A stretch of 64,000 bases of DNA from Nitrospirota bacterium (GTDB lineage: Bacteria; Nitrospirota; Nitrospiria; Nitrospirales; Nitrospiraceae): assembly GCA_963703955.1 (NCBI GenBank), contig CAVPGK010000013.1, positions 104,295-168,294 of the forward strand, written 5' to 3'. The notes beneath the pieces were generated by a model. That model was not told the origin of the DNA and did no database searches. It saw only the letters and a list, made by a program, of their open reading frames with translations. Below are positions 1-64,000 of the stretch, in pieces (the first letter of the stretch is position 1; every line of letters begins with the position of its first letter). The position numbers and the translations under genes are program-made.

Positions 1-288
1 CAATCGCGCGTCTGCGGGAGGCTCCTTGGCTTTGAACAGCAAAAGAAGGCGGTTCGGCTCTACGGGCCCACCCGCAAACAGCCGGTAGCTGGTGCCCTTG
101 AGCACGGTGACCTCCGGCAACGCCTCCGACAGGAGGACGTTGGTAGAGTGATTCAGAATAAGCCCGAGTGTTCCCTCAGGTCCGTGCTCCACAACGAGCA
201 CGACGGCTTGGCGGAAGTTCGGATCATCCAGCGTGGGGCTGGCCACCAAGAGGACGCCTTTCCCGACCGACGACGGCTCGAATTCCAT
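1..288 (-). CDS. YqgE/AlgH family protein (UPF0301); 3' end lies beyond the left edge
   Basis: Own minus-strand translation from ATG at 288: MEFEPSSVGKGVLLVASPTLDDPNFRQAVVLVVEHGPEGTLGLILNHSTNVLLSEALPEV... The LDDPNF..AVVLV.EH...G..GLILN stretch is the AlgH/YqgE signature. It is not in the ORF track because no stop falls inside the window. Confidence 0.7.
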   Translation of the reverse strand, partial: MEFEPSSVGKGVLLVASPTLDDPNFRQAVVLVVEHGPEGTLGLILNHSTNVLLSEALPEVTVLKGTSYRLFAGGPVEPNRLLLLFKAKEPPADARL

Positions 289-453
289 CCCCGCCAGAGC
301 CGGTAGGGCATGCAGGATGGTCAAGAGCGCCCCGAGCAGGAAGCTCGCGATGGCCCTCCGTGCACCAGCGGGACTCGGCGCGCTCGAGTACTCAAGACGG
401 AGGCAGCATGGGGAAAGCGTATGAGGGACATTCTACATTTCATCCGGAACGGT

Positions 454-1686
454 TCAGTCCGCGTGAAGTATGTTCTTTGCCACATAAGCGGCAATCAGGC
501 GATGCGTGAAGGCGTTCGGATGGCTGTCGTGCTGATGGAGCTCATACTTCGCATTGGGAGAGCTACCCTCATAATCCGGAATAATGTCCGAGACCAGATG
601 AACACGCACGTGCTGGTTCCGGAAGCCTTCCAGTACGTGGGAAAGAAATTGGAGATAGTCATGGTCATGCTTGCGGAACATATTGTCCCAGAGAATGACA
701 TGGAACTCGCTCCCTGGATACATCCGTGCTGCAGTGTCCTTGGCTTGGGACACGACGCCGAGAAACAGTTCGACGTCCTCGCTGGACAGGCTTCGCAATG
801 GACTCACCAGTTTGTTGTAGATGGATGATTTTCTCAAGATCTTGGACAGGGTATGACCGACTGGCCCGAGCGAGCGCCAGAACTGTTCGATCTGCGAATA
901 GCGGGTCTCATCCGCTACGGTGTCAAAGTTACCCTCGGCGATCACGCCCCCACTGTCCGTTCGCCGGTATCGCGGTGCGTGTGGGAACCACGTCATGAGC
1001 CCCGCCACTCGCTCGATGTGATAGGGGATTGCCTGGTAGATGAGGTGTTTGGGTGGCACCGTCACGACAGCATGGACCAGCCCTCCCTCCAGCGCCGCCA
1101 ACATCTGCTGAGGACCATAGCCATGGAAGCCGAAATTGTAAATGGCATAGCGCCCATGCGTCAGCAGCCCAGTCATATAGGGCATGGCCTCATTGTCGGC
1201 AACCCCTTCACCGATTGTGTAGGAGCAACCGAAGAATAGGACCGATCCAAGGGCATTTCGGACATCGTATGGAGGAGCTATGCGTAACCCATTCACATCA
1301 AAGGTGTAGGTGGTCTTGTAGATGGGAACCGAGTTAATCCTCTTCACATGGGTCGCCGTATAGTTCTTCCGAGGGATCATCCCCAAGTCGTCGTCGGAGA
1401 TCCAATAGGGATCCTCGCAGCAATACGAGTTGGTCTTTTGCGGCGTGCTGTTCCATACATAGAGTTCACCCAATGCGAGGGCCAACACTGCGGCGCTCAG
1501 GTTTAGCCACACCGCCTTCGATACGGAACCTCTCGCGGTGAACTCAAGATAGAGCAGGGCCAAAAACCAAATCGTGCAGAACCATGCAAAAGGGACGGAT
1601 GGTGCCTTGAGGGAAGCAAAAACGGACAGGATCGCGAGACCAAGAACGGCGAGAGGCCGAAATGATTTGCTGGTGCGCTCAGTCAA
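454..1686 (-). CDS. membrane-anchored SGNH/GDSL-like hydrolase family protein
   Basis: 410-aa ORF with hydrophobic N-terminal helices. FFGCSYTIGEG is block-I-like and C-terminal HQHDSHPN is block-V D-x-x-H-like. The family call rests on motifs only. Confidence 0.55.
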   Translation of the reverse strand: MTERTSKSFRPLAVLGLAILSVFASLKAPSVPFAWFCTIWFLALLYLEFTARGSVSKAVWLNLSAAVLALALGELYVWNSTPQKTNSYCCEDPYWISDDDLGMIPRKNYTATHVKRINSVPIYKTTYTFDVNGLRIAPPYDVRNALGSVLFFGCSYTIGEGVADNEAMPYMTGLLTHGRYAIYNFGFHGYGPQQMLAALEGGLVHAVVTVPPKHLIYQAIPYHIERVAGLMTWFPHAPRYRRTDSGGVIAEGNFDTVADETRYSQIEQFWRSLGPVGHTLSKILRKSSIYNKLVSPLRSLSSEDVELFLGVVSQAKDTAARMYPGSEFHVILWDNMFRKHDHDYLQFLSHVLEGFRNQHVRVHLVSDIIPDYEGSSPNAKYELHQHDSHPNAFTHRLIAAYVAKNILHAD

Positions 1687-1982
1687 GACTGGACTCCAGG
1701 CGGCGCCAACTGAACATGTGCGCCTACCCGCAGGAAGGGAAACGAGTTGAATCCAACTTCTTGCGGCGCGCGCTCGAGAGCAATTGGTTCATGCGAGTGC
1801 CCATCCATCCATACGGCTGCTTCTATGGCACGGCGGCGATCTTGCGCGATCGAGCTGCCAGCGGGTTTCTCCTTTCCCCCGGAAACCACCTCGACGAAAC
1901 GGACTCCGATCAACATTCCCACCTCAGCGAGACCGGCATCGTTTCTGTCATCCACGGATGCTTGCGCCTGCTCACCGAGCAC
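1683..1982 (-). CDS. hypothetical protein, possibly a decayed gene
   Basis: 99-aa ORF whose stop overlaps the next start by 4 nt. Third-position GC is low for this window. The same frame continues upstream through an in-frame TGA (..VDDVDFIIVRAARWA*TTNPS..). No family recognised. Confidence 0.25.
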   Translation of the reverse strand: MLGEQAQASVDDRNDAGLAEVGMLIGVRFVEVVSGGKEKPAGSSIAQDRRRAIEAAVWMDGHSHEPIALERAPQEVGFNSFPFLRVGAHVQLAPPGVQS

Positions 1983-2132
1983 ATCAATTCGGCCGGAGGT
2001 GGATGGATTCGTCGTTCACGCCCATCGGGCCGCCCTGACGATGATGAAGTCAACGTCGTCCACCGCCGGCAACGTTGTGTTCCTTAAAAGGCTCAGCCTC
2101 CGTTCCGTGGCGACGATCAGAAAGGTCGATTC

Positions 2133-2606
2133 TCAACTCTTCTTCAGGGCGTCAGGAAAACGATCCGATACGAGATTTAGGGTGATGTTGTGCTCAAGGA
2201 GCGCCTTTAATCCGGAGAGCACCAGCGTGAATCCTTCCGTTGAATCGATCGCTTGTTTTACGATCTCATCCCCCTCTCCGCTAAAGCCTGTGTTTGTAAC
2301 ACTGACGAACGTCGTATTGTCTGCTCGAGGAGTGAAGATCCACTCCACCGTTGTGGGCGCATCATCATTCGACCATTCAATGAGTATTCGCTTTTTCTCT
2401 TCGATCGCCTTCACGCGAACTTGCACAGAAACATCGTACATTTCCCAATCCCAGCGTATTTGTTTACCCGTTTCTAACCGTCCGCTGCTTTTGGTGAACC
2501 AAAACCTGGAAGTGACGGCGGGATCCACAAAAGCCTCAAACACTTCGCCGGGAGGCCGGCGAATGAGCATTTCTGCCTTTGCGATGGGTGCATGTTGAAG
2601 CTTCAT
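2133..2606 (-). CDS. SRPBCC (AHSA1/START-like) family protein
   Basis: 157 aa. AKAEMLIRRPPGEVFEAFVDPAVTSRFWF and overall size and composition are typical of Aha1-like SRPBCC proteins. Confidence 0.85.
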   Translation of the reverse strand: MKLQHAPIAKAEMLIRRPPGEVFEAFVDPAVTSRFWFTKSSGRLETGKQIRWDWEMYDVSVQVRVKAIEEKKRILIEWSNDDAPTTVEWIFTPRADNTTFVSVTNTGFSGEGDEIVKQAIDSTEGFTLVLSGLKALLEHNITLNLVSDRFPDALKKS

Positions 2607-2674
2607 ACTATCTCCACTGAATAGCGTGGTCCATCGTCTGGATGCCTTCTTTCATGAAGGCGGTCTTTACCCTA

Positions 2675-3274
2675 TCACTCCTTTCGCTTGTAGGTAATCT
2701 CCATCATCTTCATGTTTTTGCTGTGCTTGCCGGTGCCGTACAGCTCAAAAACCTGAGTGTTCGCATCCACAACCTTCCAGACCGCGTGGTGCTCCATGCG
2801 GCCTTCAATCGGATCTTGGTGGCCGCCTTTCAGCTTGACGGTTTTTCCGTCAGGGCTGCCGGTTCCTTCCATGACGAAGATACCAGTCCCCATGGAATCC
2901 ATCCAGGTCGAGACATACTTCTTCGTGTGGTTGTCGTAGCCGGTCACGCCGATGCCGGTGAATGGCTGTCCCATCATCTCGCCCGTACACTCCTGTTGGA
3001 GAAAGCGCCCGTCGAGCAGCACCTTTTCTTCGCAGGCGCCGGTCGATTCCATCGGAGGCTTATTGGGCTCCATCCAAGACTTGGTCTTGGTTGTCCAACT
3101 GCCTGCCAGACTTGCCAGCTGCTTGTGCGGCTCGCCGGGCGTCGCCAGGTTCTTATACACCTCCATCATCGCCTGCGGGTCCATCTGTTTTGCTTGTTTC
3201 TTTTCTTTGGCCATCACCAGCGATGCAGACATGACAAGACACAGACTCGTGAATGTAATGAGTGTGAGACGCAT
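2675..3274 (-). CDS. DUF1579 domain-containing secreted protein
   Basis: ORF track gives 2675..3373. I start it at the internal ATG at 3274, which is preceded by AAGGAGG and followed by a signal peptide (MRLTLITFTSLCLVMSASLVMA). The mature part (GSWTTKTKSWMEP..LDGRFL..) looks like DUF1579. Confidence 0.85.
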   Translation of the reverse strand: MRLTLITFTSLCLVMSASLVMAKEKKQAKQMDPQAMMEVYKNLATPGEPHKQLASLAGSWTTKTKSWMEPNKPPMESTGACEEKVLLDGRFLQQECTGEMMGQPFTGIGVTGYDNHTKKYVSTWMDSMGTGIFVMEGTGSPDGKTVKLKGGHQDPIEGRMEHHAVWKVVDANTQVFELYGTGKHSKNMKMMEITYKRKE

Positions 3275-3345
3275 GGTTGCCTCCTTCAGGTTGAATGGTT
3301 TCGGACAGGTCTGCTTCATTACATAAGACAGGAACAAAGGCGAAT

Positions 3346-3795
3346 TCAACCGCACTTCTGCTGCTTCATCCATACCTCGGCACGCTTCTTAATCTCCTCG
3401 GGCGTCACATCTTCGATGTGCGTGTGAATCCACCACTGGTTACCGGCAAAATCTTTCACGCCGGCGCTGCGGTCGCCATAGAACTGATCGCTCGGTTCTC
3501 TGACGGATGCGGCTCCGGCCCGCAGCGCCCGCTTATACCAGGCATCCGCGTCCTCTACGTAGAGTGCCACTGTGATCTGGATCGGCTTCCATTGATCGGT
3601 GGCTTCGCCCACCATCACCATCGAATCACCGATTTTCACCTCGGCGTGCATGACGCTGCCGTCCGGACCCGCCAGACGATAGGTCTCCTTCGCATCGAAC
3701 GCCTGTTGCAGAAACTCGATCAGTTTCGCCGCCCCGTGAACGGTGAGGACCGGTGTCACGGTATGATAGCCATCAGGAATGGGTTTCACGGGCAT
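3346..3795 (-). CDS. VOC family (glyoxalase/bleomycin-resistance, PhnB-like) protein
   Basis: ORF track gives 3346..4014. I start it at ATG 3795, which has GAGGAGG upstream. Motifs: MPVKPIPDGYHTVTPVLTV..GDSMVMV..DQFYGDRSAGVKDFAGNQWWI. Confidence 0.85.
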   Translation of the reverse strand: MPVKPIPDGYHTVTPVLTVHGAAKLIEFLQQAFDAKETYRLAGPDGSVMHAEVKIGDSMVMVGEATDQWKPIQITVALYVEDADAWYKRALRAGAASVREPSDQFYGDRSAGVKDFAGNQWWIHTHIEDVTPEEIKKRAEVWMKQQKCG

Positions 3796-3868
3796 GGGTG
3801 TGTCCTCCTCTGGGAGTTGTGTGGTTCTCTCTCTGTCTTCCGGCACGCTGATTTCAAGGCCCCTTTCA

Positions 3869-4219
3869 TTAGCTAAGTCGCACCGAGCCCTCCCGATCGT
3901 TCCATGCGGCGATTTCGGCCTGCGTCCGTTTCCTAGCGTGTTGTTGGATCCATCCCGCGACTTGATCGTCTGTCGCACCAGTGGCGACGAAGGCCCGGAA
4001 TGCGTTGTAGTCAAGCTCGGCGAATTTTAACCACCGCTGGTCGAGCGGGCAGTTGGAAAAATATTCGCCCTGCCAGTCGACAAGTGCCGCGCGGCACTTA
4101 TCCAGTGCGCGCGCAGCCAACGCATAACCACCGAGCTTTTCACGCGGGCTGCGCGGGGATGCCTTGTCCTCCCGTAGATCCCGGGCCAGCAGTTTGACCT
4201 TCTCGATGTTCTCTTTCAT
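3869..4219 (-). CDS. DUF5069 domain-containing protein
   Basis: 116 aa. The SPREKLGGYALAARALDKCRA core matches DUF5069 proteins. Confidence 0.8.
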   Translation of the reverse strand: MKENIEKVKLLARDLREDKASPRSPREKLGGYALAARALDKCRAALVDWQGEYFSNCPLDQRWLKFAELDYNAFRAFVATGATDDQVAGWIQQHARKRTQAEIAAWNDREGSVRLS

Positions 4220-4275
4220 GGATTGCTCCTACCAGCCCTCCCGCCCCGCCCCAGCGACGTGCACGTGCCGTCGAG

Positions 4276-4734
4276 TCAGCGAGAATGATAAACGTGATGT
4301 AATGCGTCACCAACAGGGCAGGTACCCAGAATGCAGGGATCCAGTGTCGCCGGCCCCATGAACGCTGATGCTCCGTAGACCGTGGCCAGTGTGACCGCTG
4401 CAATGAGATCCAGCGTTCCTTCAACATTAAATACCCATACGAGAATCCTAGCCCGGTTCATGCCTCTCGCCACAGCCAGAAGTGCAATGAGAGCGAGCGC
4501 TGCGGCGAGCAGATCTCCGAGTGCGGCGGGAAAGGCAAATTGCGAAGGGATGCCGGCATACGTGGCGCCGGGCGCCAGAAACATGAGCCCGAGGTGTCGG
4601 AACGAATGCAGCAGAAGAATCGGCAGCAGCACGGTTTGAGGTCTCAGCTCTGAGAGTTTGGGCAGAACGTAGATCCTAGCGGCTACCCAAAACACAAGAG
4701 TGCTGCATAAGAGATTGATCGTGAGAATATTCAT
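4276..4734 (-). CDS. small integral membrane protein, C-terminus probably frameshifted
   Basis: 152 aa with four hydrophobic helices. A fifth, very membrane-like segment (HWIPAFWVPALLVTHYITFIIL) is encoded in the +1 frame (ORF 4140..4427) from about 4340 onward. Confidence 0.6.
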   Translation of the reverse strand: MNILTINLLCSTLVFWVAARIYVLPKLSELRPQTVLLPILLLHSFRHLGLMFLAPGATYAGIPSQFAFPAALGDLLAAALALIALLAVARGMNRARILVWVFNVEGTLDLIAAVTLATVYGASAFMGPATLDPCILGTCPVGDALHHVYHSR

Positions 4735-4761
4735 CTAGCCGAGCCCGGGTACCCCGCACGT

Positions 4762-5122
4762 TCAGGCTTCGACGAGGACCTTGAATCCGCCGTAGACCAT
4801 GCGCTTGACGTCGAAGGGCATGTCCTTCGGTCCACCCATGCTTGCGATGCGCGGGTCCTTCATCACCTTCGCGTTGACGCGATCGCGATGCGCCCGCGAC
4901 TTGAACACGATGTAGGAGAACACCACCGTCTCGCCGGGCTTCAACTTCATCATTCGCGGGAACGGCACCCCACCTTCGCCTTGAGGTCGTCGCCGACGCA
5001 TTCCTTGTAGTCGAGCGCGCCGTGCTTCGCGCCACACTTTGCTCTCCCTTCTGCGCCATGCGGAGATAGGCCTTCAGGTTCTTCTTGGGTACGGGCAGGA
5101 CATATCCATCGACGTATCGCAT
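4762..5122 (-). pseudogene. DUF1428 (YbaA-like) gene disrupted by two single-base frameshifts
   Basis: The N-terminus MRYVDGYVLPVPKKNLKAYLRMAQKG is in the frame of ORF 4676..5122. The middle (HGALDYKECVGDDLKAKVG) is in a third frame. The C-terminus VPFPRMMKLKPGETVVFSYIVFKSRAHRDRVNAKVMKDPR..MPFDVKRMVYGGFKVLVEA is in ORF 4762..5037. Confidence 0.75.
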
Positions 5123-5137
5123 GTGAACTCTCCTTTC

Positions 5138-5665
5138 TTACGTTTCAGTTATCGCTTTCAAGTTGGCGAGGCCTGTCTCGAAGTCTTTGCCGATCATTTT
5201 GTCGCAATCCATGAAGAGGCTCATCAACTTCCCTATGTAGGGTTGAGGTCCGTGCATAGCCCATGTGACCTGGGTCGAGTCGCCTTTGGCGTCCAACTTG
5301 TATTCGACGATGTTGTGGGCATCGAATGGTTCGATCATATCCAGCGCGATCGTGATCTTGGAAGGAGGAGCGGTGTCCGTAATCGTCAAGCGTCCCTTGC
5401 CTACTTCCTTGTTGCCATCGAATTGATAGACGGCACCCTTGCCGTTTGGTGCACCGCTGATAGCTCTCTTCATCGCGGGGTCTTTCTTCTCATAGGGCGA
5501 CCAGGACTCCGACTGATGGAAATCGCTCAGGATCGCAAAGATCTTCTCCGGCGGTGCTTTGATGCTGGCCGAGCGCTGGACACGGAAGGTGTCAGGCTTG
5601 GTGGCGGCGTATGCGAGCAGCGCGGCGACCAGACCGAGGGTAATGAGAGCGAGTGTCTTGACCAT
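5138..5665 (-). CDS. SRPBCC family (polyketide cyclase/dehydrase-like) protein with signal/anchor
   Basis: 175 aa with an N-terminal hydrophobic segment, then a START-like composition (FRVQRSASIKAPPEKIFAILSDF..). Confidence 0.85.
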   Translation of the reverse strand: MVKTLALITLGLVAALLAYAATKPDTFRVQRSASIKAPPEKIFAILSDFHQSESWSPYEKKDPAMKRAISGAPNGKGAVYQFDGNKEVGKGRLTITDTAPPSKITIALDMIEPFDAHNIVEYKLDAKGDSTQVTWAMHGPQPYIGKLMSLFMDCDKMIGKDFETGLANLKAITET

Positions 5666-5722
5666 GGGTTCCTCCGTTACGATGTAAGATTATGGGATAG
5701 CAGTGACCCGGGCGCAGCACGC

Positions 5723-6139
5723 CTAGTTCGGCTTCTTGACCCCCATGTCGCGGAAGCGTTCGATCTCTTTACTTGGACCGAAGTCCTCCAGTTCGAACAA
5801 CTGACGCACTTCGATCTCGGCTTCCTTGCCGTCGACCGCGGGGTTGGGAAAGCGCTTCGTCCACTCAATCGCCTCTTGCCTCGACTTCACCTGGATGAGG
5901 GTATAGCCCGCGATGAGCTCTTTCGTCTCGGCGAACGGCCCATCGATCATGGCGTGTTTCTTTCCGGAGTACTTGATGCGCCAGCCCTTCGAGGTTGCTT
6001 GAAGCCCGGAGGCATCGACCAGCACACCGGCCTTCTGCAACTGCTCATGGTACGTTGCCATATCCGCAATGAGTTGTTCGCTCGGCATCACGCCGGCTTC
6101 CGAATCCTTGGTGGCTTTGACAATAATCATGAATCGCAT
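5723..6139 (-). CDS. YciI family protein
   Basis: 138 aa. MRFMIIVKATKDSEAGVMPSEQLIADMATYHEQLQKAGVLV..IDGPFAETKELIAGY is the YciI/DGPF pattern. Confidence 0.85.
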   Translation of the reverse strand: MRFMIIVKATKDSEAGVMPSEQLIADMATYHEQLQKAGVLVDASGLQATSKGWRIKYSGKKHAMIDGPFAETKELIAGYTLIQVKSRQEAIEWTKRFPNPAVDGKEAEIEVRQLFELEDFGPSKEIERFRDMGVKKPN

Positions 6140-6344
6140 GACGCTCTCTCCATTGGTTTCGGCTTCAGAGCCGGGCTTCCGGCCCGACTGGCTGCCCCGG
6201 GTTCTACTACTTGTCGAACGAGGGTCCCGAAATCGACAGGGGTTATGAACCGGGACAGACTATTTTTCCTATCCCTTACCGCTTATCTGGAGCGTCGTTC
6301 TTACATCGTGAGAAGGTTGCCTGTCCTATTTCTCTTTCCAACCA

Positions 6345-6710
6345 CTAGACACGCGTCATCAGCTCGAGAAGGTGTCCGTTGGGATCGCGGAAGTAGACGC
6401 CCCTGCCGCCGTTCCAATCATTGAGCTTTCGGTTCTCCACATTCCAAGGCTCGCTACCATACGTGAGTCCCGCCTCTTGTATGCGTTTGAAAATCGCGTC
6501 GAATTCCGGGTCACTCACATGGAAGGCGTAGTGATGGATATCGAAACTGTCGGCATTGTCGAAATCAAGGGTCAGGGTCTCGTTGACGCGCACCGGAGCA
6601 AAGTGTCCACCAGGCCCCTCGTATGTCAATCCAAAGATGTCCGCGAAAAACCGAGCCGAGGTTTCCTTGTCATGCGCCGGCACGATGGTATGATTCAGAA
6701 CGATAGCCAC
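6345..6710 (-). CDS. VOC family protein (glyoxalase-like)
   Basis: 121 aa. LNHTIVPAHDKETSARFFADIFGL..HHYAFHV..GVYFRDPNGHLLEL is typical of the VOC fold. Confidence 0.85.
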   Translation of the reverse strand: MAIVLNHTIVPAHDKETSARFFADIFGLTYEGPGGHFAPVRVNETLTLDFDNADSFDIHHYAFHVSDPEFDAIFKRIQEAGLTYGSEPWNVENRKLNDWNGGRGVYFRDPNGHLLELMTRV

Positions 6711-6783
6711 TCAGCCTCCTTGTCGGATCCTTCCGCACTGTCTTCCGTTCGGTTCCTCTCTCACAGAGGAGGGGAAGCCGCCT

Positions 6784-7182
6784 TCATTTGGTAGAGGGTC
6801 TGGATGGCGCCGCTGAGATCGCATCGACCCTATCGGGGTAGAAAGCCAGGTGATCTTTGATGGCGATCACCTCGTCGTAAGGCTTTTCATAGCTCCAGAC
6901 CGCGTTCTCTGCCGTGCGCCCGCTCGACAACGTGAAGTACGACGCATCCCCTTTGAAAGGACAGTATGTGTGGTGTTCGGTACGGATGAGGCGATCCATT
7001 CTGACGTCTCGGCGTGGCAGGTAATAGACCGGCGGGTAGTCGGCTTCGCGAAGGCGGATGGCATCGGTGGTGTCGGCGATGACATCCCCGTTGAACGTCA
7101 CCTTGACGCGCTCGTTCGCCCGCTCGACCTCGACGCGATGCTCGGGATGTCTCTTGTATCCCGGTCCGCTGTTTGACATCAC
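6784..7182 (-). CDS. DUF427 domain-containing protein
   Basis: 132 aa. VKVTFNGDVIADTTDAIRLREADYPPVYYLPRRDV..TYCPFKGDASYF..AVWSYEKPY matches DUF427. Confidence 0.85.
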   Translation of the reverse strand: MMSNSGPGYKRHPEHRVEVERANERVKVTFNGDVIADTTDAIRLREADYPPVYYLPRRDVRMDRLIRTEHHTYCPFKGDASYFTLSSGRTAENAVWSYEKPYDEVIAIKDHLAFYPDRVDAISAAPSRPSTK

Positions 7183-7189
7183 TCACCTC

Positions 7190-10100
7190 TTACGAGGCTT
7201 CGATCGGAGCGCCATGTGGCCTTCCGGCCGGTCGAGCGATCAGCAGCCTCTCTTGTTCGATCTCCTCATGCGCCGGGCTTGGCTGGCGCTGGGCCGCGAT
7301 GAGCGAGTAGAACACCGGCACGATGAACAGGGTGAACAGAGTCCCGATGGTCATGCCGGTGACCAGCACGGTCCCGATACTATTGCGGGCCGCGGCTCCT
7401 GGACCGGACACCAGCACCAGTGGGAGGTGCCCAAAGACAGTCGCCGCCGAGGTCATCAGCACCGGTCGCAGCCGCGTGAGCGACGCCTCGCGCAGCGCGG
7501 CCGCCTTCGAGAGACCGCGGGCCTGCAGCGTGTTCGCGAACTCTACGATCAGAATACCGTTCTTCGCGATCAATCCCACCAATGTGATCAGCCCGACCTG
7601 GGAGTAGATGTTGATCGTAGTGAGATCCAGGAAGCTGAACACCAGCGCGCCGGAGATCGCAAGCGGAACCGAGCCCAGCAGGACAATCAGCGGGTCGCGA
7701 AAGCTCTGGAACTGCGCCGCAAGAACCAAATAGATGAGCACGAGTGCGAACCCGAGCGTGACGGTCAGCGCCGATCCCTCGTGCCGGATCTGCCGCGACT
7801 CCCCTCCGTAGTCGAGGATGACGCGCGGGCCGCCCGCCGTGGCCGCGGCGGCCTCGAGCACGCGCAAGCCCTCCTCCTTTGTGACGCCGGGCTTGACCCC
7901 GCCGAAGACCCGCGCCGAGTTGCGCTGCTGGAAGCGGTTCAAGGTGCGGGGCGCGGTGCTCGACTCGATGTGCGTGAACGTCGACACCGGCACGAGCTGC
8001 CCACCTGGCGTCTTGATCTTGAGGTCGAGCAGGGGGTCGATGGTGGCGCGGTCCTTGTCGCCGATCTGTGGGATGACCTTGTAGCTGCGGTCGAAGAAGT
8101 TGAAACGATTCACGTACGCGCCGCCGAGCAGCGTCCCGAGCTCTCGGCCGACGCCGGCCAAGTCAAGGCCGAGGTCGGCGAGACGCTCGCGGTCGAGCAC
8201 CACGCGCGCTTCGGGCAGGTCGATCTTCAGATCGGTGTCCACATACAAGAACTTGCCGCTTTGCCATCCGGCGCCGAGTACCGCGGCCGTCGTCTCGAGC
8301 ATCTGCCCGACCGGCGCATCGCTCTGCAGCACCAGCTCGACGTCATATTGACCGGCGGTCGGTAGTGGCGGGTCGAGACGGGGGAAGATGCGCAGGCCGG
8401 GCACCTGCGACACCGCGCCGAACACCTCACCGTAAATCTCCTCAGTGGAGCGAGTGCGCTCGCGCCAGTCCTTCGCGACCATGCCGCCGAAGCCGCCCCA
8501 CGCCGTGGTCAGCGACCACATGAACCTGGCCTCGGGGAATGACCTGATCGCGCCGACGACCTTCAGCGAGTCCCGGTTGGTTGCCGCTAATGTAGAGTCC
8601 GGCGATGCCTCGAGGAAGAGACTGATGTGGCTCTGATCCTCCACAGGCGCCAGCTCCTGCCGCGAGAACATGTACAGCGGCCACGCCGCGACCATGATGA
8701 GCAGCGAAGCCGTCACGATCGCCCAGCGCATCTCCAGCGCACGGTCGAGCAGCCTGGCGTACGCGCGGCGCACGAGCTCGAAAGCGCGGTTGACCAGCGA
8801 GGTCAGCCTGCCTTCCTTACCCTGCGGGTGCACGAAGCGCGAACTCATGACCGGCGAGAGCGTCACCGCGACGATACCCGACAGGACGACCGCGGCGGCG
8901 AGCGTGATCGCGAACTCCAGGAACAGCGAACCGGTTAGACCCCCCTGGAAACCGATCGGCGCGTAAACCGTGGCCAGCGTGATCGTCATGGCGATGATCG
9001 GACCGATCAACTCGCGCGCTCCGGTCAGCGCCGCCTCGATCCGTGACTTGCCCAAGCGCACGTGCCGCTCGACGTTCTCAACGACGACGATCGCGTCGTC
9101 GACGACCAAGCCCACCGACAGCACGATCGCGAGGATCGTTAATAGATTGAGGCTGAAGCCGAACGCGAACATGAAGATCGCCGCCCCGATCAGCGACACC
9201 GGCATGGCGACGAGCGGCACCAGCGCGGTGCGCATCGAGCCCATGAACAGGAAGACTACGATCGCGACGATCAAGATCGTCTCGGCGAGCGTCTTGGTGA
9301 TTTCCTTCAGCGCGTTCTCCATGAACATCGTCCCGTCCCAGACGAGCCGCATGTCGATGTCTTTCGGCAACGTCGGCCGGATGCGCTCCATCTCGCTGCG
9401 CAGCCGGTGCGCGACCTCGATCTCGTTCGAGCCGACAAGCGGCCACACTCCAAGGTACACACCCTCCAGGTCGTTGTACTTCGCGACCATGTCGGCTTCC
9501 TCCGCGCCAAGCTCGACCCGCGCCACATCGCTTAGACGCACGATGGCGCCTCCGCGATCGGCGACGATCAGCTTCTCGAACTCGTCGGCCGAGCGCAGGT
9601 CGGTGTTCGCAAGCAGGTTGACCTGCACGAGGTTGCCTTTCGTCCGGCCGACGGCGGCCAAGTAGTTGTTGCGCCGCAGAGCCGCCTGCACGTCGCCGGG
9701 CGAGAGGTTGTACACGGCGAGGCGATCCGGGTCGATCCAGACGCGCATGGCGATCTGGCGACCGCCCTCGATAGTCACGCGTTGGACGCCGGACAGCGTC
9801 GACAGTTGCGGCTGCAGCGTGCGCAGCAGCCAATCGGTAATGGCCGGCACGCTCCGCTCTGTGGACGTGAAGCTGAGGTAGAACGAGGCGTACGGCCGAT
9901 CGGCGCGTTGCACCTCGATCGCGGGCGGCTCGGCTTCCGCCGGCAGCTCCGACCGCACCTGTTGTAGGCGCGCCGTGACCTCGGCGAGCGCCGCCGTGCT
10001 GCTGTGGTTCAACTTCAGGTGCACTGTCACGGTGCTGACGCCGGCGCGGCTGGTCGACTCGACGTAGTCGACGCCGCCGATTGCCGACACGACGCGTTCG

Positions 10101-10303
10101 ATGGGGGTGGTCAGGAAACCGCGAACGGTCTCGGCGCTGGCGCCGTAGTAGACCGTTGTGATCACCACTGACGAACTCTCGATCTTCGGGTATTGCTGAA
10201 CGGGGAGGGTCGTCAGCGCTCGCCAACCAACGAGCACGATCACGAGATTCACGACCACCGCCAGCACGGGGTGCTTGATAAACACGTCGGTGAATGAGCG
10301 CAT
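7190..10303 (-). CDS. RND multidrug efflux transporter permease (AcrB/HAE1-type)
   Basis: 1037 aa with RND architecture of two large periplasmic loops. Conserved N-terminus MRSFTDVFIKHPVLAVVVNLVIVLVG and VVDDAIVVVENV motif. Confidence 0.95.
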   Translation of the reverse strand: MRSFTDVFIKHPVLAVVVNLVIVLVGWRALTTLPVQQYPKIESSSVVITTVYYGASAETVRGFLTTPIERVVSAIGGVDYVESTSRAGVSTVTVHLKLNHSSTAALAEVTARLQQVRSELPAEAEPPAIEVQRADRPYASFYLSFTSTERSVPAITDWLLRTLQPQLSTLSGVQRVTIEGGRQIAMRVWIDPDRLAVYNLSPGDVQAALRRNNYLAAVGRTKGNLVQVNLLANTDLRSADEFEKLIVADRGGAIVRLSDVARVELGAEEADMVAKYNDLEGVYLGVWPLVGSNEIEVAHRLRSEMERIRPTLPKDIDMRLVWDGTMFMENALKEITKTLAETILIVAIVVFLFMGSMRTALVPLVAMPVSLIGAAIFMFAFGFSLNLLTILAIVLSVGLVVDDAIVVVENVERHVRLGKSRIEAALTGARELIGPIIAMTITLATVYAPIGFQGGLTGSLFLEFAITLAAAVVLSGIVAVTLSPVMSSRFVHPQGKEGRLTSLVNRAFELVRRAYARLLDRALEMRWAIVTASLLIMVAAWPLYMFSRQELAPVEDQSHISLFLEASPDSTLAATNRDSLKVVGAIRSFPEARFMWSLTTAWGGFGGMVAKDWRERTRSTEEIYGEVFGAVSQVPGLRIFPRLDPPLPTAGQYDVELVLQSDAPVGQMLETTAAVLGAGWQSGKFLYVDTDLKIDLPEARVVLDRERLADLGLDLAGVGRELGTLLGGAYVNRFNFFDRSYKVIPQIGDKDRATIDPLLDLKIKTPGGQLVPVSTFTHIESSTAPRTLNRFQQRNSARVFGGVKPGVTKEEGLRVLEAAAATAGGPRVILDYGGESRQIRHEGSALTVTLGFALVLIYLVLAAQFQSFRDPLIVLLGSVPLAISGALVFSFLDLTTINIYSQVGLITLVGLIAKNGILIVEFANTLQARGLSKAAALREASLTRLRPVLMTSAATVFGHLPLVLVSGPGAAARNSIGTVLVTGMTIGTLFTLFIVPVFYSLIAAQRQPSPAHEEIEQERLLIARPAGRPHGAPIEAS

Positions 10304-10335
10304 GGGGATGTCCTTGTTGCGTCGTCGCAGTTCGC

Positions 10336-11511
10336 TCAGGGTTTGTCGATCGTCTGACTTTGTCCTCGCTCACCCTCGGGCTCAGTGGCGGTTGCGACGA
10401 GCACGGATTCGCGCAGCTTGAAGGACCCCGAAGCGGCCACCCGCTCTCCGGAGGACAGCCCGGCGTGGATCACGACCTCGTCGCCGATCATCGCGCCGCT
10501 CTCGACCTGCCGCACGTGCGCGCGAATCCGGCCGTCCTTGTCCGGCGTGATCACGAAGACCTGGTCGCCGCCTGGGCCCTTACGCAGCGCACTCACGGGG
10601 ACGGCGACGGCCTTGCGCGGCGGTCCGACTGGAACCCTGATACGCACTGAGGCGCCCGGGGCCGGCGCGGTGGCAGCCCCCTCGATCCTGGCGCGCACCA
10701 TGGCATTGCGGGTTGCGGGGTCGATGCGCGCGTCGAGCGCGACGATCGTGGCGGCGATCGGGGAGGATTCGCCGGCGACGAACACATCGACGCTCTCGCC
10801 CTCCCGCAGACCCGCGGCGACCTGCTGGGCGACCGTAAAGTCCACGTGCACGGCGTCGTCGACTCCTTGCAGCGTCGTAAGCTGAGTGCCTTCGTTGAGG
10901 TACTGGCCAGGGTGCACGTCCGCGATACCCACGCGTGCGCGGAAAGGCGACCGGATCATCTTGCGGGCGATGATCGCTTTGGTGCGTGCGATCTGAGCCA
11001 GCGCGACATCGCGGTCTGCGCGTGCACGATCCACCTCTTCCTCGGCCGTGGCAAGATCCTGGCTCAAGGCCCGCCTGCGGTCGAGCACCGTCTTCGCGAG
11101 GACGGCCTGCGCCTCCTGCGCCTTCAGCTCGGCCTCCTCGACGGATACGTCGAGCGCAACGAGTACCGTGCCTGCCTCGACGACTTGGCCGGGCGTGAGC
11201 CTGACCTGGCGGACGGTCCCGGGGAGCTCGTTGCGCAGGGTGATCGAACGCAGCGCCAGGACGGTCCCGATCGACGTGGTGGTCTGGCGGTGCTCGACCT
11301 CCTTCGCGACGGCGATCATCACCGACTCCATCGGCTCGGGCTGTTTCGCGGAGGCCGCGTAATTTTCCTGGATGGACTCGTACTTCCACGCAGCCAGGCC
11401 AAGACCAACCGCGACAACCATGACGACCAGCAGAGAGGATCCGATCCAGCCACGTCGATGCATGAGCGACACCCTCCCAAGCGTTTGCCGATAAGGCAGG
11501 TGATTCGACAA
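10336..11511 (-). CDS. RND efflux periplasmic adaptor (membrane fusion protein, HlyD family)
   Basis: 391 aa with an N-terminal anchor, a coiled-coil hairpin region and a beta-barrel C-terminus. It lies directly upstream of the RND permease. An alternative start is at 11463 (MHRRGW..). Confidence 0.9.
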   Translation of the reverse strand: MSNHLPYRQTLGRVSLMHRRGWIGSSLLVVMVVAVGLGLAAWKYESIQENYAASAKQPEPMESVMIAVAKEVEHRQTTTSIGTVLALRSITLRNELPGTVRQVRLTPGQVVEAGTVLVALDVSVEEAELKAQEAQAVLAKTVLDRRRALSQDLATAEEEVDRARADRDVALAQIARTKAIIARKMIRSPFRARVGIADVHPGQYLNEGTQLTTLQGVDDAVHVDFTVAQQVAAGLREGESVDVFVAGESSPIAATIVALDARIDPATRNAMVRARIEGAATAPAPGASVRIRVPVGPPRKAVAVPVSALRKGPGGDQVFVITPDKDGRIRAHVRQVESGAMIGDEVVIHAGLSSGERVAASGSFKLRESVLVATATEPEGERGQSQTIDKP

Positions 11512-11886
11512 CTCGATGGTTCCGTTTCAAGCTGGAAAGCAGGGACCGTTCCAGACCGCCGGAAGTGACGATGGGCAGCGTAACTGCTCAGACTAAAAGG
11601 GATAAGCGACTAGAAGTCGTGGCTCTCAGATGCAATCGAACGGAGTGATGCCGAAGGCTTTCCCGCCGAGCCATCGGCGCGGTGCCGAAACCTCGGCGCT
11701 ACTGCGGGCGAGATAGTCGTTTCCGCATCTTGGATTGACGGGGCATGGGCTTAGTTTTTCGCTTGCCGTCGTTTCTTCCTGTTTAGCCCCACCATGTTGG
11801 GGCTATTCGATCATGCCGATGCCGCGGGCCATGAGCGGAGCACAGAGAATCATTCATGGTGGACTATCATAGACCGTCGTAAGTTT

Positions 11887-11910
11887 CGTCAAATGTCATG
11901 ACATATGACG
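11887..11910. promoter_or_regulatory. 24-bp near-perfect palindrome CGTCAAATGTCA|TGACATATGACG (candidate operator)
   Basis: 11 of 12 positions are symmetric. It is followed by a second inverted pair ATGACG-N7-CGTCAT. It sits in the AT-richer 650-bp gap upstream of the S24 repressor gene. Coordinates may be off by 1-2 nt because no tracked ORF anchors them. Confidence 0.3.
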
Positions 11911-11919
11911 GAATAGTCG

Positions 11920-12096
11920 TCATAACAAAATAGACGATCGCATATGCAAATGATCTGGCATGAGCGCATCGGCGATCTTCGTCAGGCGGTTATACGTGGA
12001 TTCGTACTGAAGACGCACGTCATGTTGGCCCATAAGGAATTCGTAGCTTTCAAAGCCATTCAGAGGATCTTTAATTAGGACAACAGCATAGCGCAT
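11920..12096 (-). CDS. possible 58-aa ORF divergent from the repressor gene
   Basis: Own translation: MRYAVVLIKDPLNGFESYEFLMGQHDVRLQYESTYNRLTKIADALMPDHLHMRSSILL. It is below the track cutoff, has no convincing RBS and matches no recognised family. Confidence 0.2.
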   Translation of the reverse strand: MRYAVVLIKDPLNGFESYEFLMGQHDVRLQYESTYNRLTKIADALMPDHLHMRSSILL

Positions 12097-12160
12097 TCTT
12101 GCGAGTCGCCCAATTTTTTATTGTTGACAGGCCTTCGGCTGGTGTGTAACCATCGGATAC

Positions 12161-12709
12161 ATGCGACCGCTTGATCTGAAAAAGGCTCGCGAAGCGCTCG
12201 GTCTCACACAACAGCAGCTCGCTGAGCAGCTACGAACCACCCGCATGACCGTAACTCGTTATGAGTGCGGGACACGGCGTATCCCTGGACTTGTCGAAGT
12301 GGCGATCAACCAACTCAGCAATTCATCTCTGATACAAATGGCCGGGATCGTCGCTGCGGGAATGCCGATTGAGCCACTTCCCCAGAGCGAAGTAGTCGAA
12401 GTACCACGATCGATGTTGAGCCGAGGACCCGGCGGACATTTCGCCTTGAGAGTCAGGGGCAACTCCATGCGGGACGAAGGCATCCTTCCGGGTGATCTCG
12501 TTGTCGTTCATAAACAGGTCTTAGCCCGAAATGGGCAAACGGTGATTGCCGTCGTGAATCAGGAAGCCACGATCAAGAAATACTATCGCAGAGGAGAGCG
12601 TATTGAGCTGGTCCCCGCGAACGCGACAATGCGACCAATCGTTGTGAAGCCTCATGATGATTTCCGCATTGAGGGCGTGGTGGTAGGGGTTATGCGCCAT
12701 TTGCGGTAG
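12161..12709 (+). CDS. XRE-HTH / S24 peptidase repressor (phage CI / LexA-like)
   Basis: 182 aa. N-terminal HTH (LGLTQQQLAEQLRTTRMTVTRYECG). C-terminal S24 domain with Ser in RVRGNSM and Lys in ATIKKYY. Confidence 0.85.
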   Translation: MRPLDLKKAREALGLTQQQLAEQLRTTRMTVTRYECGTRRIPGLVEVAINQLSNSSLIQMAGIVAAGMPIEPLPQSEVVEVPRSMLSRGPGGHFALRVRGNSMRDEGILPGDLVVVHKQVLARNGQTVIAVVNQEATIKKYYRRGERIELVPANATMRPIVVKPHDDFRIEGVVVGVMRHLR

Positions 12710-12777
12710 CTATGCTATGACGAAGGATCAGATGGAGCCGGGTCGTTCCTGTTCGGGCGCTCAGTAATTTTCTGGAC

Positions 12778-13071
12778 GTGCCCGCGGGGACGGTGGGAAA
12801 GATTGATGACCGTCAACCACCGGGGTTGCCTTCTGACCCGTGGCGGTTCTCAATCGAATGGTTCCCTCCCGATCGTTCTAAGAGGAAGGGCGGAAGAGTG
12901 TGGAGTTTCGGGCTGATGCTGGACGACTTACCACGGCTGGAGTTGATCGATGAGACGGAATTCAGGCGCGTCCTGTACAGTGTTACACCCAACGAGAACC
13001 ACCATGAGACAACGGTTCCTGCTTCCCCGCAAACCGTCCTACCATTCGATGCGCCAGAGTCGATAGAATAA
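12778..13071 (+). CDS. hypothetical protein
   Basis: 97-aa GTG-start ORF ending 3 nt before the DUF72 start. No family recognised. Confidence 0.35.
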   Translation: MPAGTVGKIDDRQPPGLPSDPWRFSIEWFPPDRSKRKGGRVWSFGLMLDDLPRLELIDETEFRRVLYSVTPNENHHETTVPASPQTVLPFDAPESIE

Positions 13072-13074
13072 GGC

Positions 13075-13938
13075 ATGGAACCGAAGCCCGACCTGTTCAG
13101 CAGCACCAATGCTGACGTCGCAGAGGAATGGCCTTCTATTCGAATCGGCACGAGTGGGTATTCCTACGACGATTGGCACCCTGCGTTTTATCCTTCAACT
13201 CTGAGGCCCAACCGTAGGCTCGAATACTATGCGACGCATTTCAATACCGTGGAAATCAATCACACCTTCTACCGACTTCCTGCCTTGCCTGCTGTGTACG
13301 GCATGCTGGGGAAAGTCGGCGATGGGTTCACTTTCTTTGTGAAAGCACACCGTGATCTCACGCATGTCACACGGAATGCTGCTGAGACGTTGCCACGGTT
13401 CCAAGAGATGTTGAAAGCGTACCAGCAGGAGAAGAAGCTTGCAGGTGTGCTCTTACAGTTCCCTGCCAACTTTGAGTATACAGGGAAGAACGAGGATTAT
13501 CTTCGGTGGGTCGTTGAATCACTAAACGACGTTCGAACCGTCGTAGAGTTTCGGCACGTGCGGTGGATCAAAGACAAGACCATGGACCTCTTGAGAGAAT
13601 TGAATGCCGCGTACTGCATCGTTGACATGCCACAGGTCCGGGGATTCCCTCCCAGTCGAGTCGAGGCGACGGCAGACATCGCGTACTTCAGGTTTCACGG
13701 TCAAAACCGGGAGAAGTGGGCAGAAGCGGCAACACGGGACGAACGCTATGATTATTCCTATACTGATGACGAGTTGAAAGAATGGGCGGAGTCGATCATC
13801 ACCCTCTCGTACAAGGTCAAGCAGGAGTACGTGTACTTCAACAATCACTACCAAGGCGCGGCCGCGAAGAATGCACACACCCTTGAAGGATTTCTAAAGT
13901 CGTATGTCAAAGGCTCAGGAATTTCTCGGGTCCGGTGA
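13075..13938 (+). CDS. DUF72 (YecE-like) domain-containing protein
   Basis: 287 aa. IRIGTSGYSYDDWHPAFYP..YYATHFNTVEINHTFYRLP..FFVKAHRDLTH is the DUF72 pattern. Confidence 0.9.
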   Translation: MEPKPDLFSSTNADVAEEWPSIRIGTSGYSYDDWHPAFYPSTLRPNRRLEYYATHFNTVEINHTFYRLPALPAVYGMLGKVGDGFTFFVKAHRDLTHVTRNAAETLPRFQEMLKAYQQEKKLAGVLLQFPANFEYTGKNEDYLRWVVESLNDVRTVVEFRHVRWIKDKTMDLLRELNAAYCIVDMPQVRGFPPSRVEATADIAYFRFHGQNREKWAEAATRDERYDYSYTDDELKEWAESIITLSYKVKQEYVYFNNHYQGAAAKNAHTLEGFLKSYVKGSGISRVR

Positions 13939-13997
13939 TACCTTCCCGAAAGCGAACCCACGCTAGCTAGGATGTCGTCACCTGTCATGGGACGCCG

Positions 13998-14147
13998 TCA
14001 ATGTGCTTTGCAGCTGGGATGCCCACATGGGCACTTTGCTCCTGCGCCTGCTTTAGCCGATGCGCATCTGTCGCTGCAATACGCCTTATCCGCGGCAACC
14101 TGACAAGAACATGCCGAGTGACCGCATTTCTTCGTTGCCATGATCAT
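13998..14147 (-). CDS. small Cys-rich, bacterial metallothionein-like protein (not in ORF track)
   Basis: Own translation, antisense to ORF 14001..14261: MIMATKKCGHSACSCQVAADKAYCSDRCASAKAGAGAKCPCGHPSCKAH. It has 9 Cys and 3 His in 49 aa. GGAGG lies just upstream, so the third codon ATG at 14141 has the better spacing. Confidence 0.5.
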   Translation of the reverse strand: MIMATKKCGHSACSCQVAADKAYCSDRCASAKAGAGAKCPCGHPSCKAH

Positions 14148-14592
14148 GCCTCCGTGCCTGGTGGGTCAGATGGGACACATTTCAGACCCATCGTAGCACA
14201 GAGCAGAACGGGCGAATACAGCCATGGGCGAGGCGTTCTATTGCGAAGGCAGTGTTTGTGATCTGCCCCGCATGAACAAGGCGATGACGTAGACCACCGT
14301 ATAGTAGACGTAGTGCATGTGGTCTTCCTCCTCCGTTGAGTATGCCGTGAGTCACTGCATTGCCTTCCTCTGCAGCAGTCATTGACTGGCTTTGACAGGA
14401 TACCGCCTGGCGCGGGAGCCGCCTATTCTTCAGAAGGCACGCGGCCGCTCTGAAAGGACTACCTCAACCCCGCACCGCACAATGCGACTGTTGATGAAGC
14501 GATTCTCCTTTCGGAGCATTGTGCGGCGTGTTCGATCGGGCGTAAGTAGCTCTCCACATCTCAACGTTCCACCGGCAATAGGGAGGTGGCCC

Positions 14593-14775
14593 ATGAGTCT
14601 CACTCTCCGACGTTGGACAACTTGGCTGATGCCAAGCATACATGCGGTACCCAGAGCGGAGCACACGGGGACAGGCCTCTTGTGGGTGACCGGTCTCCTG
14701 ATCTCAGTGGCCTTTCTGTGGCCCTTCGTTTTTATTGGGTTTTTGGTGACGTTTTACTGGCCACGTCTGTGGTAG
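14593..14775 (+). CDS. small hydrophobic membrane peptide, copy 1
   Basis: Internal ATG of ORF 14392..14775, preceded by GGGAGG. A second in-frame ATG at 14629 aligns with the start of copy 2. C-terminus: HTGTGLLWVTGLLISVAFLWPFVFIGFLVTFYWPRLW. Confidence 0.45.
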   Translation: MSLTLRRWTTWLMPSIHAVPRAEHTGTGLLWVTGLLISVAFLWPFVFIGFLVTFYWPRLW

Positions 14776-14792
14776 GAAAGGATCGCGGGGTC
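14611..14792 (+). repeat. direct repeat A1 (core 14661..14792 nearly identical to 15832..15962)
   Basis: The ~131-nt core differs from its partner by one substitution and one G in a G-run. Weaker similarity extends from CGTTGGACAACT at 14611. Confidence 0.85.
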
Positions 14793-14952
14793 GTCAGATA
14801 GGCGGAGGAATTAAGGCATGGCTCGCTTCTTGACCGGCTTAGATAAACAGGTATTGGGATCTATTACTGTTGCTCGATAAGCATCCCGTCCAGCAACGAG
14901 ACGTGTGAACGCGACTTCCGCACTGATCACAATCCGGACCTTCGTCCCGCTG

Positions 14953-15492
14953 TTATCGAATCTTTTTCAAAGGCACCTCACCGGCGAAAGAGACCTTGGC
15001 GAGGACGGGATGATCGGCCATGGCGGCCTGGAGTGCCTGTAGCATGGTCACCGGCGTGGTGTCGTCGGACCCAACTAAGGTTGCGTACTTCTCCTGGACC
15101 AGAGCAAAGAAGTCCGGCTGTGCGTCCTCCGGTACCCCCAGCAACGTGGCCAGGGACGCTAGATGTTCGCCTCGCCCTTGAGCCATTTCTTGTGCCAGAC
15201 TCTCGAACGCGTGGCTCGCCAGATTGATGTGCTTGTTCTTCATGACCACGCCATCGTTCGTGCAGCCGGAGGTACCGGAAGAGATCCCAAAGGTTTGGCT
15301 GCCGAAGGTGCCGTTGGTGGTCGCCATCATGACCTGGGGCGCAATTTGTTTTGGCTTCCCGTAATCCATCCAGGCGAGTTTTCCCAGGCCACAGCCAGGG
15401 CCATTGTCCGGAATTGCGGCCGCTCCTATCGCAGCGACCTGAAACACAACCAAACAGCCTGCAAACTGCAGAATTACCCCGAGTCGAGTCAT
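14953..15492 (-). CDS. DUF3015 family secreted protein
   Basis: ORF track gives 14953..15567. I start it at ATG 15492, which has AAGGAGAGG upstream and a signal peptide. Motifs: GPGCGLGKLAW..TTNGTFGSQTFGISSGTSGC. Confidence 0.85.
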   Translation of the reverse strand: MTRLGVILQFAGCLVVFQVAAIGAAAIPDNGPGCGLGKLAWMDYGKPKQIAPQVMMATTNGTFGSQTFGISSGTSGCTNDGVVMKNKHINLASHAFESLAQEMAQGRGEHLASLATLLGVPEDAQPDFFALVQEKYATLVGSDDTTPVTMLQALQAAMADHPVLAKVSFAGEVPLKKIR

Positions 15493-15789
15493 AGCCCCTC
15501 TCCTTTGTTTCTCCAATGTATTATTCCTAGCCTCGGTTAAGCCTAGCGCACGCGTCGGGTGTGTCAAGACGAGGGACGAATGCGCGCATCTCGTCCCAGC
15601 CGTTTGTGGCTCGGCGAACTGTTCGAGATGGTTACCAGGTGGCGACCGTCATTATGATCGGTCTTGATCCTTAACGCGCTGACGCGCTAGGGGCGGAACC
15701 GGCGGCGGTCTCCTTCGCGTTCTTTCGTGTCCCGTGCGTCATGGAAACGCTCTTGATCTGTCTACCTTCTCAGAAGCCCGACGCCCCGG

Positions 15790-15962
15790 CGTTGGACAAC
15801 TCCCAACCATGCATCCGGTCTCCAGACCACAGCACACGGGACAGGCCTCTTGTGGGTGACCGGTCTCCTGATCTCAGTGGCCTTTCTGTGGCCCTTCGTT
15901 TTTATTGGGTTGTTGGTGACGTTTTACTGGCCACGTCTGTGGTAGGAAAGGATCGCGGGGTC
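15790..15962 (+). repeat. direct repeat A2 (partner of 14611..14792)
   Basis: Same orientation as A1. Together they bracket the DUF3015 gene. Confidence 0.85.
15809..15945 (+). pseudogene. small hydrophobic membrane peptide, copy 2, broken by a one-base shorter G-run
   Basis: From ATG at 15809 the reading is MHPVSRPQHT.. and it goes out of frame at GGG 15838..15840 (copy 1 has GGGG). With one extra G it reads MHPVSRPQHTGTGLLWVTGLLISVAFLWPFVFIGLLVTFYWPRLW*. Confidence 0.45.
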
Positions 15963-15985
15963 ACCGAGGGATCATCTGTATCGGT

Positions 15986-16267
15986 TCACCTTCTTCCCCT
16001 TTCGCGCCGGGAAATGGGCTTCAGCGTCTTGATTCTCCCGCCCCGGAGACCGCGCAACTTTGGGGTCGTCCTCGACGAAGACAGCCTGTCGGCCTGGTCT
16101 GAAGGCGAGGTGTTCGCTGTGTCGGCCACCGATAGGAGTAGCTGAGCCTGAGTAATGGCTTCGTTAAGAGCTTGGCGTTCTCTCTCAATCCGTTTGTGAT
16201 GCGCAGCCTTCGCTTCGAATTGCGCTGCGGCTTTTAGAAGCGCTCGCAATGTGTCGTCCATTTTCAT
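15986..16267 (-). CDS. hypothetical protein with helical/coiled-coil N-terminus
   Basis: 93-aa ORF with GAGGTGAGCG upstream of the ATG. The N-terminal 45 aa look helical and the remainder is low complexity. Confidence 0.35.
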   Translation of the reverse strand: MKMDDTLRALLKAAAQFEAKAAHHKRIERERQALNEAITQAQLLLSVADTANTSPSDQADRLSSSRTTPKLRGLRGGRIKTLKPISRRERGRR

Positions 16268-16296
16268 CGCTCACCTCGGTCGAGACAGCGTAGCCT
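16231..16296 (-). repeat. direct repeat B1: RBS, start and first 12 codons of gene 15986..16267
   Basis: The 66 nt are about 90 percent identical to 17169..17234. Confidence 0.8.
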
Positions 16297-16368
16297 TTCT
16301 CGCAGAATATAACCGTTGGCCGTATTCGGCCAACAGGGTTGCCATGGATGATTGGTCACCCTCCGTTC

Positions 16369-16680
16369 CTACCCTCCTTGCAAATAAGTAAGATATCGAT
16401 GCAGCCGCTCCTGTTCTTGTGTCTGAACCGCGAGAAAGGCCACACCGAAGTCTTTTCCATGTGACCAACGGACCGCTGCGGAATTGATCTGAAGTGGCGT
16501 GGGATCATCGGGGAGAAATACGCGTAACAAGAGGTAATCCCCTGGATGTCCCGGATTGTCACTTTCCATTTGGCAGCCACCCATGGACAGATTCCGTAAG
16601 GTCCCTTCTCGTTGTCCGGCAAACCCGACACGCGCTTGTACGGGAAGGCGCGGAGATTTGCGTCTGTTATCCACGTCCAT
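16369..16680 (-). CDS. PilZ domain-containing protein
   Basis: 103 aa. RRKSPR (RxxxR) and NLSMGG (D/NxSxxG) are the c-di-GMP binding motifs of PilZ. Confidence 0.8.
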   Translation of the reverse strand: MDVDNRRKSPRLPVQARVGFAGQREGTLRNLSMGGCQMESDNPGHPGDYLLLRVFLPDDPTPLQINSAAVRWSHGKDFGVAFLAVQTQEQERLHRYLTYLQGG

Positions 16681-16823
16681 TTCCTCCTAATTCTGTGCCG
16701 GCGATGCGCCTGAGACCGAACCTGATTAGGCGATCCGTGGGGGAGTAACACGCTTCCATACCAGACCAGTCTTTGACGAAACGGATTGAACCACCGTCCT
16801 GCACGCGAGGATCCCGCTTCGGC

Positions 16824-17096
16824 TTATTTACATGAGTCCTTCAAGACAACGAGATTGCTGCTGGGGCTAGTGCCGGCCACAACAATGTAAGAGTAGATCA
16901 AGTTCCTGCGCTCTCGATCACAATAGACGTTAAAGACGGAATTATTTCCCTCCCTGTGCGTTCCAATGGGCTGGAAAAGCTTGAGGTCGGCCGTTTTCTC
17001 TTCAGCCGTCGCAGCTGACATCAATTTGGTCGTCAGGATTCCCATGATAATTCCTAGGATCAAGGCGAAAGTCAGACCAAGATTTCTTCCATCCAT
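16824..17096 (-). CDS. small membrane-anchored or secreted hypothetical protein
   Basis: 90 aa with AAAGGAG upstream and an N-terminal hydrophobic helix (LGLTFALILGIIMGILTT). Confidence 0.55.
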   Translation of the reverse strand: MDGRNLGLTFALILGIIMGILTTKLMSAATAEEKTADLKLFQPIGTHREGNNSVFNVYCDRERRNLIYSYIVVAGTSPSSNLVVLKDSCK

Positions 17097-17168
17097 GGAT
17101 AACTCCTTTCTGTATCTATCGTTGGCGCTGATCCCCGCGTTCGCGCTTTAGATACTATTGCACCGGGG

Positions 17169-17234
17169 CTTTTAGAAACGCTCGCAATGTGTCAACCATC
17201 TTCATCGCTCACCTCGGTCGAGACAGCATAGCCT
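17169..17234 (-). repeat. direct repeat B2, carrying a 16-codon remnant ORF (MKMVDTLRAFLKAPVQ*)
   Basis: Partner of 16231..16296. The two repeats bracket the PilZ gene and the 90-aa gene. Confidence 0.8.
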
Positions 17235-17363
17235 ATTCAGATACCTTATCCCAACCGCTACTCCTGATTTTCGGTATTGTGGCATCTGTTTTGTCTCAGA
17301 ACATCATGATGGAGAGAGACGAACAGAGAACAGTCGGGGTAAGCGCTGGGCGTCCGTCGGAGG

Positions 17364-17984
17364 TTACTTGCTGGGCTGAATATTGTGAAGATCGAATCGA
17401 ACGTAAGAGGCGCGCTGCTTCTCCTTCTTTGAAAAGCAGACGCCGTTGCCCAAAATGTTTTCCCTTTCTAATTCCAAGCTCCATTCGAGAACGAGGGTTC
17501 GCACACAATCCACAATCGCGTATACACGCGACTGATGAACAACGAGAGCGGGGGTCATGCCACTAGGAACATACGCGGCGTCTAATTGTTTTACACCGTT
17601 GGAAGGATACGGAATATAAAGGAGATCTTGTGCGCGATACTTCTCAAGCAAATGCTCGATCTGTGCTACAGGTTGAGTGAAATATTTCCAGGACACGGTT
17701 TCAGCGGTCTGTGTGTCAGGAAATGTCAATGGGATCCATCCCTTGACAGGATCACGGGTCTTCATCTCTCCCTTGACATGTCGGTACTCCGGTATCACTT
17801 CTTCAGGTTTATACCCGTGCAGTTCCTTCTGAATCCACTCACGGCATTCCCCGGCATTGAGTTTGGTTGCAATAACCAACGCCTTGCGAAGCACATCGGT
17901 AAGTCTTGATTCGGTAGTCATGACATCCTGCTGAAGCTCCAACACCAAGGACGACATAAAAGATCTTTTTCCTAGGGTAGGCAT
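17364..17984 (-). CDS. AbiTii-like (abortive infection) domain protein
   Basis: 206 aa. The N-terminus SLVLELQQDVMTTESRLTDVLRKALVIATKLNAGECREWIQKELHGYKPEEVIPEYRHV resembles the AbiTii N-terminal domain as I remember the family. An alternative start is at 17957. Confidence 0.65.
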   Translation of the reverse strand: MPTLGKRSFMSSLVLELQQDVMTTESRLTDVLRKALVIATKLNAGECREWIQKELHGYKPEEVIPEYRHVKGEMKTRDPVKGWIPLTFPDTQTAETVSWKYFTQPVAQIEHLLEKYRAQDLLYIPYPSNGVKQLDAAYVPSGMTPALVVHQSRVYAIVDCVRTLVLEWSLELERENILGNGVCFSKKEKQRASYVRFDLHNIQPSK

Positions 17985-18411
17985 TGTCTACGAATGAGGG
18001 TACAACATCCCCGCCTCTAAAAAAATACGGCGAGTTGTCTGAGACTTCGATCAGAAAAGGATAGCAGTTGATGGTAAGGCGTCAATCCGGGTCGCTGAAT
18101 AGTCGGTACAAAGGGAAGTGATGGCGCTCAGACACCCGAGCTACTTAGCCATAGCGACGCCCGGGCTTAAGTCCTAAGGCAACCTTGCGCTCGTCGCAAC
18201 GCAAATTACACCCATCAGAAGCCGAATCCATCAGTTGAGCCCGAATCCAGTATAGGGTTCTCGTTCTCGCCCATCCTCGCGGCCTGGATTTAGGGCAAAA
18301 GTCTGGCATTCACCTACATCAAAAAAACAGTTTCACTGACAGCCGAATGCACGCGAGCCCTCGTATGTTATATGAGGGTTTCCATACCCCTCGAACGCCT
18401 TCTCCCTGTCC

Positions 18412-19770
18412 ATGGCGACTGATCCAAAACGCATGGCAAGCAGAATATTCTCTGGCCAAGTAGAACTCCTCTACAAGGGGGCGTTCGAGGCCTATCTCGC
18501 TACAATTGTCAACGCCACCATTCTCGCTTATGTCCAAAGTCCTGTTATTAGAGCGTCAACCGTTATTTCTTGGTTAGTTTATGTGCTTGTCGTTACCGCC
18601 GCACGAGCCGCTTTGGTATACCGCTATTGGCATTCTCCAGATCGTATCAACAATAGCGGTCAATGGAACCTGGTCTATATCGCGGGAGTAGTCTTGGCAG
18701 GGATGGGATGGGGCCTAGGTGGGCTTCTGCTGTATCCACCCGAGGATATTTTTCATCAGGTCTTCTTGGTCTTCATGCTTGGGGGGATGGCAGCGGGAGC
18801 AGTGGGTGTCTTGGCCTCCCGCATGGAAGCCTTTCTGTCCTTTGTTGTGCCTACACTTCTGCCAGTGATGATTCTCTTATTCATGCAGCACGATAGTGCG
18901 CATGCCACTATGGGCGTCATGGTCTTAATCTATCTGTTGGGTCTACTATGGACTGCCAAGCGCCTGCATCGGTCCATCGCCTATTCCTTGCATCTTGGAA
19001 CCGAGAATGCGGACCTCGTCAGCAACCTCCAGATTGCCAACGAACAGCTACAGAGTCTCAGTCAACTGAAGTCCTCCTTTGTGTCGACAGTGGCTCATGA
19101 ATTGCGGACGCCGCTCACTTCAATCAAGGGCTATGTAGAGAATGTGCTCGATGGATTCTACGGGGCTTTAAATCAGCAGCAGGTCTATCATCTGGAGCGG
19201 GTCGCATACAACGTTGATCGCTTTGCACGACTCATCAACGATCTCCTGGATCTGTCGCGAATCGAGGCGGGCCGCGTCGAATTGAATAGAAGCCCTGTCC
19301 TCGTTACTCAGCTACTGGCCGATATTATGGATTTTTTTCAGCCCACGGCAGACCGCAAGGGTGTCGTGCTGCGCACAAATCACTTAGGCATGCGAATGAT
19401 AGATGGCGACAGGGACAAGCTGATCCAAATCTTGACAAATCTCGTTCAGAATGCCCTGAAGTTTACATCACCTGGCGGTGAGATCCGAATAGAGATAACC
19501 GCAAGCACCGGCGAAGGGTTTGTCCAATTCGGGATTCATGACACTGGATGCGGTATCCCGGTTGAAGAACTAGATAAGGTGTTCGATGGTTTCTATCGTG
19601 GCCGATCCGTACCGTCTCAGCAAGGCGGGGCTGGATTAGGGTTGGCAATTACAAAAAGTCTGGTCGAATTGCACGGCGGGAAAATCTGGGCCGAGAGCCA
19701 GATAGGCCGTGGCTCTTCTTTTTTCTTCACCATCCCAACGGGAGGGGGCGGGCAGCAAGCTGATGCCTGA
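18412..19770 (+). CDS. sensor histidine kinase with multi-pass membrane N-terminal domain
   Basis: 452 aa. H-box STVAHELRTPLTSIKGY, N-box LTNLVQNALKFT, G1 HDTGCGI, G2 GGAGLGLAI. No response regulator is adjacent. Confidence 0.9.
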   Translation: MATDPKRMASRIFSGQVELLYKGAFEAYLATIVNATILAYVQSPVIRASTVISWLVYVLVVTAARAALVYRYWHSPDRINNSGQWNLVYIAGVVLAGMGWGLGGLLLYPPEDIFHQVFLVFMLGGMAAGAVGVLASRMEAFLSFVVPTLLPVMILLFMQHDSAHATMGVMVLIYLLGLLWTAKRLHRSIAYSLHLGTENADLVSNLQIANEQLQSLSQLKSSFVSTVAHELRTPLTSIKGYVENVLDGFYGALNQQQVYHLERVAYNVDRFARLINDLLDLSRIEAGRVELNRSPVLVTQLLADIMDFFQPTADRKGVVLRTNHLGMRMIDGDRDKLIQILTNLVQNALKFTSPGGEIRIEITASTGEGFVQFGIHDTGCGIPVEELDKVFDGFYRGRSVPSQQGGAGLGLAITKSLVELHGGKIWAESQIGRGSSFFFTIPTGGGGQQADA

Positions 19771-19958
19771 GAAGGCATCCTTCCTTTCTCGTCGTTGACC
19801 ACTCACACCTCCGTTTCCTTCCTGCCGTTTTCACGAGATTTCACAATGTACCTCGCGAGTTTTCGCAAATCGCGAGTGATCACGATTCGTTGTTTTCCGT
19901 TCTCCCACTTTAACCCGCTGATATTTCATCGTCTCACTGGTCGCATGTGCGCGCCCAG

Positions 19959-21001
19959 TCATCGCATCAGCGGCTTGCCTCTTGCCCAGTAATAATAGAG
20001 GGACAAGTTCGGGTAGATGGCATCGATATTATTCTGCCCAGCAATCGTGAAGAGACAGCCGACCGCTCCAACCAATGCTCCGCTTGAGCTGTGGAAGAAC
20101 TTGTACTGGAGGGTCGGTTGGACGCCAACCAAGGCGTAACTTGTTGGGACAACGTTCACAGTCTTCCCATCCAGGCGCCAGGAGAGCCCGTTCAGCGTGA
20201 CAAGCTCCACATTGTATCCGAATCCTCGGTTGTCATTGAGAATGTGCTCAATGACCAAGCGCCCATTAATGATATCTCCAGGATAGGTGTTCATACCGGC
20301 CGTGTTACCGGGTGCGGTATAGGTGTAGAACACACCGCCGCTGATCCGGAAGGGCCGAAGGTTTTTCCGGAACATCACCCCTTCGGTGAACGAGAGCGCC
20401 CCGAACCGTGTCGCGGGCAGACGCCCAAGCGGAGAAAAGCCGCCCGGAATGCCCTGTGTGCCCGCCCACTGGCTGCTGGGCAACGCGATCTGCGAATAAA
20501 TGGTCATCGCGAGGGGCGCCAGCCGTCCGGGTCCTGCACGACCGGGCGGTACTTCAGATAAATGGTCGTGTCACCGAGGCCGGTCTCAGACTGGGTTGTC
20601 TGTCCGCCGGAGCTATTCGCTTGGCTGGCTTCCCAGTAGATGCCGGAAAGGGCAACATTCAGTTCAACATGGTTGGTGATGCCGTAAGCAAAGATGCCAG
20701 TTGGCGCGACCGCCTTCAAATCGACCGGTGAATCCGACGAAGTGGTGCTGAACTGGTTACCAAACTTCTTATCGCCGATTTCGCCAAAGACAAAGGGTTG
20801 AAACAGAAATTGTCCTTTGGGCTGGATATCGACGCCGGAAAGAAGGATGGGGCCGTTTGCCATGGGGTTCCAACTCTTACGGTATTTCTGAATCTCCTCC
20901 TCGGTAGGAACCCAGTCCCACGCGTCAGCCGGGTATGGCCGCAGCGACAGAAGCGCCAAGAGCAGTAAGAACCCAGTCGATTGTGATTGAGAGAAAACCA
21001 T
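19959..21001 (-). pseudogene. outer-membrane beta-barrel (MetA-pathway/transporter-like) gene split by a frameshift
   Basis: ORFs 20504..21055 and 19959..20507 are the two halves of one barrel. ..DTTIYLKYRPVVQDPDGWRPSR* is followed by MTIYSQIALPSSQW.. One extra C in the C-run at about 20513 gives ..GWRPLAMTIYSQ... A signal peptide follows ATG 21001. Confidence 0.7.
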
Positions 21002-21227
21002 GAACTTTCTCCTCCCGGAACGACACTGTCTGACGGCACGGATCAAAAGGCTCACCCAGTGATTCCAGGGAGACGATAGCAGTAGACCGCCTCGAGCTGG
21101 TGGTACGGATCGACGATGCTGGAGTCCACTGCAAAGCGAGGGCCTTGAGTAAAACTGTTTTGGTCAAGGACAGTCTTGGAGTCAGAATGAACTAAATGAA
21201 CTAATTGTGGAACACCCTCGATGCTCT

Positions 21228-21545
21228 CTAGGCCCTCCCAAACTTCAGAAAAAAAGCTGCTATCCACACCATTAATACACCCAAAATACGATTGAAGACA
21301 GCGACATCAGGTGAAGTGCCAGGAGCAGAGTAGAGATAGCCCAGAATGATGAGTACTGTACACGCTCCCGCAACAACAAAGGTCAAATATCCGAGGGATG
21401 ACCAGCGTGTGAGCCCAAGAGGAAGTATATACAGCGCCCACATTGCTATTCCCACGGGAGTCATCAAATCCAAGACGAACACAATCACGATCAGCGCCAC
21501 GACCACAGCCGTCAATGAGTGATCTGCGTTCTTCTGTTCGTCCAT
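21228..21545 (-). CDS. small integral membrane protein
   Basis: 105 aa with three hydrophobic helices. The D..TP.G......LY..PL motif is seen at N-termini of membrane sensor proteins. Confidence 0.6.
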   Translation of the reverse strand: MDEQKNADHSLTAVVVALIVIVFVLDLMTPVGIAMWALYILPLGLTRWSSLGYLTFVVAGACTVLIILGYLYSAPGTSPDVAVFNRILGVLMVWIAAFFLKFGRA

Positions 21546-21924
21546 CGAAGAGTGGAGTCTAGTCGGTTCCCTAATTCTCCTGCCGGTAGACGAATCGTTT
21601 TCTACTTGTTCGAATACGAGGAGAAGTCTCTATTTTCAGAAATCACAATTGCTGAACATTCAGACCCCTTCTGCTCTCCTAAACGATTTGCTACCTGTTG
21701 CAACTACGAACGCTTCATCTTCTACCTTTGAGATGACACTGCTTCGGCCATTGCCCCCGCTACCGATTCGGCGACAGCTTCCGCCCAAGATCATTGAGGT
21801 GATCATCTCGTTCGCGTTCGCATGGTATCTCCTGCGTTGAAAAAAGGCGGGGAAGGATGCTGGGATAGTCGATCTCCGCTTGCATGACCTGTGGCACTGT
21901 GCGGCTACTGCGCGCTCTTACCGA

Positions 21925-22284
21925 CTATCGAACGGAGCTAGGAGGGCCCGGAAGGGTGATTCCGTAAGGGGCGATCCGCAAGGTGGCGCCCGGAAGCGTG
22001 ATTCCGTAAGGGGCCATTGGCGAGCCGATCGAGGACCCAAACGGAGTCGGTGCCGGAATGAAAAAGCTCGGCCCTTCCCCTGGCCTCCAAATCGTCCCGC
22101 CGCCTGCTGTCGGAGCGAGGAAGGCTGGCGCTTGTCCCGGCCTGATTGCGATAGCTCCACCATTCGGCGTGGGAGTGACGACGGCCGGGGCTTGCCCCGG
22201 AGTGATGAGCGTGCCTCCGCTGATCTGAGCATCAGCCACAGGGACGACAGCAAATAGGATAACAAGGAACAGCATGATGATCAT
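21925..22284 (-). CDS. secreted Gly/Pro-rich repeat protein
   Basis: ORF track gives 21925..22479. I start it at ATG 22284 (signal peptide MIIMLFLVILFAVVPVADA). It contains a 25-nt unit repeated 42 nt apart (21947 and 21989), encoding APYGITLPG twice. Confidence 0.5.
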   Translation of the reverse strand: MIIMLFLVILFAVVPVADAQISGGTLITPGQAPAVVTPTPNGGAIAIRPGQAPAFLAPTAGGGTIWRPGEGPSFFIPAPTPFGSSIGSPMAPYGITLPGATLRIAPYGITLPGPPSSVR

Positions 22285-22435
22285 GGCTCTCTCCACTCGT
22301 TGCAATGGCCCGAAGAAGGAGCGCAGGCGGGTAATAGTAGGGCGAGCACAAGAGGAAAGCCGACCTGCATGCACCACCATACCATCATAGATCATGGTGT
22401 GTCGGGGTGTTTTGGCACCAGGTTGGCACCAATTG

Positions 22436-22657
22436 CTATTGATTTTGGTTCTGGCGGAGCTTCTCCAGCTCCTCCACACTTAGAGCGCCAATTCCGTACT
22501 GGAGTGCGTGATCTGTCCTTTGCATCGTGTCTGATCCAAGTGCATAGGAATATTCGATAACATTAGACTTGAGAATCGTAAAGTTGGGTGCAATCGATAA
22601 GGACTCCCAATTCAGTCTTTGACTCGGGGGCGATACATAAACGAAAGACCATGACAC
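22436..22657 (-). CDS. hypothetical protein
   Basis: 73-aa ORF starting immediately after the stop of the upstream gene. AT-richer than its surroundings. No family recognised. Confidence 0.3.
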   Translation of the reverse strand: MSWSFVYVSPPSQRLNWESLSIAPNFTILKSNVIEYSYALGSDTMQRTDHALQYGIGALSVEELEKLRQNQNQ

Positions 22658-23593
22658 TCAGCGCATCTGCTTCTCCAGAGAGGGTATGACCTGGGGATCA
22701 CCCATGATGTCCAGGCCGAAGCGTGGGTTGTCGTCCATTTGATTGGCGTAGAGTCGTCCAGTCGGCGCATCAATATCAGCCATAAGCATGGTGGTTTCCT
22801 TCGACTTGATTGTCACCGCATACTCTTCGCCGCTTCCACCGCGGATCATGGGATGCCACACTACCACTTTGTATGTGCCCGGGGGTATGTCACCGATCTT
22901 GAAATGTCCCTCCTGATCCGTAACCGCATAGTAGGGATGGTCCACGACAAGCCCCCAGCTCTCCATGTACGCGTGGAACCCACATTGCATCACAAACACT
23001 CGCCGCCCCTTGTGCATCTCAATATTTTGCACCATCGCTTCCCCAGGGTGATGCTCCTGCTTTCCTGTTTTCGTCACATTCTCTTTCACGTAATCGGGAT
23101 ACATCAGCAGGGGACTATTGAACAAGACCCGCGGGCCAAACCGCGAGGTCTCGTAGGCTTGGATATCGTGAAAGACCGGGTCCATATTCACCACTTCAAT
23201 CGGCCGCTTGTCCCAGACCACGGAGATAAACGGCTTGAAGGTGCAATCGATGGCTTCAATGCGGGGAGTCTGAAAGCTGATCGGCTTTCCTCTTGCCACT
23301 TCTTCCAGCATCACCACGACATCCCGAAGTGCTCCCTGGGCCTCAATATGGAACGGCTGCAGCAGGCGCCATCCCGCTCCGTTTGAAATCCTGCCACAAT
23401 AGACCGCGTCCGGAAACGTGACCAGTTTGTACCCCATCGGCTTCGGCACGTCTCCAATAAGTTTCACACTACCGGTGAGGGTCCCGCCATTCGTGATAGG
23501 GACCTCTTCATACGCACTAGCAGCTTGTCCCACTGCAACACACAGAATCGGAACAAGAACAGCCATGAGAGTTCTTGGCAAACAGACAATCAT
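22658..23593 (-). CDS. periplasmic cupredoxin-like protein fused to a carboxypeptidase-regulatory-like domain
   Basis: 311 aa with a signal peptide. Candidate type-1 copper ligands are H in NMDPVFHDIQ and C-x2-H-x2-M in CGFHAYM. The C-terminal GHFKIGDIPPGTYKVVVWHP is CarboxypepD_reg-like. Confidence 0.75.
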   Translation of the reverse strand: MIVCLPRTLMAVLVPILCVAVGQAASAYEEVPITNGGTLTGSVKLIGDVPKPMGYKLVTFPDAVYCGRISNGAGWRLLQPFHIEAQGALRDVVVMLEEVARGKPISFQTPRIEAIDCTFKPFISVVWDKRPIEVVNMDPVFHDIQAYETSRFGPRVLFNSPLLMYPDYVKENVTKTGKQEHHPGEAMVQNIEMHKGRRVFVMQCGFHAYMESWGLVVDHPYYAVTDQEGHFKIGDIPPGTYKVVVWHPMIRGGSGEEYAVTIKSKETTMLMADIDAPTGRLYANQMDDNPRFGLDIMGDPQVIPSLEKQMR

Positions 23594-23828
23594 GGTATCC
23601 TCCTTGAATTACGCGAAGGCAGCAGTTGAGTCCCCCTTTGGCAGCTGAGGGCAGTCAAAATGCTCATTATCTCTACTGGCGGGCAAGGCGCTAGAGCTTC
23701 AAAACCTTTCAATTCCCTCCGCACAAGGCTCAAAGAGAACGTTTGTTTAGACGTGAGACATCGCAAGAGGTCTATCAAAACTTGGCGTCTGCCCCAGCCT
23801 ATGACCCGCGCCGATATTTACATTCCGT

Positions 23829-24488
23829 TTACCCAGATTGGTGACCCAGCGGAATAGTGATCACGATCCCACCCATGACGTCATTCATCTTGAAATCCCG
23901 TTTCGGGCTGTTGGGATGTGCGTTGTGGCAACCGATACAAGCCTGCGTGACGGCCCGGTCTGCATAGACTGCTACGAACAACCGTTCCTTGCCACTTGTG
24001 ATGATGCCGGTATAGGGACGTTCCGGGTCCGTCTGGACCTCTTCAAGACCTTTGTCCTCGAATTCAGTGGCTGGCCTATTTTGCTTGTTAATTGGCCAGA
24101 GACCCATCAGGCGGTATCGGACCTTCGTACCGGTCTTCGCGGCGAGGTCGCTCGACTCCATAAAGAACTGTGCAGGTAAAGGTAAGGTATTGGCGGCCCG
24201 CCAGTTTTCTGAGGCGACGAGAGTCCCCTTTTTCTGCAGTCGCTCAACGACGTGGACCGTGTAGAAAGTCCGGTCGGCTTCGATTACCGCGTGTATATAG
24301 TCAGTCACGGTCTCTGGAGGGATGCCCATCGGAGTGTCCGAGCCCTTCTCACCGGAGGAGCTGCCCCAGAAAGTCAGCACCGCGATTGTCGCAAGCAGTG
24401 CCCCGGACGCTAGGGTTCTGCTCAGCGCAGCGAGCAGATTCTTCAGTGCAAGGCCAAGCGCCACGCGTATGTCGTTCAATGCTCTCAT
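23829..24488 (-). CDS. DUF3365 (Tll0287-like) c-type haem protein
   Basis: ORF track gives 23829..24494. I start it at ATG 24488 (AAGGAG upstream). It has a membrane anchor or signal sequence, a DUF3365-like body, and a CIGCH haem-c motif near the C-terminus. Confidence 0.85.
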   Translation of the reverse strand: MRALNDIRVALGLALKNLLAALSRTLASGALLATIAVLTFWGSSSGEKGSDTPMGIPPETVTDYIHAVIEADRTFYTVHVVERLQKKGTLVASENWRAANTLPLPAQFFMESSDLAAKTGTKVRYRLMGLWPINKQNRPATEFEDKGLEEVQTDPERPYTGIITSGKERLFVAVYADRAVTQACIGCHNAHPNSPKRDFKMNDVMGGIVITIPLGHQSG

Positions 24489-24724
24489 AGGCAAGCTCCT
24501 TTTTTTACTTCACCTCTGCTGCTTTGCGACTATAACTAGACCCACGACTTGAGTCAACTTTCACTTCGGAGCAAACGCTTTGAGCACCCAGACATTGTGC
24601 TACCATCCTGCTACCAGGCCAAGGCATCCTGATTCAGTTTGGGAACTAGTGTTGATTGTGCCAGGTGGTTCGTTGCATGCGGTCCTCTTTATGACTGACC
24701 TTCGTCCATCGCAATTCGCTATCC

Positions 24725-24739
24725 GCAAGAGCGATGCCA
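24725..24739 (-). promoter_or_regulatory. sigma-54-type -24/-12 promoter TGGCATcgctcTTGC
   Basis: GG and GC are spaced as in the RpoN consensus TGGCAC-N5-TTGCW. It lies upstream of the DUF3365-cupredoxin gene string. Confidence 0.5.
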
Positions 24740-24789
24740 ATGCTAATGAGCCGAAATGACCAGAGCGTTTCCACGTGATCGAGAGATCC

Positions 24790-24806
24790 TGTAGCCTTCT
24801 GCTACA
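24790..24806 (-). promoter_or_regulatory. palindrome TGTAGC-AGAAG-GCTACA (candidate activator site)
   Basis: Perfect 6-bp arms, 51 nt upstream of the -24 element. The 17-mer is identical to 50844..50860. Confidence 0.45.
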
Positions 24807-25253
24807 GACTTCGTTCTCCAATCTTCGGAAACAAGCCGTTCGCCACTGATACCGCAAGTCTTTGATTCAAAAGAAACGGCTGGGAAAGAATTTGGGGTGA
24901 GTGACGGGTTTCGAATTACTTAGACGTCCACCGCAACTGTCGAACATCGTGAGAATTCTGCATCGAGTGGGCAGACAAGGCAAGCCAAGCCAAGATTGGC
25001 CACCTGTCCGCAACTCCGCAACCCAGGCGCAACCTGCTTCGCGCCGGTGGGCGGTGCTCGGATTCGAGCCAGCAGATCACCCTCCTCTCGATTGCAGGGA
25101 ACGGCCTGGCAGGATGAGGCCTAACGCCCCAGGCCGTTCTCCGATCCTGCCGCAAAACGCTACGTTCGACGCCGCGATGACAACATTGAGGCCGGAAGAC
25201 CAACACTTCCCCGCAGGCACATCTGATGCAGTAAGATTCACACGAATTGGTGT

Positions 25254-25988
25254 GTGACGATGCCTGCTCCTCTACTAGACATTCAGAATCTCATCTTCGA
25301 GGTGGATCGACATCCCATTCTCGACAGCCTGAACCTCGCAGTCCAAGCTGGACAAATCCATGCGCTTCTCGGAGCCAACGGTTCAGGCAAGACCACATTG
25401 GCCTATGTCTTGATGGGCTGCGATGGCTATGCGCCGAGTGCCGGGAGTATTTTGTTCAATGGCACCGATCTCCTGCCCCTCAAAATGCACGAACGGGCCA
25501 AGCTGGGGATTACCCTTGCGTGGCAAGAGCCGGCTCGATTCGAAGGTGTCACAGTGCGCGAGTACCTGAGCTTGGGCAAGTCAGATTGTGATCCAGAACC
25601 GATGTTGAGACAGGTCGGTCTCGATCCGGACCGTTATCTGAACCGGCGAGTAGATAAGGCGCTTAGCGGCGGGGAACGACACCGGATCGAGTTGGCCTCA
25701 GTCTTATCGATGAAACCGAATCTCGCCATCCTCGACGAGCCGGCCGCAGGAATCGACATGCTCTCGATCAATCATATTATTGACATCATTCGCGCATTGA
25801 AAGAAGGTGGCGGTTCCGTCCTGCTGATTACGCACCAGGAAGAGGTCGCGCTCATCGCCGATCGAGCCTCGCAACTCTGCGCCGGCCGCATCATTTTTTC
25901 AGGCGGTCCTCGGGAAGCCGTGGATCATTTCCGTGGCCGGACCTGCGTCCGTTGCGATGGAGAAGTATGTAACTATGTCCGAGCTTGA
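25254..25988 (+). CDS. sufC: SufC-like Fe-S cluster assembly ABC ATPase
   Basis: 244 aa. Walker A GANGSGKTTL, signature LSGGERHR, Walker B LAILDEP, plus SufC-like context. An alternative ATG start is at 25260. Confidence 0.85.
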   Translation: MTMPAPLLDIQNLIFEVDRHPILDSLNLAVQAGQIHALLGANGSGKTTLAYVLMGCDGYAPSAGSILFNGTDLLPLKMHERAKLGITLAWQEPARFEGVTVREYLSLGKSDCDPEPMLRQVGLDPDRYLNRRVDKALSGGERHRIELASVLSMKPNLAILDEPAAGIDMLSINHIIDIIRALKEGGGSVLLITHQEEVALIADRASQLCAGRIIFSGGPREAVDHFRGRTCVRCDGEVCNYVRA

Positions 25989-26910
25989 TGAACTCAAAAA
26001 GACCTTGCCGATGGTCGGAGCCGAACCGGCGATCCTCGACGATACACACATCGCGCATGTCGTGGCGCACGGGCACCGCATCCTTAGTCAGCGGACCGTT
26101 GCGGGGCTCCGCGTCGAGATGGAAGAGACATCTGAGGCCATCATCGGGAAATTGGTGATTGAAGCCGGTGCGCGGATCTCTGAACCGATCCATATGTGCT
26201 TCGGTCTGGCCCATCCAACCGGCGTGCAGCAGATCAAGATCAACGTACAAGTACTCGAAGGAGCCCATGCGCGCGTGCTGTCACACTGTCTCTTTCCCTT
26301 CGCGAAAGCGGCAGAACATCGGATGCAGGCTGTCATGGAGATCGGCTCCGGTGCCTCGTTGACCTATACGGAGGGCCACTACCACGGTCCCCACGGTGGC
26401 ATGCAGGTTCTTCCCCACGCGACGATCAAGATCGGAAAAGGCGCGCATTATTTTTCAGACTTCTCCTTGCTGTCCGGCTCGGTCGGTAGTCTCGACATCG
26501 ATTATCTCGTTGAGGTCGAGGAAGAAGGCCTTGCCGAACTCAGCGCGAAGATCTTTGCACACAAGACCGATCGAATCATGCTCAAGGAAGCGGTGATTCT
26601 TCGTGGGGAACGATCACGAGGTCTCATCAAAACGCGTGTCGTACTGGAGGACGAGGCGCGCGCGGAGATCACCGGGATCACCGAAGCGTATGCGAAAGGT
26701 GCGCGCGGCCACGTGGATTGCATGGAAATCGTGCAGGGCCAGGCTCACGCCAGCGCGATTCCCATCGTGAGAGTCTTTCACCCGGAGGCGAAAGTCACTC
26801 ACGAAGCGGCGATCGGGAGCGTGGACAAGAAAGAACTGGAAACGCTGATGGCGCGCGGGCTCAGCCCGGAGCAAGCGGTCGAACTCATCGTGAGCGGGAT
26901 TCTCCGGTGA
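25975..26910 (+). CDS. short SufB/SufD family protein
   Basis: ORF track gives 25933..26910. I start it at ATG 25975, overlapping the sufC stop. The C-terminal ..HEAAIGSVDKKELETLMARGLSPEQAVELIVSGIL is the SufB/D signature. At 311 aa it is much shorter than classical SufB or SufD. Confidence 0.8.
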   Translation: MSELDELKKTLPMVGAEPAILDDTHIAHVVAHGHRILSQRTVAGLRVEMEETSEAIIGKLVIEAGARISEPIHMCFGLAHPTGVQQIKINVQVLEGAHARVLSHCLFPFAKAAEHRMQAVMEIGSGASLTYTEGHYHGPHGGMQVLPHATIKIGKGAHYFSDFSLLSGSVGSLDIDYLVEVEEEGLAELSAKIFAHKTDRIMLKEAVILRGERSRGLIKTRVVLEDEARAEITGITEAYAKGARGHVDCMEIVQGQAHASAIPIVRVFHPEAKVTHEAAIGSVDKKELETLMARGLSPEQAVELIVSGILR

Positions 26911-27062
26911 CCTGATATCCCGGCTGAGAAGACAAAACTGAACCCGCGTTGCCCTTCTTGCAGCGTGCAGTAGCGCGGACAAACGTCGCACTGGATGCGT
27001 CCATCCTCGAGTCGATGCCAATATTTCGTCGGCACGATCGTCGACGGCTGTGAGGTTGTCAT
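26911..27062 (-). pseudogene. 5' remnant of an AmmeMemoRadiSam-system radical SAM enzyme gene
   Basis: MTTSQPSTIVPTKYWHRLEDGRIQCDVCPRYCTLQEGQRGF.. matches the N-terminus of AmrS-type enzymes. Similarity ends where the sufB/D 3' end begins. A full gene would be about 330-350 aa. Confidence 0.5.
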
Positions 27063-27155
27063 GACAGGCTCCCTTGAGATCACGGCCGTGTGCGAGCATT
27101 ATGCCCATCAATTCCATTTGAGAATGGATGTACCCTTCCACCGAGCGATCGCCTC

Positions 27156-28217
27156 ATGCTGACGATTGACGGTTCCCGCTATTCCGGCAGTGGTACCATC
27201 GTGCGACAGGCGGTCGCTTTCTCCGCCCTGACCAGTCAGTCGATCCACGTGGTCAAGGCCCGAGCGAAGCGGGACAAGCCCGGGTTGCGTCCGCAGCACA
27301 TTCGCGTCGTTGAAGCCATCGCCGAACTCGTCACTGGATGCGCCGAGGGACTGGCGCAAGGCTCCCAGGAATTCACGTTCTGCCCCGGCCCGCTCAAGAC
27401 GGGACGGCACTATAGTTGGGACATCGGCTCTGCCGGCTCCACGACCATGCTGAGTCTCGGCATCCTGCCGGTCCTGGCCTTCGGGGGATCGCGGGTTACG
27501 GTTGAATTGCGAGGAGGCCTCTTCCAGGATTTTGCCCCGTCTGTTTTTCATCTCCAGCAGGTGCTGCTCCCGATGCTGCACAAGATGGGACTCCATACGG
27601 AAGTCGAGATTGGGCGGCCAGGCTACGTGCCCCGCGGTGACGGCATACTCCATCTCGCCGTGAAACCTCTCACTGAACCTTTCCGAGCCATCGCCAATGA
27701 AGAAGCGGGCCCCGTCACACGAGTATGGGGCATCGCCCTCTCCTCTCACCTCGAAGAACGGCGGGTCAGCCAGCGGATGGCGGACGCCGCACAAGATGTA
27801 CTCGCCAAGGCCGACTATCAGGCTGAGATCGAGGTTCGCCATGATACCGAGTCTCTGCAGCGCGGTGCCGCGCTGGCACTTTTTGCCGATCGCAAAGGAA
27901 CCTGGCGCCTCGGTGCAGATCAGGCAGGAGCGTTGAGAAGAAGCGCGGAGTCTATCGGCATGCACGTGGCCAATCAGTTGCTCGACGATCTCAAGTCCGG
28001 TGCGACGCTGGACCGGTTTGTTGCAGATCAGATCATTCCGTTTGCTGCCTTGGCGTCAGGCGAGAGTCAGTTCATCATTCCGACTATTACCGATCATGTG
28101 TTGACGAGCGCCTGGCTGGCTGACCTATTTATTGGCGGTCACGTCAGGACCGACGGTCAGCGACTGGTCATCAACGGAGTTGGGTTCTGGCCAAATCGCG
28201 ACCACACGACGAGTTAG
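27156..28217 (+). CDS. rtcA: RNA 3'-terminal phosphate cyclase
   Basis: ORF track gives 27090..28217. I start it at MLTIDGSRYSGSGTIVRQAVAFSAL (ATG 27156), the typical RtcA N-terminus. It also has ..GSAGSTTMLSL.. and the C-terminal DRFVADQIIPFAAL. Confidence 0.9.
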   Translation: MLTIDGSRYSGSGTIVRQAVAFSALTSQSIHVVKARAKRDKPGLRPQHIRVVEAIAELVTGCAEGLAQGSQEFTFCPGPLKTGRHYSWDIGSAGSTTMLSLGILPVLAFGGSRVTVELRGGLFQDFAPSVFHLQQVLLPMLHKMGLHTEVEIGRPGYVPRGDGILHLAVKPLTEPFRAIANEEAGPVTRVWGIALSSHLEERRVSQRMADAAQDVLAKADYQAEIEVRHDTESLQRGAALALFADRKGTWRLGADQAGALRRSAESIGMHVANQLLDDLKSGATLDRFVADQIIPFAALASGESQFIIPTITDHVLTSAWLADLFIGGHVRTDGQRLVINGVGFWPNRDHTTS

Positions 28218-28234
28218 CGAGAGCTTTGCTCCTT

Positions 28235-28524
28235 ATGGATATGCTTCACCAGGCCAGTCACCCCCCCCGCTTTATGGCCGATGCGATGCTCGGTCGCCAC
28301 GATGGCTGCGCAGCCTCGGGTACGACACGCCCTATGAGAAGGTCATCTCGGACGAGGTGCTGATCGAGCGTGTGATCGGGGAGAAACGGTGGTTGCTCAC
28401 TCACGAAGGATACTTGGCAGAACGCAAAGTGCTCCGCGATCGCCACACCTTGATCGCGAGCGATGACCTTGAAGGCCAGTTGCGGCAGTTCCATCAGGAC
28501 CTCAAGATCAATTTCGGGCATCAC
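28235..28524 (+). pseudogene. Mut7-C RNase domain (DUF82, PIN-like) gene remnant, frameshifted and 3'-truncated
   Basis: MDMLHQASHPPRFMADAMLGR reads from ATG 28235. At about 28297 it continues one frame over as RWLRSLGYDTPYEKVISDEVLIERVIGEKRWLLTHEGYLA..LIASDDLEGQLRQF. That is the DAMLGRLARWLRLLGYDT pattern of Mut7-C. There is no zinc-ribbon tail and no stop before the convergent dksA-like gene. Confidence 0.55.
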
Positions 28525-28902
28525 TTATTTCCTCAGCGCCGCTTGGACCTCCGTCGCTTGTGCACAAGGCACACACCTGGTCGCCGCCGGGAGTGCCTCC
28601 AGCCTAGACTGAGGGATGTCCTTTCCACAGGTCTCACATCGTCCGTACTGACCAGCCTCCAGTTTGACAAGAGCACGGTCGATCGCCTCAATCTCGGCCT
28701 TCGCTCTCTCATCCAGACGATCGAGCAGCTGAATCATTCTCTCCTCCTGCCCTCGCTCCTCCGCCTCGCTTTCGACGTCACCTTCAAGCCAGAGCAGCTC
28801 GTCTTCGGCCTGGGCGGCCTGACGGAAGAGGTCGCGCCGTTGTCCTGAAAGCTTCTTGCGAACATCTTCAAGCGGAAGCATCCCCACATCCCTCCTGCAC
28901 AA
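28525..28902 (-). CDS. TraR/DksA family zinc-finger protein
   Basis: 125 aa with a coiled-coil region, then a CETCGKDIPQSRLEALPAATRCVPC four-Cys finger. An alternative start is at 28881. Confidence 0.8.
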   Translation of the reverse strand: MCRRDVGMLPLEDVRKKLSGQRRDLFRQAAQAEDELLWLEGDVESEAEERGQEERMIQLLDRLDERAKAEIEAIDRALVKLEAGQYGRCETCGKDIPQSRLEALPAATRCVPCAQATEVQAALRK

Positions 28903-28904
28903 CG

Positions 28905-29216
28905 TCAGCTACAGCACTTTGCCATTTTGTCTTTCATAGCCTCTCTGTCAGCCTTGACAACTGCTTCGACATCCGCCTTTTTTTCCGCCATAAACCGTTT
29001 GCCACGCTCGATGGTGTCATCGAGGGCTGCTCGTGCCTCGTGAGCCTTCTCCAAAACTTCTTCCTCGGCCCTTCTGGCGTACCCTTTCAATGCCTGGCGC
29101 GTTTCTTCGCCCGACTTCGGGGCGAGAAGGATACCCGCGACCACCCCCGCAACGGCACCGCCTAAAAATGCAAGTGCAATGGCCTGTGCTGAACAACCGT
29201 TGTCCCGGCTCTCCAT
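28905..29216 (-). CDS. YtxH domain-containing protein
   Basis: 103 aa. N-terminal helix AFLGGAVAGVVAGILLAPKSGEETR, then a charged helical tail. Confidence 0.8.
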   Translation of the reverse strand: MESRDNGCSAQAIALAFLGGAVAGVVAGILLAPKSGEETRQALKGYARRAEEEVLEKAHEARAALDDTIERGKRFMAEKKADVEAVVKADREAMKDKMAKCCS

Positions 29217-29744
29217 AATCGTTCCTCCTTTGCTTGAAAAGCGAAGATCCTCGGGCTCAAGAGCTGCTTTGTCGTACAGGGCGAGGACCGACCGACGGCA
29301 GTCGGTGACATCGTCCGGAAGCTGGCCGAGACGAAGACCATCGTGACGGCGATCGATGCCATCTGCGTCGGCGAAGGTCGATAGGAGCCCTCCTGTGGGT
29401 CAAGCCGATGCGTGCCATCTGGATTGCGCGTACAAGCTTCAGGAATATGCCGGACGGCCACGGCGCAAACGGTCGGAGAGAAAGGCGACCTGGCCGGGGC
29501 GGAAGCAAGTGTATCGCCGCTACGACGCGAGCAGGATTGCTTCAGATCTGCTAACGACGCGCAGGAGGGCGCAAACTTGATTCAATCGTTTCTCATGTCT
29601 GCAAGCGTCTCTCCCCTCCCACACCACTCGGGGCGATCCGGAAACGAGCCGCGGGAGAGTGGGCAGGCTCCCGGAATATCTCCGGCAACTTCGCGAAGGC
29701 CCTGCCGTGCCGTCTTCACGGGAGGGCCGCTCAATCCCCCTCCA

Positions 29745-30179
29745 CTAGGACCAGTATTCCAGCGCTTTCATGTACCCGAATACGAGATCCCGTCGTGCAA
29801 CAATGCCGACGAGTCGCGGACCTCTGACCACTGGCACCCTGGTCACATGGCGGTCCTGAAACAGGTTCCCCAGCGACTCAAGTGCCATATCTTCTGTGAT
29901 GGTGACGACATGCGGCGTCATAATCTCGCTCACCATAACCTTCCGAGGATCCCTTCCTTCAATCATGAGCTGGAGCAAATCGTACTCGCTCACCAACCCG
30001 ACGAGCGCGCCGTCCTCCTCCACCACCGGAAGGCTCCCAAAATTGCGTTCGCACATGAGCCGCGCGATTTCGGCTGCTGTCGTACGGCAGTTGCATGTCA
30101 CCACATTGTCCTCCATGAGGTCACGCACCATCAGGCTGCGAGGGTCCCGCCCCTTGGCGATCCATTCTGTTTGTCTCAT
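29745..30179 (-). CDS. CBS domain pair protein
   Basis: 144 aa with two CBS repeats (..VRDLMEDNVVTC.., ..VSEIMTPHVVTI..GIVARRDLV). Confidence 0.85.
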   Translation of the reverse strand: MRQTEWIAKGRDPRSLMVRDLMEDNVVTCNCRTTAAEIARLMCERNFGSLPVVEEDGALVGLVSEYDLLQLMIEGRDPRKVMVSEIMTPHVVTITEDMALESLGNLFQDRHVTRVPVVRGPRLVGIVARRDLVFGYMKALEYWS

Positions 30180-30209
30180 GTTTCCTCCTTCACGCGTGGC
30201 TGGTCGCGC

Positions 30210-30662
30210 CTACCACTTGGGAGTCTCGATGTTGTAATTGAGGTAATCCCGAAGGACGTCACGGCGCGCGATGATCCCGATCAATGCACCCTGCGCATCG
30301 ACAACCGGCACGCGGATCAGATTGCTCTTGAGAAAAACATGGATCAACGTCCCAACCGTCATATCGGGCAGGACCGAATAGGGGTTCGGGCTCATCACGT
30401 CCTGTGCGGACCGTTCGCTCCACTTCTCTCCCCTCTCGAGGGAGGCCAGCAGATCATACTCGCTGACGATTCCGACCAGCCGGTGCTTGTCATCGACGAT
30501 TGGGATTGCGCCGAATGATCCTTCCATCATCATGGATGCAAGATCATAGGCACTGGTTCCTTGACGAGCACATTGCACGTCTTTTTCAATGAATCGAGCC
30601 AGGGGCAGCGCGTCAAACCCCGGCTTCCCGTGTCGTGGGAGATCCTTCTTCCCGGTAGTCAT
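30210..30662 (-). CDS. CBS domain pair protein
   Basis: 150 aa with two CBS repeats (..GAIPIVDDKHRLVGIVSEYDLL.., ..VPVVDAQGALIGIIARRDVL). Confidence 0.85.
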   Translation of the reverse strand: MTTGKKDLPRHGKPGFDALPLARFIEKDVQCARQGTSAYDLASMMMEGSFGAIPIVDDKHRLVGIVSEYDLLASLERGEKWSERSAQDVMSPNPYSVLPDMTVGTLIHVFLKSNLIRVPVVDAQGALIGIIARRDVLRDYLNYNIETPKW

Positions 30663-30739
30663 GGAGGCTCCTTTCAGACCGCATAGGCGGTACCCTGATC
30701 CGAGTGATTTGTCGGGCTACCCCGGTACACCCAACCCTC

Positions 30740-30755
30740 TGCAACCGAGCGGCCA
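30740..30755 (-). promoter_or_regulatory. sigma-54-type promoter TGGCCGctcggTTGCA
   Basis: Anchored through the antisense ORF translation (LQPSGQL = ctgcaaccgagcggccagcta). It lies 78 nt upstream of the CBS start at 30662. Confidence 0.55.
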
Positions 30756-30864
30756 GCTACAGGAACTAAATCATTCCAAGTCCAGGTATGCGCGTGAAGC
30801 AACTCCGGATGGTGCCTTCCATACGACCAGTACGGGATATTGAGGAGATATTCCCCTTGAGATC

Positions 30865-32028
30865 CTATTTCCACATAGAACCACTGCGTTCAGAGCCGGG
30901 AATCGGTTTACTCCGCTGCGCCTCGAGTTTGGCAAATTCCTCCAGGAGTTTGCGTTGCTTGGAGGTCAAATCTGTCGGCGTTCGGACCTCCACAATGCCC
31001 ATCAGGTCGCCCTTTCCCTTTCCATCAATCCGGGGCATCCCTTTCCCTGGAATGCGAAGCGTCGTCCCCCTTTGCGTACCTGCGGGAACCGTCAGCCGGA
31101 TGGCCTCTCCGCCGAGAGCAATCAGCGGTACTTTGATGCCGAGTGCCGCATCGGGAAACGTGATCGGAACCACGGTATAGAGATCATCACCCTGGCGCTG
31201 AAAGGACGCGTGCGGTCGAATATGGGGCCGGATCATCAGATCGCCCGGCGGGCCGCCGTTGGCGTTTGGCTCACCCTGCCCGGAGAGGCGGACAACCATC
31301 CCATCATCCACGCCGGGTGGAATCTGCACCTTGAGGGTATACGGCTTGAACTCGTATCCGTTGCCACGGCACGTCTCGCATGGGGACTCGATCCACTGTC
31401 CGCGCCCCTGGCAACGCGCGCATGTCGTCAGCGTCACCATCCGCACGCCCTTGCCCGTCTGCACCTGCTGTTTCTGCCCGGTTCCTCCGCAGTCGAGACA
31501 GGTGATCGGCTTCGTACCTGGGTTCGCACCGCTGCCCCCACACGTATGGCACTTCTCAGACCGGGTGATCTGAATCTCGCGCTCCCCTCCTCGGGCCGCT
31601 TCTTCAAGCGTGAGATCAAGATCATAACGAAGGTCCACGCCTCTGACCACGCCATGGCTTGGACGAGTGCGTCGGCCAAAGAAGTCGCCGAAGATACCAG
31701 ACAGGTCGTCAAATCGCCCTCCAAAGAAATCGCCGAATTGGAAATCCCTCATGAGATCTTCGGTGTTCCAGCGCCCGCTCACCCCGGCATGGCCAGTCGC
31801 GTCATACTCGCGGCGCTTGGCGTCATCGGACAGCACCGCGTAGGCTTCGGCAATCTCCCTAAATTTCGCCGTGGCGTCAGAAGCCCTGTTCCGGTCGGGA
31901 TGGTACTTGAGCGCGAGTTGGCGGTAGGCTTGTTTGATCTGATCACGTGTGGCGGACCGGTCCACCCCCAACACTTCGTAATAGTCGCGTTTTTCTGCGG
32001 TGGTGACCACTTGCCGTCCTTTCAGCAC
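30865..32028 (-). CDS. dnaJ: molecular chaperone DnaJ (orphan, no dnaK or grpE nearby)
   Basis: J-domain [17 protein letters not shown] region, and four CxxCxGxG repeats. The start is more likely GTG at 32010 ([11 protein letters not shown]) given the promoter motif at 32050..32065. Confidence 0.9.
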
Positions 32029-32049
32029 ACGGGATACGTTTTCTTGACA

Positions 32050-32065
32050 AGCAAAGCCGCGGCCA
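32050..32065 (-). promoter_or_regulatory. sigma-54-type promoter TGGCCGcggctTTGCT
   Basis: Anchored through the antisense ORF translation (SKAAAT = agcaaagccgcggccacc). Immediately upstream of dnaJ. Confidence 0.55.
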
Positions 32066-32232
32066 CCCTTGCGACATCAGGCTGAACCGTCGATAATTGA
32101 ATATTATTGTCCTGAAAAGTATCAAGATGTAAGGTCTAGGACTCATTCTTGAGCAATGCCAGTCTCAACGAAGGCCATTATTAAGCACACCTGAAAATAG
32201 ATGTTCTTCTGGGGAGCTTGAGGAAGAGGAAT

Positions 32233-32274
32233 TCTGCTACAGAAGGCATTCTCCTCGCGGGGCAGAAGGCTACA
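32233..32274 (+). promoter_or_regulatory. two sites related to the TGTAGCAGAAGGCTACA palindrome
   Basis: TCTGCTACAGAAGGC lies at 32233..32247. GCAGAAGGCTACA at 32262..32274 is an exact 13-mer of the palindrome. They sit about 170-210 nt upstream of the dnaJ -24 element. Confidence 0.35.
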
Positions 32275-33418
32275 TCGCAAACGCCCCAACCAGACGTGAG
32301 CACGGAATCAACACGGAATCAAATGGAGGACGTTCTTCACGCCAGCAGTCGGCCGCGCTGGCATTTCTTTTGTTCGTGGCTAGTGTGGCCGGCACTCAAC
32401 TGTGCGATGATGTGACGGGGAGGACGGTGGCATTTCTGCTTGGGGGCCATCCTGCTGCGAGCCGCGATCTTTTTTATATTATTCTTGTTCAACAGAGCAT
32501 CACTGGAGGATGCCATGCGACTGTTACTGGCGGCGCGCTTGGCCATTTCTTCGCAATCGAATCGGCTGCCGATTAACACGCTCCAACAGTTTGCGTCACC
32601 CCGCGAACCGTTCCGGCTTTTTCCAGTCTGCATCGCGCAGGATGCCGAGGACAAAGCCGGGGAGCCATCATAAATGCCTGACAGTCCTTTGTCCGGGGAG
32701 AAAGTCTGGTCTCATTGCCAGCTCAGGACCAAATCTCAGCAGGACCCAGACGGTCCGCACGACGATTGACAACGAGCGGTCTCGTCAAGTCGCGATCAAG
32801 AACAGTCTACGAGCGACTCTCCTCGGCGGCCGTCAGCACGCTCCGCGTCATGATTTCTGAGACGGTTTCCTCACATCCCACCTGATCAATGTCTGCTGGG
32901 TCGAGCGGCACATGAGATTTCTGATAGACGGGTAACCTGAGGTTGGAAGGGTGTGACGCCAACTCCTCCATCGGGCAAGAGGCTCACAATTCCAGGAGTA
33001 AAGGCGATCACAGGCTGGCGTGTAATCTGCTCATGCTCCATGTCATGATTCGACGTGTACGGTTGCGCAAGATCCCGGTAATGGAGAGGCGCCTCATCCT
33101 GATCGCTATTGAATCATTCAGGCTCTTGATGGATCGAAATATTTGGACAGTCGATTCGGGTATCGAGACTCGATGTTGCATGACAAGTCGCCCTAAAAAA
33201 ATAGCGTGAGGCACACAATGGACAACTCGCCGCACCCTACAATCACGGACCATCTCTCTCGGTTAGTTCTTTTGCTGCCCTTCGTCTTATCAGCGCTTCA
33301 GCTCCATGGCTTCCACTTCTCATTGGCATGCGGGATGCTCCACTCAACTAGTCGGAGACAGGGACGCTCCGAGAGCGAGTCAGTGGATATTTGACCCTAG
33401 CGACTCAATATTCACCTG

Positions 33419-33874
33419 ATGAAAATCATGATCACCATAGAGATTGCTCTCATCGCGGTTCTGATGGCCTCCTCCTCGCTCTCCTGGGCCTTGGACGGGT
33501 CGGAAGATTCTTCCAATCTTCACCATGAGTCAACAGCCTTGGAGGATGCCGAACGGGGCCGCAGCATCTACCACAAAATCGGTGGTTGCCATTTCTGTCA
33601 CGGATATGATGGCCACCTGGACAAGCGTCCTCGCTTATCCCCCAAGCTAGCTCATGAGATTGCCCGGTTAGCCCCGCCGCCGGCCAACCTCCGAGATCCG
33701 GAAAGTCTCAAATCACAAGATGATGACCAGCGTTTTCTTTCCATCAAATTTGGACATCCGAGCACCGCGATGTTTCCCAAGAGATTTTTGAGGGACGAAG
33801 AAATTATGGACTTGATCGCGTATCTGGCGGTACTCCGTAGTCAGGCGGCTGGGCCAAGCCGCAATCGACCTTAA
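33419..33874 (+). CDS. c-type cytochrome (monohaem)
   Basis: 151 aa with a signal peptide, a CHFCH haem motif, and a distal Met candidate in PSTAMFP. Confidence 0.8.
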   Translation: MKIMITIEIALIAVLMASSSLSWALDGSEDSSNLHHESTALEDAERGRSIYHKIGGCHFCHGYDGHLDKRPRLSPKLAHEIARLAPPPANLRDPESLKSQDDDQRFLSIKFGHPSTAMFPKRFLRDEEIMDLIAYLAVLRSQAAGPSRNRP

Positions 33875-34817
33875 GAATGGACCTAGAGGTGTCCACTATC
33901 GCGCGACCAATGCGCCAATCATTGTGGCTCTACAGCCATTCCTTGAGCGTGCCGTGTTGACTCTTTTGAGAACAGAACCCATAAAGGAAAACATGGCGGG
34001 ATTCATCCATTGCTTTTGGCCTTGCTGTTTTTTCGGCTCCGCAAAGCGGTTCTCTTGACTTCCTCAGGATTCCGCTTGGTCTTTTGCGGACAGGGCACGA
34101 TGGCCTCTTCGAGCAGTTGCTTCAATGACCAGGACATGACAGGGACTCGGGATCGTCATAAGCCTCTCCCACAAGATCATGCGATCGCTCGATGCCCGCA
34201 AAAGGCCCCGATCGTCTTCATCACCTCCTCATAAGGGAAGCTCTGAACCCCTGGTCTCCATTGCGCGCAGCACGATATCGCTAATAGAGACAAAAAGACG
34301 GCGTGATCCGCCTACTTCGATCACAACGCACTCAAGGATGGGCCATACCGCACTCACTCTGTCGTGCCGTCCGATTGGATCGGCCGGAAGGCGCTGTGCT
34401 TCGCCGCCTCGGCGATAGGCTCAGCTCCCGAGACTTTATGTCTCCAAGATCACGACGGTCTCACCATTAACCCTGAAATATCAACGCGTTCTGTTCAGAA
34501 GATCCGTTGTCGTCATTCTGATTCAGGATGGCGTGCTCAGCAGCACGTCCCTGGGGACCGAATGTATGTACTTGAGGACGATGCGGTTTCCAGGGAAGTC
34601 ACGTCAACATATTCAACTGCTTCACAAGAGGATATGTTGCGGATTTTTGAAGCGGATTCGGTCATTGCCTTGTGACCATTCCGGATACTGTTACGTCGGG
34701 CATTTTCAGGTTTGGAGTAGGAAGAGAGAAAAGAATATTTTTTTAGCGGCAAGAGTTACCAAGGAGTTGCCGTGGCGTTACCATTGAAGGGGATATGATC
34801 TACAAGTTATTGAAAGA

Positions 34818-34864
34818 TGGTGGGCCGTGCACGGATCGAACCTGCGGCCCGCTGATTAAGAGTC
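34818..34864 (-). tRNA. orphan 3' half of tRNA-Lys(CTT), not a functional tRNA
   Basis: Minus strand GA-CTCTTAA-TCAGC-GGGCC-GCAGG-TTCGATC-CGTGC-ACGGCCC-A-CCA reads as anticodon loop (CTT), variable loop, T-arm with one G-G mismatch, acceptor 3' strand and CCA. No GGGCCGT acceptor 5' strand or D-arm is found upstream. Confidence 0.6.
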
Positions 34865-35256
34865 CCACCGTAGACGTACCTCACACTCAGCATGACGAAT
34901 CGTCAGCAAAAGGGGAAGATTCGTGATGGCACACGTCATCCAGGTTGGCACCAAGCAACAGTGACTATACCTTGAGGCGAACTTTCACGTTTCTTTTTCC
35001 CGCCGTGCGCAGGCACAGTGACGCCCGTAGGAAATGGGGTGAGACTGAGGGTCCAACCCTTCGGAGCATAACGGAACTATGCCGGTCTGTATCGCATGCC
35101 GACGCGGCACCGTGGAGAGGGTTGACAACCGATTGAACACGCGCAAGAATCACGCGCCAGTTTTTGGGCCGTCTGCCCGCAATCGCCCTGGAGCCTGAGT
35201 TCCCCTTGACCGCGATCTCGCAGCCAGCGAAGTGAGCCGGTAGCCAAGAAGCGAGC

Positions 35257-36786
35257 ATGCTCATGGGCGATACAGTACAGAGTGATCGCGACCGGTCGTT
35301 CTCTTACTTCACGATCGACCGGGCTTCGGACGCGATCTTCTGGATCGACTCGCACGCTCGCTGCCACCGCGTCAACGAAGCGGCCTGCCGCATGCTGGGG
35401 TATGCGTCCGAGGAGCTTCAATCCATGACGATCCACGACTTCTGTCCCGAGCACCCGATCGAAGGATGGCGGGAACATTGGGGGCTGCTGAAGGCCAGCA
35501 AGGCTAGGATGTTTGAGACCCGTCTGCGCGCCAAAGACGGTCGCCTCATCCCCGTCGAGATATCCAGCAACTACCTCGAATTTGAAGGAAAGGAATATAC
35601 ATGCGCCTTCGCCCGGGATTTGACGAGACGGAAGCAGGCAGAGGCGGTGGTCGCGCAACTCCAACGTCAGAACGAACTGATCTTGAATGCCGCCGGCGAG
35701 GGCATCTTTGGCCTGGACTTGAACGGGAATCACACCTTCGTGAACCCCGCAGCGGCGGGCATGTTGGGATTCGCTCCGAACGAACTGCTTGGCCGGCACA
35801 GCCATAGCACTTGGCATCATACGAAGCCAGACGGCAGTCCGTATCCGGCCGAGGAGTGTCCGATTTACCGAGCGTATAAAGACGGCCAGTCTCACTGGGG
35901 AGACGACGAAACGTTTTGGCGGAAGGATGGCACGAGTTTTCCGGCTCAGTATACGAGCACACCCATTCGCGACGAAGCGGGCGTTCTCCTGGGAGCGGTG
36001 GTCACCTTTCTCGACATCACGGAGCGCAAGCGGATGGCCGCGCAGCTTCTGCAGGAAGCCAAGCTAGCGGAAGTAGCGCGCATGTTGGGCGATATCGGCC
36101 ATGACATCAAGAATATGCTGATGCCCGTCCTGACCGGCGCCCAGCTCTTGCAAGACGAAGTCGCCGAGCTGTTCGATCGGGTGCGTGCGCTCGGGGAGAC
36201 CCAGATCGAGGACAGACGAACCATGGCCACCGAACTCTTGAACATGATCACCGGCAACGCACAGCGGATTCATGACCGCGTTCGGGAAATCGCCGATGCG
36301 GTGAAGGGAGCGACCAGCCCGCCGCAGTTCGCCCCCTGTCAGGTGGCGAAGGTAGTGTCCGATGTCATGGATACCCTCCGCCAGTACGCGGGTCAGAAAG
36401 GGGTGACGCTAGAAACTGAGGGGCTGGAGGTGTTGCCAGCGATTCAGGCGGACGAGCGCCGTCTGTTCAACGCCTTCTACAATCTCATCAATAACGCCAT
36501 CCCGGAAGTGCCGGCGGGAGGGTCTGTCACCGTTCGAGGGCAACGCGACACGCAAGGAAAGACTCTCCACCTGTTGGTCGCGGACACAGGTCGAGGCATG
36601 CCGCCGGAGATCCGCGACAGCTTGTTTACCCCCAATGTCGTGAGTCGGAAACCCGGAGGGACGGGACTGGGAACCAAGATCGTGAAGGACGTCATCGATG
36701 CGCATGGAGGTACGATCAGGGTGGAGAGTGAGCAAGGGAGGGGCACGACGTTCCATATCGGGTTGCCCATCGCCAGACCGCAGTGA
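35257..36786 (+). CDS. PAS-domain sensor histidine kinase (NtrB/AtoS-like H-box)
   Basis: 509 aa with two PAS repeats. H-box GDIGHDIKNML, N-box FYNLINNAIPE, G1 ADTGRGMP, G2 GGTGLGTKIV. It is cytoplasmic, with no TM segment. Confidence 0.9.
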   Translation: MLMGDTVQSDRDRSFSYFTIDRASDAIFWIDSHARCHRVNEAACRMLGYASEELQSMTIHDFCPEHPIEGWREHWGLLKASKARMFETRLRAKDGRLIPVEISSNYLEFEGKEYTCAFARDLTRRKQAEAVVAQLQRQNELILNAAGEGIFGLDLNGNHTFVNPAAAGMLGFAPNELLGRHSHSTWHHTKPDGSPYPAEECPIYRAYKDGQSHWGDDETFWRKDGTSFPAQYTSTPIRDEAGVLLGAVVTFLDITERKRMAAQLLQEAKLAEVARMLGDIGHDIKNMLMPVLTGAQLLQDEVAELFDRVRALGETQIEDRRTMATELLNMITGNAQRIHDRVREIADAVKGATSPPQFAPCQVAKVVSDVMDTLRQYAGQKGVTLETEGLEVLPAIQADERRLFNAFYNLINNAIPEVPAGGSVTVRGQRDTQGKTLHLLVADTGRGMPPEIRDSLFTPNVVSRKPGGTGLGTKIVKDVIDAHGGTIRVESEQGRGTTFHIGLPIARPQ

Positions 36787-37124
36787 CGGCCTCTGTTCGA
36801 TCTGATTCCCCTCGTCGTCAGGACGAATCGACGCCACCTCGCGCTCTGATTACTATGCCTCCTGGTTCGCACTTGCTGGCCGCACCCCGCTAAATTGCTT
36901 ACGCTCACGATTACCCGATGAGGATGATCACATGATTCAGGGGTAGTCCAGATCAAGGAAAGTGTAACGGAAGGTCTTGGTTCGCCAAGAAATCGGCAAT
37001 TGAAAGCCCCAACCCAGACGCAACCAATCTTTTGCTTCCTCTGACACTTGTTCCCTGCAAGGGGATCACTAATTGAATACGATACTTCAATAAGAGATCG
37101 GATGTCATAAATCATCTCTGAGCC

Positions 37125-39866
37125 ATGACTCACGTCAGGCCGTTGTATATCGCACCGCTTTCTCAGGACGCCGTCGAAGCCGGATATCTGATCCTTCGTG
37201 ATGGTTCTACCGCTACAATCCGCGTCGCTCAGCCGAGGGATGCGGCCGCGCTTCAAGCCTTCGTTGATCGACTCTCGCCGCAATCGAAGCGACACCGGTT
37301 TTTCTCAGAGGGCAGTCCTCCTGCGGAATTGATCGCGTCCTTCTGCGACAGTTCCGATGCCCGTTCACTGCTCACATTGCTCGTCATCAGGACATGGAAG
37401 GGCGCGGAGCGTATCATTGCCGCAGGGTCATACCTGGCGAAAAACGAGGACACGGCCGAAGTCGCGCTGGCAGTGGATGACGATTTTCATGGAAAGGGGT
37501 TAGGGACGCTGCTCTTGGAACGACTCGCCCAGCTGGCCATACGACAGGGGTATATTCGGCTCTGGGCCATCACCCACACCGACAATTCGGCCATGCGCGA
37601 GGTGTTTAAGGAGTCCGGTTTTGACGCTCGTGAAACATTCGACAACGGGGACATGGAGGTCGCGCTGTCGCTCGTTCCGACGGCCGCCACGGTGGTCCGT
37701 TCCGAAGCTCGGGAACGCATCGCCGCAACCGCGTCACTCCTGCCGTTCTTCAAGCCTCGGTCGGTGGCGGTAATCGGCGCCTCGCGTGATTTTTCAAGTA
37801 TTGGGTACAAGCTGCTGGACTCATTGATTACGGCCGGATTCAAAGGGCCGGTCTATCCGGTCAATCCACACGCGGCTGAACTTCGCGGCCTACGAGCATA
37901 CCAATCGATGCTCGATGTGCCGAAGCCGGTGGATCTGGCGCTGATCGCCGTCCCCCGCGACGCCGTCCTCAACGTGATTGATGATTGTGCGAGCCAAGGT
38001 GTCAGGGCCCTGGTTGTCATCAGTGCAGGCTTCGCCGAAGTCGGTGCCGAGGGCCGCGATCTTCAAAATCGGCTCGTCCAGCGAGTACGACAGCACGGCA
38101 TGCGCATGGTCGGTCCGAATTGTTTTGGATTGGTGAATACGGATCCTGAGGTAAGACTTAACGGGACCTTTTCATCTGCTTTTCCACCGTCCGGGCGTGT
38201 CGCGATGTCGTCCCAAAGCGGAGCGCTGGGCCTTGCGATTTTGGCGGCAGCTCGACGCCTCCATCTCGGGATCTCCACCTTCGTGAGTGTCGGGAATAAA
38301 GCGGACGTATCCGGGAACGATCTCCTTCAATATTGGGAAGAGGACCCGACCACTGATGTCATCCTGCTCTACATGGAATCCTTCGGTAACCCGCGTCGCT
38401 TTGCACACATTGCCCGCCGCGTCAGCCGCCGTAAGCCCATCGTGGCGATCAAGGCCGGACGAACTCAGTCAGGACGACGCGCAGCGGGGTCTCATACTGC
38501 GGCATTGGCCGCGAGCGACGTGGCCGTCGAGGCACTGTTTCTCCAGACCGGCATCATCCGCGCGGAGACATTGGAAGACATGTTTGCGCTTGCTACTGGT
38601 TTATCGAGCCAACCCTTGCCGGCAGGACGTCACGTGGCGATCGTCACAAACGCAGGCGGTCCGGCGATTCTGTGCACCGATGCGTGTGAAGCCGGTGGGT
38701 TGATCATCCCGGAACTCTCCGACCGGATCAAGGACAGCCTGGCAACTTTGTTGCACCCGGCCGCAGTGTTAAGGAATCCGGTCGACCTCATTGCTTCGGC
38801 CACGCCCGAGCACTACCGCAAGACCATCGGGATTCTCATGGAAGCAGATGAGATTGATGCGTTGATCGTGCTTTACACGTCCGTGACCGCGGGTGACAAC
38901 ACCGCGATGGCTGACGGCATTCTCGCCGGTATCACGGCGGGACGTGCTGCCGGAGCGAAGGATAAACCAGTGGTGGTCTGTTGGATCGCAGAAGGAGATC
39001 ATGATCGGACTCTCACGAACGAGCGCGAGACGATTCCTATCTATCTCCTACCCGAAATACCGGCGAGGGTGCTGAGCAAAGCCGCTACCTACGGGGAGTG
39101 GCGCAGGCAACCCGTCGGTATGATACCGGACTTTGACGATCTCGATCTGCCGCTGGCGCGAGCGATCTGTGAGAAAGCAGCTACCGAGCGAGGCGGAGGA
39201 TGGCTGACCACCGAGGAAACGCGAGCGGTGCTTACGGCCATGCGCCTACCCGTTCTTCCGGGAGGCGTGGCCCAGACGGCCGAGGAGGCAGCGGATCTCG
39301 CGACCCATGTCGGATTTCCGGTCGCGGTGAAGTTGGCCTCACACCGATTGGTCCACAAAACGGAAGTCGGTGGCGTGTGCTTGAATCTCACGAGTGAGAC
39401 GGCCGTTCGAGAGGCCTTTACCGCGATCCGAGAACGCTTGGCGCGCGACGGCAAGGTCGACGCCATGGAAGGTGCGCTGGTGCAACCGATGTTGTCCGGT
39501 GGGGTCGAAGTCATGATCGGGATGACGCAGGACCCGTCGTTCGGTCCTCTGATCGCCTTCGGACTGGGCGGCATTCATGTCGAAATTCTCGGCGATGTCC
39601 GATTTCGCATTACACCGCTCACGGATCGCGATGCCGCTGATATGGTGCGAGCGATCCGGGGCTACCGCCTCCTGGAAGGCTACCGTGGCTATCCTCCGGC
39701 CGACGTGAAGGCGATCGAAAATGTCCTCTTACGGGTCTCGCGATTGGTGGAAGCGATTCATGAGATCACCGAACTGGATCTGAACCCGATCTTCGCCCTC
39801 CCTCCCAACGAAGGCTGCCGCATTGTTGACGCGAGGATTCGCCTCGGATTGCCTGAGCTCCCGTGA
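37125..39866 (+). CDS. GNAT acetyltransferase fused to ADP-forming acyl-CoA synthetase-like domains (Pat-like protein acetyltransferase)
   Basis: 913 aa. N-terminal GNAT (..VDDDFHGKGLGTLLLERL..), CoA-binding and ligase-CoA domains (PRSVAVIGASRD..), and a C-terminal ATP-grasp. Confidence 0.9.
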   Translation: MTHVRPLYIAPLSQDAVEAGYLILRDGSTATIRVAQPRDAAALQAFVDRLSPQSKRHRFFSEGSPPAELIASFCDSSDARSLLTLLVIRTWKGAERIIAAGSYLAKNEDTAEVALAVDDDFHGKGLGTLLLERLAQLAIRQGYIRLWAITHTDNSAMREVFKESGFDARETFDNGDMEVALSLVPTAATVVRSEARERIAATASLLPFFKPRSVAVIGASRDFSSIGYKLLDSLITAGFKGPVYPVNPHAAELRGLRAYQSMLDVPKPVDLALIAVPRDAVLNVIDDCASQGVRALVVISAGFAEVGAEGRDLQNRLVQRVRQHGMRMVGPNCFGLVNTDPEVRLNGTFSSAFPPSGRVAMSSQSGALGLAILAAARRLHLGISTFVSVGNKADVSGNDLLQYWEEDPTTDVILLYMESFGNPRRFAHIARRVSRRKPIVAIKAGRTQSGRRAAGSHTAALAASDVAVEALFLQTGIIRAETLEDMFALATGLSSQPLPAGRHVAIVTNAGGPAILCTDACEAGGLIIPELSDRIKDSLATLLHPAAVLRNPVDLIASATPEHYRKTIGILMEADEIDALIVLYTSVTAGDNTAMADGILAGITAGRAAGAKDKPVVVCWIAEGDHDRTLTNERETIPIYLLPEIPARVLSKAATYGEWRRQPVGMIPDFDDLDLPLARAICEKAATERGGGWLTTEETRAVLTAMRLPVLPGGVAQTAEEAADLATHVGFPVAVKLASHRLVHKTEVGGVCLNLTSETAVREAFTAIRERLARDGKVDAMEGALVQPMLSGGVEVMIGMTQDPSFGPLIAFGLGGIHVEILGDVRFRITPLTDRDAADMVRAIRGYRLLEGYRGYPPADVKAIENVLLRVSRLVEAIHEITELDLNPIFALPPNEGCRIVDARIRLGLPELP

Positions 39867-39986
39867 GACTCGTCACACGACTGAGGATAATTTGACCGGA
39901 ATTGACGATCAGGCCATGAAATCAGGCGGTACTCGTTTGACGAGGGCTTATCGGTCAAATCGGCACCTTTGATCGTCCGGAACGAG

Positions 39987-40349
39987 TCAGAGGGCCGGGT
40001 AGAACGGCGCGAGCGTCCGAATGTAGCCGACCACCTCCAACATCTCATCATCGGTGATTCGGCCCTGCCATCCGTGCATGGGGCTGAAGGCGATCCCATA
40101 CGCAATGGTCGTCAATAATTCGAAATCGGTTTTGGAGCGGGACCGCGCCGTGTGGAAATTCGCGGGCGGTACGATCAAGGTGATGGCATCAGGGCCGTCT
40201 CCCTTGCCCGTCACGCCATGGCAGCGCGCGCAGTGTTCCTCGTAGATGGCTTGCCCGGTCCGTATCCGTCCTCCCTCTCCGTGCGCGGTGACCCACGCAC
40301 TGCAGAGCATGATACCCAAAACACCGGCGACAACCGCAGTCTTTTTCAT
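39987..40349 (-). CDS. c-type cytochrome (monohaem)
   Basis: ORF track gives 39987..40511. I start it at ATG 40349 (AAGGAGA upstream, signal peptide MKKTAVVAGVLGIMLCSAWVTA). CARCH haem motif. Confidence 0.8.
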   Translation of the reverse strand: MKKTAVVAGVLGIMLCSAWVTAHGEGGRIRTGQAIYEEHCARCHGVTGKGDGPDAITLIVPPANFHTARSRSKTDFELLTTIAYGIAFSPMHGWQGRITDDEMLEVVGYIRTLAPFYPAL

Positions 40350-40419
40350 TACCCGGTCTCCTTTCCGTGACGCCAGCCTATCGAATCGGGGAGTGACAGT
40401 ATTGCAGAATCTTCCACGG

Positions 40420-41277
40420 TTAGCGCACCACCAACACCGAGCCGCGCGCGCGATGGGCGGCGGAATGCGAAACGCTTCCCAGCAAGAACCGACTGAATCC
40501 TGAGCGACCATGGGACCCCAGGACGAGAAGATCGTGAGTGTCGGACTCCCGGACGATCACGTCGAGCGGATCTCCGCTGAACGCCTGGCCCTTCGCGGTA
40601 TAGTGTGTCCCGGTCAGCTCTCCCGCGATCCTGTCGACGAGCTCTTGGCTTGTCTGCAACGCGACTTCGCCCCAGGGCTCAAAAGCCGGGATGGCGACAG
40701 GGGTCATGCCATGGGGTGTCGGCACGACGCTGATTACCGTGAGCTGAACCGGCTTCTGAAAGGGATGGTGGTGAAGCCATCTTTGGAGACGCGCGGCATC
40801 CTCAGGGCCCTCGATCGCGAGTAAGACCCGCTGTAGCTCATGGATCGGCTGTTTCACGATGAGCGTTGGGCGAGTCGCGTGGGTGAGGACTCGGTGTGAC
40901 ACGCTGTCGAGGAACCACTCGTGGAGGCGCCCCAAACCGCGCGCCCCTACGACGACCAGATCGGCGCCTGTCGTCTCGGCGGCATCGAGAAGCACTGCGG
41001 CCGGTGTTCCGATCTCACAGACGCGCCTCACCGAGACTCCATCAATCGGAACAAGAGCCGCGGTCTTGTCGAGGACCTCTTTCCCTGCGTCCAACATCGC
41101 GCGACGAAACTCTTCAAATGCCTGTTTCGAGACGGCGGGCACCAAGAGCGGATTCTCGAAGGGTCGGAGATCCGTCGCGTGGACCAGCACGACCTCTTGT
41201 GGTGTATAGAGCTGAAAGGCGGTCTCAACGGCGGTGAACGCTTGTTCAGCCCAATCGACGCCGATGACGATTCGCAT
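40420..41277 (-). CDS. universal stress protein (tandem USP domains)
   Basis: 285 aa with two UspA repeats (..DLVVVGARGLGRL..SVSHRV.., ..DLLVLGSHGRSGFSRFLLGSVSHS..VLVV). Confidence 0.9.
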   Translation of the reverse strand: MRIVIGVDWAEQAFTAVETAFQLYTPQEVVLVHATDLRPFENPLLVPAVSKQAFEEFRRAMLDAGKEVLDKTAALVPIDGVSVRRVCEIGTPAAVLLDAAETTGADLVVVGARGLGRLHEWFLDSVSHRVLTHATRPTLIVKQPIHELQRVLLAIEGPEDAARLQRWLHHHPFQKPVQLTVISVVPTPHGMTPVAIPAFEPWGEVALQTSQELVDRIAGELTGTHYTAKGQAFSGDPLDVIVRESDTHDLLVLGSHGRSGFSRFLLGSVSHSAAHRARGSVLVVR

Positions 41278-41328
41278 GGTACCACTCCTTCGGTGGCGAT
41301 CATGAAAGGGTTGCGGGCTCGGCTCCTA

Positions 41329-41490
41329 TCAAAGGTCAGCACGAGATCGTTTCAAGTGGCGTCCCGTGACCAGAAAGAGCGCCTGGCCGGACCCGCGGCA
41401 TTTCTCGAGCGCGCACTCCAACTCGTAAGGGACCGTACCATCCACGCCAAATGTCCCGTCACAATCAAACGCCGTCATGCGGCGGTACAT
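41329..41490 (-). pseudogene. 5' remnant of a HAD-superfamily hydrolase gene (53 codons)
   Basis: Own translation: MYRRMTAFDCDGTFGVDGTVPYELECALEKCRGSGQALFLVTGRHLKRSRADL*. It has the DxDGT motif I and a GGGAGG RBS, but only about one fifth of the normal length. Not in the ORF track. Confidence 0.4.
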
Positions 41491-41528
41491 AGTGCCTCCC
41501 CGTTCTCGGGATCTGCGGGAGAGCCCAC

Positions 41529-42044
41529 TTAGCGCGTCCAGGTCACTCGGGCAAACTGTGTATCGTCGTTGTAGTGGAGGCTGAACTCGCCTTGGTAAGC
41601 ATGGCGCAAGGCCTCACCGATGCGCCGCGGGAGGTGCGTGTCGGTGGTCGCGATCATCATGCCATTACCCTTCTCTTCGACGGAGATGATTCGAGACAGG
41701 GGATGTTCGGCCTTGGCTTTTGCCTCTTCATGACGGATCACGCTGAGGATTTCCTGCTGATGTTCGATTGCGAAAGGACCGCTCACCGTCAACAGGCCTT
41801 GAGGGGATTGATGATTGATCCGTTGGCACGCCGGACACAAGGTTTCCTGCGCCCGGATCGGCTTGGCTTTCCAGGTCCACCGGCCTTTGTGGAACACGGC
41901 GCCGCACTGTGGGCAGACCGTTGGCTCCCGGAGTTTCCCTTGTGATTTCTCGCTGCCTGGGGGGTAGGCCTGCACGGGCCGGTCAGATCTTGTCGGTCGG
42001 GCAATGGGCTTCTTTGATCGTTCGGTCATGGATTTGCACTCCAC
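41529..42044 (-). CDS. BCAM0308-family (NMD3-like zinc-ribbon) protein
   Basis: 171 aa with CPQCGAVFHKGRW..CPACQR zinc ribbon and a conserved tail ..THLPRRIGEALRHAYQGE. The family name is from memory. Confidence 0.7.
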   Translation of the reverse strand: MECKSMTERSKKPIARPTRSDRPVQAYPPGSEKSQGKLREPTVCPQCGAVFHKGRWTWKAKPIRAQETLCPACQRINHQSPQGLLTVSGPFAIEHQQEILSVIRHEEAKAKAEHPLSRIISVEEKGNGMMIATTDTHLPRRIGEALRHAYQGEFSLHYNDDTQFARVTWTR

Positions 42045-42065
42045 TGGTAACGCGTCGGAAACAGA

Positions 42066-42743
42066 TCAAGCATGTGAAGGTCGAGCGGCGTCCCGAATGG
42101 CCGCCTCGGCCAATGCCAGATACCGAACCACATCGTCGTCTTCGACTTGACGGAAATCCCTGTACCGATTACCGACCGCAAAGAACGGCTCCGGCACCAT
42201 CAACACCAGCAGTTCGTCCACCATCGGCTTGATCTCTCGAAGGGTGTCGAGCGGGCCGACCGGAATACCTGCAACCAGTCGGCCCACGCGCCGGCTTCTT
42301 AAATCTTGGATGGTGGCGATGAATGTGGCGCCGGTCGCAATACCGTCATCCACGAGTAGGATCGTTCGATCAGTCAGGACCGGCAGGGGTCGTCCGTGGC
42401 GGTAGAGTATTCCTCGTCTCGCGATTTCTTCCTTCTGCGTCCGGATCTCGTTTTCCAGATAACCCGGAGAGGCGGAAAGCGCATCAATCACCTCCCGCGC
42501 GTGAGGGTTCAGATACACAGAGCCGGTCTCCGTGACCGCGCCAACGGCATATTCCGGATCGCCGGGGGCTCCCAGCTTGCGCGTCAGAAACACATCCATG
42601 GGGACGTGGAGAGCCTGACTTACGGCATAGCCAACCGCGACGCCCCCGCGAGGCAAAGCCAGGATCAGAGCGTTCGGATCGTCCCGATACGCCATCATTC
42701 GTTCAGCCAATACACGCCCAGCTTCTTCCCGATTCACAAACAT
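42066..42743 (-). CDS. phosphoribosyltransferase family protein
   Basis: 225 aa. ..LILALPRGGVAVG.. and the PRPP loop ILLVDDGIATGAT. Confidence 0.9.
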   Translation of the reverse strand: MFVNREEAGRVLAERMMAYRDDPNALILALPRGGVAVGYAVSQALHVPMDVFLTRKLGAPGDPEYAVGAVTETGSVYLNPHAREVIDALSASPGYLENEIRTQKEEIARRGILYRHGRPLPVLTDRTILLVDDGIATGATFIATIQDLRSRRVGRLVAGIPVGPLDTLREIKPMVDELLVLMVPEPFFAVGNRYRDFRQVEDDDVVRYLALAEAAIRDAARPSHA

Positions 42744-42767
42744 CAGAGAAGGTCCTCCATGACCCCT

Positions 42768-42962
42768 TTAACGGGTACCTATAAATAAAAATAAAGCTGG
42801 GGTGGCTGCGTATGGAAGTCCACCTGCGACGCGTACACCGATGAAAAGGATCGCGAGCAGACTAAATCCGGCGATGAGCCACCACAGCCTCCACGACGAC
42901 CGACCGGACACCGCCGTTGATTGCAGAAAAAGGCCTTCGAGGTCGTGCATCCTGGACCTCAT
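42768..42962 (-). CDS. small membrane protein (hypothetical)
   Basis: 64 aa from ATG 42962 (AGGAGG 5 nt upstream). One hydrophobic helix WWLIAGFSLLAILFIGV. Confidence 0.4.
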   Translation of the reverse strand: MRSRMHDLEGLFLQSTAVSGRSSWRLWWLIAGFSLLAILFIGVRVAGGLPYAATPALFLFIGTR

Positions 42963-42984
42963 GGTCACCTCCTGCTACAGTCGT

Positions 42985-43458
42985 TCAAGCGATTTTCACC
43001 TCGATGCTCTTCGGTCTCGCCTTCTCGGACTTAGACAGATGCACCTTAAGGACGCCGTCCTTGTAGTCAGCGGATACTTTACCCTCATCAGCATCCTCCG
43101 GTAGCGTAAAACTCCGCATGAAACTTCCATAGGCCCTTTCGACCCGGTGATATTTCTTGCCCTTTTCTTCCTTCTCATATTTCCGCTCACCCGTGATCGT
43201 AAGGACATTGTCATTGATGGTCAGTTTCACATCCTCTTTCTTGACTTCGGGTAGCTCGGCCTTGATGAGATACTCCTTCTCGTCCTCGGTGATATCCACG
43301 AGCGGAGTCCACTCCGCGACGGTCATCTCTTCTTTCCCGCCTTCCGCGCGTACCGGTGTGCGACCGAAGAGCGTTGACAGACGATTTTGCATCTCCTCCA
43401 ACTCTTTGAACGGATCCAAACGCATCTTGAATGGTTCCCAACGTGTTAGCGCACCCAT
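42985..43458 (-). CDS. Hsp20/alpha-crystallin family small heat-shock protein
   Basis: 157 aa. ..WTPLVDITEDEKEYLIKAELPEVKKEDVKL..ERAYGSFMRSFTLPEDAD..VSADYKDGVLKVHL. Confidence 0.9.
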   Translation of the reverse strand: MGALTRWEPFKMRLDPFKELEEMQNRLSTLFGRTPVRAEGGKEEMTVAEWTPLVDITEDEKEYLIKAELPEVKKEDVKLTINDNVLTITGERKYEKEEKGKKYHRVERAYGSFMRSFTLPEDADEGKVSADYKDGVLKVHLSKSEKARPKSIEVKIA

Positions 43459-43534
43459 GGCGTCCCCTCCTTCTTCTTGAAGTGAACTGCTGGTCTGGCA
43501 TGTTCGTGAGCCGAACCTCTCTACACGATTCCCT

Positions 43535-43550
43535 TGCAGGTGGGATGCCA
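43535..43550 (-). promoter_or_regulatory. sigma-54-type promoter TGGCATcccacCTGCA
   Basis: Anchored through ORF 43211..43627 (NSGIPPA = aattctggcatcccacctgca). It lies 77 nt upstream of the hsp20 start. Confidence 0.5.
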
Positions 43551-43768
43551 GAATTGCAGTGATTGCCTAGTCCTAAGGTCTGGAAAGACGGCGCAATTTG
43601 GATGCTGGTTTGACTGAAGAGAGACAATGGCTTTTGACGTGGGGTGTTTCGGGTCAGCGGGCGGAACGATCATGTTGCGAAATTCCCCAAATCAACAGTC
43701 AGCCCGTGAGCCTGATATTCATGTGGAGACTGAACGTTGATCCGGACTCAGGAGTGGTTACTCTAATA

Positions 43769-44074
43769 TTAGGAGGTGAGGAAAAGCCAAAGAAGGGCTT
43801 GGCGGGCATGCAAGAGATCGGTGCCCGTCTTCATGCAGCCAGCGTGCAAGAGGGTATCGCTGCTGTGCCCGTCGCGGGGTTCTGGTCCGAAGGACGCGCT
43901 TTCAACTCGGTGCCAGTAGTAGGCACGGCCGTCGATACGCGGCCAATGATTGGGGAGGCGCGGGGCAACCAGCCAGACAGGGACCTGCCGGGTTGCCGGA
44001 TAGACCCCGGCTATGTGACAGCGCCGGTGTCCACATGAGGACGGGTAGCTTATGTTAAGTCGGTGACATTCCAT
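43769..44074 (-). CDS. hypothetical protein, possibly L,D-transpeptidase-like
   Basis: 101 aa with high third-position GC. LLHAGCMKTGTDLL weakly resembles the SxGC(I/V)R catalytic motif of YkuD-type enzymes. The protein is short for that family. Confidence 0.35.
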   Translation of the reverse strand: MECHRLNISYPSSCGHRRCHIAGVYPATRQVPVWLVAPRLPNHWPRIDGRAYYWHRVESASFGPEPRDGHSSDTLLHAGCMKTGTDLLHARQALLWLFLTS

Positions 44075-44080
44075 GGCCTG

Positions 44081-45052
44081 TTAGAGTAGAGCCGTTGCAA
44101 TAGTCAGGTAGACCGCTACGCTCAGGAGATCTTGCACCACGGTCGCAATGGGCCCGCTCGCAAGCGCGGGATCTGTTCCAATCCGGTCAAGCCCCCAGGG
44201 CAGGAGGCTCGCCACCAGTGTCGCGATGAGTGATGTGGTTGCCAATGTCAATCCGATTACGATTGCTAACTGCCCCCGCCCATCGACGATCCACAGCCCA
44301 ACTCCTGCCAACCCGCCGATACTCAATCCGATAAGCAGGCCAAGGGTTCCTTCTCGTAACAGTTGAGTGAGAAGCGGAACGCGACCATAGGCCAAGGCGC
44401 GAACCAGTACCGTTTCGGTTTGTGTGCCAACGGCATCGGCCATATAGACTACGAGCGGGAGGAAGAAGGCCAGGGCAATTTCCCTTTCCAGAGCCGCTTC
44501 AAAGGTTCTGGCGACCCCGGCTGCCAACCAACCTCCAACTAAGCCGATCATGAGCCACGGAACTCTGGCCTTGAACGCGTTGAGAGTATTGTGCGTCTCG
44601 GTTGGAGCTGGATGAAACGTCCCGACGCCTGCGGTGCGGAGAAGATCGTCCACGTGCTCCTCATGAAGCAATGCCAGCAGACGCCCAATGGGAATCGCGC
44701 CGAGTAGCGTCCGGTTGGCATCAACCACAGTGACATCCGCGTCATGTCGCTCGACCGCCAACAGCGCAACGGTCTCAGCATTTTCATCGGGAGAGACTTC
44801 CAGGGGCGGGAGCCCACGCAAGTCATCAAGGCACTGATCCGGTAATGCCGCAAGCAATCGCTCCACCGGCACCTGTCCCACAAGCCGAGACTTGTCATCG
44901 ACAAGATAGAGGTGACCGGCTTCGTCCGGAGGATGGGCGTGCAGCGCGGTCAGGGCGTGGTCGACCGTATCCTCAGGGTGGGCGCGTGGGATGGACGAGG
45001 TCATCACATCAGTGGCCGTGAGTCGGCCGTCTTTGAGGGAGGTTTCTTGCAC
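44081..45052 (-). CDS. mgtE: magnesium transporter MgtE (CBS pair plus TM domain, no N-domain)
   Basis: 323 aa. A CBS pair, then the MgtE membrane domain (..FFLPLVVYMADAVGTQTETV.. ..DPALASGPIATVVQDLLSV..). Confidence 0.9.
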   Translation of the reverse strand: MQETSLKDGRLTATDVMTSSIPRAHPEDTVDHALTALHAHPPDEAGHLYLVDDKSRLVGQVPVERLLAALPDQCLDDLRGLPPLEVSPDENAETVALLAVERHDADVTVVDANRTLLGAIPIGRLLALLHEEHVDDLLRTAGVGTFHPAPTETHNTLNAFKARVPWLMIGLVGGWLAAGVARTFEAALEREIALAFFLPLVVYMADAVGTQTETVLVRALAYGRVPLLTQLLREGTLGLLIGLSIGGLAGVGLWIVDGRGQLAIVIGLTLATTSLIATLVASLLPWGLDRIGTDPALASGPIATVVQDLLSVAVYLTIATALL

Positions 45053-45061
45053 GCGGTCGAC

Positions 45062-45756
45062 CTACGAGAGAAAGGCCTTTCTCACGCGAATCAGAAAGTG
45101 ATCAAGAACTTTCGGATCGGCTTCATGACGGCAGTGAGAGAGAAGACCGGTGGCGACTTCTGTCCAAAGCTCCGCGAGGTCGATCACTTCACCTGCGCGG
45201 AAGGGGGCGTCTTTGAGGTCTGCAATGGTCTTGCCGATCGGCGTGTCGGCAATCCGAATGGTGAAACGGCCGGTCTCCAGGAGCTCACACAGGTTGTACA
45301 GGACACGTATAGAGGCGGCGGCATATTTTGCAGGCCGTCCATCTTTTTCTCCAAGAACTTCTTCCGTTGGTTGAGGGCATATCCGACGAAGGATTCGTAG
45401 GCTCGTTGGGGAGACCAGACTGAGGGGAACAGCGATCTGAGTTCCTCTCCCCAATGATCCATCGTGACGACCGGCGCCAGAAAGGTTTCCAGGATCAACG
45501 GCTGGCACTCGGCGGCGAGCGACAGGAAGAGGCCGATCTCCCAGGCGCTTTCATCTGCGACGCTCTTGATCATGCGAGCGCCTTGATACCTATAGCCGAC
45601 GCGAAACATCTCCGCCGTCGGGACCACGAACACGCTGCGGTAGTCCGCGTCGCTTTCAGGACCCGCGAGCCCGTGAGCCTGTGACCCAACAAGCACTTTC
45701 AAAATCGTGTGTTTGGTGTCCCTGGCTTCGGATCGCATTTCAGGGATCCCGTGCAC
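45062..45756 (-). pseudogene. nucleotidyltransferase (RlaP/YcgL-like) gene with a frameshift in an A-run
   Basis: The N-terminal part (..KVLVGSQAHGLAGPESDADYRSVFVVP..FVGYALNQRKKFLEKK) is in ORF 45184..45756. The C-terminal part (DGRPAKYAAASIRVLYNLCELLETGRF..) is in ORF 45062..45508. One extra A at about 45343..45349 restores a single frame. Confidence 0.7.
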
Positions 45757-45817
45757 AAAACCTTGCGCATCGCTCCTTCTCCTCGTTCGATTGACGTCCT
45801 GTCACCCGCGGTGTCAC

Positions 45818-46190
45818 TCAGTGACCGTTCGTGACGAACACGGCGTGCTGGACCGTGATATCCCTGAAGACCTGTCGCTTCTTGATACTGTGGCGCTCTT
45901 CCGAGCTCAACAGTTCGGCCAGTGTCTTGACCGCCTCGATCACGTGTTCGCCCTTGTTCAGCATCACGCATTCCGCCCGCTGCCCCATCGCCGCATCGGT
46001 GATCTCGGCGCGGGCGGGCATCCCGCGCTTGGCCAGGGTGTCAAGCACCTGGGTCGCCCAGATCACCGGAACGTGAAAGCAACTGTTCCAGAAGGTCGGG
46101 CTGGGGGAATGGTGTCGGTGCGGTTACCGATCTCTCTCAGCTCTTCTTGGTGGTTCTGGGCATGAAACTTTCCGACAACTCAGCACTGGC
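45818..46190 (-). pseudogene. pyruvate-kinase-like gene fragment (about 120 codons, multiply frameshifted)
   Basis: ORF 45818..46066 reads [46 protein letters not shown], like PK motifs PVI.ATQMLESM..PTRAE..D.A..V. Upstream pieces ([10 protein letters not shown] / QPDLLEQLL) lie in other frames. The rest of a ~470-aa PK is absent. Confidence 0.45.
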
Positions 46191-46192
46191 AC

Positions 46193-46657
46193 TTACAGCC
46201 AATAGTTGGCGAGCGCCTTCGCATACCCATAGAGCAGATCCCGCCGCGCCACGATGCCGACGAGGGTCTTCTCCCTGACCACAGGCACACGGATCAACAA
46301 GTCGCGCTGGAACAGCACCATTAGGTCGGTGAACGGCATGTCTTCCGTGACGGTCGCCACGGTACGGGTCATGATGTCTTCAGCCTTCACATCTCGCAGG
46401 TCCTTGCCTTCGTCCAGCGCCTTCAGCAGATCGAATTCATCGACGAGCCCAAGGAAAGTCTGATACAAGTCAACGACGGGGACGCTCCCAAAGTTCTGTT
46501 TCGTCAGGATTTCTGCGATGGTCAACCCTGATGTCTCCAGGCGCACGGTCATCACAGCGTTCTGCATCAGCTGGCGCACGGTCAGGGTCTTGGGATCTTC
46601 GCTTATGACCTTGTACTCTGTCGCTCTCATAAGTCCTCCTTTGTTCTCCGACGTCAT
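46193..46657 (-). CDS. CBS domain pair protein
   Basis: 154 aa with two CBS repeats (..GSVPVVDLYQTFLGLVDEFDLL.., ..RVPVVREKTLVGIVARRDLL). Confidence 0.85.
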   Translation of the reverse strand: MTSENKGGLMRATEYKVISEDPKTLTVRQLMQNAVMTVRLETSGLTIAEILTKQNFGSVPVVDLYQTFLGLVDEFDLLKALDEGKDLRDVKAEDIMTRTVATVTEDMPFTDLMVLFQRDLLIRVPVVREKTLVGIVARRDLLYGYAKALANYWL

Positions 46658-46735
46658 TCGACGTCATCGTTACGCAGTAGAGTGAGTCGTACCCACACCG
46701 CCTTTCGTTTCGCCAAGCACCTATCTCGCGTCAAG

Positions 46736-46751
46736 AGCACCGCATCCGCCA
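46736..46751 (-). promoter_or_regulatory. weaker sigma-54-like motif TGGCGGatgcgGTGCT
   Basis: The GG-N10-GC spacing is correct and it lies about 80 nt upstream of the CBS start at 46657. The -12 region is GTGC rather than TTGC. Not anchored by a tracked ORF. Confidence 0.3.
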
Positions 46752-46766
46752 AAAACGCCAGTCGGT

Positions 46767-46931
46767 TCAGCTCTTCTTTGTCGTCCTGGCGATGAAACTG
46801 GTGATTAACTGTTGCATGTTCTTGCTGCTGCAGGCGGGACAGGTAACGGCCACGGTCTCATGCTCTTTGAGCGTCATGGCAATGAGGGATTCCTTTCCGC
46901 AATCCAGACACTTGTAGTCATACATGGGCAT
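46767..46931 (-). CDS. FmdB-family (CxxC_CxxC_SSSS) zinc-ribbon protein
   Basis: ORF track gives 46767..47009. I start it at MPMYDYKCLDCGK (ATG 46931). The second Cys pair is CPACSS. Confidence 0.75.
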   Translation of the reverse strand: MPMYDYKCLDCGKESLIAMTLKEHETVAVTCPACSSKNMQQLITSFIARTTKKS

Positions 46932-47293
46932 GGCTGACTTCGGTAAGGGTGCTCCTCTAGCTGGTTCCGGCCCTACTAGGCCCGGTCGGCACCGTTCGGC
47001 CGGGCTCACCTTGACTCTTGATGATAAGCATCTCCTCCCGAATGCAGAAACAGTGGGTGCTGACTGAGTATCGCAATCGCTATGCCGCTCTGATTTAATC
47101 CACTAATTGGTTGATTCATTGGGCGCTTGGCAATCCATCGGTCTCCATGAGGCCAACTATGAAGGGAGAACGCACTTCGGCTGGCGCATTATTCCTCACT
47201 GCCGGATTCCCTGATGATGACGAATGCCGCAGCATGGGAGGGTGAGCCCATGGCACCCTTTCTTCTCGGAACCTGATTGCGTATCCTGGTAGG

Positions 47294-48379
47294 ATGCCGG
47301 CCCTCCGACGACACCAACTCGAACAATACTTGCGAAATCGGTTCGGCTCTCGTGCCGAACTGTTGAGTTATGGGATTATCGGTCAGGAAACGTCCACCTC
47401 CGCGTTGAAAGGGTATGGCTATGGCGCGCCGATCCGACTCATCTTTCGGGTGGGGCGCACGGTTCGACGCGCAGTGCTTGAAACGATGAAGCCGGGACCG
47501 TTCGGTCACGAGCACGCGGCCGACCGCGCCCAGGCGCTCCTGTGGGACTTTGACTCATACGGGCGGTTGCCCCGACACGTGGCGGCCTTGGATGTCGGCG
47601 CTTTTACCGCTCGCGGTTCCATGTTCTCGGTGGCGGGGGCTCGGGAGTTTTTTGTCTTGAACGAATGGGCAGACGGAGAAGGCTACAGTCGGGACCTTGA
47701 GCGGCTGGCCCGAACCGGTCGATTGCTGAAGCGGGATCGAGAACGGACCGATGCGCTGGCGACCTACCTGGCCCAGATCCATCGAGTCAAACGCCGCCAG
47801 CCGGATCTCTACCGCCGCCGGCTCAGGGAATTGATCGGCCACGGCGAGTGCATTATGGGGCTGACGGATAGCTATCCGGAGCGTTTCGAATTCATCACGC
47901 CGGAGCTGCTCCGTTTGATCGAAGAGGGCTGCAATCGCTGGCGCTGGCGGTTGCGAAGTCGGTCGAGCCGTCTATCGCAGGTACACGGCGACTTTCATCC
48001 ATGGAATGTTCTGTTTCGGCGAGGGGTGGATTTCAGCGTGCTGGACCGCTCGCGCGGCGAATGGGGGGAACCGGCCGACGACGTCACATCCATGACGATC
48101 AACTATCTGTTTGCCTCGCTGTGTCGCTGGGGGGACCTGCGCGGTCCGTTTGAAGTGCTCTTCCGGGAATTCTGGGACCGATACATGACAAAGAGCGGTG
48201 ATTCGGAAGTGCTGGAAACGGCCGCCCCGTTCTTCGCGTTTCGCGGTCTTGTGATCGCAAGCCCTCTCTGGTATCCCAACCTGACGCGCGGGGTGCGTCT
48301 GAGCCTCTTCCGGTTCATTCAGAACGTCCTCGCGACGGAACGATTTGAGCCCGGCGAGGTCAATCGGTACCTCACGTAA
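47294..48379 (+). CDS. phosphotransferase (APH/choline-kinase-like) family protein
   Basis: 361 aa with catalytic HGDFHPWNVLF and a downstream LDRSRGEWGEPADDV. Confidence 0.85.
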   Translation: MPALRRHQLEQYLRNRFGSRAELLSYGIIGQETSTSALKGYGYGAPIRLIFRVGRTVRRAVLETMKPGPFGHEHAADRAQALLWDFDSYGRLPRHVAALDVGAFTARGSMFSVAGAREFFVLNEWADGEGYSRDLERLARTGRLLKRDRERTDALATYLAQIHRVKRRQPDLYRRRLRELIGHGECIMGLTDSYPERFEFITPELLRLIEEGCNRWRWRLRSRSSRLSQVHGDFHPWNVLFRRGVDFSVLDRSRGEWGEPADDVTSMTINYLFASLCRWGDLRGPFEVLFREFWDRYMTKSGDSEVLETAAPFFAFRGLVIASPLWYPNLTRGVRLSLFRFIQNVLATERFEPGEVNRYLT

Positions 48380-48453
48380 GAATTTGTTGATTGACGGAGC
48401 TGGTGATTTGATGAGTTTGCAATGGGATCAATCTTTCAATCGACAAATCAATA

Positions 48454-49008
48454 ATGAGCAAATCAGCTCATGACAAGGCGTTCGCCATTTGGCTGACGGG
48501 ACTTCCGGCTTCCGGCAAGAGCACGATTGCGGCGGCGTTGCACCCTCGGCTTGAAGCGCTTGGCCTGCACGTCGAAGTGCTGGAGTCGGACGCCGTGCGT
48601 CGGATTCTCACACCCACACCGACCTACTCACACGAAGAACGCGACCTGTTTTACCGGGCGCTGGCCTTTCTATGCAGCCGGTTGGTCGCCCACGGGGTCA
48701 CGGTAATTGTCGATGCCACCGCGAACCGTCGCGTCTACAGGGATTTCGCCAGGAACCTCGTCCCGGATTTTCTCGAAGTGGCGGTTGAATGTCCGCTGGA
48801 CGTCTGCATGGCGCGCGATCGGAAGGGGACCTATCGCAAGGGACTGGCCGGCGAATCGACCACGGTGCCCGGACTTCAGGACGGTTACGAATCCCCGGTC
48901 TCTCCGGAACTGCGGATCGATAGCAGCCGCACCGAGTCTGGTCTTGCCGCTGATCGAATCCTCGCAACCCTACAGGAGCGACGGCTCATTTCAGCGGGGA
49001 GTGTATGA
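48454..49008 (+). CDS. cysC: adenylyl-sulfate kinase
   Basis: 184 aa with P-loop FAIWLTGLPASGKSTIAAAL and APS-kinase-like body. Confidence 0.8.
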   Translation: MSKSAHDKAFAIWLTGLPASGKSTIAAALHPRLEALGLHVEVLESDAVRRILTPTPTYSHEERDLFYRALAFLCSRLVAHGVTVIVDATANRRVYRDFARNLVPDFLEVAVECPLDVCMARDRKGTYRKGLAGESTTVPGLQDGYESPVSPELRIDSSRTESGLAADRILATLQERRLISAGSV

Positions 49009-49020
49009 CGTGATGGTTGG

Positions 49021-49884
49021 TCACCGGATGATCAGCACGGGGTAGGGAGCCAGGTGCAGGACCTTGTGGGACACGCTGCCCAGCAGAAACCGGGAGGCCC
49101 CTTTCCGTCCACGACTGCCGAGGAGGATCAGGTCCATCTTCATGTCTGTCGCGTGCTGAAGAATCGCGTGTACCGGAGATCCGATTGTCGTGACGGGGGT
49201 CGCCCGATACTGGACCGTAGACAGCTGAGCGGCTACATCCTCGACAAATCTGGAGGCGCTTCGCAACGCCATTTCCTTCATTGACTGGGTATCTGAGACT
49301 CGTTCAGTCCATATCGGGTGGGTGAATGGGAGCACCGTCAGGACCGTGATCTCGACCGGATTCTTGAACGGCTTCTTCTTGAAGAATCGGATGGCCGCCT
49401 CTGCATCGTCGAGACCTTCGATCGCCAGAAGCACCCGTCTCAAAGACAGGATCGGCGTGCGGATGGTCAACACGGGGCAGGGCGCGTAAGTCACTACCCG
49501 GTGGGACACGCTGCCGAAAGCGATTTCCTTGATCGGGCCAAGGCCCCGCGCTCCCATCACGATCAGATCCGCCCGTTCTTTTTCCGCGGTGGATACGATC
49601 ACTTCCGCCGGTATCCCGACTTCAAGATGCGTGGAGATGGGTCCCACCGTGTTCGGGAGAATCGAGGCGACCCGATTAACCAGGCGTTTACCGTCTTCCC
49701 GCATGCTTTGTTCAACCATTGTGGAAAGCTCGCGCACAGCCTCCGGGACGATCATGGGATAGGCGGGCTCCGGCACATCAAGCGCGTGAAGGACGATGAT
49801 CTGTTCAGACGCAGGCAGGTGAGCAAGTGCTCGGGCTGCGTTATAGGACTGTTCTGAGTCGTCCACTGGCAACAGAATGCGCAA
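49021..49884 (-). CDS. universal stress protein (tandem USP domains)
   Basis: 287 aa with two UspA repeats (..DLIVMGARGLGPIKEIAFGSVSHRV.., ..DLILLGSRGRKGASRFLLGSVSHKV..). Confidence 0.9.
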   Translation of the reverse strand: MRILLPVDDSEQSYNAARALAHLPASEQIIVLHALDVPEPAYPMIVPEAVRELSTMVEQSMREDGKRLVNRVASILPNTVGPISTHLEVGIPAEVIVSTAEKERADLIVMGARGLGPIKEIAFGSVSHRVVTYAPCPVLTIRTPILSLRRVLLAIEGLDDAEAAIRFFKKKPFKNPVEITVLTVLPFTHPIWTERVSDTQSMKEMALRSASRFVEDVAAQLSTVQYRATPVTTIGSPVHAILQHATDMKMDLILLGSRGRKGASRFLLGSVSHKVLHLAPYPVLIIR

Positions 49885-49907
49885 GGGACCCTCCGTAAAC
49901 TCGATCG

Positions 49908-50603
49908 TTATAGGTCACTGCCCAGGTTCGACACATAGCGCCGGAACCATCCGCCTGCGTGGTTGGCGACCTGTTCCAGCGCTCCCGGCTCTTCGAAGAG
50001 ATGCGTCGCTCCCGGTATGACGATGAGTTGCTTGGGACCCGTAAGCAAGGCGAGGGCCTGCCGGTTCATCTCAATGACGGGAAAGTCATGGCCCCCGACG
50101 ATCAGGAGGGTGGGCGCGAGAACTTGTCGCAAGTACGGTTCGGCAAGGTCCGGTCGCCCCCCTCGCGATACCACCGCGGCGACCGTTTCTGGCTGTCGAG
50201 CAGCAGCCTGGAGAGCCGCCCCGGCACCGGTGCTTGCCCCGAAATAGCCGATGCGCAGCGCGCGTGTGCCTGGATCGTCATTCAGCCACTGAGTGGCTGC
50301 TAGTAGGCGGTCGGCCAGCAGGTCAATGTCGAACACCTTCGCGCGATCTTCAGATTCTCCTTCTCCCAACAGATCGATCATGAGAGTGGCCAGGCCGCTG
50401 TCCTGCAGGGTGCGCGCGACGAACGTATTACGAGGACTCAGCCGCCCGCTGCCGCTTCCATGCGCGAACAGCACGACACCGGTCGGACCGGGCGGGACGA
50501 CAAGGAGACCATCAAGAGTCATCCTCCCGGCTTTCACCTGAACTGGACGGGTTGTTCTCACGTCCATCGTCGGCCAACCAGATGAACTCCGTGCGTGCGC
50601 CAT
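49908..50603 (-). CDS. dienelactone hydrolase family (alpha/beta hydrolase) protein
   Basis: 231 aa. ..VLFAHGSGSGRLSPRN.. and nucleophile elbow YFGASTGAG. Confidence 0.85.
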   Translation of the reverse strand: MAHARSSSGWPTMDVRTTRPVQVKAGRMTLDGLLVVPPGPTGVVLFAHGSGSGRLSPRNTFVARTLQDSGLATLMIDLLGEGESEDRAKVFDIDLLADRLLAATQWLNDDPGTRALRIGYFGASTGAGAALQAAARQPETVAAVVSRGGRPDLAEPYLRQVLAPTLLIVGGHDFPVIEMNRQALALLTGPKQLIVIPGATHLFEEPGALEQVANHAGGWFRRYVSNLGSDL

Positions 50604-50639
50604 GCCTGATCACTCAACTAATACCTTCGGCGGGATATT

Positions 50640-50732
50640 TCAATGACATTCGGTCGGGCAGAAAACAATATACAGAAAGATCGCGATTCCGATGAGGACG
50701 GCGCCGACTATCAGCCAGGTGGTTCGTTGCAT
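50640..50732 (-). CDS. 30-aa membrane micro-ORF with Cys/His C-terminus (not in ORF track)
   Basis: Own translation: MQRTTWLIVGAVLIGIAIFLYIVFCPTECH*. AAGAGGA lies 5 nt upstream. It sits 36 nt upstream of the DLH gene. Confidence 0.35.
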   Translation of the reverse strand: MQRTTWLIVGAVLIGIAIFLYIVFCPTECH

Positions 50733-50778
50733 GCGGTCCTCTTTATAACTGACCTTCGTCCATCGCAATTCGCTATGC

Positions 50779-50793
50779 GCAAGAGCGGTGCCA
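50779..50793 (-). promoter_or_regulatory. sigma-54-type promoter TGGCACcgctcTTGC
   Basis: Perfect -24 hexamer and TTGC -12 element, 47 nt upstream of the micro-ORF ATG. Confidence 0.55.
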
Positions 50794-50843
50794 ATACTAA
50801 TCAGCCGAAATGACCAGAGGCTGTCGACGCGATGGAGAGGTCT

Positions 50844-50860
50844 TGTAGCCTTCTGCTACA
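50844..50860 (-). promoter_or_regulatory. palindrome TGTAGC-AGAAG-GCTACA between two divergent sigma-54 promoters
   Basis: It lies 51 nt from the minus-strand -24 element and 117 nt from the plus-strand one. Anchored through ORF 50797..51084 (PVAEGYK). Confidence 0.45.
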
Positions 50861-50976
50861 GGGGTGCCGGTGTGACTGTCGCAGGACTCCCCATTGGTTC
50901 CCGCTAAGTCTTCGTTCTCCATCGCGGAATGCGCGCCGTTTTCAGCCAAACTCTCATCGCTTGAAATTGCGAGAAA

Positions 50977-50991
50977 TGGCATTTCCCTTGC
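50977..50991 (+). promoter_or_regulatory. sigma-54-type promoter TGGCATttcccTTGC
   Basis: Anchored through ORF 50832..51035 (MAFPLL = atggcatttcccttgctc). It lies 35 nt upstream of the hemerythrin ATG. Confidence 0.55.
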
Positions 50992-51025
50992 TCCATGAAC
51001 CACCGAGCACAAGCAAAGGGACGTT

Positions 51026-51490
51026 ATGGGCATGATCACCGACTTTATGGCGAAGGACCATGATCGGTTGGACAACCTGTTCAATCGATTTCACGCTGCA
51101 AAGGCGACGGAAATCGAATCCGCCATACGGCTATTTTCGGAGTTCAAGCGTGGGCTGCAGCGCCACATTCTCTGGGGAGAGCACATTCTCTTCCCCGTGT
51201 TTGAGAGCCGCACCGGCATGGAGGAGCAGGGTCCTACCGCCGTCATGCGTACGGAGCATCGTCAGATCAAAGGGTTTCTCGAGCAGATCCATGACCACCT
51301 CGCGAAGAAAGAGACGGATACGGACGGTTTCGAACAGGATTTGGTCGAGACCCTTGCCAAACATAACCGGAAGGAAGAAACTGTTCTCCGTGGGTCGACC
51401 GATGCGTATCCGGACGGAAGCAGAGGCCTTGATAACTCGCATGAAGGTCGTTCCGGAGGAGGAATACCATCACTGCTGCGGATCGAGTGA
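51026..51490 (+). CDS. hemerythrin (HHE cation-binding) domain protein, C-terminus probably frameshifted
   Basis: DHDRLDNLF..H..EE..LFPVFE..EH..I and KHNRKEETVL are hemerythrin-like His/Glu motifs. After about 51386 the +1 frame (LFSVGRPMRIRTEAEALITRMKVVPEEEYHHCCG.., stop 51524) looks more like the family tail. Confidence 0.8.
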   Translation: MGMITDFMAKDHDRLDNLFNRFHAAKATEIESAIRLFSEFKRGLQRHILWGEHILFPVFESRTGMEEQGPTAVMRTEHRQIKGFLEQIHDHLAKKETDTDGFEQDLVETLAKHNRKEETVLRGSTDAYPDGSRGLDNSHEGRSGGGIPSLLRIE

Positions 51491-51534
51491 TGTTCAGCAT
51501 GATGAAGGAAAGTCCGCCGTCTGAAGGAGGAACT

Positions 51535-52053
51535 GTGGCGAACGGATTGTTTCCGAAGATTCTGGTTCCTATCGATTTCTCAGCTTGCTCGGAAGAAGCC
51601 TTCCGAGTGGCCCTGGCGCTTGCTCGGGTGTTTCTATCCGAAGTGCTGCTTCTGCACGTCGTCGATACGAAGAGCCTCGCGACCCTGAACGGGCTGGGCC
51701 TTGCTCGCCCTTCCGAGGAGGTAGCCCAAAGGAAGCGCCTGAACCACCAGGCTCGCCTGAATGCTCGTCGACTCGTCAATTCGGATGCGGCAAAGGGCGT
51801 TCCGATTCGGCGACTCGTCTTGGAAGGCTCTCCCTTCATCGAAATCGCGCGCACCGCGAGGACCGAGCAGGCCAGCTTGATCGTGATGGGCAGCTATGGG
51901 GGACAAACCGGAAACGTGGAAAAGATTTTCTTCGGGAGCACCGCCGAGAAAGTCGTACGGACCGGGGGGTGTCCTGTGCTGTGTGTTCCGTTGCCGGGCC
52001 GTCCGACCACGCACCCGACACCGGCCGCCTTGCGGCCCAAGGAGGAACGATGA
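51535..52053 (+). CDS. universal stress protein (single USP domain)
   Basis: The ORF track starts at 51487. GTG 51535 has AGGAGG 4 nt upstream and would follow the frameshift-corrected hemerythrin stop. Motifs: FPKILVPIDFS..LIVMGSYGG..FFGSTAEKVV. Confidence 0.85.
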   Translation: MANGLFPKILVPIDFSACSEEAFRVALALARVFLSEVLLLHVVDTKSLATLNGLGLARPSEEVAQRKRLNHQARLNARRLVNSDAAKGVPIRRLVLEGSPFIEIARTARTEQASLIVMGSYGGQTGNVEKIFFGSTAEKVVRTGGCPVLCVPLPGRPTTHPTPAALRPKEER

Positions 52054-52475
52054 GCCAGAGAGCATCATGGAGACGATGGAGCACTAGGTTGGTCCTAGCC
52101 GGATGCCTAACGGCAGGCGTGCTGGCACAGGCCGGCGCCCAGATTGAACAGCGCGTGGAGGTCACGATCAAAGACTTTACCTTTATCACCAAGCAGGTGC
52201 CGCTCATGCCGAATGTTCCTACCGTCATCACGATCCGAAATGACGATGAGGTACGACATGATTTCGGCTCGTCTGTTTTTCAGAACACCCTGACTCATGT
52301 GGAAAGCGACGGCGTCATTTCGTACGGACAAGGCATCGGCGGCCTGTTCCTGGATCCGAGCCGAGATGCGTCGGTGAGGTTCGTCATCGAACAACCGGGA
52401 CGATACGAATTTCGATGTTCGATTCATCCCAAGATGAGAGGGGAGCTTCTGTTACTGAACATCGGCGCCGTATAG
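52050..52475 (+). CDS. cupredoxin-like (plastocyanin/amicyanin-type) protein
   Basis: Internal ATG of ORF 51585..52475, with an ATGA overlap onto the USP stop. It has a signal peptide. Candidate copper ligands are H in DDEVRHDF and C-x2-H-x2-M in CSIHPKM. Confidence 0.8.
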   Translation: MSQRASWRRWSTRLVLAGCLTAGVLAQAGAQIEQRVEVTIKDFTFITKQVPLMPNVPTVITIRNDDEVRHDFGSSVFQNTLTHVESDGVISYGQGIGGLFLDPSRDASVRFVIEQPGRYEFRCSIHPKMRGELLLLNIGAV

Positions 52476-52488
52476 AACGGGAGTCTTC

Positions 52489-53448
52489 ATGACGGCACGG
52501 ATCAAAAAGATCTTACTGGCCACGGATTTTTCTGACTGCGCGGCGCTCGCGCAGGAGCAGGCTGTATTCCTGGCTAAGGCGGCCGGCGCCGGGTTGGATG
52601 TCGTTCATGTGATCGAGCTGTATCCCGGCTTAGACCCGGAGTATCCCGTCAATCATCTCTACCTGGAGCAGGTCCGGAAGGAAACCAGCCGACAGCTTGA
52701 GGCGGCCGTGAACCGCATGATCCAAAGCGGAGTGGTCGTCGCAGGCCATCAGGTCATCGGCATGCCAAGCCAGAAGATCAGCGAATTGGCGAAAACACTT
52801 GGTACTGACCTCATCGTCATGGGGACCCACGGGCGCACCGGATTGGATCATGTCTTGCTTGGCAGTACGGCGGAACGGGTCGTGACAAGCGCCCCGTGTC
52901 CGGTCATGACCATCCGGTCTGAGAAACGAGATGAACAGCACAGCAGTCCCATCAGTCTTCGAGGTATCCTGGCGCCAATTGATTTCTCGGATGGTTCGTT
53001 GGAGGCATTGGACTATGGGGTACGGGTCGCCAAACAGTTCGGCGCCTCGTTGACAATTCTCCATGTGCTCGAACCGGTGTCCTATGGCCTGGACTTCACC
53101 CTGTCTCGCACAGCCGAACGAGAGAGCCTCAAGGAGCGCACGGAATCGCGATTGGCCGGATTGGTTGAGATCGTGAAAGCGGAGGGTGTCCCTGCGCGTT
53201 CTGAAGTGCGTGGCGGGATCCCAAGCGATACGATTGTGCGCGCCGCTCACGATTCCTCCTGCGATCTCATCATCATGGGCACGCACGGACGGCGAGGCTT
53301 GTCTCACGTGGTCAGCGGAAGCGTGGCGGAAGCGGTGTTGCGTCGGGCTTCCTGTCCTGTGTTGATGGTCAAGAGGCAGACCCGCATCCCGCATTACCTG
53401 CAACTCTCAATCGGAGGGAAGGAAGATCATGAAAAAAGCTCAGTGTAG
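52489..53448 (+). CDS. universal stress protein (tandem USP domains)
   Basis: 319 aa with two UspA repeats (..DLIVMGTHGRTGLDHVLLGSTAERV.., ..DLIIMGTHGRRGLSHVVSGSVAEAV..). Confidence 0.9.
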   Translation: MTARIKKILLATDFSDCAALAQEQAVFLAKAAGAGLDVVHVIELYPGLDPEYPVNHLYLEQVRKETSRQLEAAVNRMIQSGVVVAGHQVIGMPSQKISELAKTLGTDLIVMGTHGRTGLDHVLLGSTAERVVTSAPCPVMTIRSEKRDEQHSSPISLRGILAPIDFSDGSLEALDYGVRVAKQFGASLTILHVLEPVSYGLDFTLSRTAERESLKERTESRLAGLVEIVKAEGVPARSEVRGGIPSDTIVRAAHDSSCDLIIMGTHGRRGLSHVVSGSVAEAVLRRASCPVLMVKRQTRIPHYLQLSIGGKEDHEKSSV

Positions 53449-53522
53449 CGAACCATTGAAAGCATCTCGACGCCCCGAACCCCAATCGATAAGAAGAGGT
53501 GGCCGCGCCCTGAACGCTTGGC

Positions 53523-54926
53523 TTGAGGCGGAAACGATCGTCATGGAGGAGATCCATGAAGCCCATCAGTGAGCAGACCGTCATGCCGCAGGCTAGCATT
53601 GAGCCTTCCCTCCTCGCGCTCTTGAACAGAATCAACGGGCTGGCGGCGGCGCCGGTGTTCCACGTACAGCAGGACACGGCGTTGAGTCGAGCTCTCCGTC
53701 CGTATCTCGACTACATGAAGAGAGGGATTTTGTCCCCGCTTCCCGAGGAGATCGCGCAGGCCAATCTGTTCCTCTTTGCGGATTACTTCCCGGACGACGG
53801 ACAATTGTCCCTCATCGAACAGGTTCGCGAGACGATCGACGTTCACGTGCCGGAAGATGAACGCGCCTGGCTAGACCCGCTCAAGCATTCGTATCTGGAC
53901 CTGCTGGAGATTCGAGAGATCACGGAATCTGGTGAAGGCGGCCGGCTCAAGCTGCGTTCATTGGGCAACGGCCGAGAATTTCTTGTCGGGAGAAATGGCA
54001 TGAGCCTTGACATCAAGAAAGGACACGTCCTTCTCACCCGCCTGATTCGGTTGCCCGATCGGGCGCTGCTTCCAGGGGCAGCCATCATCCTAGCAGCGGG
54101 CCATGCGAGAACCATCCTTGACCTGGCGAACCAATGGCGGCGGGAAATGGAAGCCGAGTCCGGCTCCTTTGAACTTGGGGAGTGGGAGGATTTCGCCAAA
54201 CAACATGGGTACATCCTGCTTTGGATGTATGCGCAAGCCAGGTTAGACGCGCGGCTCAAGGCTGATGCAGCCTTTGCCTATCGGACGCCCAGCGCTCATC
54301 CGTTCCTCTACGCGGTCGCGCTCTATGAACACGCTGAGTTCGACCATCTCGCGGATCGGCTGGGAAAGATCGAAGGCCTGCAGGAAGAAGTCCCTGCTCG
54401 GCTGAGGGACCATCAGCACGATCAGCGACATGTTCGTGCCTGGGCCCAGTGCGAGAGCGCGCTGATGGACCATACTTCCGAGGGGTTGGCGCGATTGATA
54501 TTGACCCCGGTCTTGTTGATGGTCGAGTGCGATTCCCCGGAACGCCTCAATGGTCTGAAGCATCAGCTAGCGTCCGCGTTCGGCTATTCCCTCCACTTCA
54601 TCGGAGAATCCCTCACCGTGCCGATTCACGACATGCCGGAGGTCGATCTCAGCCAGGAAGGCATTCCCTTACATTCCATGGTAGTTATGCAAGATGAGGA
54701 ATATCGCCTGCTCAAGGCCTTTTTGGAATCCGTCTACCTGGAATGGGCGGACCGACCGTCGCCGTCGTTACAGGGCCTCACGCCGCGCCACGCAGCAGCC
54801 GCCCTGGAGACCAAATCAAGGGTGGCATCCCTGATCGACCAATTAGAACGAGACGATCTGGTCTATCGCCGGACCGGCAGGGCAGGGTATGACTACGGTC
54901 TGCTCCGCGCCCACGTCGGTCTATAA
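53523..54926 (+). CDS. uncharacterised 467-aa protein
   Basis: Long ORF with good third-position GC. The C-terminal LEWADRPSPSLQGLTPRHAAAALETKSRVASLIDQLE resembles the helical tail (..ipaLgGkTPreA..) seen in MbcA/ParS/Xre-type and related proteins. An ATG alternative start is at 53556. Confidence 0.7.
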   Translation: MRRKRSSWRRSMKPISEQTVMPQASIEPSLLALLNRINGLAAAPVFHVQQDTALSRALRPYLDYMKRGILSPLPEEIAQANLFLFADYFPDDGQLSLIEQVRETIDVHVPEDERAWLDPLKHSYLDLLEIREITESGEGGRLKLRSLGNGREFLVGRNGMSLDIKKGHVLLTRLIRLPDRALLPGAAIILAAGHARTILDLANQWRREMEAESGSFELGEWEDFAKQHGYILLWMYAQARLDARLKADAAFAYRTPSAHPFLYAVALYEHAEFDHLADRLGKIEGLQEEVPARLRDHQHDQRHVRAWAQCESALMDHTSEGLARLILTPVLLMVECDSPERLNGLKHQLASAFGYSLHFIGESLTVPIHDMPEVDLSQEGIPLHSMVVMQDEEYRLLKAFLESVYLEWADRPSPSLQGLTPRHAAAALETKSRVASLIDQLERDDLVYRRTGRAGYDYGLLRAHVGL

Positions 54927-55051
54927 ACAGAATGCTGAAAAACGCCTCCAACTTCGTTCTCGGTCGTTCGGACTCCTCAACGTACTCGAAAGCACGCCTC
55001 AGCATCCGGACTCCTTGCGGCCTCGTTGGACGGCCTTGTTGAGCATTCTGT
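54927..55051 (+). promoter_or_regulatory. 20-nt imperfect inverted repeat bracketing two direct repeats upstream of the formate dehydrogenase genes
   Basis: ACAGAATGCTGAAAAACGCC (54927..54946) pairs with GGCCTTGTTGAGCATTCTGT (55032..55051) at 16 of 20 positions. Inside lie TCGGACTCCT (54968..54977) and CCGGACTCCT (55006..55015). Confidence 0.35.
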
Positions 55052-55063
55052 GGGAGACGGCCT

Positions 55064-55525
55064 GTGAAAAAAAAGGAGGGATCAAGCTTAGAGACGGCTT
55101 TGGGAACGTGTCGCACCCGTCCGCCGAATGTCCTCCAGACCTTGCTCGCCGTGCAGGATGCGCTCGGGTACGTGCCGCCGGAGGCTGTGGCGGACATCGC
55201 TCGTTACCTTGAGGTCACCGAAGCGGATGTGGCCGGTGTCCTTTCATATTATCCCGAACTGCGCACTCGCGCCTCCGGCCGCCATCTCGTTCGGATCTGC
55301 ATGGGAGAGTCATGCGTGGCGAATCGTTGCAATCGCGGACTGGTCGCGCTCCGGAGCCGTCTCGGCATCGATCTCGGAGAAACGACCTCGGACAACCGAT
55401 TCAGCCTGGAGCGGGTGTATTGCCTGGGCAACTGCGCCGTTTCACCGACGGTCATGGTGGATGAGGCGATCTATGGTCGAGTCGGGGGCGTCGATGTCCT
55501 TGCCATACTCGAGGAATATGAATAA
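55064..55525 (+). CDS. fdsG: NuoE-like [2Fe-2S] subunit of NAD-dependent formate dehydrogenase
   Basis: 153 aa. LLAVQDALGYVP..ADVAGVLSYY and the Cys pattern C..GESC....C...CLGNC are typical of NuoE/HoxF-N. The symbol is inferred from the fdsG-fdsB-fdsA gene order. Confidence 0.8.
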   Translation: MKKKEGSSLETALGTCRTRPPNVLQTLLAVQDALGYVPPEAVADIARYLEVTEADVAGVLSYYPELRTRASGRHLVRICMGESCVANRCNRGLVALRSRLGIDLGETTSDNRFSLERVYCLGNCAVSPTVMVDEAIYGRVGGVDVLAILEEYE

Positions 55526-57047
55526 GACTCCGCCACCAGCCGTTCGTCTGTACCTTTCAAACGACACATCTGCCCGTGCGGCGGGAGTCGAGCGAGTGGC
55601 GGACGCCTTGGCAGGAACGCCGGGATTGGAGTTGGTTCGCACTTCCTCACGGGGCGCGTTTTTCCTCGAACCGCTTGTCGAGCGGGATACACCGGATGGT
55701 CGGATGGCCTGGTCTCGTGTTTCGCCGAACGATCTGCCGTCTGTCCTCGCAGGGACGGGGGGAACACCGGTGAGGCAGATTTCCTTCCTGACTCAACAAA
55801 CCCGTGAGACCTTCGCGAATTTTGGGGTCACTCAACCGCTCTCGCTTGACGAGTACAGAATGCGCGGTGGGCTGAGGGGTCTTGACTGCGCCCGGGCGCT
55901 CTCGCCGGAAGCGATCATTGATGAGTTGAAACTGTCCGGACTGCGCGGGCGTGGAGGCGCGGCCTTTCCCGTGTGGACGAAGTGGAAGGTAGCCGGGGAG
56001 GCGAGGGCGGATCGGAAATACGTCGTGGCCAATGCCGACGAGGGAGATGCCGGCACGTACTGCGACCGCATGATCATGGAGGGCGATCCATTCCGCTTGA
56101 TTGAAGGCATGCTGATCTGCGCCTGCGCCGTTGGGGCCGACCGGGGCTATATCTATTGCCGTCAGGAATACCCAGCGGCGGCCCGTGTTTTGAAGGCGGC
56201 GATCGAAGAAGGGGAGCGCGCTGGCTTGTTGGGTCGCAACGGGAGCGGCTTTCATCTGGAGATCTTCGTCGGCGCCGGGTCCTACGTGTGTGGCGAAGAG
56301 ACCGCGCTTCTGGAATCGCTGGAAGGGCGTCGCGGCGTCGTGTGCGCCAAGCCCCCGTATCCGGCAGTCTCGGGTCTGTACGGACGGCCAACCGTGGTGA
56401 GTAATGTGCTGACCTTTGCGACCGTCCCAAGCATCCTAGCCCGAGGAGGCGCCTGGCATGCCGCATTGGGCACGGAGGGATCACGCGGGACGATCGCGCT
56501 GCAGATCGGAGGACGGGTCAAGCAGCCGGGCCTCGTGGAGATTCCGTTCGGCGCGACGCTCGAGGATGTGATTGAGCAGTTCGGCGGGGGCATGGCGGCG
56601 GACGCCCGGTTCAAGGCCGTTCAGGTCGGCGGCCCGCTGGGTAGCCTCTTCCCGGCTTCCAAGCTGAGTATCCGGATCTGTTACGACGAGTTCGCAAGAG
56701 CCGGGGCGATCCTGGGACATGGGGGGATCGTCGTGTACGATGATGAGACCGACATGGTTGAGCTGGCCCGCCATTTCATGGCGTTCACCGCCGACGAATC
56801 ATGTGGAAAATGCACACCCTGCCGCGTCGGCTCGGTCAGGGGGCGAGAGATCCTTGATCGAATCGCAAAGGGTCGCGGTCGTCTGAGCGATCTGGATCTG
56901 CTTGCTGACCTCGGGGAGACGATGAAAGCGGCCAGCTTGTGCGCCTTGGGAAGTCGGGCGCCATATCCGGTTCTCACCGCGATCGAGCACTTCGGCTATG
57001 AATTTCAGGATCGTCTATTCGCCGATCGAACGAGTGAAGAACACTGA
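55518..57047 (+). CDS. fdsB: NuoF-like NAD/FMN/[4Fe-4S] subunit of formate dehydrogenase
   Basis: Internal ATG of ORF 55128..57047, overlapping the upstream stop. GLRGRGGAAFP (FMN), NADEGDAGTY, GAGSYVCGEETALLESLEG, ESCGKCTPCRVG. Confidence 0.9.
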   Translation: MNKTPPPAVRLYLSNDTSARAAGVERVADALAGTPGLELVRTSSRGAFFLEPLVERDTPDGRMAWSRVSPNDLPSVLAGTGGTPVRQISFLTQQTRETFANFGVTQPLSLDEYRMRGGLRGLDCARALSPEAIIDELKLSGLRGRGGAAFPVWTKWKVAGEARADRKYVVANADEGDAGTYCDRMIMEGDPFRLIEGMLICACAVGADRGYIYCRQEYPAAARVLKAAIEEGERAGLLGRNGSGFHLEIFVGAGSYVCGEETALLESLEGRRGVVCAKPPYPAVSGLYGRPTVVSNVLTFATVPSILARGGAWHAALGTEGSRGTIALQIGGRVKQPGLVEIPFGATLEDVIEQFGGGMAADARFKAVQVGGPLGSLFPASKLSIRICYDEFARAGAILGHGGIVVYDDETDMVELARHFMAFTADESCGKCTPCRVGSVRGREILDRIAKGRGRLSDLDLLADLGETMKAASLCALGSRAPYPVLTAIEHFGYEFQDRLFADRTSEEH

Positions 57048-57056
57048 TCGAACAGG

Positions 57057-59837
57057 ATGATACTCACGCCACCAGCAAAGGTAGATTGTCGGGCTGTGAG
57101 CCTGACGATCAATGGTCGGTCCATCACGGCGGCTTCCGGAGCGACCGTCTTCAGCGCGGCGCGTCAAGCGGGGATCACGATCCCGAATTTATGCGCGTCG
57201 GATCATTTGGCTCCCTTCGGGTCGTGTCGCCTCTGTCTCTGTGAAGTGGAAGGGCGGTCGGATACCCCGGCCTCGTGCACGACGCCTGTGCAGGAGGGCA
57301 TGGTTGTGCGCACGGAAACCGAGCGATTGACCCGGCACCGAAAGAATATCCTCGAACTCTATCTGTCCGAACGGCCTGAGGGTGACGCGCCGGAACCTCT
57401 CCGCAAGCTGGCCCACACGCTGGGGCTTGCGCGAGTCCGCTATGACGCCCCGAGTCATCGAACCGTGTTCCACGATGTGTCGAATCCCTTCTTTTCGTTC
57501 GACAATGCGGCGTGTATCTCATGCGCCCGGTGCGTACGAGCGTGCGATGAGATTCAAGGGACCTTCGCGCTGACGATGATCGGCCGTGGATTCGACGCCC
57601 GGCCGGTTGCGGGAGATGGTCATGGGTTCGCCGCCTCGAACTGTGTCTCGTGCGGGGCGTGCGTCAAAGAATGCCCGACCGGCGCGTTACTGGAAACGTC
57701 CATCCATCGATTCGGCCGGCCGACGCAGACCGTGCGCACGACCTGTGCCTATTGCGGGGTGGGGTGCGCGTTCGACGCTGGCGTCCGGGATGGTCGAGTG
57801 GTCAGTATGGCGCCGTCGGATGATGGCCCATCGAATCTCGGTCATGCGTGCATGAAGGGCCGGTTCGGCTGGGATTACATCTATGCCAAGGATCGGCTGC
57901 GCGTGCCGCTCCTGCGGCGAGGTGATCGGTGGGAGGAGATTTCGTGGGAGGCCGCCATGGATCGGATGGCCCGGGAATTTAGTCGAATCAAGGAAACGTA
58001 TGGAGCGGACGCCCTAGCGACGATTTCCTCCAGCCGGGGCACGAATGAAGAAAATTACTTGTTCGCGAAGTTCATGCGGTGCGTGATCGGCACCAACCAC
58101 ATCGACAATTGCGCACGAGTCTGCCACAGCGCCACCGTCACGGGGATGATGGAGGTACTGGGCGCGTCCGCGGCCACGAATTCGATCGCTGATGTGGATC
58201 TCGCCAAACTGATCCTCGTGGTCGGAGCGAACCCCACCGAGTCTCATCCCGTGGTTGGCGCGCGGATCAAACGGGCTCATCGGCGCGGTGTGCCGCTGAT
58301 CGTGGTGGACCCACGGCGCACCGAACTGGCGCGCCTGGCCGACTTCCATCTACAGTTGCGTCCCGGCACCAATGTGGCACTGCTGAATGGATTGGGCCAC
58401 GTCATCGTACAGGAAAGGCTGCTGGATCACGCGTTCATCGACAGGCGCACCGATGGGCTCGCGGATTGGCGTGACTCAGTGGCCGCCTGTACACCGGAGG
58501 TGACCGAGGGTATCACCGGCGTGCCGGCCGCCAAGATTGTGGAGGCGGCCCGTCGCTATGCGATGAGCGGCGCGTCCCTCTGCGTACATGGTCTCGGCGT
58601 GACCGAGCACCGTTGGGGGAGTCATGGCGTGATTGCCCTGTGCAATCTCGCCCTGGCCACGGGACACATCGGACGGCCTGGGACCGGCATCAACCCGCTG
58701 CGCGGCCAGAACAATGTACAGGGCGCCTCGGATTCGGGCTGTCTGCCCACCTATTTCGCGGGTTATCAAAGCTTCGATGATCCCGGTCTGGCTGCCAAGC
58801 ACCGTGCCATTACAGGGCGCACGCTTCCGTCGAAGCGCGGCCTGAAGATTCCCGACATGTGGGACGCCGCGCTGGACGGGCGGCTGAAGGGGATGTGGAT
58901 CATCGGGTACGATGTGGCGCAAACTGATCCGAATCTCAAGAAAGTCAAAGCCGCGCTCGGTCGTTTAGAATTTCTCGTCGTGCAGGATCTGTTTCTCAGC
59001 GAGACGGCGAAGCTCGCGCATCTGGTCATACCGGGAGCCGCGTTTCTTGAAAAGGATGGTACATTCACGAATCTCGAACGCCGGATTCAACGAATCCGCA
59101 AAGTCGTCGATCCGCCTGACGCCGTGCTGCCGGACTGGCAGGTAGTCAGCCAGGTTTCTAAGCGAATGGGTTACGCGATGGATTATGCGCATCCATCCGA
59201 GATTATGGATGAGATGAGGCGGCTCACACCGATGCTGGCGGGTGTATCCTTCGATCGGCTCGAAGAGCGGAAGGGACTCCAATGGCCGGTTCCTTCTGCG
59301 GATCACCCGGGAACACCATTGATGCACGCGGACGGCTTCCCGCCCCGGGAAGGAGCGGGTGGGGGTGATGGCCGGGCTCGTTTTGTTCCTGTTGAGCACC
59401 TTCCGCCCGGCGAGGAGCCTAACGACGCGTTCCCATTCATCCTGATCACTGGTCGGATTCTCCAACACTATAATTGCGGGGCCCAGACCCGCCGGACTGA
59501 TATCATGCGCATTGTCGATACCGACGTGTTGGAGATGCATCCGGAGGACGCGGCGCGCCTCCACCTGACCGACGGTGAATCGGTGAAGCTGGTCAGCGCC
59601 CGGGGCGAGGCCATCCTGCCGGTGACCCTGAGCCAGCGCGTTCAGCCCGGACAGCTCTTCACGAGCTTTCATTTTCCGGGGACCAATACGAATGCCTTGC
59701 TTTCGTCCAGCGCCGATGAAAGTTCGAAGTGCCCGGAGTACAAGGTGTCCGCCGTACGAGTGGAGACATTGACCGGCGGCAGGGCCGGGAGGAAGGACGC
59801 GGCGGATGGCGGCGCGCGGTGGAGGCTGATGACCTAG
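57057..59837 (+). CDS. fdsA: formate dehydrogenase alpha subunit (molybdopterin, Cys-type)
   Basis: 926 aa. N-terminal 2Fe-2S and 4Fe-4S Cys clusters, a molybdopterin oxidoreductase body, and active-site region NCARVCHSATV with Cys. There is no in-frame TGA. Confidence 0.95.
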   Translation: MILTPPAKVDCRAVSLTINGRSITAASGATVFSAARQAGITIPNLCASDHLAPFGSCRLCLCEVEGRSDTPASCTTPVQEGMVVRTETERLTRHRKNILELYLSERPEGDAPEPLRKLAHTLGLARVRYDAPSHRTVFHDVSNPFFSFDNAACISCARCVRACDEIQGTFALTMIGRGFDARPVAGDGHGFAASNCVSCGACVKECPTGALLETSIHRFGRPTQTVRTTCAYCGVGCAFDAGVRDGRVVSMAPSDDGPSNLGHACMKGRFGWDYIYAKDRLRVPLLRRGDRWEEISWEAAMDRMAREFSRIKETYGADALATISSSRGTNEENYLFAKFMRCVIGTNHIDNCARVCHSATVTGMMEVLGASAATNSIADVDLAKLILVVGANPTESHPVVGARIKRAHRRGVPLIVVDPRRTELARLADFHLQLRPGTNVALLNGLGHVIVQERLLDHAFIDRRTDGLADWRDSVAACTPEVTEGITGVPAAKIVEAARRYAMSGASLCVHGLGVTEHRWGSHGVIALCNLALATGHIGRPGTGINPLRGQNNVQGASDSGCLPTYFAGYQSFDDPGLAAKHRAITGRTLPSKRGLKIPDMWDAALDGRLKGMWIIGYDVAQTDPNLKKVKAALGRLEFLVVQDLFLSETAKLAHLVIPGAAFLEKDGTFTNLERRIQRIRKVVDPPDAVLPDWQVVSQVSKRMGYAMDYAHPSEIMDEMRRLTPMLAGVSFDRLEERKGLQWPVPSADHPGTPLMHADGFPPREGAGGGDGRARFVPVEHLPPGEEPNDAFPFILITGRILQHYNCGAQTRRTDIMRIVDTDVLEMHPEDAARLHLTDGESVKLVSARGEAILPVTLSQRVQPGQLFTSFHFPGTNTNALLSSSADESSKCPEYKVSAVRVETLTGGRAGRKDAADGGARWRLMT

Positions 59838-59926
59838 ATGGAGCGGTCAGCCGGGTTCAGCTCTGAGCGCAGAGACTTACTCCAAGGAACTGAAAGTCGA
59901 CGCTTGACCACCGACCGCTTCATACC

Positions 59927-60847
59927 ATGAACCAATCATCGACCACCCTGGTCCCCTTGTTCGACGCCTACTCTCCGCCGCAGATCGCTGAACGCGTGAG
60001 AGAGATCGGTGTCGCGAAGGCCAACGCCCCGCTGTTGACGACCTTGGCCCTCGCCGTTCTGGCCGGTGCGTTCATCTCACTGGGCGCCCTGTTCTATACC
60101 GTCACGGTGACCGGTGCGGATGCATCGGAGAGGACACCTTTCGGCCTGCTTCAGTTGGCCGGCGGCGCTGCGTTTAGTCTCGGTCTGGTCCTGGTGGTGG
60201 TCGGCGGCGCGGAGCTGTTTACCGGCAACAATCTGCTGGCGATGGCGTGGGCGGCCGGTCGTGTTCAGAGCGGCCAGATTCTCCGGAATTGGGGATGGGT
60301 CTACCTGGGAAATCTGGTCGGAGCGCTCGGTACCGCGGCCTTGGTTCTCCTGTCAGGTGTGCACGAGTTGGCGGACGGCGCGGTCGGCGAGACGGCGATC
60401 CGCATTGCTAGAGCAAAAAGCGATCTTGGCGCATTGGAATCGGTAGCGCGCGGGATTCTCTGCAACGTCCTCGTGTGCCTGGCGGTCTGGCTTTGTATGG
60501 GAGCCCGCAGCGTCGCCGACAAGATCCTTGCCATTGTGTTTCCCATTAGCGCGTTTGTCGCCTGCGGGTTCGAGCATTCGGTCGCGAATATGTATTTTCT
60601 TCCGATCGGACTTGCGCTTACCTGGCCCGGGACCGCGCCAATCGCGCTGGCGGATGCCTTCGGCAATCTCGTCCTGGTGACGGTCGGGAACCTCCTGGGC
60701 GGGACAGTCCTGGTCGCGGAGGTATATTGGTTTGTCTATTTACGGGGCAGCTCTGTTTCCGGCGCACCCCCCATTCGGCCATTGCATCCAACCCCAGAGC
60801 AGGATAAACCAACCCTGTCGTCCACGTTGAGAGGAGACCGTCGATGA
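59927..60847 (+). CDS. focA: formate/nitrite transporter (FNT) family channel
   Basis: 306 aa, six TM segments, FNT motifs (..GAELFTGN.., ..FEHSVANMY..). The focA assignment is by context with the dehydrogenase only. Confidence 0.85.
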   Translation: MNQSSTTLVPLFDAYSPPQIAERVREIGVAKANAPLLTTLALAVLAGAFISLGALFYTVTVTGADASERTPFGLLQLAGGAAFSLGLVLVVVGGAELFTGNNLLAMAWAAGRVQSGQILRNWGWVYLGNLVGALGTAALVLLSGVHELADGAVGETAIRIARAKSDLGALESVARGILCNVLVCLAVWLCMGARSVADKILAIVFPISAFVACGFEHSVANMYFLPIGLALTWPGTAPIALADAFGNLVLVTVGNLLGGTVLVAEVYWFVYLRGSSVSGAPPIRPLHPTPEQDKPTLSSTLRGDRR

Positions 60848-61677
60848 AGGTCGTCATCGGGATGGATGGTTCGAAATACTCACGCTGGGCGTTGGAATGG
60901 ATCGCTCGACTTCCGCTAGCCGCCCCACCTCCGGTCGTCGCGCTGCACGCCGTGGACCTCTCGGCCTTGAAGGCCCCGGTGATGTTTCAACCCATGGTCG
61001 TCGGCAATGAGCCGTTCATCCAAGCCGAGGTGAAGAGGTTGGACAAGAAGGCGAAAGAGGTGGTTGCTGAAACCAAGAGGTCGTTCGATTCCTTCAATCT
61101 GCAGGGTAGAGTGATGATCGCAAAAGGTGCGCCCGCGGAGATCATCGTGAAGCGCGCAAGACGCGGAGACCTGCTGATCGTCGGACACCGCGGTCTGACC
61201 GGTCTGGATCGTTTCATGTTGGGGAGCGTGTCTACGAAAGTGATGTTGCACGCGCCCTGTTCTGTGCTGGTGGTGAAGCAGCCGTCCCGGCCGATTCGAA
61301 AAATCCTGCTGGCGACCGACGGGTCCAAGAACGCGAATAAGGCCCTCCGGTTTCTCTTGGAGGACATGCGATCCGCGAATGTAGAAATCCTCGTCACGCA
61401 CGTGATGCCGTTTCTAAGATACTCGGAGCAAAATGAGGCAGGGAAGGTCTTGGTTGATCAGTGCGCGGAAAAGCTGGCGTTGGCCGGCTACCGGGTGACT
61501 CCGATGCTGAAGCTTGGAAGCCCGGCAGACGAAATCATTAAGATTGCCGGGCGGCAGAAAGTAGACCTGATCGTCTCTGGCGCCAAAGGGCTTGGCGCGA
61601 TCGCTCGATTCTTCTTGGGGAGCGTCTCGATGAAGCTAATGCAGCACAGTGCCTGTTCGGTTCTCGTGGTCCGGTAA
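60844..61677 (+). CDS. universal stress protein (tandem USP domains)
   Basis: 277 aa with a 4-nt overlap onto the FNT stop. ..DLLIVGHRGLTGLDRFMLGSVSTKV.. and ..DLIVSGAKGLGAIARFFLGSVSMKL.. Confidence 0.9.
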   Translation: MKVVIGMDGSKYSRWALEWIARLPLAAPPPVVALHAVDLSALKAPVMFQPMVVGNEPFIQAEVKRLDKKAKEVVAETKRSFDSFNLQGRVMIAKGAPAEIIVKRARRGDLLIVGHRGLTGLDRFMLGSVSTKVMLHAPCSVLVVKQPSRPIRKILLATDGSKNANKALRFLLEDMRSANVEILVTHVMPFLRYSEQNEAGKVLVDQCAEKLALAGYRVTPMLKLGSPADEIIKIAGRQKVDLIVSGAKGLGAIARFFLGSVSMKLMQHSACSVLVVR

Positions 61678-61716
61678 GGCCGCCTCTCATGAGGGATAGG
61701 AAGTTGTGGCTGTGGG

Positions 61717-62103
61717 TTACTGCTTGCTCAGTGTCCGGATGTAGGCCAGCACATCTCTGGACTGCTGGTCGGAGAGGCGGAGCTTCCAGGCCGGCATGTT
61801 GGGTTTCCCTTCATGGATGGTCTTCAGCATGTCGGCGTCCGATTTTGCCTTGACCGAGGGGGAGGTGAGGTTTGCCGGGTCAGTGCCAAGCAACTTGTAG
61901 CCATCGCCTTTGCCTTCTGTTCCATGGCAAGCCGCACAGTGCCGCACGTACAGTTCCTTCCCTCTGGCCGCACGGCCGCTTTTCGACGGAGGCTGGCCCG
62001 CCACGGCGCTCCAGATCGGAGGACCAAGAACGAGCGTGGTTGCGATGAAGACCAACACTCCGAGATGGGTGTTTATCGTAGGATTCCCTCCACAGCCACG
62101 CAC
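61717..62103 (-). CDS. c-type cytochrome (monohaem)
   Basis: 128 aa with a membrane anchor or signal sequence, a CAACH haem motif, and Met candidate in KPNMPAW. Confidence 0.75.
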   Translation of the reverse strand: MRGCGGNPTINTHLGVLVFIATTLVLGPPIWSAVAGQPPSKSGRAARGKELYVRHCAACHGTEGKGDGYKLLGTDPANLTSPSVKAKSDADMLKTIHEGKPNMPAWKLRLSDQQSRDVLAYIRTLSKQ

Positions 62104-64000
62104 GGCGGCTCTGTCTCTGCCGAAACCTTCCTGCGACCGGGCTCACTTCCTGAACGCCGATCTTCGAACCACCGAAACATAGCAGGCAGCACCACCAGCG
62201 TCAACAGGGTCGAGGTCAACGTGCCACCGAGCACGACGATGGCCAGAGGTCGCTGGACCTCTGCTCCGATTCCCTGCGCCACGGCCAGCGGGAGAAGCCC
62301 CAGCAGCGTCGTCAGCGCGGTCATCAGGATTGGCCGCAGTCGTCGCAGACAGCCGGTGACGACCGCGTCGTCCACGGACAACCTCTCCTGCCGCAAGTCG
62401 TGGATGTGAGTGACAAGGACGAGCCCGTTTCCCACCGCGACGCCGAACAGGCTGATAAACCCCAGCGACGCCGGGACGCTCAAGTACTCGCCGGTCAGCC
62501 ACAGTGCCCACACGCCACCGACCAGGGCAAAGGGAAGATTCAGAATGATCAGTGTTGCGTAGCGCAGCGAGTGCAAGGAGGAAAACAACAGTAGAAAGAT
62601 CAAGGCGATCGTGACCGGCACCACGATCTGAAGGCGCGCCATGGCCCGCTGCATGTTCTCGAACGCGCCGCTCCACCGGATGGCATAGCCGGGAGGCAGC
62701 GGCAGTTGCGCCTCGATCTTCTGCTGAGCCTCTGCAACCACGCTGCCGATGTCGCGGCCCGATACGTTGAAGCCGATTGCGATCTTCCGCTTGAGCCCCT
62801 CCCGGCTGATGTGAGCGGAGCCTTCGCGCAGTTCGATCGCGGCCAGATCGCTCAACGGTATGTGCGCTCCGGTCGGAGTTTCCACCAGAATGTTGCCGAT
62901 GGCTTTCACGCTGCTCCGGTCTGACGCCGGAAACCGGAGGGTCAGATCAAACCGGCGTTCACGCTCATACACCTGCGTCGCGGCTTTGCCGCCGACGGCT
63001 GTCGCGATGATCTCCTGAACCTCCATCACGTTCATGCCGAAGCGCGCGATCTTGTCCCGATCGACGGTTACGGTCAGGTACGTCTGCCCGAACAATTGCT
63101 CCATTTTTACGTCTCTCACTCCGGCCACCGTTTTGAGGATATCCGTAATCTGTTCCGCGCCGGATTTGAGAACGTCCAGGTCTTCTCCGGAAAGCTTGAT
63201 CGAGACCTCGGTACGAAACCCGGAGATCAGTTCATCCACGCGTTCCTGAATGGGCTGGCTCATCAGGACTGCGATGCCGGGAATCTCGGCCAGACGCCGG
63301 CGCATGGCCTCAACCAGGTCCGGCTTGCGCGTGGCCGTGGTCCACGTCTCGCGAGGGCGGAGCAATACTACCGGATCGCTTTCATACGGCTCCTCGGGTG
63401 TCGTTGCAATTTCGGGGCGGCCGATCTTGCTCACCACCATGGTCGTCTCGGGAAATTGCAACATGGCGTGTTGCGCCTGCCGTTCCAACTCGATCGAGTG
63501 CGGCAGGGACACGCTGGGGTGACGGATGATCTGAGGGGTGAGCGCGCCTTCATCCATGATCGGCACGAATTCTCTTCCCAGAAACGGCAACAACGCGAGG
63601 CTGACGAGGAAAAGAACAGCCGCGACCCCAACGACCGCAAACCGATGGCCGAGGGTCCAGCGAAGAACGGGGAGATAGAGGCGTTTGAGCCACCGCATGA
63701 GGATCAGGTCCTCTTCTCGGCCTCCTCGCAGAATCAGCGAGCAGAGGACAGGGGAGAGCGTGAGCGACAGCACCAAAGAGATGAGGAGCGCGATCACCAT
63801 CGTCGCGGCGAGCGGCTTGAACATCTTCCCTCCATCCCCTGCAGGGTCAGGAGTGGGAGAAAGACGACACTGATGATCAGAATGCTGAACGCGATGGGCC
63901 GGGCCACTTCTTTGGCGGCCTGTAAGACCGTTTCTTGCCGAGTCCGGAAGCGACGCCCGGCCGTTGAAAGGAAATGATAGGCGTTCTCCCACCACCACAA
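62073..64000 (-). CDS. CusA/CzcA-family heavy-metal RND efflux permease, N-terminus beyond the right edge, one frameshift
   Basis: ORF 62073..63998 carries the C-terminal two thirds of a CzcA-like pump. ORF 63794..64000 (..AFSILIISVVFLPLLTLQGMEG) is the preceding segment one frame over. One extra base at about 63824..63829 gives ..LQGMEGKMFKPLAATMV.. Confidence 0.9.
   Translation of the reverse strand, partial: VVVGERLSFPFNGRASLPDSARNGLTGRQRSGPAHRVQHSDHQCRLSPTPDPAGDGGKMFKPLAATMVIALLISLVLSLTLSPVLCSLILRGGREEDLILMRWLKRLYLPVLRWTLGHRFAVVGVAAVLFLVSLALLPFLGREFVPIMDEGALTPQIIRHPSVSLPHSIELERQAQHAMLQFPETTMVVSKIGRPEIATTPEEPYESDPVVLLRPRETWTTATRKPDLVEAMRRRLAEIPGIAVLMSQPIQERVDELISGFRTEVSIKLSGEDLDVLKSGAEQITDILKTVAGVRDVKMEQLFGQTYLTVTVDRDKIARFGMNVMEVQEIIATAVGGKAATQVYERERRFDLTLRFPASDRSSVKAIGNILVETPTGAHIPLSDLAAIELREGSAHISREGLKRKIAIGFNVSGRDIGSVVAEAQQKIEAQLPLPPGYAIRWSGAFENMQRAMARLQIVVPVTIALIFLLLFSSLHSLRYATLIILNLPFALVGGVWALWLTGEYLSVPASLGFISLFGVAVGNGLVLVTHIHDLRQERLSVDDAVVTGCLRRLRPILMTALTTLLGLLPLAVAQGIGAEVQRPLAIVVLGGTLTSTLLTLVVLPAMFRWFEDRRSGSEPGRRKVSAETEPPCVAVEGILR

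Follow-up and report, generated by a model that had tools for sequence, protein, structure and literature searches.

The 64,000-nt stretch of DNA analysed here (the window), which is from a Nitrospira-like genome, holds a 30-kb island of genes for USPs, Hsp20, CBS proteins, hemerythrin, cytochromes c, DLH/PRTase proteins, DnaJ and formate dehydrogenase, and it raises the question of whether these genes form a sigma-54 (RpoN) regulon. A sequence-only reading had proposed a stress regulon of this kind, pointing to -24/-12 motifs before at least six operons and to an activator encoded elsewhere. Our analysis upholds several island operons behind -24/-12 promoters, with the activator outside the window, and finds three of the proposed sites unsupported. 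To a real stress or low-oxygen regulon run by sigma-54 and an enhancer-binding protein (bEBP), as the sequence features described below suggest, we assign a probability of roughly 0.7; a single dedicated regulon is a plausible but unproven reading.

Each of the seven motif strings was found at the position and on the strand first reported, and all of them, like the new sites described below, keep the GG-N10-GC spacing, which is also invariant in alignments of orthologues. They lie 22 to 230 nt ahead of the next co-directional ORF (earlier given as 20 to 240 nt), and the genes behind them, in the order of the sites below, match by Pfam Tll0287/DUF3365; two CBS-pair proteins; DnaJ; Hsp20-PRTase-NMD3-like-USP-cytochrome c; CBS...CBS-MgtE; micro-ORF-DLH-USP; and hemerythrin-USP-cupredoxin-USP. 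The original gene labels were broadly right, except that the ORF after Tll0287 matches fn3_3/CarboxypepD_reg and not cupredoxin. Scores are from an approximate RpoN weight matrix (PWM) that we built after the published consensus; exact-pattern scans are independent of this matrix.

24725-24739, minus strand: TGGCATcgctcTTGC, sigma-54-type promoter, paralogous copy of the 50779 module (PWM 13.5)
30740-30755, minus strand: TGGCCGctcggTTGCA, unsupported candidate before two CBS-pair genes (PWM <8)
32050-32065, minus strand: TGGCCGcggctTTGCT, weak candidate promoter before dnaJ, with a poor -24 element (PWM 8.2)
43535-43550, minus strand: TGGCATcccacCTGCA, sigma-54-type promoter of hsp20-PRTase-NMD3-like-USP-cytochrome c (39987-43458; PWM 12.2)
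46736-46751, minus strand: TGGCGGatgcgGTGCT, probably not a promoter (PWM <8)
50779-50793, minus strand: TGGCACcgctcTTGC, sigma-54-type promoter of the micro-ORF-DLH-USP operon, intergenic (PWM 14.0)
50977-50991, plus strand: TGGCATttcccTTGC, sigma-54-type promoter of hemerythrin-USP-cupredoxin-USP (PWM 14.7)

The extended consensus TGGCAC-N5-TTGCW is kept at 24725, 50779 and 50977 and, with a C at -14, at 43535; sites 30740, 32050 and 46736 depart from it at -22/-21. One could suppose that such motifs are chance occurrences of GG-N10-GC in GC-rich DNA and that the operons use ordinary sigma-70-type or heat-shock promoters. Compared with shuffled sequence, the flagged motif class is above chance: the window holds 20 matches to TGGC-N8-TGC (11.2±3.1 expected), 9 to TGGC-N7-TTGC (2.43±1.58 expected) and 4 to TGGCAY-N5-YTGC (0.62±0.78 expected), counts reached in 0 of 100 shuffles for each pattern, and all four matches to the last pattern are intergenic and point at a gene. 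Likewise, intergenic DNA, which makes up 26% of the window, contains seven PWM matches of at least 12 against 1.14±1.06 expected (0 of 200 shuffles); all five matches of at least 13 are intergenic, and every match of at least 12 falls within 22-53 kb. Chance does suffice for coding DNA, where three matches of at least 12 were seen and about 2-3 are expected, and it fits sites 30740 and 46736 (PWM <8) and 32050 (PWM 8.2), which have no comparative support and, taken singly, cannot be told from chance. The strong sites are only the four at 24725, 43535, 50779 and 50977. For these, chance is already excluded by the present evidence: no shuffle reached the count of consensus matches, all of which lie between genes in the right orientation, the blocks stay unchanged in orthologous spacers that have otherwise diverged, and no sigma-70-like promoter was found in 40-53 kb (0 observed, 4.3 expected). 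As an explanation of the motifs, chance is the least probable that we considered.

In the spacer between the divergent DLH and hemerythrin operons, we newly noticed a 17-bp palindrome, TGTRGC-N5-GCYACA, which also stands upstream of many of the other promoters, mostly at 90-165 nt and usually as two sites 33 nt apart. This layout is classic for the upstream activating sequence (UAS) of an enhancer-binding protein, and we regard the palindrome as a candidate UAS.

49021-50603, minus strand: DLH-family hydrolase (49908-50603) and tandem USP (49021-49884), by Pfam
50640-50732, minus strand: conserved 30-aa micro-ORF MQRTTWLIVGAVLIGIAIFLYIVFCPTECH, first gene behind the promoter
50844-50860: candidate UAS site A, perfect palindrome TGTAGC-N5-GCTACA, common to both divergent promoters
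50877-50893: candidate UAS site B, TGTCGCAGGACTCCCCA, 33 nt from site A
51026-53448, plus strand: hemerythrin, USP, cupredoxin-like and tandem USP genes, by Pfam and gene calls on matching contigs

Across 10 aligned Nitrospira regions with a mean identity of 50%, three blocks alone are invariant, namely UAS A, UAS B and TGGCA-N6-TTGCT, the position of site B aligning with the second conserved block, CTGTAGCAGGACACCCC. On the minus strand, the -12 GC is 46 nt ahead of the micro-ORF ATG; the orthologous position reads [TC]GGCAY-N5-TTGC[TG] in eight relatives (L003, L004, L009, L018, L033, L036, L056 and L060), and GG-N10-GC is retained in nine loci. Micro-ORF homologues of equal length with a CPTxCH end occur in L003, L004, L009, L033, L036 and L060, always between promoter and DLH, and the DLH-USP synteny is kept in Nitrospira loci. 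On the plus strand, the promoter at 50977 lies 34 nt ahead of the hemerythrin ATG, and the downstream synteny USP-USP-orf467-FdhB-FdhA-FocA is conserved; the transcript possibly continues into orf467-FdhBA-FocA-USP. Site A is only 50 nt from the -24 element of the micro-ORF promoter and 116 nt from that of the hemerythrin promoter, so placed that one palindrome pair between the two divergent promoters could serve both.

Related contigs have otherwise diverged in their intergenic DNA, and the -24/-12 blocks before the micro-ORF-DLH-USP, USP/hemerythrin and hsp20 operons belong to the small number of blocks that do not vary there. The hsp20 promoter lies 77 nt ahead of its ATG, and before hsp20 orthologues [CG]TGGCAY-N5-[CA]TGCA is kept in more than 25 metagenome contigs (without taxonomic label), either 55-114 nt or about 305-320 nt upstream. 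Upstream, the hsp20 alignment has just one more conserved block, and it contains a UAS-like element with 3 mismatches, TGGGGAATTTCGCAACA (43673-43689), 122 nt upstream of the hsp20 -24 element; its counterpart in L140 is TGAGGCATTTGGCAACA at -129.

The fourth strong site is a copy of the micro-ORF promoter. Sites 24725 and 50779 share a 148-nt direct repeat (24660-24807 and 50714-50861, 91% identical) and are thus one sequence counted twice, not independent cases. The copy now heads Tll0287-like and fn3/CarboxypepD_reg-like genes and brought along two further features.

24790-24806: the second perfect UAS palindrome, within the duplicated cassette
24646-24678, minus strand: truncated micro-ORF (MQRTTWHNQH*), leftover of the cassette duplication

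Judged by their sequence, then, genuine and conserved sigma-54 promoters seem to stand before low-oxygen/stress operons at four of the seven flagged positions, the remaining three motifs being weak or unsupported, and "at least six" was too high a number, two of the four supported sites being copies of one cassette. In our proposal, sigma-54 promoters would drive no fewer than three independent transcription units and, in addition, one duplicated copy: micro-ORF-DLH-USP; hemerythrin-USP-cupredoxin-USP, possibly into FDH-FocA; hsp20-PRTase-NMD3-like-USP-cytochrome c; and the duplicated cassette before the Tll0287-like genes. Sigma-54 promoters are silent until an AAA+ bEBP hydrolyses ATP while touching the closed complex; the likely enhancer would be the pair of 17-bp palindromes, 33 nt apart (three helical turns) and about 50-165 nt upstream.

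The palindrome accompanies the promoters well beyond the window. With up to 2 mismatches, it occurs at -30 to -260 of 34 of 139 de-duplicated PWM matches, a fraction that overstates the number of independent events because many comparative instances are orthologues, compared with 3 of 139 in a downstream control window and about 0.04 expected per window. A second palindrome follows at 33-34 nt in L010, L033, L036, L056, L060, L095, L102, L105 and L117. Taken alone, a palindrome fits any dimeric regulator, and the TGGCA...TTGC blocks and palindromes might together be operators of a conventional Fnr/Anr-, DosR- or LysR-type regulator; such regulators control equivalent gene sets in other systems, as in the lxa locus with its TGA-N6-TCA Anr/Fnr-like motif (PMC3721108). 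We regard this as very unlikely, given that the promoter block is non-palindromic and agrees with the RpoN consensus exactly in its GG-N10-GC spacing and in its flanks, that it lies 20-80 nt before start codons with the palindrome a further 50-165 nt upstream, which exceeds the reach of a classical sigma-70 activator or repressor and is typical for a bEBP, and that FNR boxes are not enriched in the window (27 observed, 21.7 expected).

A more serious alternative, which we still hold to be clearly the lesser bet, is that the sigma-54 promoters are real, yet several bEBPs with different signals each run one or a few operons, the island just having many sigma-54 promoters, which may be true of Nitrospira genomes generally. 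Perfect copies of the palindrome are confined to the duplicated DLH/hemerythrin module; the hsp20 element departs from it by 3 mismatches and has conserved flanks of its own, the dnaJ and ABC elements are likewise variants (2-3 mismatches), and no palindrome was found near the cytochrome c, CBS 30755 and 47073 sites, so that there may be more than one activator, and at some sites no activator at all. The -12 regions also vary by operon (TTGCT versus CTGCA/ATGCA), and differing bEBP types lie near the loci of relatives. Against several activators, the TGTRGC/GCYACA half-sites and the 33-34 nt pairing recur before at least four gene families (USP, micro-ORF-DLH, 4xCBS and HPF-CSD). Targets in relatives further include dodecin, a YbaK-like protein and adenosine kinase, besides the 4xCBS protein and the HPF-CSD fusion.

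The analysis shows the motifs, how far they are enriched and conserved, and that the palindrome occurs together with them; under the preferred reading of a common regulon, sigma-54 dependence, enhancer function, the signal and one common activator are what we infer from these patterns. The activator would be encoded outside the window and would probably be an NtrC-family protein with a Fis-type HTH, inducing the operons together in response to a signal, of which limitation of oxygen or of redox is the most plausible. As had been claimed, the window encodes no enhancer-binding protein: neither GAFTGA nor GESGTGK was found in six frames, nor a Sigma54_activat domain in about 55 ORFs scanned, and rpoN is absent from the window as well. 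The lineage does have sigma-54 machinery, which is indirect support for an rpoN gene in this genome: GAFTGA bEBPs are present in the Nitrospiraceae and Nitrospiria MAG loci L015 and L059, and L081 has an NtrC-type bEBP and a kinase directly upstream of a sigma-54-type hsp20 promoter. Sigma-54-dependent regulators have also been reported at Nitrospira nxr loci (PMC6606698; PMC7522533). A possible sensor feeding the activator is the following kinase, whose orthologue in L161 is within a receiver-cytochrome-PAS-HK operon behind ATGGTATGGATATTGCT.

35257-36786, plus strand: PAS-PAS histidine kinase, by Pfam

The weaker sites fared differently from one another. The dnaJ promoter at 32050 is not conserved, dnaJ being internal to longer operons in L139 and L161-L163 and, in three relatives, without a site of its own there; what speaks for it is only a UAS-like pair with dnaJ on one side and a degenerate divergent promoter (32358-32374, plus strand) on the other. 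The CBS site at 30755 is unsupported, with no UAS and no motif in one orthologous dnaJ-CBS spacer (L139). The site at 46751, taken earlier for the CBS...mgtE promoter, is probably wrong: it has no UAS and lies 16 nt past the stop of an overlooked Zn_ribbon_8 gene, upstream of which GGCATAGCGATTGC at 47073-47086 is a better candidate. This and two other new candidates are listed here.

32225-32274: UAS-like pair (32225-32241 and 32258-32274), 33 nt apart
46767-46931, minus strand: Zn_ribbon_8 gene, by Pfam
47073-47086, minus strand: GGCATagcgaTTGC, candidate promoter for Zn_ribbon_8-CBS (GGCAT-N5-TTGC)
25214-25230, plus strand: cAGGCACatctgATGCA, weak candidate promoter before the ABC/SufBD-like-RtcA gene string (PWM 10.4)
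25115-25131 and 25148-25164: UAS-like pair near candidate 25214, 33 nt apart
33323-33339, plus strand: TTGGCATgcgggATGCT, candidate promoter before a small cytochrome c gene (33419-33874; PWM 14.4)

The candidate at 47073 lies about 140 nt ahead of the Zn-ribbon ATG, is among only four matches to GGCAY-N5-TTGC in the window, all intergenic, and has the CGGCAT variant of the micro-ORF promoters of L003, L009, L018 and L056; no UAS palindrome was found upstream of it. Candidate 25214 is 24 nt ahead of its ORF. Candidate 33323, 80 nt ahead of the cytochrome c gene, has no UAS, and the motif is missing before the single cytochrome c homologue checked (L087). The window also contains rtcA and an RlaP-like gene, rtcA with a weak candidate promoter only.

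Among the known systems close to this architecture are the bEBP-dependent sigma-54 promoters of the NtrC/glnAp2 and NifA/nifH type, which share the -24 GG/-12 GC elements matching TGGCAC-N5-TTGCW and a pair of activator sites with dyad symmetry about 100-150 bp upstream. The NtrC site is TGCACC-N5-GGTGCA and the NifA UAS is TGT-N10-ACA; the window palindrome has the 6-N5-6, 17-bp geometry of the former and, read as TGT-N11-ACA, is one base longer than the latter. It differs from both in its half-site, TGTRGC, in targets that are stress/low-oxygen and not nitrogen genes, and in that two divergent promoters seem to share one UAS pair. Stress, chaperone or RNA-repair genes under sigma-54, including a small heat-shock gene with a -24/-12 promoter, are also found in the enterobacterial operons pspA (PspF), ibpB and rtcBA (RtcR), each of which is a lone operon with an activator of its own next to it, whereas several operons of the window share motif features at once and have no adjacent activator. 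In gene content, the window overlaps with the DosR regulon of Mycobacterium tuberculosis (tandem USPs, alpha-crystallin/Hsp20, a CBS protein and PRTase/DLH-type proteins), but DosR, a response regulator of the NarL type, works on sigma-70-type promoters. Mycolicibacterium and Nocardia have homologues of the window's DLH protein, at loci without a -24/-12 motif, consistent with Actinobacteria having, to our knowledge, no sigma-54. The lxa locus of Burkholderia cenocepacia, a low-oxygen-induced island of USPs, a small heat-shock protein, cytochromes, regulators and metabolic genes, has one shared Anr/Fnr-like motif at many intergenic points (PMC3721108). The window likewise clusters USPs, a small heat-shock protein and cytochromes with shared upstream elements, but the lxa box belongs to a sigma-70 class activator, whereas the window combines a sigma-54-type promoter with a distant palindrome and shows no enrichment of FNR boxes. 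Finally, in Nitrospira marina, in a study that reports no promoter, sigma factor or activator, low O2 induces USPs and adjacent clusters more strongly than any other proteins (PMC8115632), a likeness to the window in both USP genes and genus-level lineage.

The island is best read as a putative sigma-54 (RpoN) regulon dependent on an AAA+ enhancer-binding protein (bEBP). The sequence-only reading had proposed seven -24 GG / -12 GC promoter motifs in front of stress operons, and all seven strings are present where and on the strands it placed them. Pfam bore out most of its gene labels, with the cupredoxin of the hemerythrin operon reading as "cupredoxin-like."

Proposed promoter sites and the genes behind them
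24725-24739 (-), Tll0287/DUF3365
30740-30755 (-), two CBS-pair proteins
32050-32065 (-), DnaJ
43535-43550 (-), Hsp20-PRTase-NMD3-like-USP-cytochrome c
46736-46751 (-), CBS and CBS-MgtE
50779-50793 (-), micro-ORF, then DLH-USP
50977-50991 (+), hemerythrin-USP-cupredoxin-like-USP

A comparison with shuffled sequence, suggested by that reading and run here, showed that the motif class exceeds every shuffle.

Motif occurrences in the window and in shuffled sequence (pattern; observed; expected by shuffling; shuffles reaching the observed count)
TGGC-N8-TGC; 20; 11.2±3.1; 0/100
TGGC-N7-TTGC; 9; 2.43±1.58; 0/100
TGGCAY-N5-YTGC; 4; 0.62±0.78; 0/100

All four TGGCAY-N5-YTGC matches are intergenic, each facing a gene. 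With an RpoN weight matrix approximated after the published consensus and a rough codon-usage gene map that leaves 26% of the window non-coding, seven matches scoring at least 12 fell in non-coding sequence compared to 1.14±1.06 expected (0/200 shuffles); all five matches scoring at least 13 are non-coding, and those of at least 12 are confined to 22-53 kb. For the strong sites, an origin as chance matches is excluded; by score alone, 30740 and 46736 (both <8) and 32050 (8.2) cannot be told from chance. Sigma-70-like promoters numbered 0 in 40-53 kb compared to 4.3 expected, and scanning the window for Rfam families and tRNAs detected nothing. A further motif at 14009-14023 (-), GGCATCCCAGCTGCA, matches the hsp20 promoter GGCATCCCACCTGCA at 14/15 positions and faces a convergent DUF72 gene at its 3' end, with no co-directional ORF after the motif.

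Alignments of related loci (the L-numbered loci and contigs from our homology scans) yielded footprints that are independent of the approximate weight matrix. Across the aligned USP/hemerythrin upstream regions of ten Nitrospira, where mean column identity is 50%, the only invariant blocks are two upstream elements and TGGCA-N6-TTGCT, and the promoter lies 19-41 nt from the ORF in nine loci. The micro-ORF promoter reads TGGCAY-N5-TTGCT in four loci and CGGCAT-N5-TTGC[TG] in four others; no locus compared departs from the GG and GC dinucleotides or from the distance between them. Near hsp20, the only invariant block besides the Shine-Dalgarno sequence is [CG]TGGCAY-N5-[CA]TGCA, located 55-114 nt upstream in one contig group; in another group, it occurs as GTGGCACCGACAATGCA, ∼305-320 nt upstream. 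Mainly because of these footprints, we accept sites 50779, 50977, and 43535 as predicted functional sigma-54-type promoters. Site 24725 is accepted as a copy of 50779; the two lie inside one 148-nt direct repeat (24660-24807 and 50714-50861, 91% identical) and thus represent a single sequence counted twice.

The repeated 148 nt comprise a full regulatory cassette, that is, a palindrome that is a candidate upstream activating sequence (UAS), the -24/-12 promoter, a leader, a Shine-Dalgarno sequence, and the first six micro-ORF codons. The 24.7-kb copy, in which a 10-codon truncated ORF was left behind, now precedes Tll0287-like genes; duplication of the cassette seems to have brought new genes under the regulon. 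The micro-ORF, at 50640-50732 (-) in the window and also found in L003, L004, L009, L033, L036, and L060, encodes a 30-aa membrane protein (MxRxxWLL...CPTxCH) upstream of DLH. This hydrophobic micro-protein is always first in the DLH-USP operon, ends in CPT[DE]CH, and has no Pfam family; one possibility is a membrane-anchored metal or redox peptide.

The palindrome, TGTRGC-N5-GCYACA, sits between divergent promoters and has variants elsewhere in the island.

Palindrome sites in the window
50844-50860, perfect, between divergent promoters
50877-50893, degenerate second site, 33 nt from 50844-50860
24790-24806, second perfect copy, within the duplicated cassette
43673-43689, variant 122 nt 5' of the hsp20 promoter, within the one further block that is conserved in the hsp20 alignment
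32225-32274, variant pair with 33-nt spacing, separating dnaJ from a degenerate divergent promoter (32358-32374)
25115-25164, variant pair upstream of a weaker AGGCAC-N5-ATGCA before ABC/SufBD-like-RtcA genes

In the window and 93 Nitrospira-like loci (751 kb), with matrix hits de-duplicated and up to two palindrome mismatches allowed, the palindrome occurred at -30 to -260 for 34/139 matrix hits, compared to 3/139 in the equivalent downstream control window and a chance expectation of about 0.04 per window. Its distances from the promoter cluster at 90-165 nt, paired sites recur 33-34 nt apart, and it precedes several gene families (USP, micro-ORF-DLH, a 4xCBS protein, an HPF-cold-shock-domain fusion, dodecin, and a YbaK-like editing protein). 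At up to three mismatches in the window alone, 17 copies compared to 13.1 expected are not above chance, and the significance of the palindrome comes only from position and conservation. Its 6-N5-6 geometry, its pairing three helical turns apart, and its distance from -24 are as expected of a bEBP UAS, and the architecture is the classical one of NtrC/NifA-type promoters. NtrC sites read TGCACC-N5-GGTGCA, the NifA UAS TGT-N10-ACA, and the window element TGT-N11-ACA. Conventional operators, in place of a sigma-54 promoter plus enhancer, do not fit, being at odds both with a promoter block that is asymmetric and exactly spaced and with the palindrome distance. An FNR/Anr box as the common motif was rejected for want of enrichment (27 observed, 21.7 expected).

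Three of the proposed sites are weak. The dnaJ orthologues in L139, L161, L162, and L163 have no promoter of their own and are internal to long operons whose promoters lie several kilobases upstream, ruling out a conserved dnaJ-specific promoter; the window site at 32050 is thus not conserved, and what supports it is the UAS-like pair. The dnaJ-containing operons of L161 and L163 begin with TGG[CT]ATGAAT[CA]TTGAT, and L161 carries a perfect palindrome between two divergent promoters. The CBS site at 30755 has no UAS, and its motif is absent from the sole comparable dnaJ-CBS spacer (L139). The CBS site at 46751 lies 16 nt past the stop of a Zn_ribbon_8 (FmdB-type) gene (46767-46931, -) that the earlier reading had missed directly 5' of the CBS gene. 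A better candidate promoter is GGCATagcgaTTGC at 47073-47086, ∼140 nt 5' of the Zn_ribbon_8 gene; the window has only four GGCAY-N5-TTGC matches, of which this is one, and each is intergenic. The third conserved promoter of relatives (e.g., L033, 15321), considered as the orthologue of 46751, was rejected, as the 346-aa protein behind it is unrelated and gives no Pfam hit. A 33-nt near-copy (85% identical) of the Zn_ribbon_8 3' end lies at 46137-46169, just downstream of the CBS gene.

A new candidate site at 33323, TTGGCATgcgggATGCT (score 14.4), precedes a small cytochrome c gene by 80 nt; the site has no UAS, and the motif is missing in the single homologue scored (L087). This gene belongs to ∼3 kb nearly free of long ORFs (32100-35250; GC 0.53, lower than the surroundings), in which the only other features are the degenerate sigma-54-like promoter with its UAS pair (32225-32374) and two matrix hits with strong scores, at 33015 and 33323. 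Of the RNR/LonC genes that relatives carry at this position, no remnant was detected. An 80-aa ORF at 45836-46075 (-), which shares 91% identity with the C terminus of a pyruvate-kinase-domain protein (634 aa) in L162, appears to be a gene remnant and suggests decay or rearrangement in the island. RNA-repair-type genes (RtcA, a Mut7-C RNase-domain protein, and an RlaP-like nucleotidyltransferase) occur within the island at 27090-28848 and 45184-45756. Enterobacterial rtc genes are sigma-54/RtcR dependent; here, the rtcA-containing string is preceded only by the weak candidate promoter at 25214-25230. Another ORF-poor stretch holds two pairs of direct repeats, 14668-14792/15838-15962 (125 nt, 99%), flanking a DUF3015 gene, and 16219-16296/17157-17234 (78 nt, 90%), adjoined by an AbiTii gene.

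As the sequence-only reading had noted, the window encodes no bEBP: the GAFTGA loop and the GESGTGK Walker A motif are absent from its six-frame translation, and no Sigma54_activat domain occurs among the ORFs scanned. The lineage has sigma-54 machinery, with GAFTGA bEBPs in Nitrospiraceae and Nitrospiria MAG loci, an NtrC-type bEBP and its kinase directly 5' of a sigma-54-type hsp20 promoter in L081, and sigma-54-dependent regulators reported at Nitrospira nxr loci (PMC6606698; PMC7522533). In the proposed mechanism, RpoN holoenzyme would occupy the -24/-12 elements as a closed complex until, upon a signal, an AAA+ activator on the paired palindromes loops over and drives open-complex formation; two divergent promoters may share the single UAS pair of the 50.6-51.0 kb spacer. 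A PAS-PAS kinase (35257-36786), whose orthologue in L161 sits in an operon behind ATGGTATGGATATTGCT, is a candidate sensor. The most plausible signal would be oxygen or redox limitation, because the genes include USPs, hemerythrin, cytochromes c, and formate dehydrogenase with FocA, because in N. marina proteomics low O2 induces USPs and neighboring clusters more than any other proteins (PMC8115632), and by analogy with the lxa locus (PMC3721108).

The DLH protein and DnaJ have their nearest homologues (67-76% and up to 81% identity, respectively) among sequences named as Nitrospira or Nitrospirota. A genome-collection scan with the DLH alignment returned Nitrospira-type loci in 13/80 cases, sharing DLH-USP in one direction and USP-(cupredoxin)-USP-orf467-FdhB-FdhA-FocA in the other; among 80 contigs from the Hsp20 metagenome scan, many carry hsp20-PRTase-NMD3-like-USP-cytochrome c, sometimes followed by Pat/ACS. 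The Pat-like gene (GNAT-acyl-CoA synthetase, 37125-39866, +) is convergent with the hsp20 operon here and co-directional, directly downstream of it, in L085, L088, L095, L096, and L140, which indicates a local inversion in this genome. The DLH family extends at 53-69% identity (L001-L080) to lineages as distant as Nitrosomonas, Gallionella, Actinobacteria, Cyanobacteria, Planctomycetes, Bathyarchaeota, and Nitrosotalea, a distribution that points to wide horizontal spread of the stress-gene set. Homologues also occur in Mycolicibacterium and Nocardia, whose DLH loci lack the -24/-12 motif. Four Nitrosomonas MAG loci (L013, L014, L021, and L024) carry [CT]TGGATGCCGG[AT][ACT]T[GT][AC]CA, with GG-N10-GC spacing, at a constant distance (∼220-231 nt) 5' of the DLH match; coding sequence and a diverged sigma-54 site are both possible.

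At its most specific, our reading is of a conserved Nitrospira "hibernation" regulon in which a single oxygen/redox-responsive bEBP on paired TGTRGC-N5-GCYACA sites would fire the sigma-54 promoters of USPs, Hsp20, CBS proteins, HPF, hemerythrin, cytochromes, and formate dehydrogenase. We give this tentative proposal a probability of roughly 0.4, and control of these promoters by several activators instead of one is the serious rival. Under the single-activator reading, the regulon would grow by duplication of entire UAS-promoter-leader cassettes, as in the 148-nt repeat. Nitrospira are the main nitrite oxidizers in soils, waters, and wastewater plants and need to survive oxygen fluctuations. 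Their regulation of the oxygen response is essentially undescribed, the relevant data found being proteomic (N. marina; PMC8115632), and our literature search returned no description of sigma-54 promoters or of TGTRGC-N5-GCYACA before Nitrospira stress genes. The promoter-plus-enhancer module offers a concrete, searchable regulon signature and a handle on sensor and activator, relevant to nitrifier physiology and sigma-54 regulons. The mechanism is ordinary, bEBP/sigma-54 activation being textbook, and unsurprising in principle; what gives the finding its value is the regulon with its cis-code, both apparently new to the literature, rather than a new principle.

Stress genes under sigma-54 have enterobacterial precedents in psp, ibpB, and rtcBA, and the module would be an example of a "dormancy" gene set rewired onto this factor. 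In mycobacteria, the equivalent dormancy gene set is under DosR. The Burkholderia lxa locus runs an equivalent low-oxygen gene set from an Anr/Fnr-like box (PMC3721108). If the single-activator reading is true, horizontally shared hypoxia-survival genes would have come under a third, independently evolved type of control in Nitrospira, beside DosR and Anr/Fnr.

Follow-up and report, generated by a model that had tools for sequence, protein, structure and literature searches.

A conserved composite element between divergent sigma-54-type promoters of a Nitrospira-type stress-gene cluster

A divergent gene cluster and the palindrome between its promoters

In the 64,000-nucleotide stretch of Nitrospirota DNA analysed here (hereafter the window), two operons diverge from a shared intergenic region. 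That on the minus strand encodes a small membrane peptide, a hydrolase and a USP, and that on the plus strand a hemerythrin, two USPs, a cupredoxin and a conserved protein, ORF467. The genes and the promoter motifs between them are:

49021-49884, minus strand: two-domain USP, in the same operon as the DLH gene (ORF, with USP called for the same gene)
49908-50603, minus strand: DLH-type alpha/beta hydrolase (ORF and Pfam)
50732..50640, minus strand: 30-aa membrane peptide MQRTTWLIVGAVLIGIAIFLYIVFCPTECH, first gene of the minus-strand operon (read from the sequence)
50793..50778, minus strand: sigma-54-type promoter TGGCACCGCTCTTGCG (TGGCAC-CGCTC-TTGCG), 50 nt downstream of the element described below, serving the small peptide, DLH and USP genes
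50977-50992, plus strand: divergent sigma-54-type promoter TGGCATTTCCCTTGCT (TGGCAT-TTCCC-TTGCT), 0 mismatches, serving the hemerythrin, USP, cupredoxin, USP and ORF467 genes
51026-51490, plus strand: hemerythrin (ORF, Pfam)
51487-52053, plus strand: USP (ORF, USP domain)
52050-52475, plus strand: cupredoxin (ORF, Pfam)
52489-53448, plus strand: two-domain USP (ORF, USP domains)
53523-54926, plus strand: ORF467, a conserved 467-aa protein (ORF), last in a plus-strand operon spanning 51026..54926

The small peptide matches no Pfam or NCBIfam family. ORF467 was considered as a possible in-cluster regulator and set aside, having no Pfam, NCBIfam or PDB sequence match. Beyond the plus-strand operon lie formate dehydrogenase subunits, a formate/nitrite transporter and another USP.

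A first-pass annotation of this DNA had described a divergent pair of sigma-54 promoters sharing one perfect palindrome, TGTAGC-N5-GCTACA, and this arrangement is borne out: -24/-12 motifs are found on either side of the palindrome at 50844-50860, one on the minus and one on the plus strand, and the site is upstream of each. Both promoters have GG at -24 and GC at -12 with canonical spacing, and neither a sigma-70-type promoter nor a terminator is predicted in 50600-51100. Searching the window for TGGCAY-N5-TTGCW, with up to 1 mismatch permitted, returned 10 sigma-54-type motifs relative to the 3.3 expected, a number reached by 0 of 100 shuffles; three of the 10 are the promoter motifs of the palindrome sites at 50844-50860 and 24790-24806. 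The gap between palindrome and motif is 50 nt for the minus-strand promoter and 116 nt for the plus-strand promoter; the 51 and 117 nt originally given are correct for a count that runs to the GG of the -24 element.

String searches of the window locate TGTAGCCTTCTGCTACA at 50844-50860 and 24790-24806 with 0 mismatches, confirming as exact the two occurrences of the 17-mer reported previously (50860 to 50844 and 24806 to 24790). By calculation, a palindrome of 12 specified bases would be expected ~0.004 times per 64 kb; these two exact copies are not independent, however, because 24663-24808 is a ~90% identical duplicate of 50717-50862. When up to 2 mismatches are tolerated, 3 sites are found in the window as against 1.1 expected, an excess that is not significant and would suit the idea that the palindrome and its related strings are chance matches. 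That idea is refuted by the exact copies, by profile matches with E-values from 2.6e-11 to 2.7e-5 and by the conservation across genomes detailed below, and retains a negligible probability.

The composite element and its conservation in Nitrospirota

The palindrome makes up just the 3' end of a larger and asymmetric element of ~49 nt (roughly 50), with the consensus GGGGWGTC-CTGCTACAG-N14-CTGTRGCRRAAGGCNACA. This contains three half-sites, namely H1 (GCTACA), H2 (TGTRGC), which is 22 bp downstream of H1, and H3 (GCNACA), 11 bp beyond H2, as well as a G-box directly 5' of the H1 arm. H2 and H3 constitute a 17-bp dyad, TGTRGC-N5-GCNACA, to which H1 adds a third half-site, and the half-site centres are all separated by multiples of 11 bp. 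On the minus strand of the window, 50892..50844 reads GGGGAGTC-CTGCGACAG-N14-C-TGTAGCAGAAGGCTACA, divided as follows:

50844..50892, minus strand: complete element A, with 1 mismatch to the G-box and H1 consensus; matches the metagenome-derived profile with E=2.6e-11
50892-50885, minus strand: G-box GGGGAGTC
50884-50876, minus strand: H1 arm CTGCGACAG
50875-50862, minus strand: variable 14-nt spacer
50861-50844, minus strand: CTGTAGCAGAAGGCTACA, containing half-sites H2 (TGTAGC) and H3 (GCTACA), which together are the palindrome originally reported

Metagenomes were scanned with the pattern CTGCNACAG-N18-21-GCNNAAGGCNACA, which matched at least 120 loci and yielded at least 54 non-redundant Nitrospirota copies. 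About half of the matches listed were unrelated coding or chance sequences; the other half formed a sharp family sharing features absent from the pattern itself. An exact GGGG prefix was present in 54 of the at least 120 loci and, among the matches listed, TGT occupied H2 in 53/54 of these as opposed to 5/65 of the others, while a sigma-54 motif lay within 140 nt of 48/54 GGGG copies as opposed to 8/65 of the remainder.

Logos constructed from 55 copies among the matches listed have the GGGG positions of the box filled in 52-55/55, and the T, G and T of H2 in 55, 55 and 54 of 55, respectively. The AAGGC 'spacer' within the dyad is likewise conserved, whereas the centre base of H3 is free (A20, C10, G14, T11). 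The spacer between H1 and the dyad is 14 nt in 44/55 of these copies and variable in sequence, as are the outer flanks, such that the half-sites and G-box are invariant by comparison with the sequences around and between them. The fourth base of the dyad is free; a perfect palindrome is found in just 9/54 copies among the matches listed, and its perfection in the window is incidental. The earlier treatment of the palindrome as the functional unit thus holds insofar as it belongs to a conserved element, but the conserved unit is the ~49-nt arrangement of three half-sites and a G-box, within which the 17-mer is rarely perfect.

The same alignments bear on whether the inverted repeat CTGCTACAG-N14-CTGTAGCAG might instead form a hairpin, either as an RNA element in a transcript or as a DNA cruciform. 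The 9-nt arms are nearly perfect, the spacer is constrained to 13-15 nt and, among the matches listed, 12 copies combine T with G where RNA would form a wobble pair. Nevertheless, no pair exhibits a compensatory double change in any of these copies, while one-sided mismatches occur in 13/52 at pair 1, 5/52 at pair 5 and 11/52 at pair 9. The window copy folds with ordinary energy (z=-0.26), no Rfam match was found in the window, and transcription of the element is not expected given its position upstream of both promoters. With no covariation, ordinary folding and no Rfam match, a structured RNA or hairpin was rejected as highly improbable.

The relationship between the element and the promoters is also maintained. 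Among the matches listed, 42/52 copies are followed at 50-121 nt by a sigma-54 motif of the same orientation, 43/53 have a divergent motif and 38/51 have both. The distance to the divergent promoter is 112-116 nt in 32/43 of the copies having one, with a minority at 92-99 nt, including the window (92 nt), and this near-constancy is an argument for use of the element by both promoters. For the downstream promoter, the distances have no 10-11 bp periodicity (Rayleigh R ~0.2, copies among the matches listed). In many orthologues, a further conserved palindrome, ACAAAGNCTTTGT, is found between the element and the divergent promoter.

The flanking genes identify these as related loci. The proteins encoded on contigs among the matches listed are 45-76% identical to those of the window (tblastn), which means that the contigs do not represent near-identical strains. 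On one side of the element are genes for a USP, a cupredoxin, a second USP and ORF467, with or without a hemerythrin, arranged divergently from the element as on the plus strand of the window; on the other side are the small peptide, in some cases MgtE, and then the DLH and USP. ORFs homologous to the small peptide, of the form MTRxQWLLLGA...FCPxxCH, follow the downstream promoter and were found by regular expression in 29/54 copies among the matches listed. Genes for a hibernation factor and Lon are located near the cluster in related genomes.

Homologues of the window's hydrolase, 66-76% identical to it, are annotated as Nitrospira, Nitrospirae or Nitrospiraceae. In the four Nitrospira loci retrieved via the DLH protein, three from MAGs (GCA_015903995.1, GCA_031316045.1 and GCA_019636875.1) and one from a JGI/NCBI contig on which the DLH is named Nitrospira sp. 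WS110, the element is present in 4/4 where it would be expected (E-values of 6e-11 to 4e-9), including some variants that would escape the metagenome search pattern. Similarly, two syntenic loci obtained via hydrolase homologues, one on a 362-kb JGI contig (L018) and one in a Nitrospirae MAG (L020, GCA_016207025.1), have hemerythrin-USP-cupredoxin divergent from small peptide-MgtE-DLH, and their intergenic elements read GGGGAGTC-CTGCTACAG-N16-TGTAGCGGAAGGCGACA and GGGGAGTC-CTGCTACAG-N15-TGTAGCGTAAGGCCACA, respectively. Each related locus contains one copy of the element, and no extra copies of the dyad, allowing up to 1 mismatch, were found in these loci beyond the known sites, which gives no indication of a wider regulon. 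Conservation in orthologous intergenic regions, proposed at the outset as a check, is therefore evident in dozens of Nitrospirota contigs across this range of protein divergence even as spacer and flanks vary, and the sequence is almost certainly a conserved cis-regulatory element.

Two further copies of the module in the window

A profile built from the metagenome copies alone, containing no window sequence, finds exactly three sites in the window, the next best match having E=0.27. These sites, and the features associated with the second and third (copies B and C), are:

50841-50892: profile match A, E=2.6e-11, full length
32228-32275: profile match C, E=6.6e-6, model positions 5-52
24787-24810: profile match B, E=2.7e-5, 3' part only
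24663..24808, minus strand: module copy B, ~90% identical to 50717-50862 over 146 nt, with its dyad at 24790-24806
24739..24724, minus strand: copy B promoter TGGCATCGCTCTTGCG, a sigma-54-type motif
32226..32274, plus strand: degenerate module copy C, GAGGAATT-CTGCTACAG-N14-GCGGGGCAGAAGGCTACA, profile E=6.6e-6
32359-32374, plus strand: copy C promoter relic TGGCATTTCTTTTGTT, with GT rather than GC at -12 (TTGT for TTGC)
~32416-32520, plus strand: pseudogenised small-peptide gene of copy C, with its start codon deleted, a frameshift and its stop lost (aligned to copy A and to a related locus, L043)

Besides the dyad and the promoter, copy B contains the leader and a 10-codon remnant of the small-peptide gene (24678..24646), the first six codons of which are those of copy A, and is without H1, the G-box or a divergent promoter. 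It is a recent partial duplicate of the module. Lying upstream of a Tll0287-like gene (23829-24494, minus strand; Pfam), it probably extends the same control to this haem-sensor gene by way of only the dyad.

Copy C retains H1 and H3 intact, but its H2 is lost (CGGGGC) and its G-box decayed. A second promoter-like string, TGGCATTTC at 32428, was rejected as a promoter, being the remnant of the R-W-H-F codons of the broken small-peptide gene. Downstream of copy C no remnants of USP or DLH genes are detectable, and the degeneration of the site, promoter and peptide gene alike marks it as a decayed pseudo-module, a dead relic. The only gene near copy C homologous to an operon partner in the Nitrospira loci encodes a cytochrome c. 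The first-pass annotation had noted here a 13-mer, GCAGAAGGCTACA (32262-32274), and a related TCTGCTACAGAAGGC (32233-32247), both of which are present, and had assigned them to the promoter of dnaJ. This assignment fails, as dnaJ (30865..32028) is on the minus strand and the sole sigma-54-like motif nearby, that at 32359-32374 on the plus strand, points away from it.

All three loci in the window are paralogues derived from a single promoter module and hence do not constitute independent evidence. They could accordingly be viewed as what remains of a duplicated or mobile block devoid of regulatory function, in which the palindrome is a passive passenger: A and B are ~90% identical over 146 nt, C is the module in decayed form, the 19 bases unchanged in B are not significant at 10% divergence (calculated probability ~0.13), and a tandem duplicate of the module is found in one Nitrospira MAG. 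Yet dozens of divergent genomes have the element once, at the orthologous position and with position-specific conservation, which largely refutes this interpretation and makes it very unlikely to be correct. The possibility raised in the first-pass annotation, that the loci are simply duplicates of one another, therefore applies to the window sites, but the cross-genome conservation rescues the regulatory hypothesis.

A candidate enhancer and its alternatives

Judged from its sequence and setting, the element is most likely a docking site for an activator protein, positioned between the back-to-back sigma-54 promoters of a Nitrospira-type stress-gene cluster. The palindrome is likely to be the dyad nearest the promoter in a composite sigma-54 enhancer (UAS) recognised by a predicted NtrC-family activator (bEBP). 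This reading rests on the position of the element upstream of both promoters, the lack of any predicted sigma-70 promoter or terminator, and a 6-N5-6 dyad accompanied by units on the same face of the DNA. An upstream activator site for a bEBP dimer had been suggested from the outset; the site is indeed upstream of both promoters and conserved, although no bEBP gene was found, and the binding of the activator, its identity and its signal are all things that we infer.

Under the proposed mechanism, the bEBP would be encoded elsewhere in the genome and would bind as dimers through its C-terminal helix-turn-helix. A first dimer would occupy the 17-bp dyad TGTRGC-N5-GCNACA formed by H2 and H3, and a second would occupy H1 (GCTACA) together with the G-box, which falls exactly at the place of H1's partner half-site. 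The centres of the two sites are 33 bp apart, equal to three helical turns, which would put both dimers on the same face of the DNA. On receipt of a signal, guessed to be oxygen limitation or growth arrest, the dimers would assemble into an active AAA+ ring, which could loop to the sigma-54 holoenzyme at either promoter and open it. Both operons, hemerythrin-USP-cupredoxin-USP-ORF467 and small peptide-DLH-USP, would then be induced together. The two-dimer arrangement is the most economical model but amounts to no more than a fit, given the strong asymmetry of the element and a G-box that is not recognisable as a half-site.

The geometry resembles that of the classical NtrC-type enhancer, which a 6-N5-6 dyad with half-site centres 22 and 11 bp apart matches. 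At glnAp2 of enteric bacteria, the NtrC enhancer comprises 17-bp 6-N5-6 dyads, TGCACC-N5-GGTGCA, at two sites around three helical turns apart and ~100-140 bp upstream of the -24/-12 promoter, on which dimers form the active ring. The 17-bp H2-H3 dyad and a second putative site centred 33 bp away are comparable; by contrast, the half-site here is TGTRGC, the second site consists of one half-site and the G-box, there are two divergent promoters, and the targets are associated with stress, not nitrogen. The NifA UAS, TGT-N10-ACA, is similar in being a TGT...ACA dyad upstream of -24/-12 promoters, but the spacing here is one base longer (TGT-N11-ACA), the inner GC and AAGGC spacer are conserved and no nif genes are found. 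A NorR box is a complete dyad of the form GT-N7-AC, and in some species the targets of NorR include di-iron or hemerythrin-like proteins. The NorR enhancer of norVW in E. coli is reported to have three sites, all of which are required (PMC2831303). The element likewise presents three recognition units upstream of a sigma-54 promoter, a number that would suit hexamer assembly, but these are three half-sites with GT-N11-AC geometry, and neither NorR nor a flavorubredoxin context is apparent.

Sites of the same type are found in other phyla. In 596 Gb of genomes, TGTAGC-N5-GCTACA occurs 35-65 nt upstream of TGGCAY-N5-TTGC in 17 instances, relative to an estimated ~4 expected. No Nitrospira is among these perfect-palindrome matches; in most of the orthologues the dyad is imperfect, the -24 element reads CGGCAT or the spacer is longer. 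Many of the 17 have the extended form TGTAGCG-N3-CGCTACA, for instance before acetone-carboxylase or hydantoinase-like genes in Bacillaceae, which suggests that they are real enhancers in these phyla. They share with the Nitrospirota element the outer half-sites TGTAGC and GCTACA, their spacing and their position relative to TGGCAC-N5-TTGC; they differ in being symmetric 7-N3-7 dyads, often in tandem, with other targets in unrelated organisms, and in having no G-box, H1 or AAGGC spacer. The recurrence of the same outer half-sites in unrelated bacteria fits recognition by a bEBP-type helix-turn-helix.

Searches for the activator itself gave negative results close to the element. The bEBP signatures GAFTGA and Walker A GESGTGK are absent from the 64-kb window, from ORFs of at least 150 aa in 273 kb around 54 related copies among the matches listed, and from the 10 kb on either side in the Nitrospira loci. 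One bEBP-like ORF in a related locus (L042), the sole exception, was rejected as a linked activator, being a truncated AAA+ fragment of 123 aa. Likewise, neither an RpoN box nor rpoN was found in the 64-kb window; Nitrospira genomes carry rpoN.

The absence of a bEBP gene linked to the element in ~60 loci could be taken to favour a different role, as an operator for a non-bEBP regulator (a repressor, an anti-activator, a LysR-like T-N11-A binder or a nucleoid protein) that modulates both sigma-54 promoters, in which case the activating ATPase would act from solution or bind elsewhere. A plain dyad would not usually have the asymmetric G-box or the conserved AAGGC 'spacer', and the ACAAAGNCTTTGT palindrome conserved in many orthologues could provide such a regulator with a second binding site. 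Repressors of sigma-54 promoters usually act where their sites overlap the -24/-12 elements. The centre of the element instead lies upstream of both promoters, by ~70-120 nt in one case and ~115-165 nt in the other, which is enhancer territory with no -24/-12 overlap; moreover, no gene for such a regulator is adjacent either, and the same type of dyad precedes sigma-54 promoters in unrelated phyla. An operator is thus considered unlikely, and a sigma-54 enhancer remains the favoured reading.

The genes concerned hint at the conditions under which the enhancer might operate: USPs, hemerythrin, cupredoxin and the adjacent formate dehydrogenase suggest a response to growth arrest or low oxygen. 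USPs ranked with the most strongly induced proteins of N. marina at low oxygen, alongside an increase in formate dehydrogenase (PMC8115632), although this proteomic study concerns another species and its proteins are not mapped to the present cluster, making it a lead only. A more speculative extension, for which the case is tentative and the odds are against, is that the tripartite element acts as master enhancer for a dormancy or low-oxygen programme found throughout Nitrospirota, with one unlinked bEBP firing two promoters from an asymmetric site. Such a programme might, as an equally tentative part of the same proposal, encompass the USPs, hemerythrin, cupredoxin and CPxxCH micro-peptide, as well as the neighbouring hibernation-factor, Lon and formate-dehydrogenase genes.

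This is an element of a classical kind, and the gain is specific rather than conceptual. To our knowledge, almost nothing is known of gene regulation in Nitrospira; no sigma-54 enhancer in this genus is described in the literature found on Nitrospira with sigma-54, RpoN, enhancer-binding or stress, and no earlier description of this motif was found. In soils, waters and wastewater plants, nitrite is oxidised mainly by Nitrospira. A motif tied to the USP and hemerythrin cluster can serve as bait in DAP-seq or pull-downs to find the activator, and allows its regulon to be delimited in complete genomes, while the promoter pair could act as a stress reporter. If the element were to prove a master enhancer, the motif would be a handle on the oxygen or stress sensor of these hard-to-cultivate organisms, and would help to predict when nitrite oxidisers shut down.

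Genes and spacers flanking the element

The first gene behind the downstream sigma-54 promoter encodes a conserved, roughly 30-aa micro-protein that has a single transmembrane helix and, at its C-terminus, a CPxxCH motif (pattern MTRxQWLLLGAVLLG...FFCPxxCH), for which searches of Pfam and NCBIfam returned no family. Homologues are found in a JGI contig (L018), a Nitrospirae MAG (L020) and many other related loci. On the divergent side, the hemerythrin/USP operon ends in ORF467, a gene encoding a 467-aa protein that is kept as the last gene of this operon in many related loci, with 41-55% identity, and has no match in Pfam, NCBIfam or PDB sequences.

Window 50640-50732, minus: micro-protein gene
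L018 2671-2769: micro-protein homologue
L020 2547-2642: micro-protein homologue
Window 53523-54926, plus: ORF467

In most orthologues among the matches listed (e.g. L055, L063, L066 and L123), both enhancer-to-promoter spacers contain long imperfect inverted repeats made of short tandem units, the arms pairing GGCTGAWGGCT... with GCCATNNGCCAT... on one side and CGTGAGG... with CCTCACG... on the other. Many of the orthologues listed also carry a central palindrome, ACAAAGNCTTTGT, halfway to the divergent promoter. These putative devices could serve in bending or looping, or provide extra binding sites; spacer repeats of this kind are absent from the complete copy of the module in the window, copy A.

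Duplicated and decayed modules

In Nitrospira sp. GCA_015903995.1 (locus L141), the whole module is duplicated in tandem: the USP-cupredoxin genes, the divergent promoter, the element and the downstream promoter. Module duplication, seen likewise in the window, is thus shown to be recurrent in this lineage. The decayed copy C of the window lies within a 1.4 kb region (32029-33419) that contains no credible long ORF and has dnaJ on one side and a cytochrome c gene on the other. This cytochrome c, whose gene has a sigma-54-like motif of its own, matches the one from the element-driven operon in Nitrospira loci at 32% identity (E=4e-8). Copy C may be what remains of an operon that lost its USP gene.

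L141 3734-3790: site in the tandem duplication
L141 5338-5395: site in the tandem duplication
Window 33324-33339: sigma-54-like motif TGGCATGCGGGATGCT
Window 33419-33874: cytochrome c gene

Other genomic contexts

Variant copies of the element adjoin genes for FtsH and a membrane protein of about 158 aa (MFLLIAIWLHILAAVAWIGGMMFLS...) at four loci (L086, L139, L092 and L096), suggesting that the element may serve a few additional genes in some genomes. Among the scan matches from other phyla, sigma-54 promoters are preceded at a distance of 50-65 nt by TGTAGCG-N3-CGCTACA dyads, some of them arranged in tandem; this holds for L002, L009, L010, L011 and L017 (Bacillaceae) and also for L004, L005, L006, L007 and L016. 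Their outer half-sites are identical to those of the Nitrospira element, the genes behind the Bacillaceae dyads are acetone-carboxylase or hydantoinase-like, and the dyads look like real enhancers.

In several Nitrospira loci, the DLH gene is followed by a PAS-HisKA_3 histidine kinase gene and then by genes for an APS kinase, an APH-like kinase, a ribosome-hibernation factor and Lon.

L142 10869-12401: PAS-HisKA_3 kinase gene
L144 10832-12355: PAS-HisKA_3 kinase gene
L145 4376-5899: PAS-HisKA_3 kinase gene

APS kinase and APH-like kinase genes are likewise adjacent in the window (47294-49008), and the gene group as a whole resembles an island for stress or dormancy.
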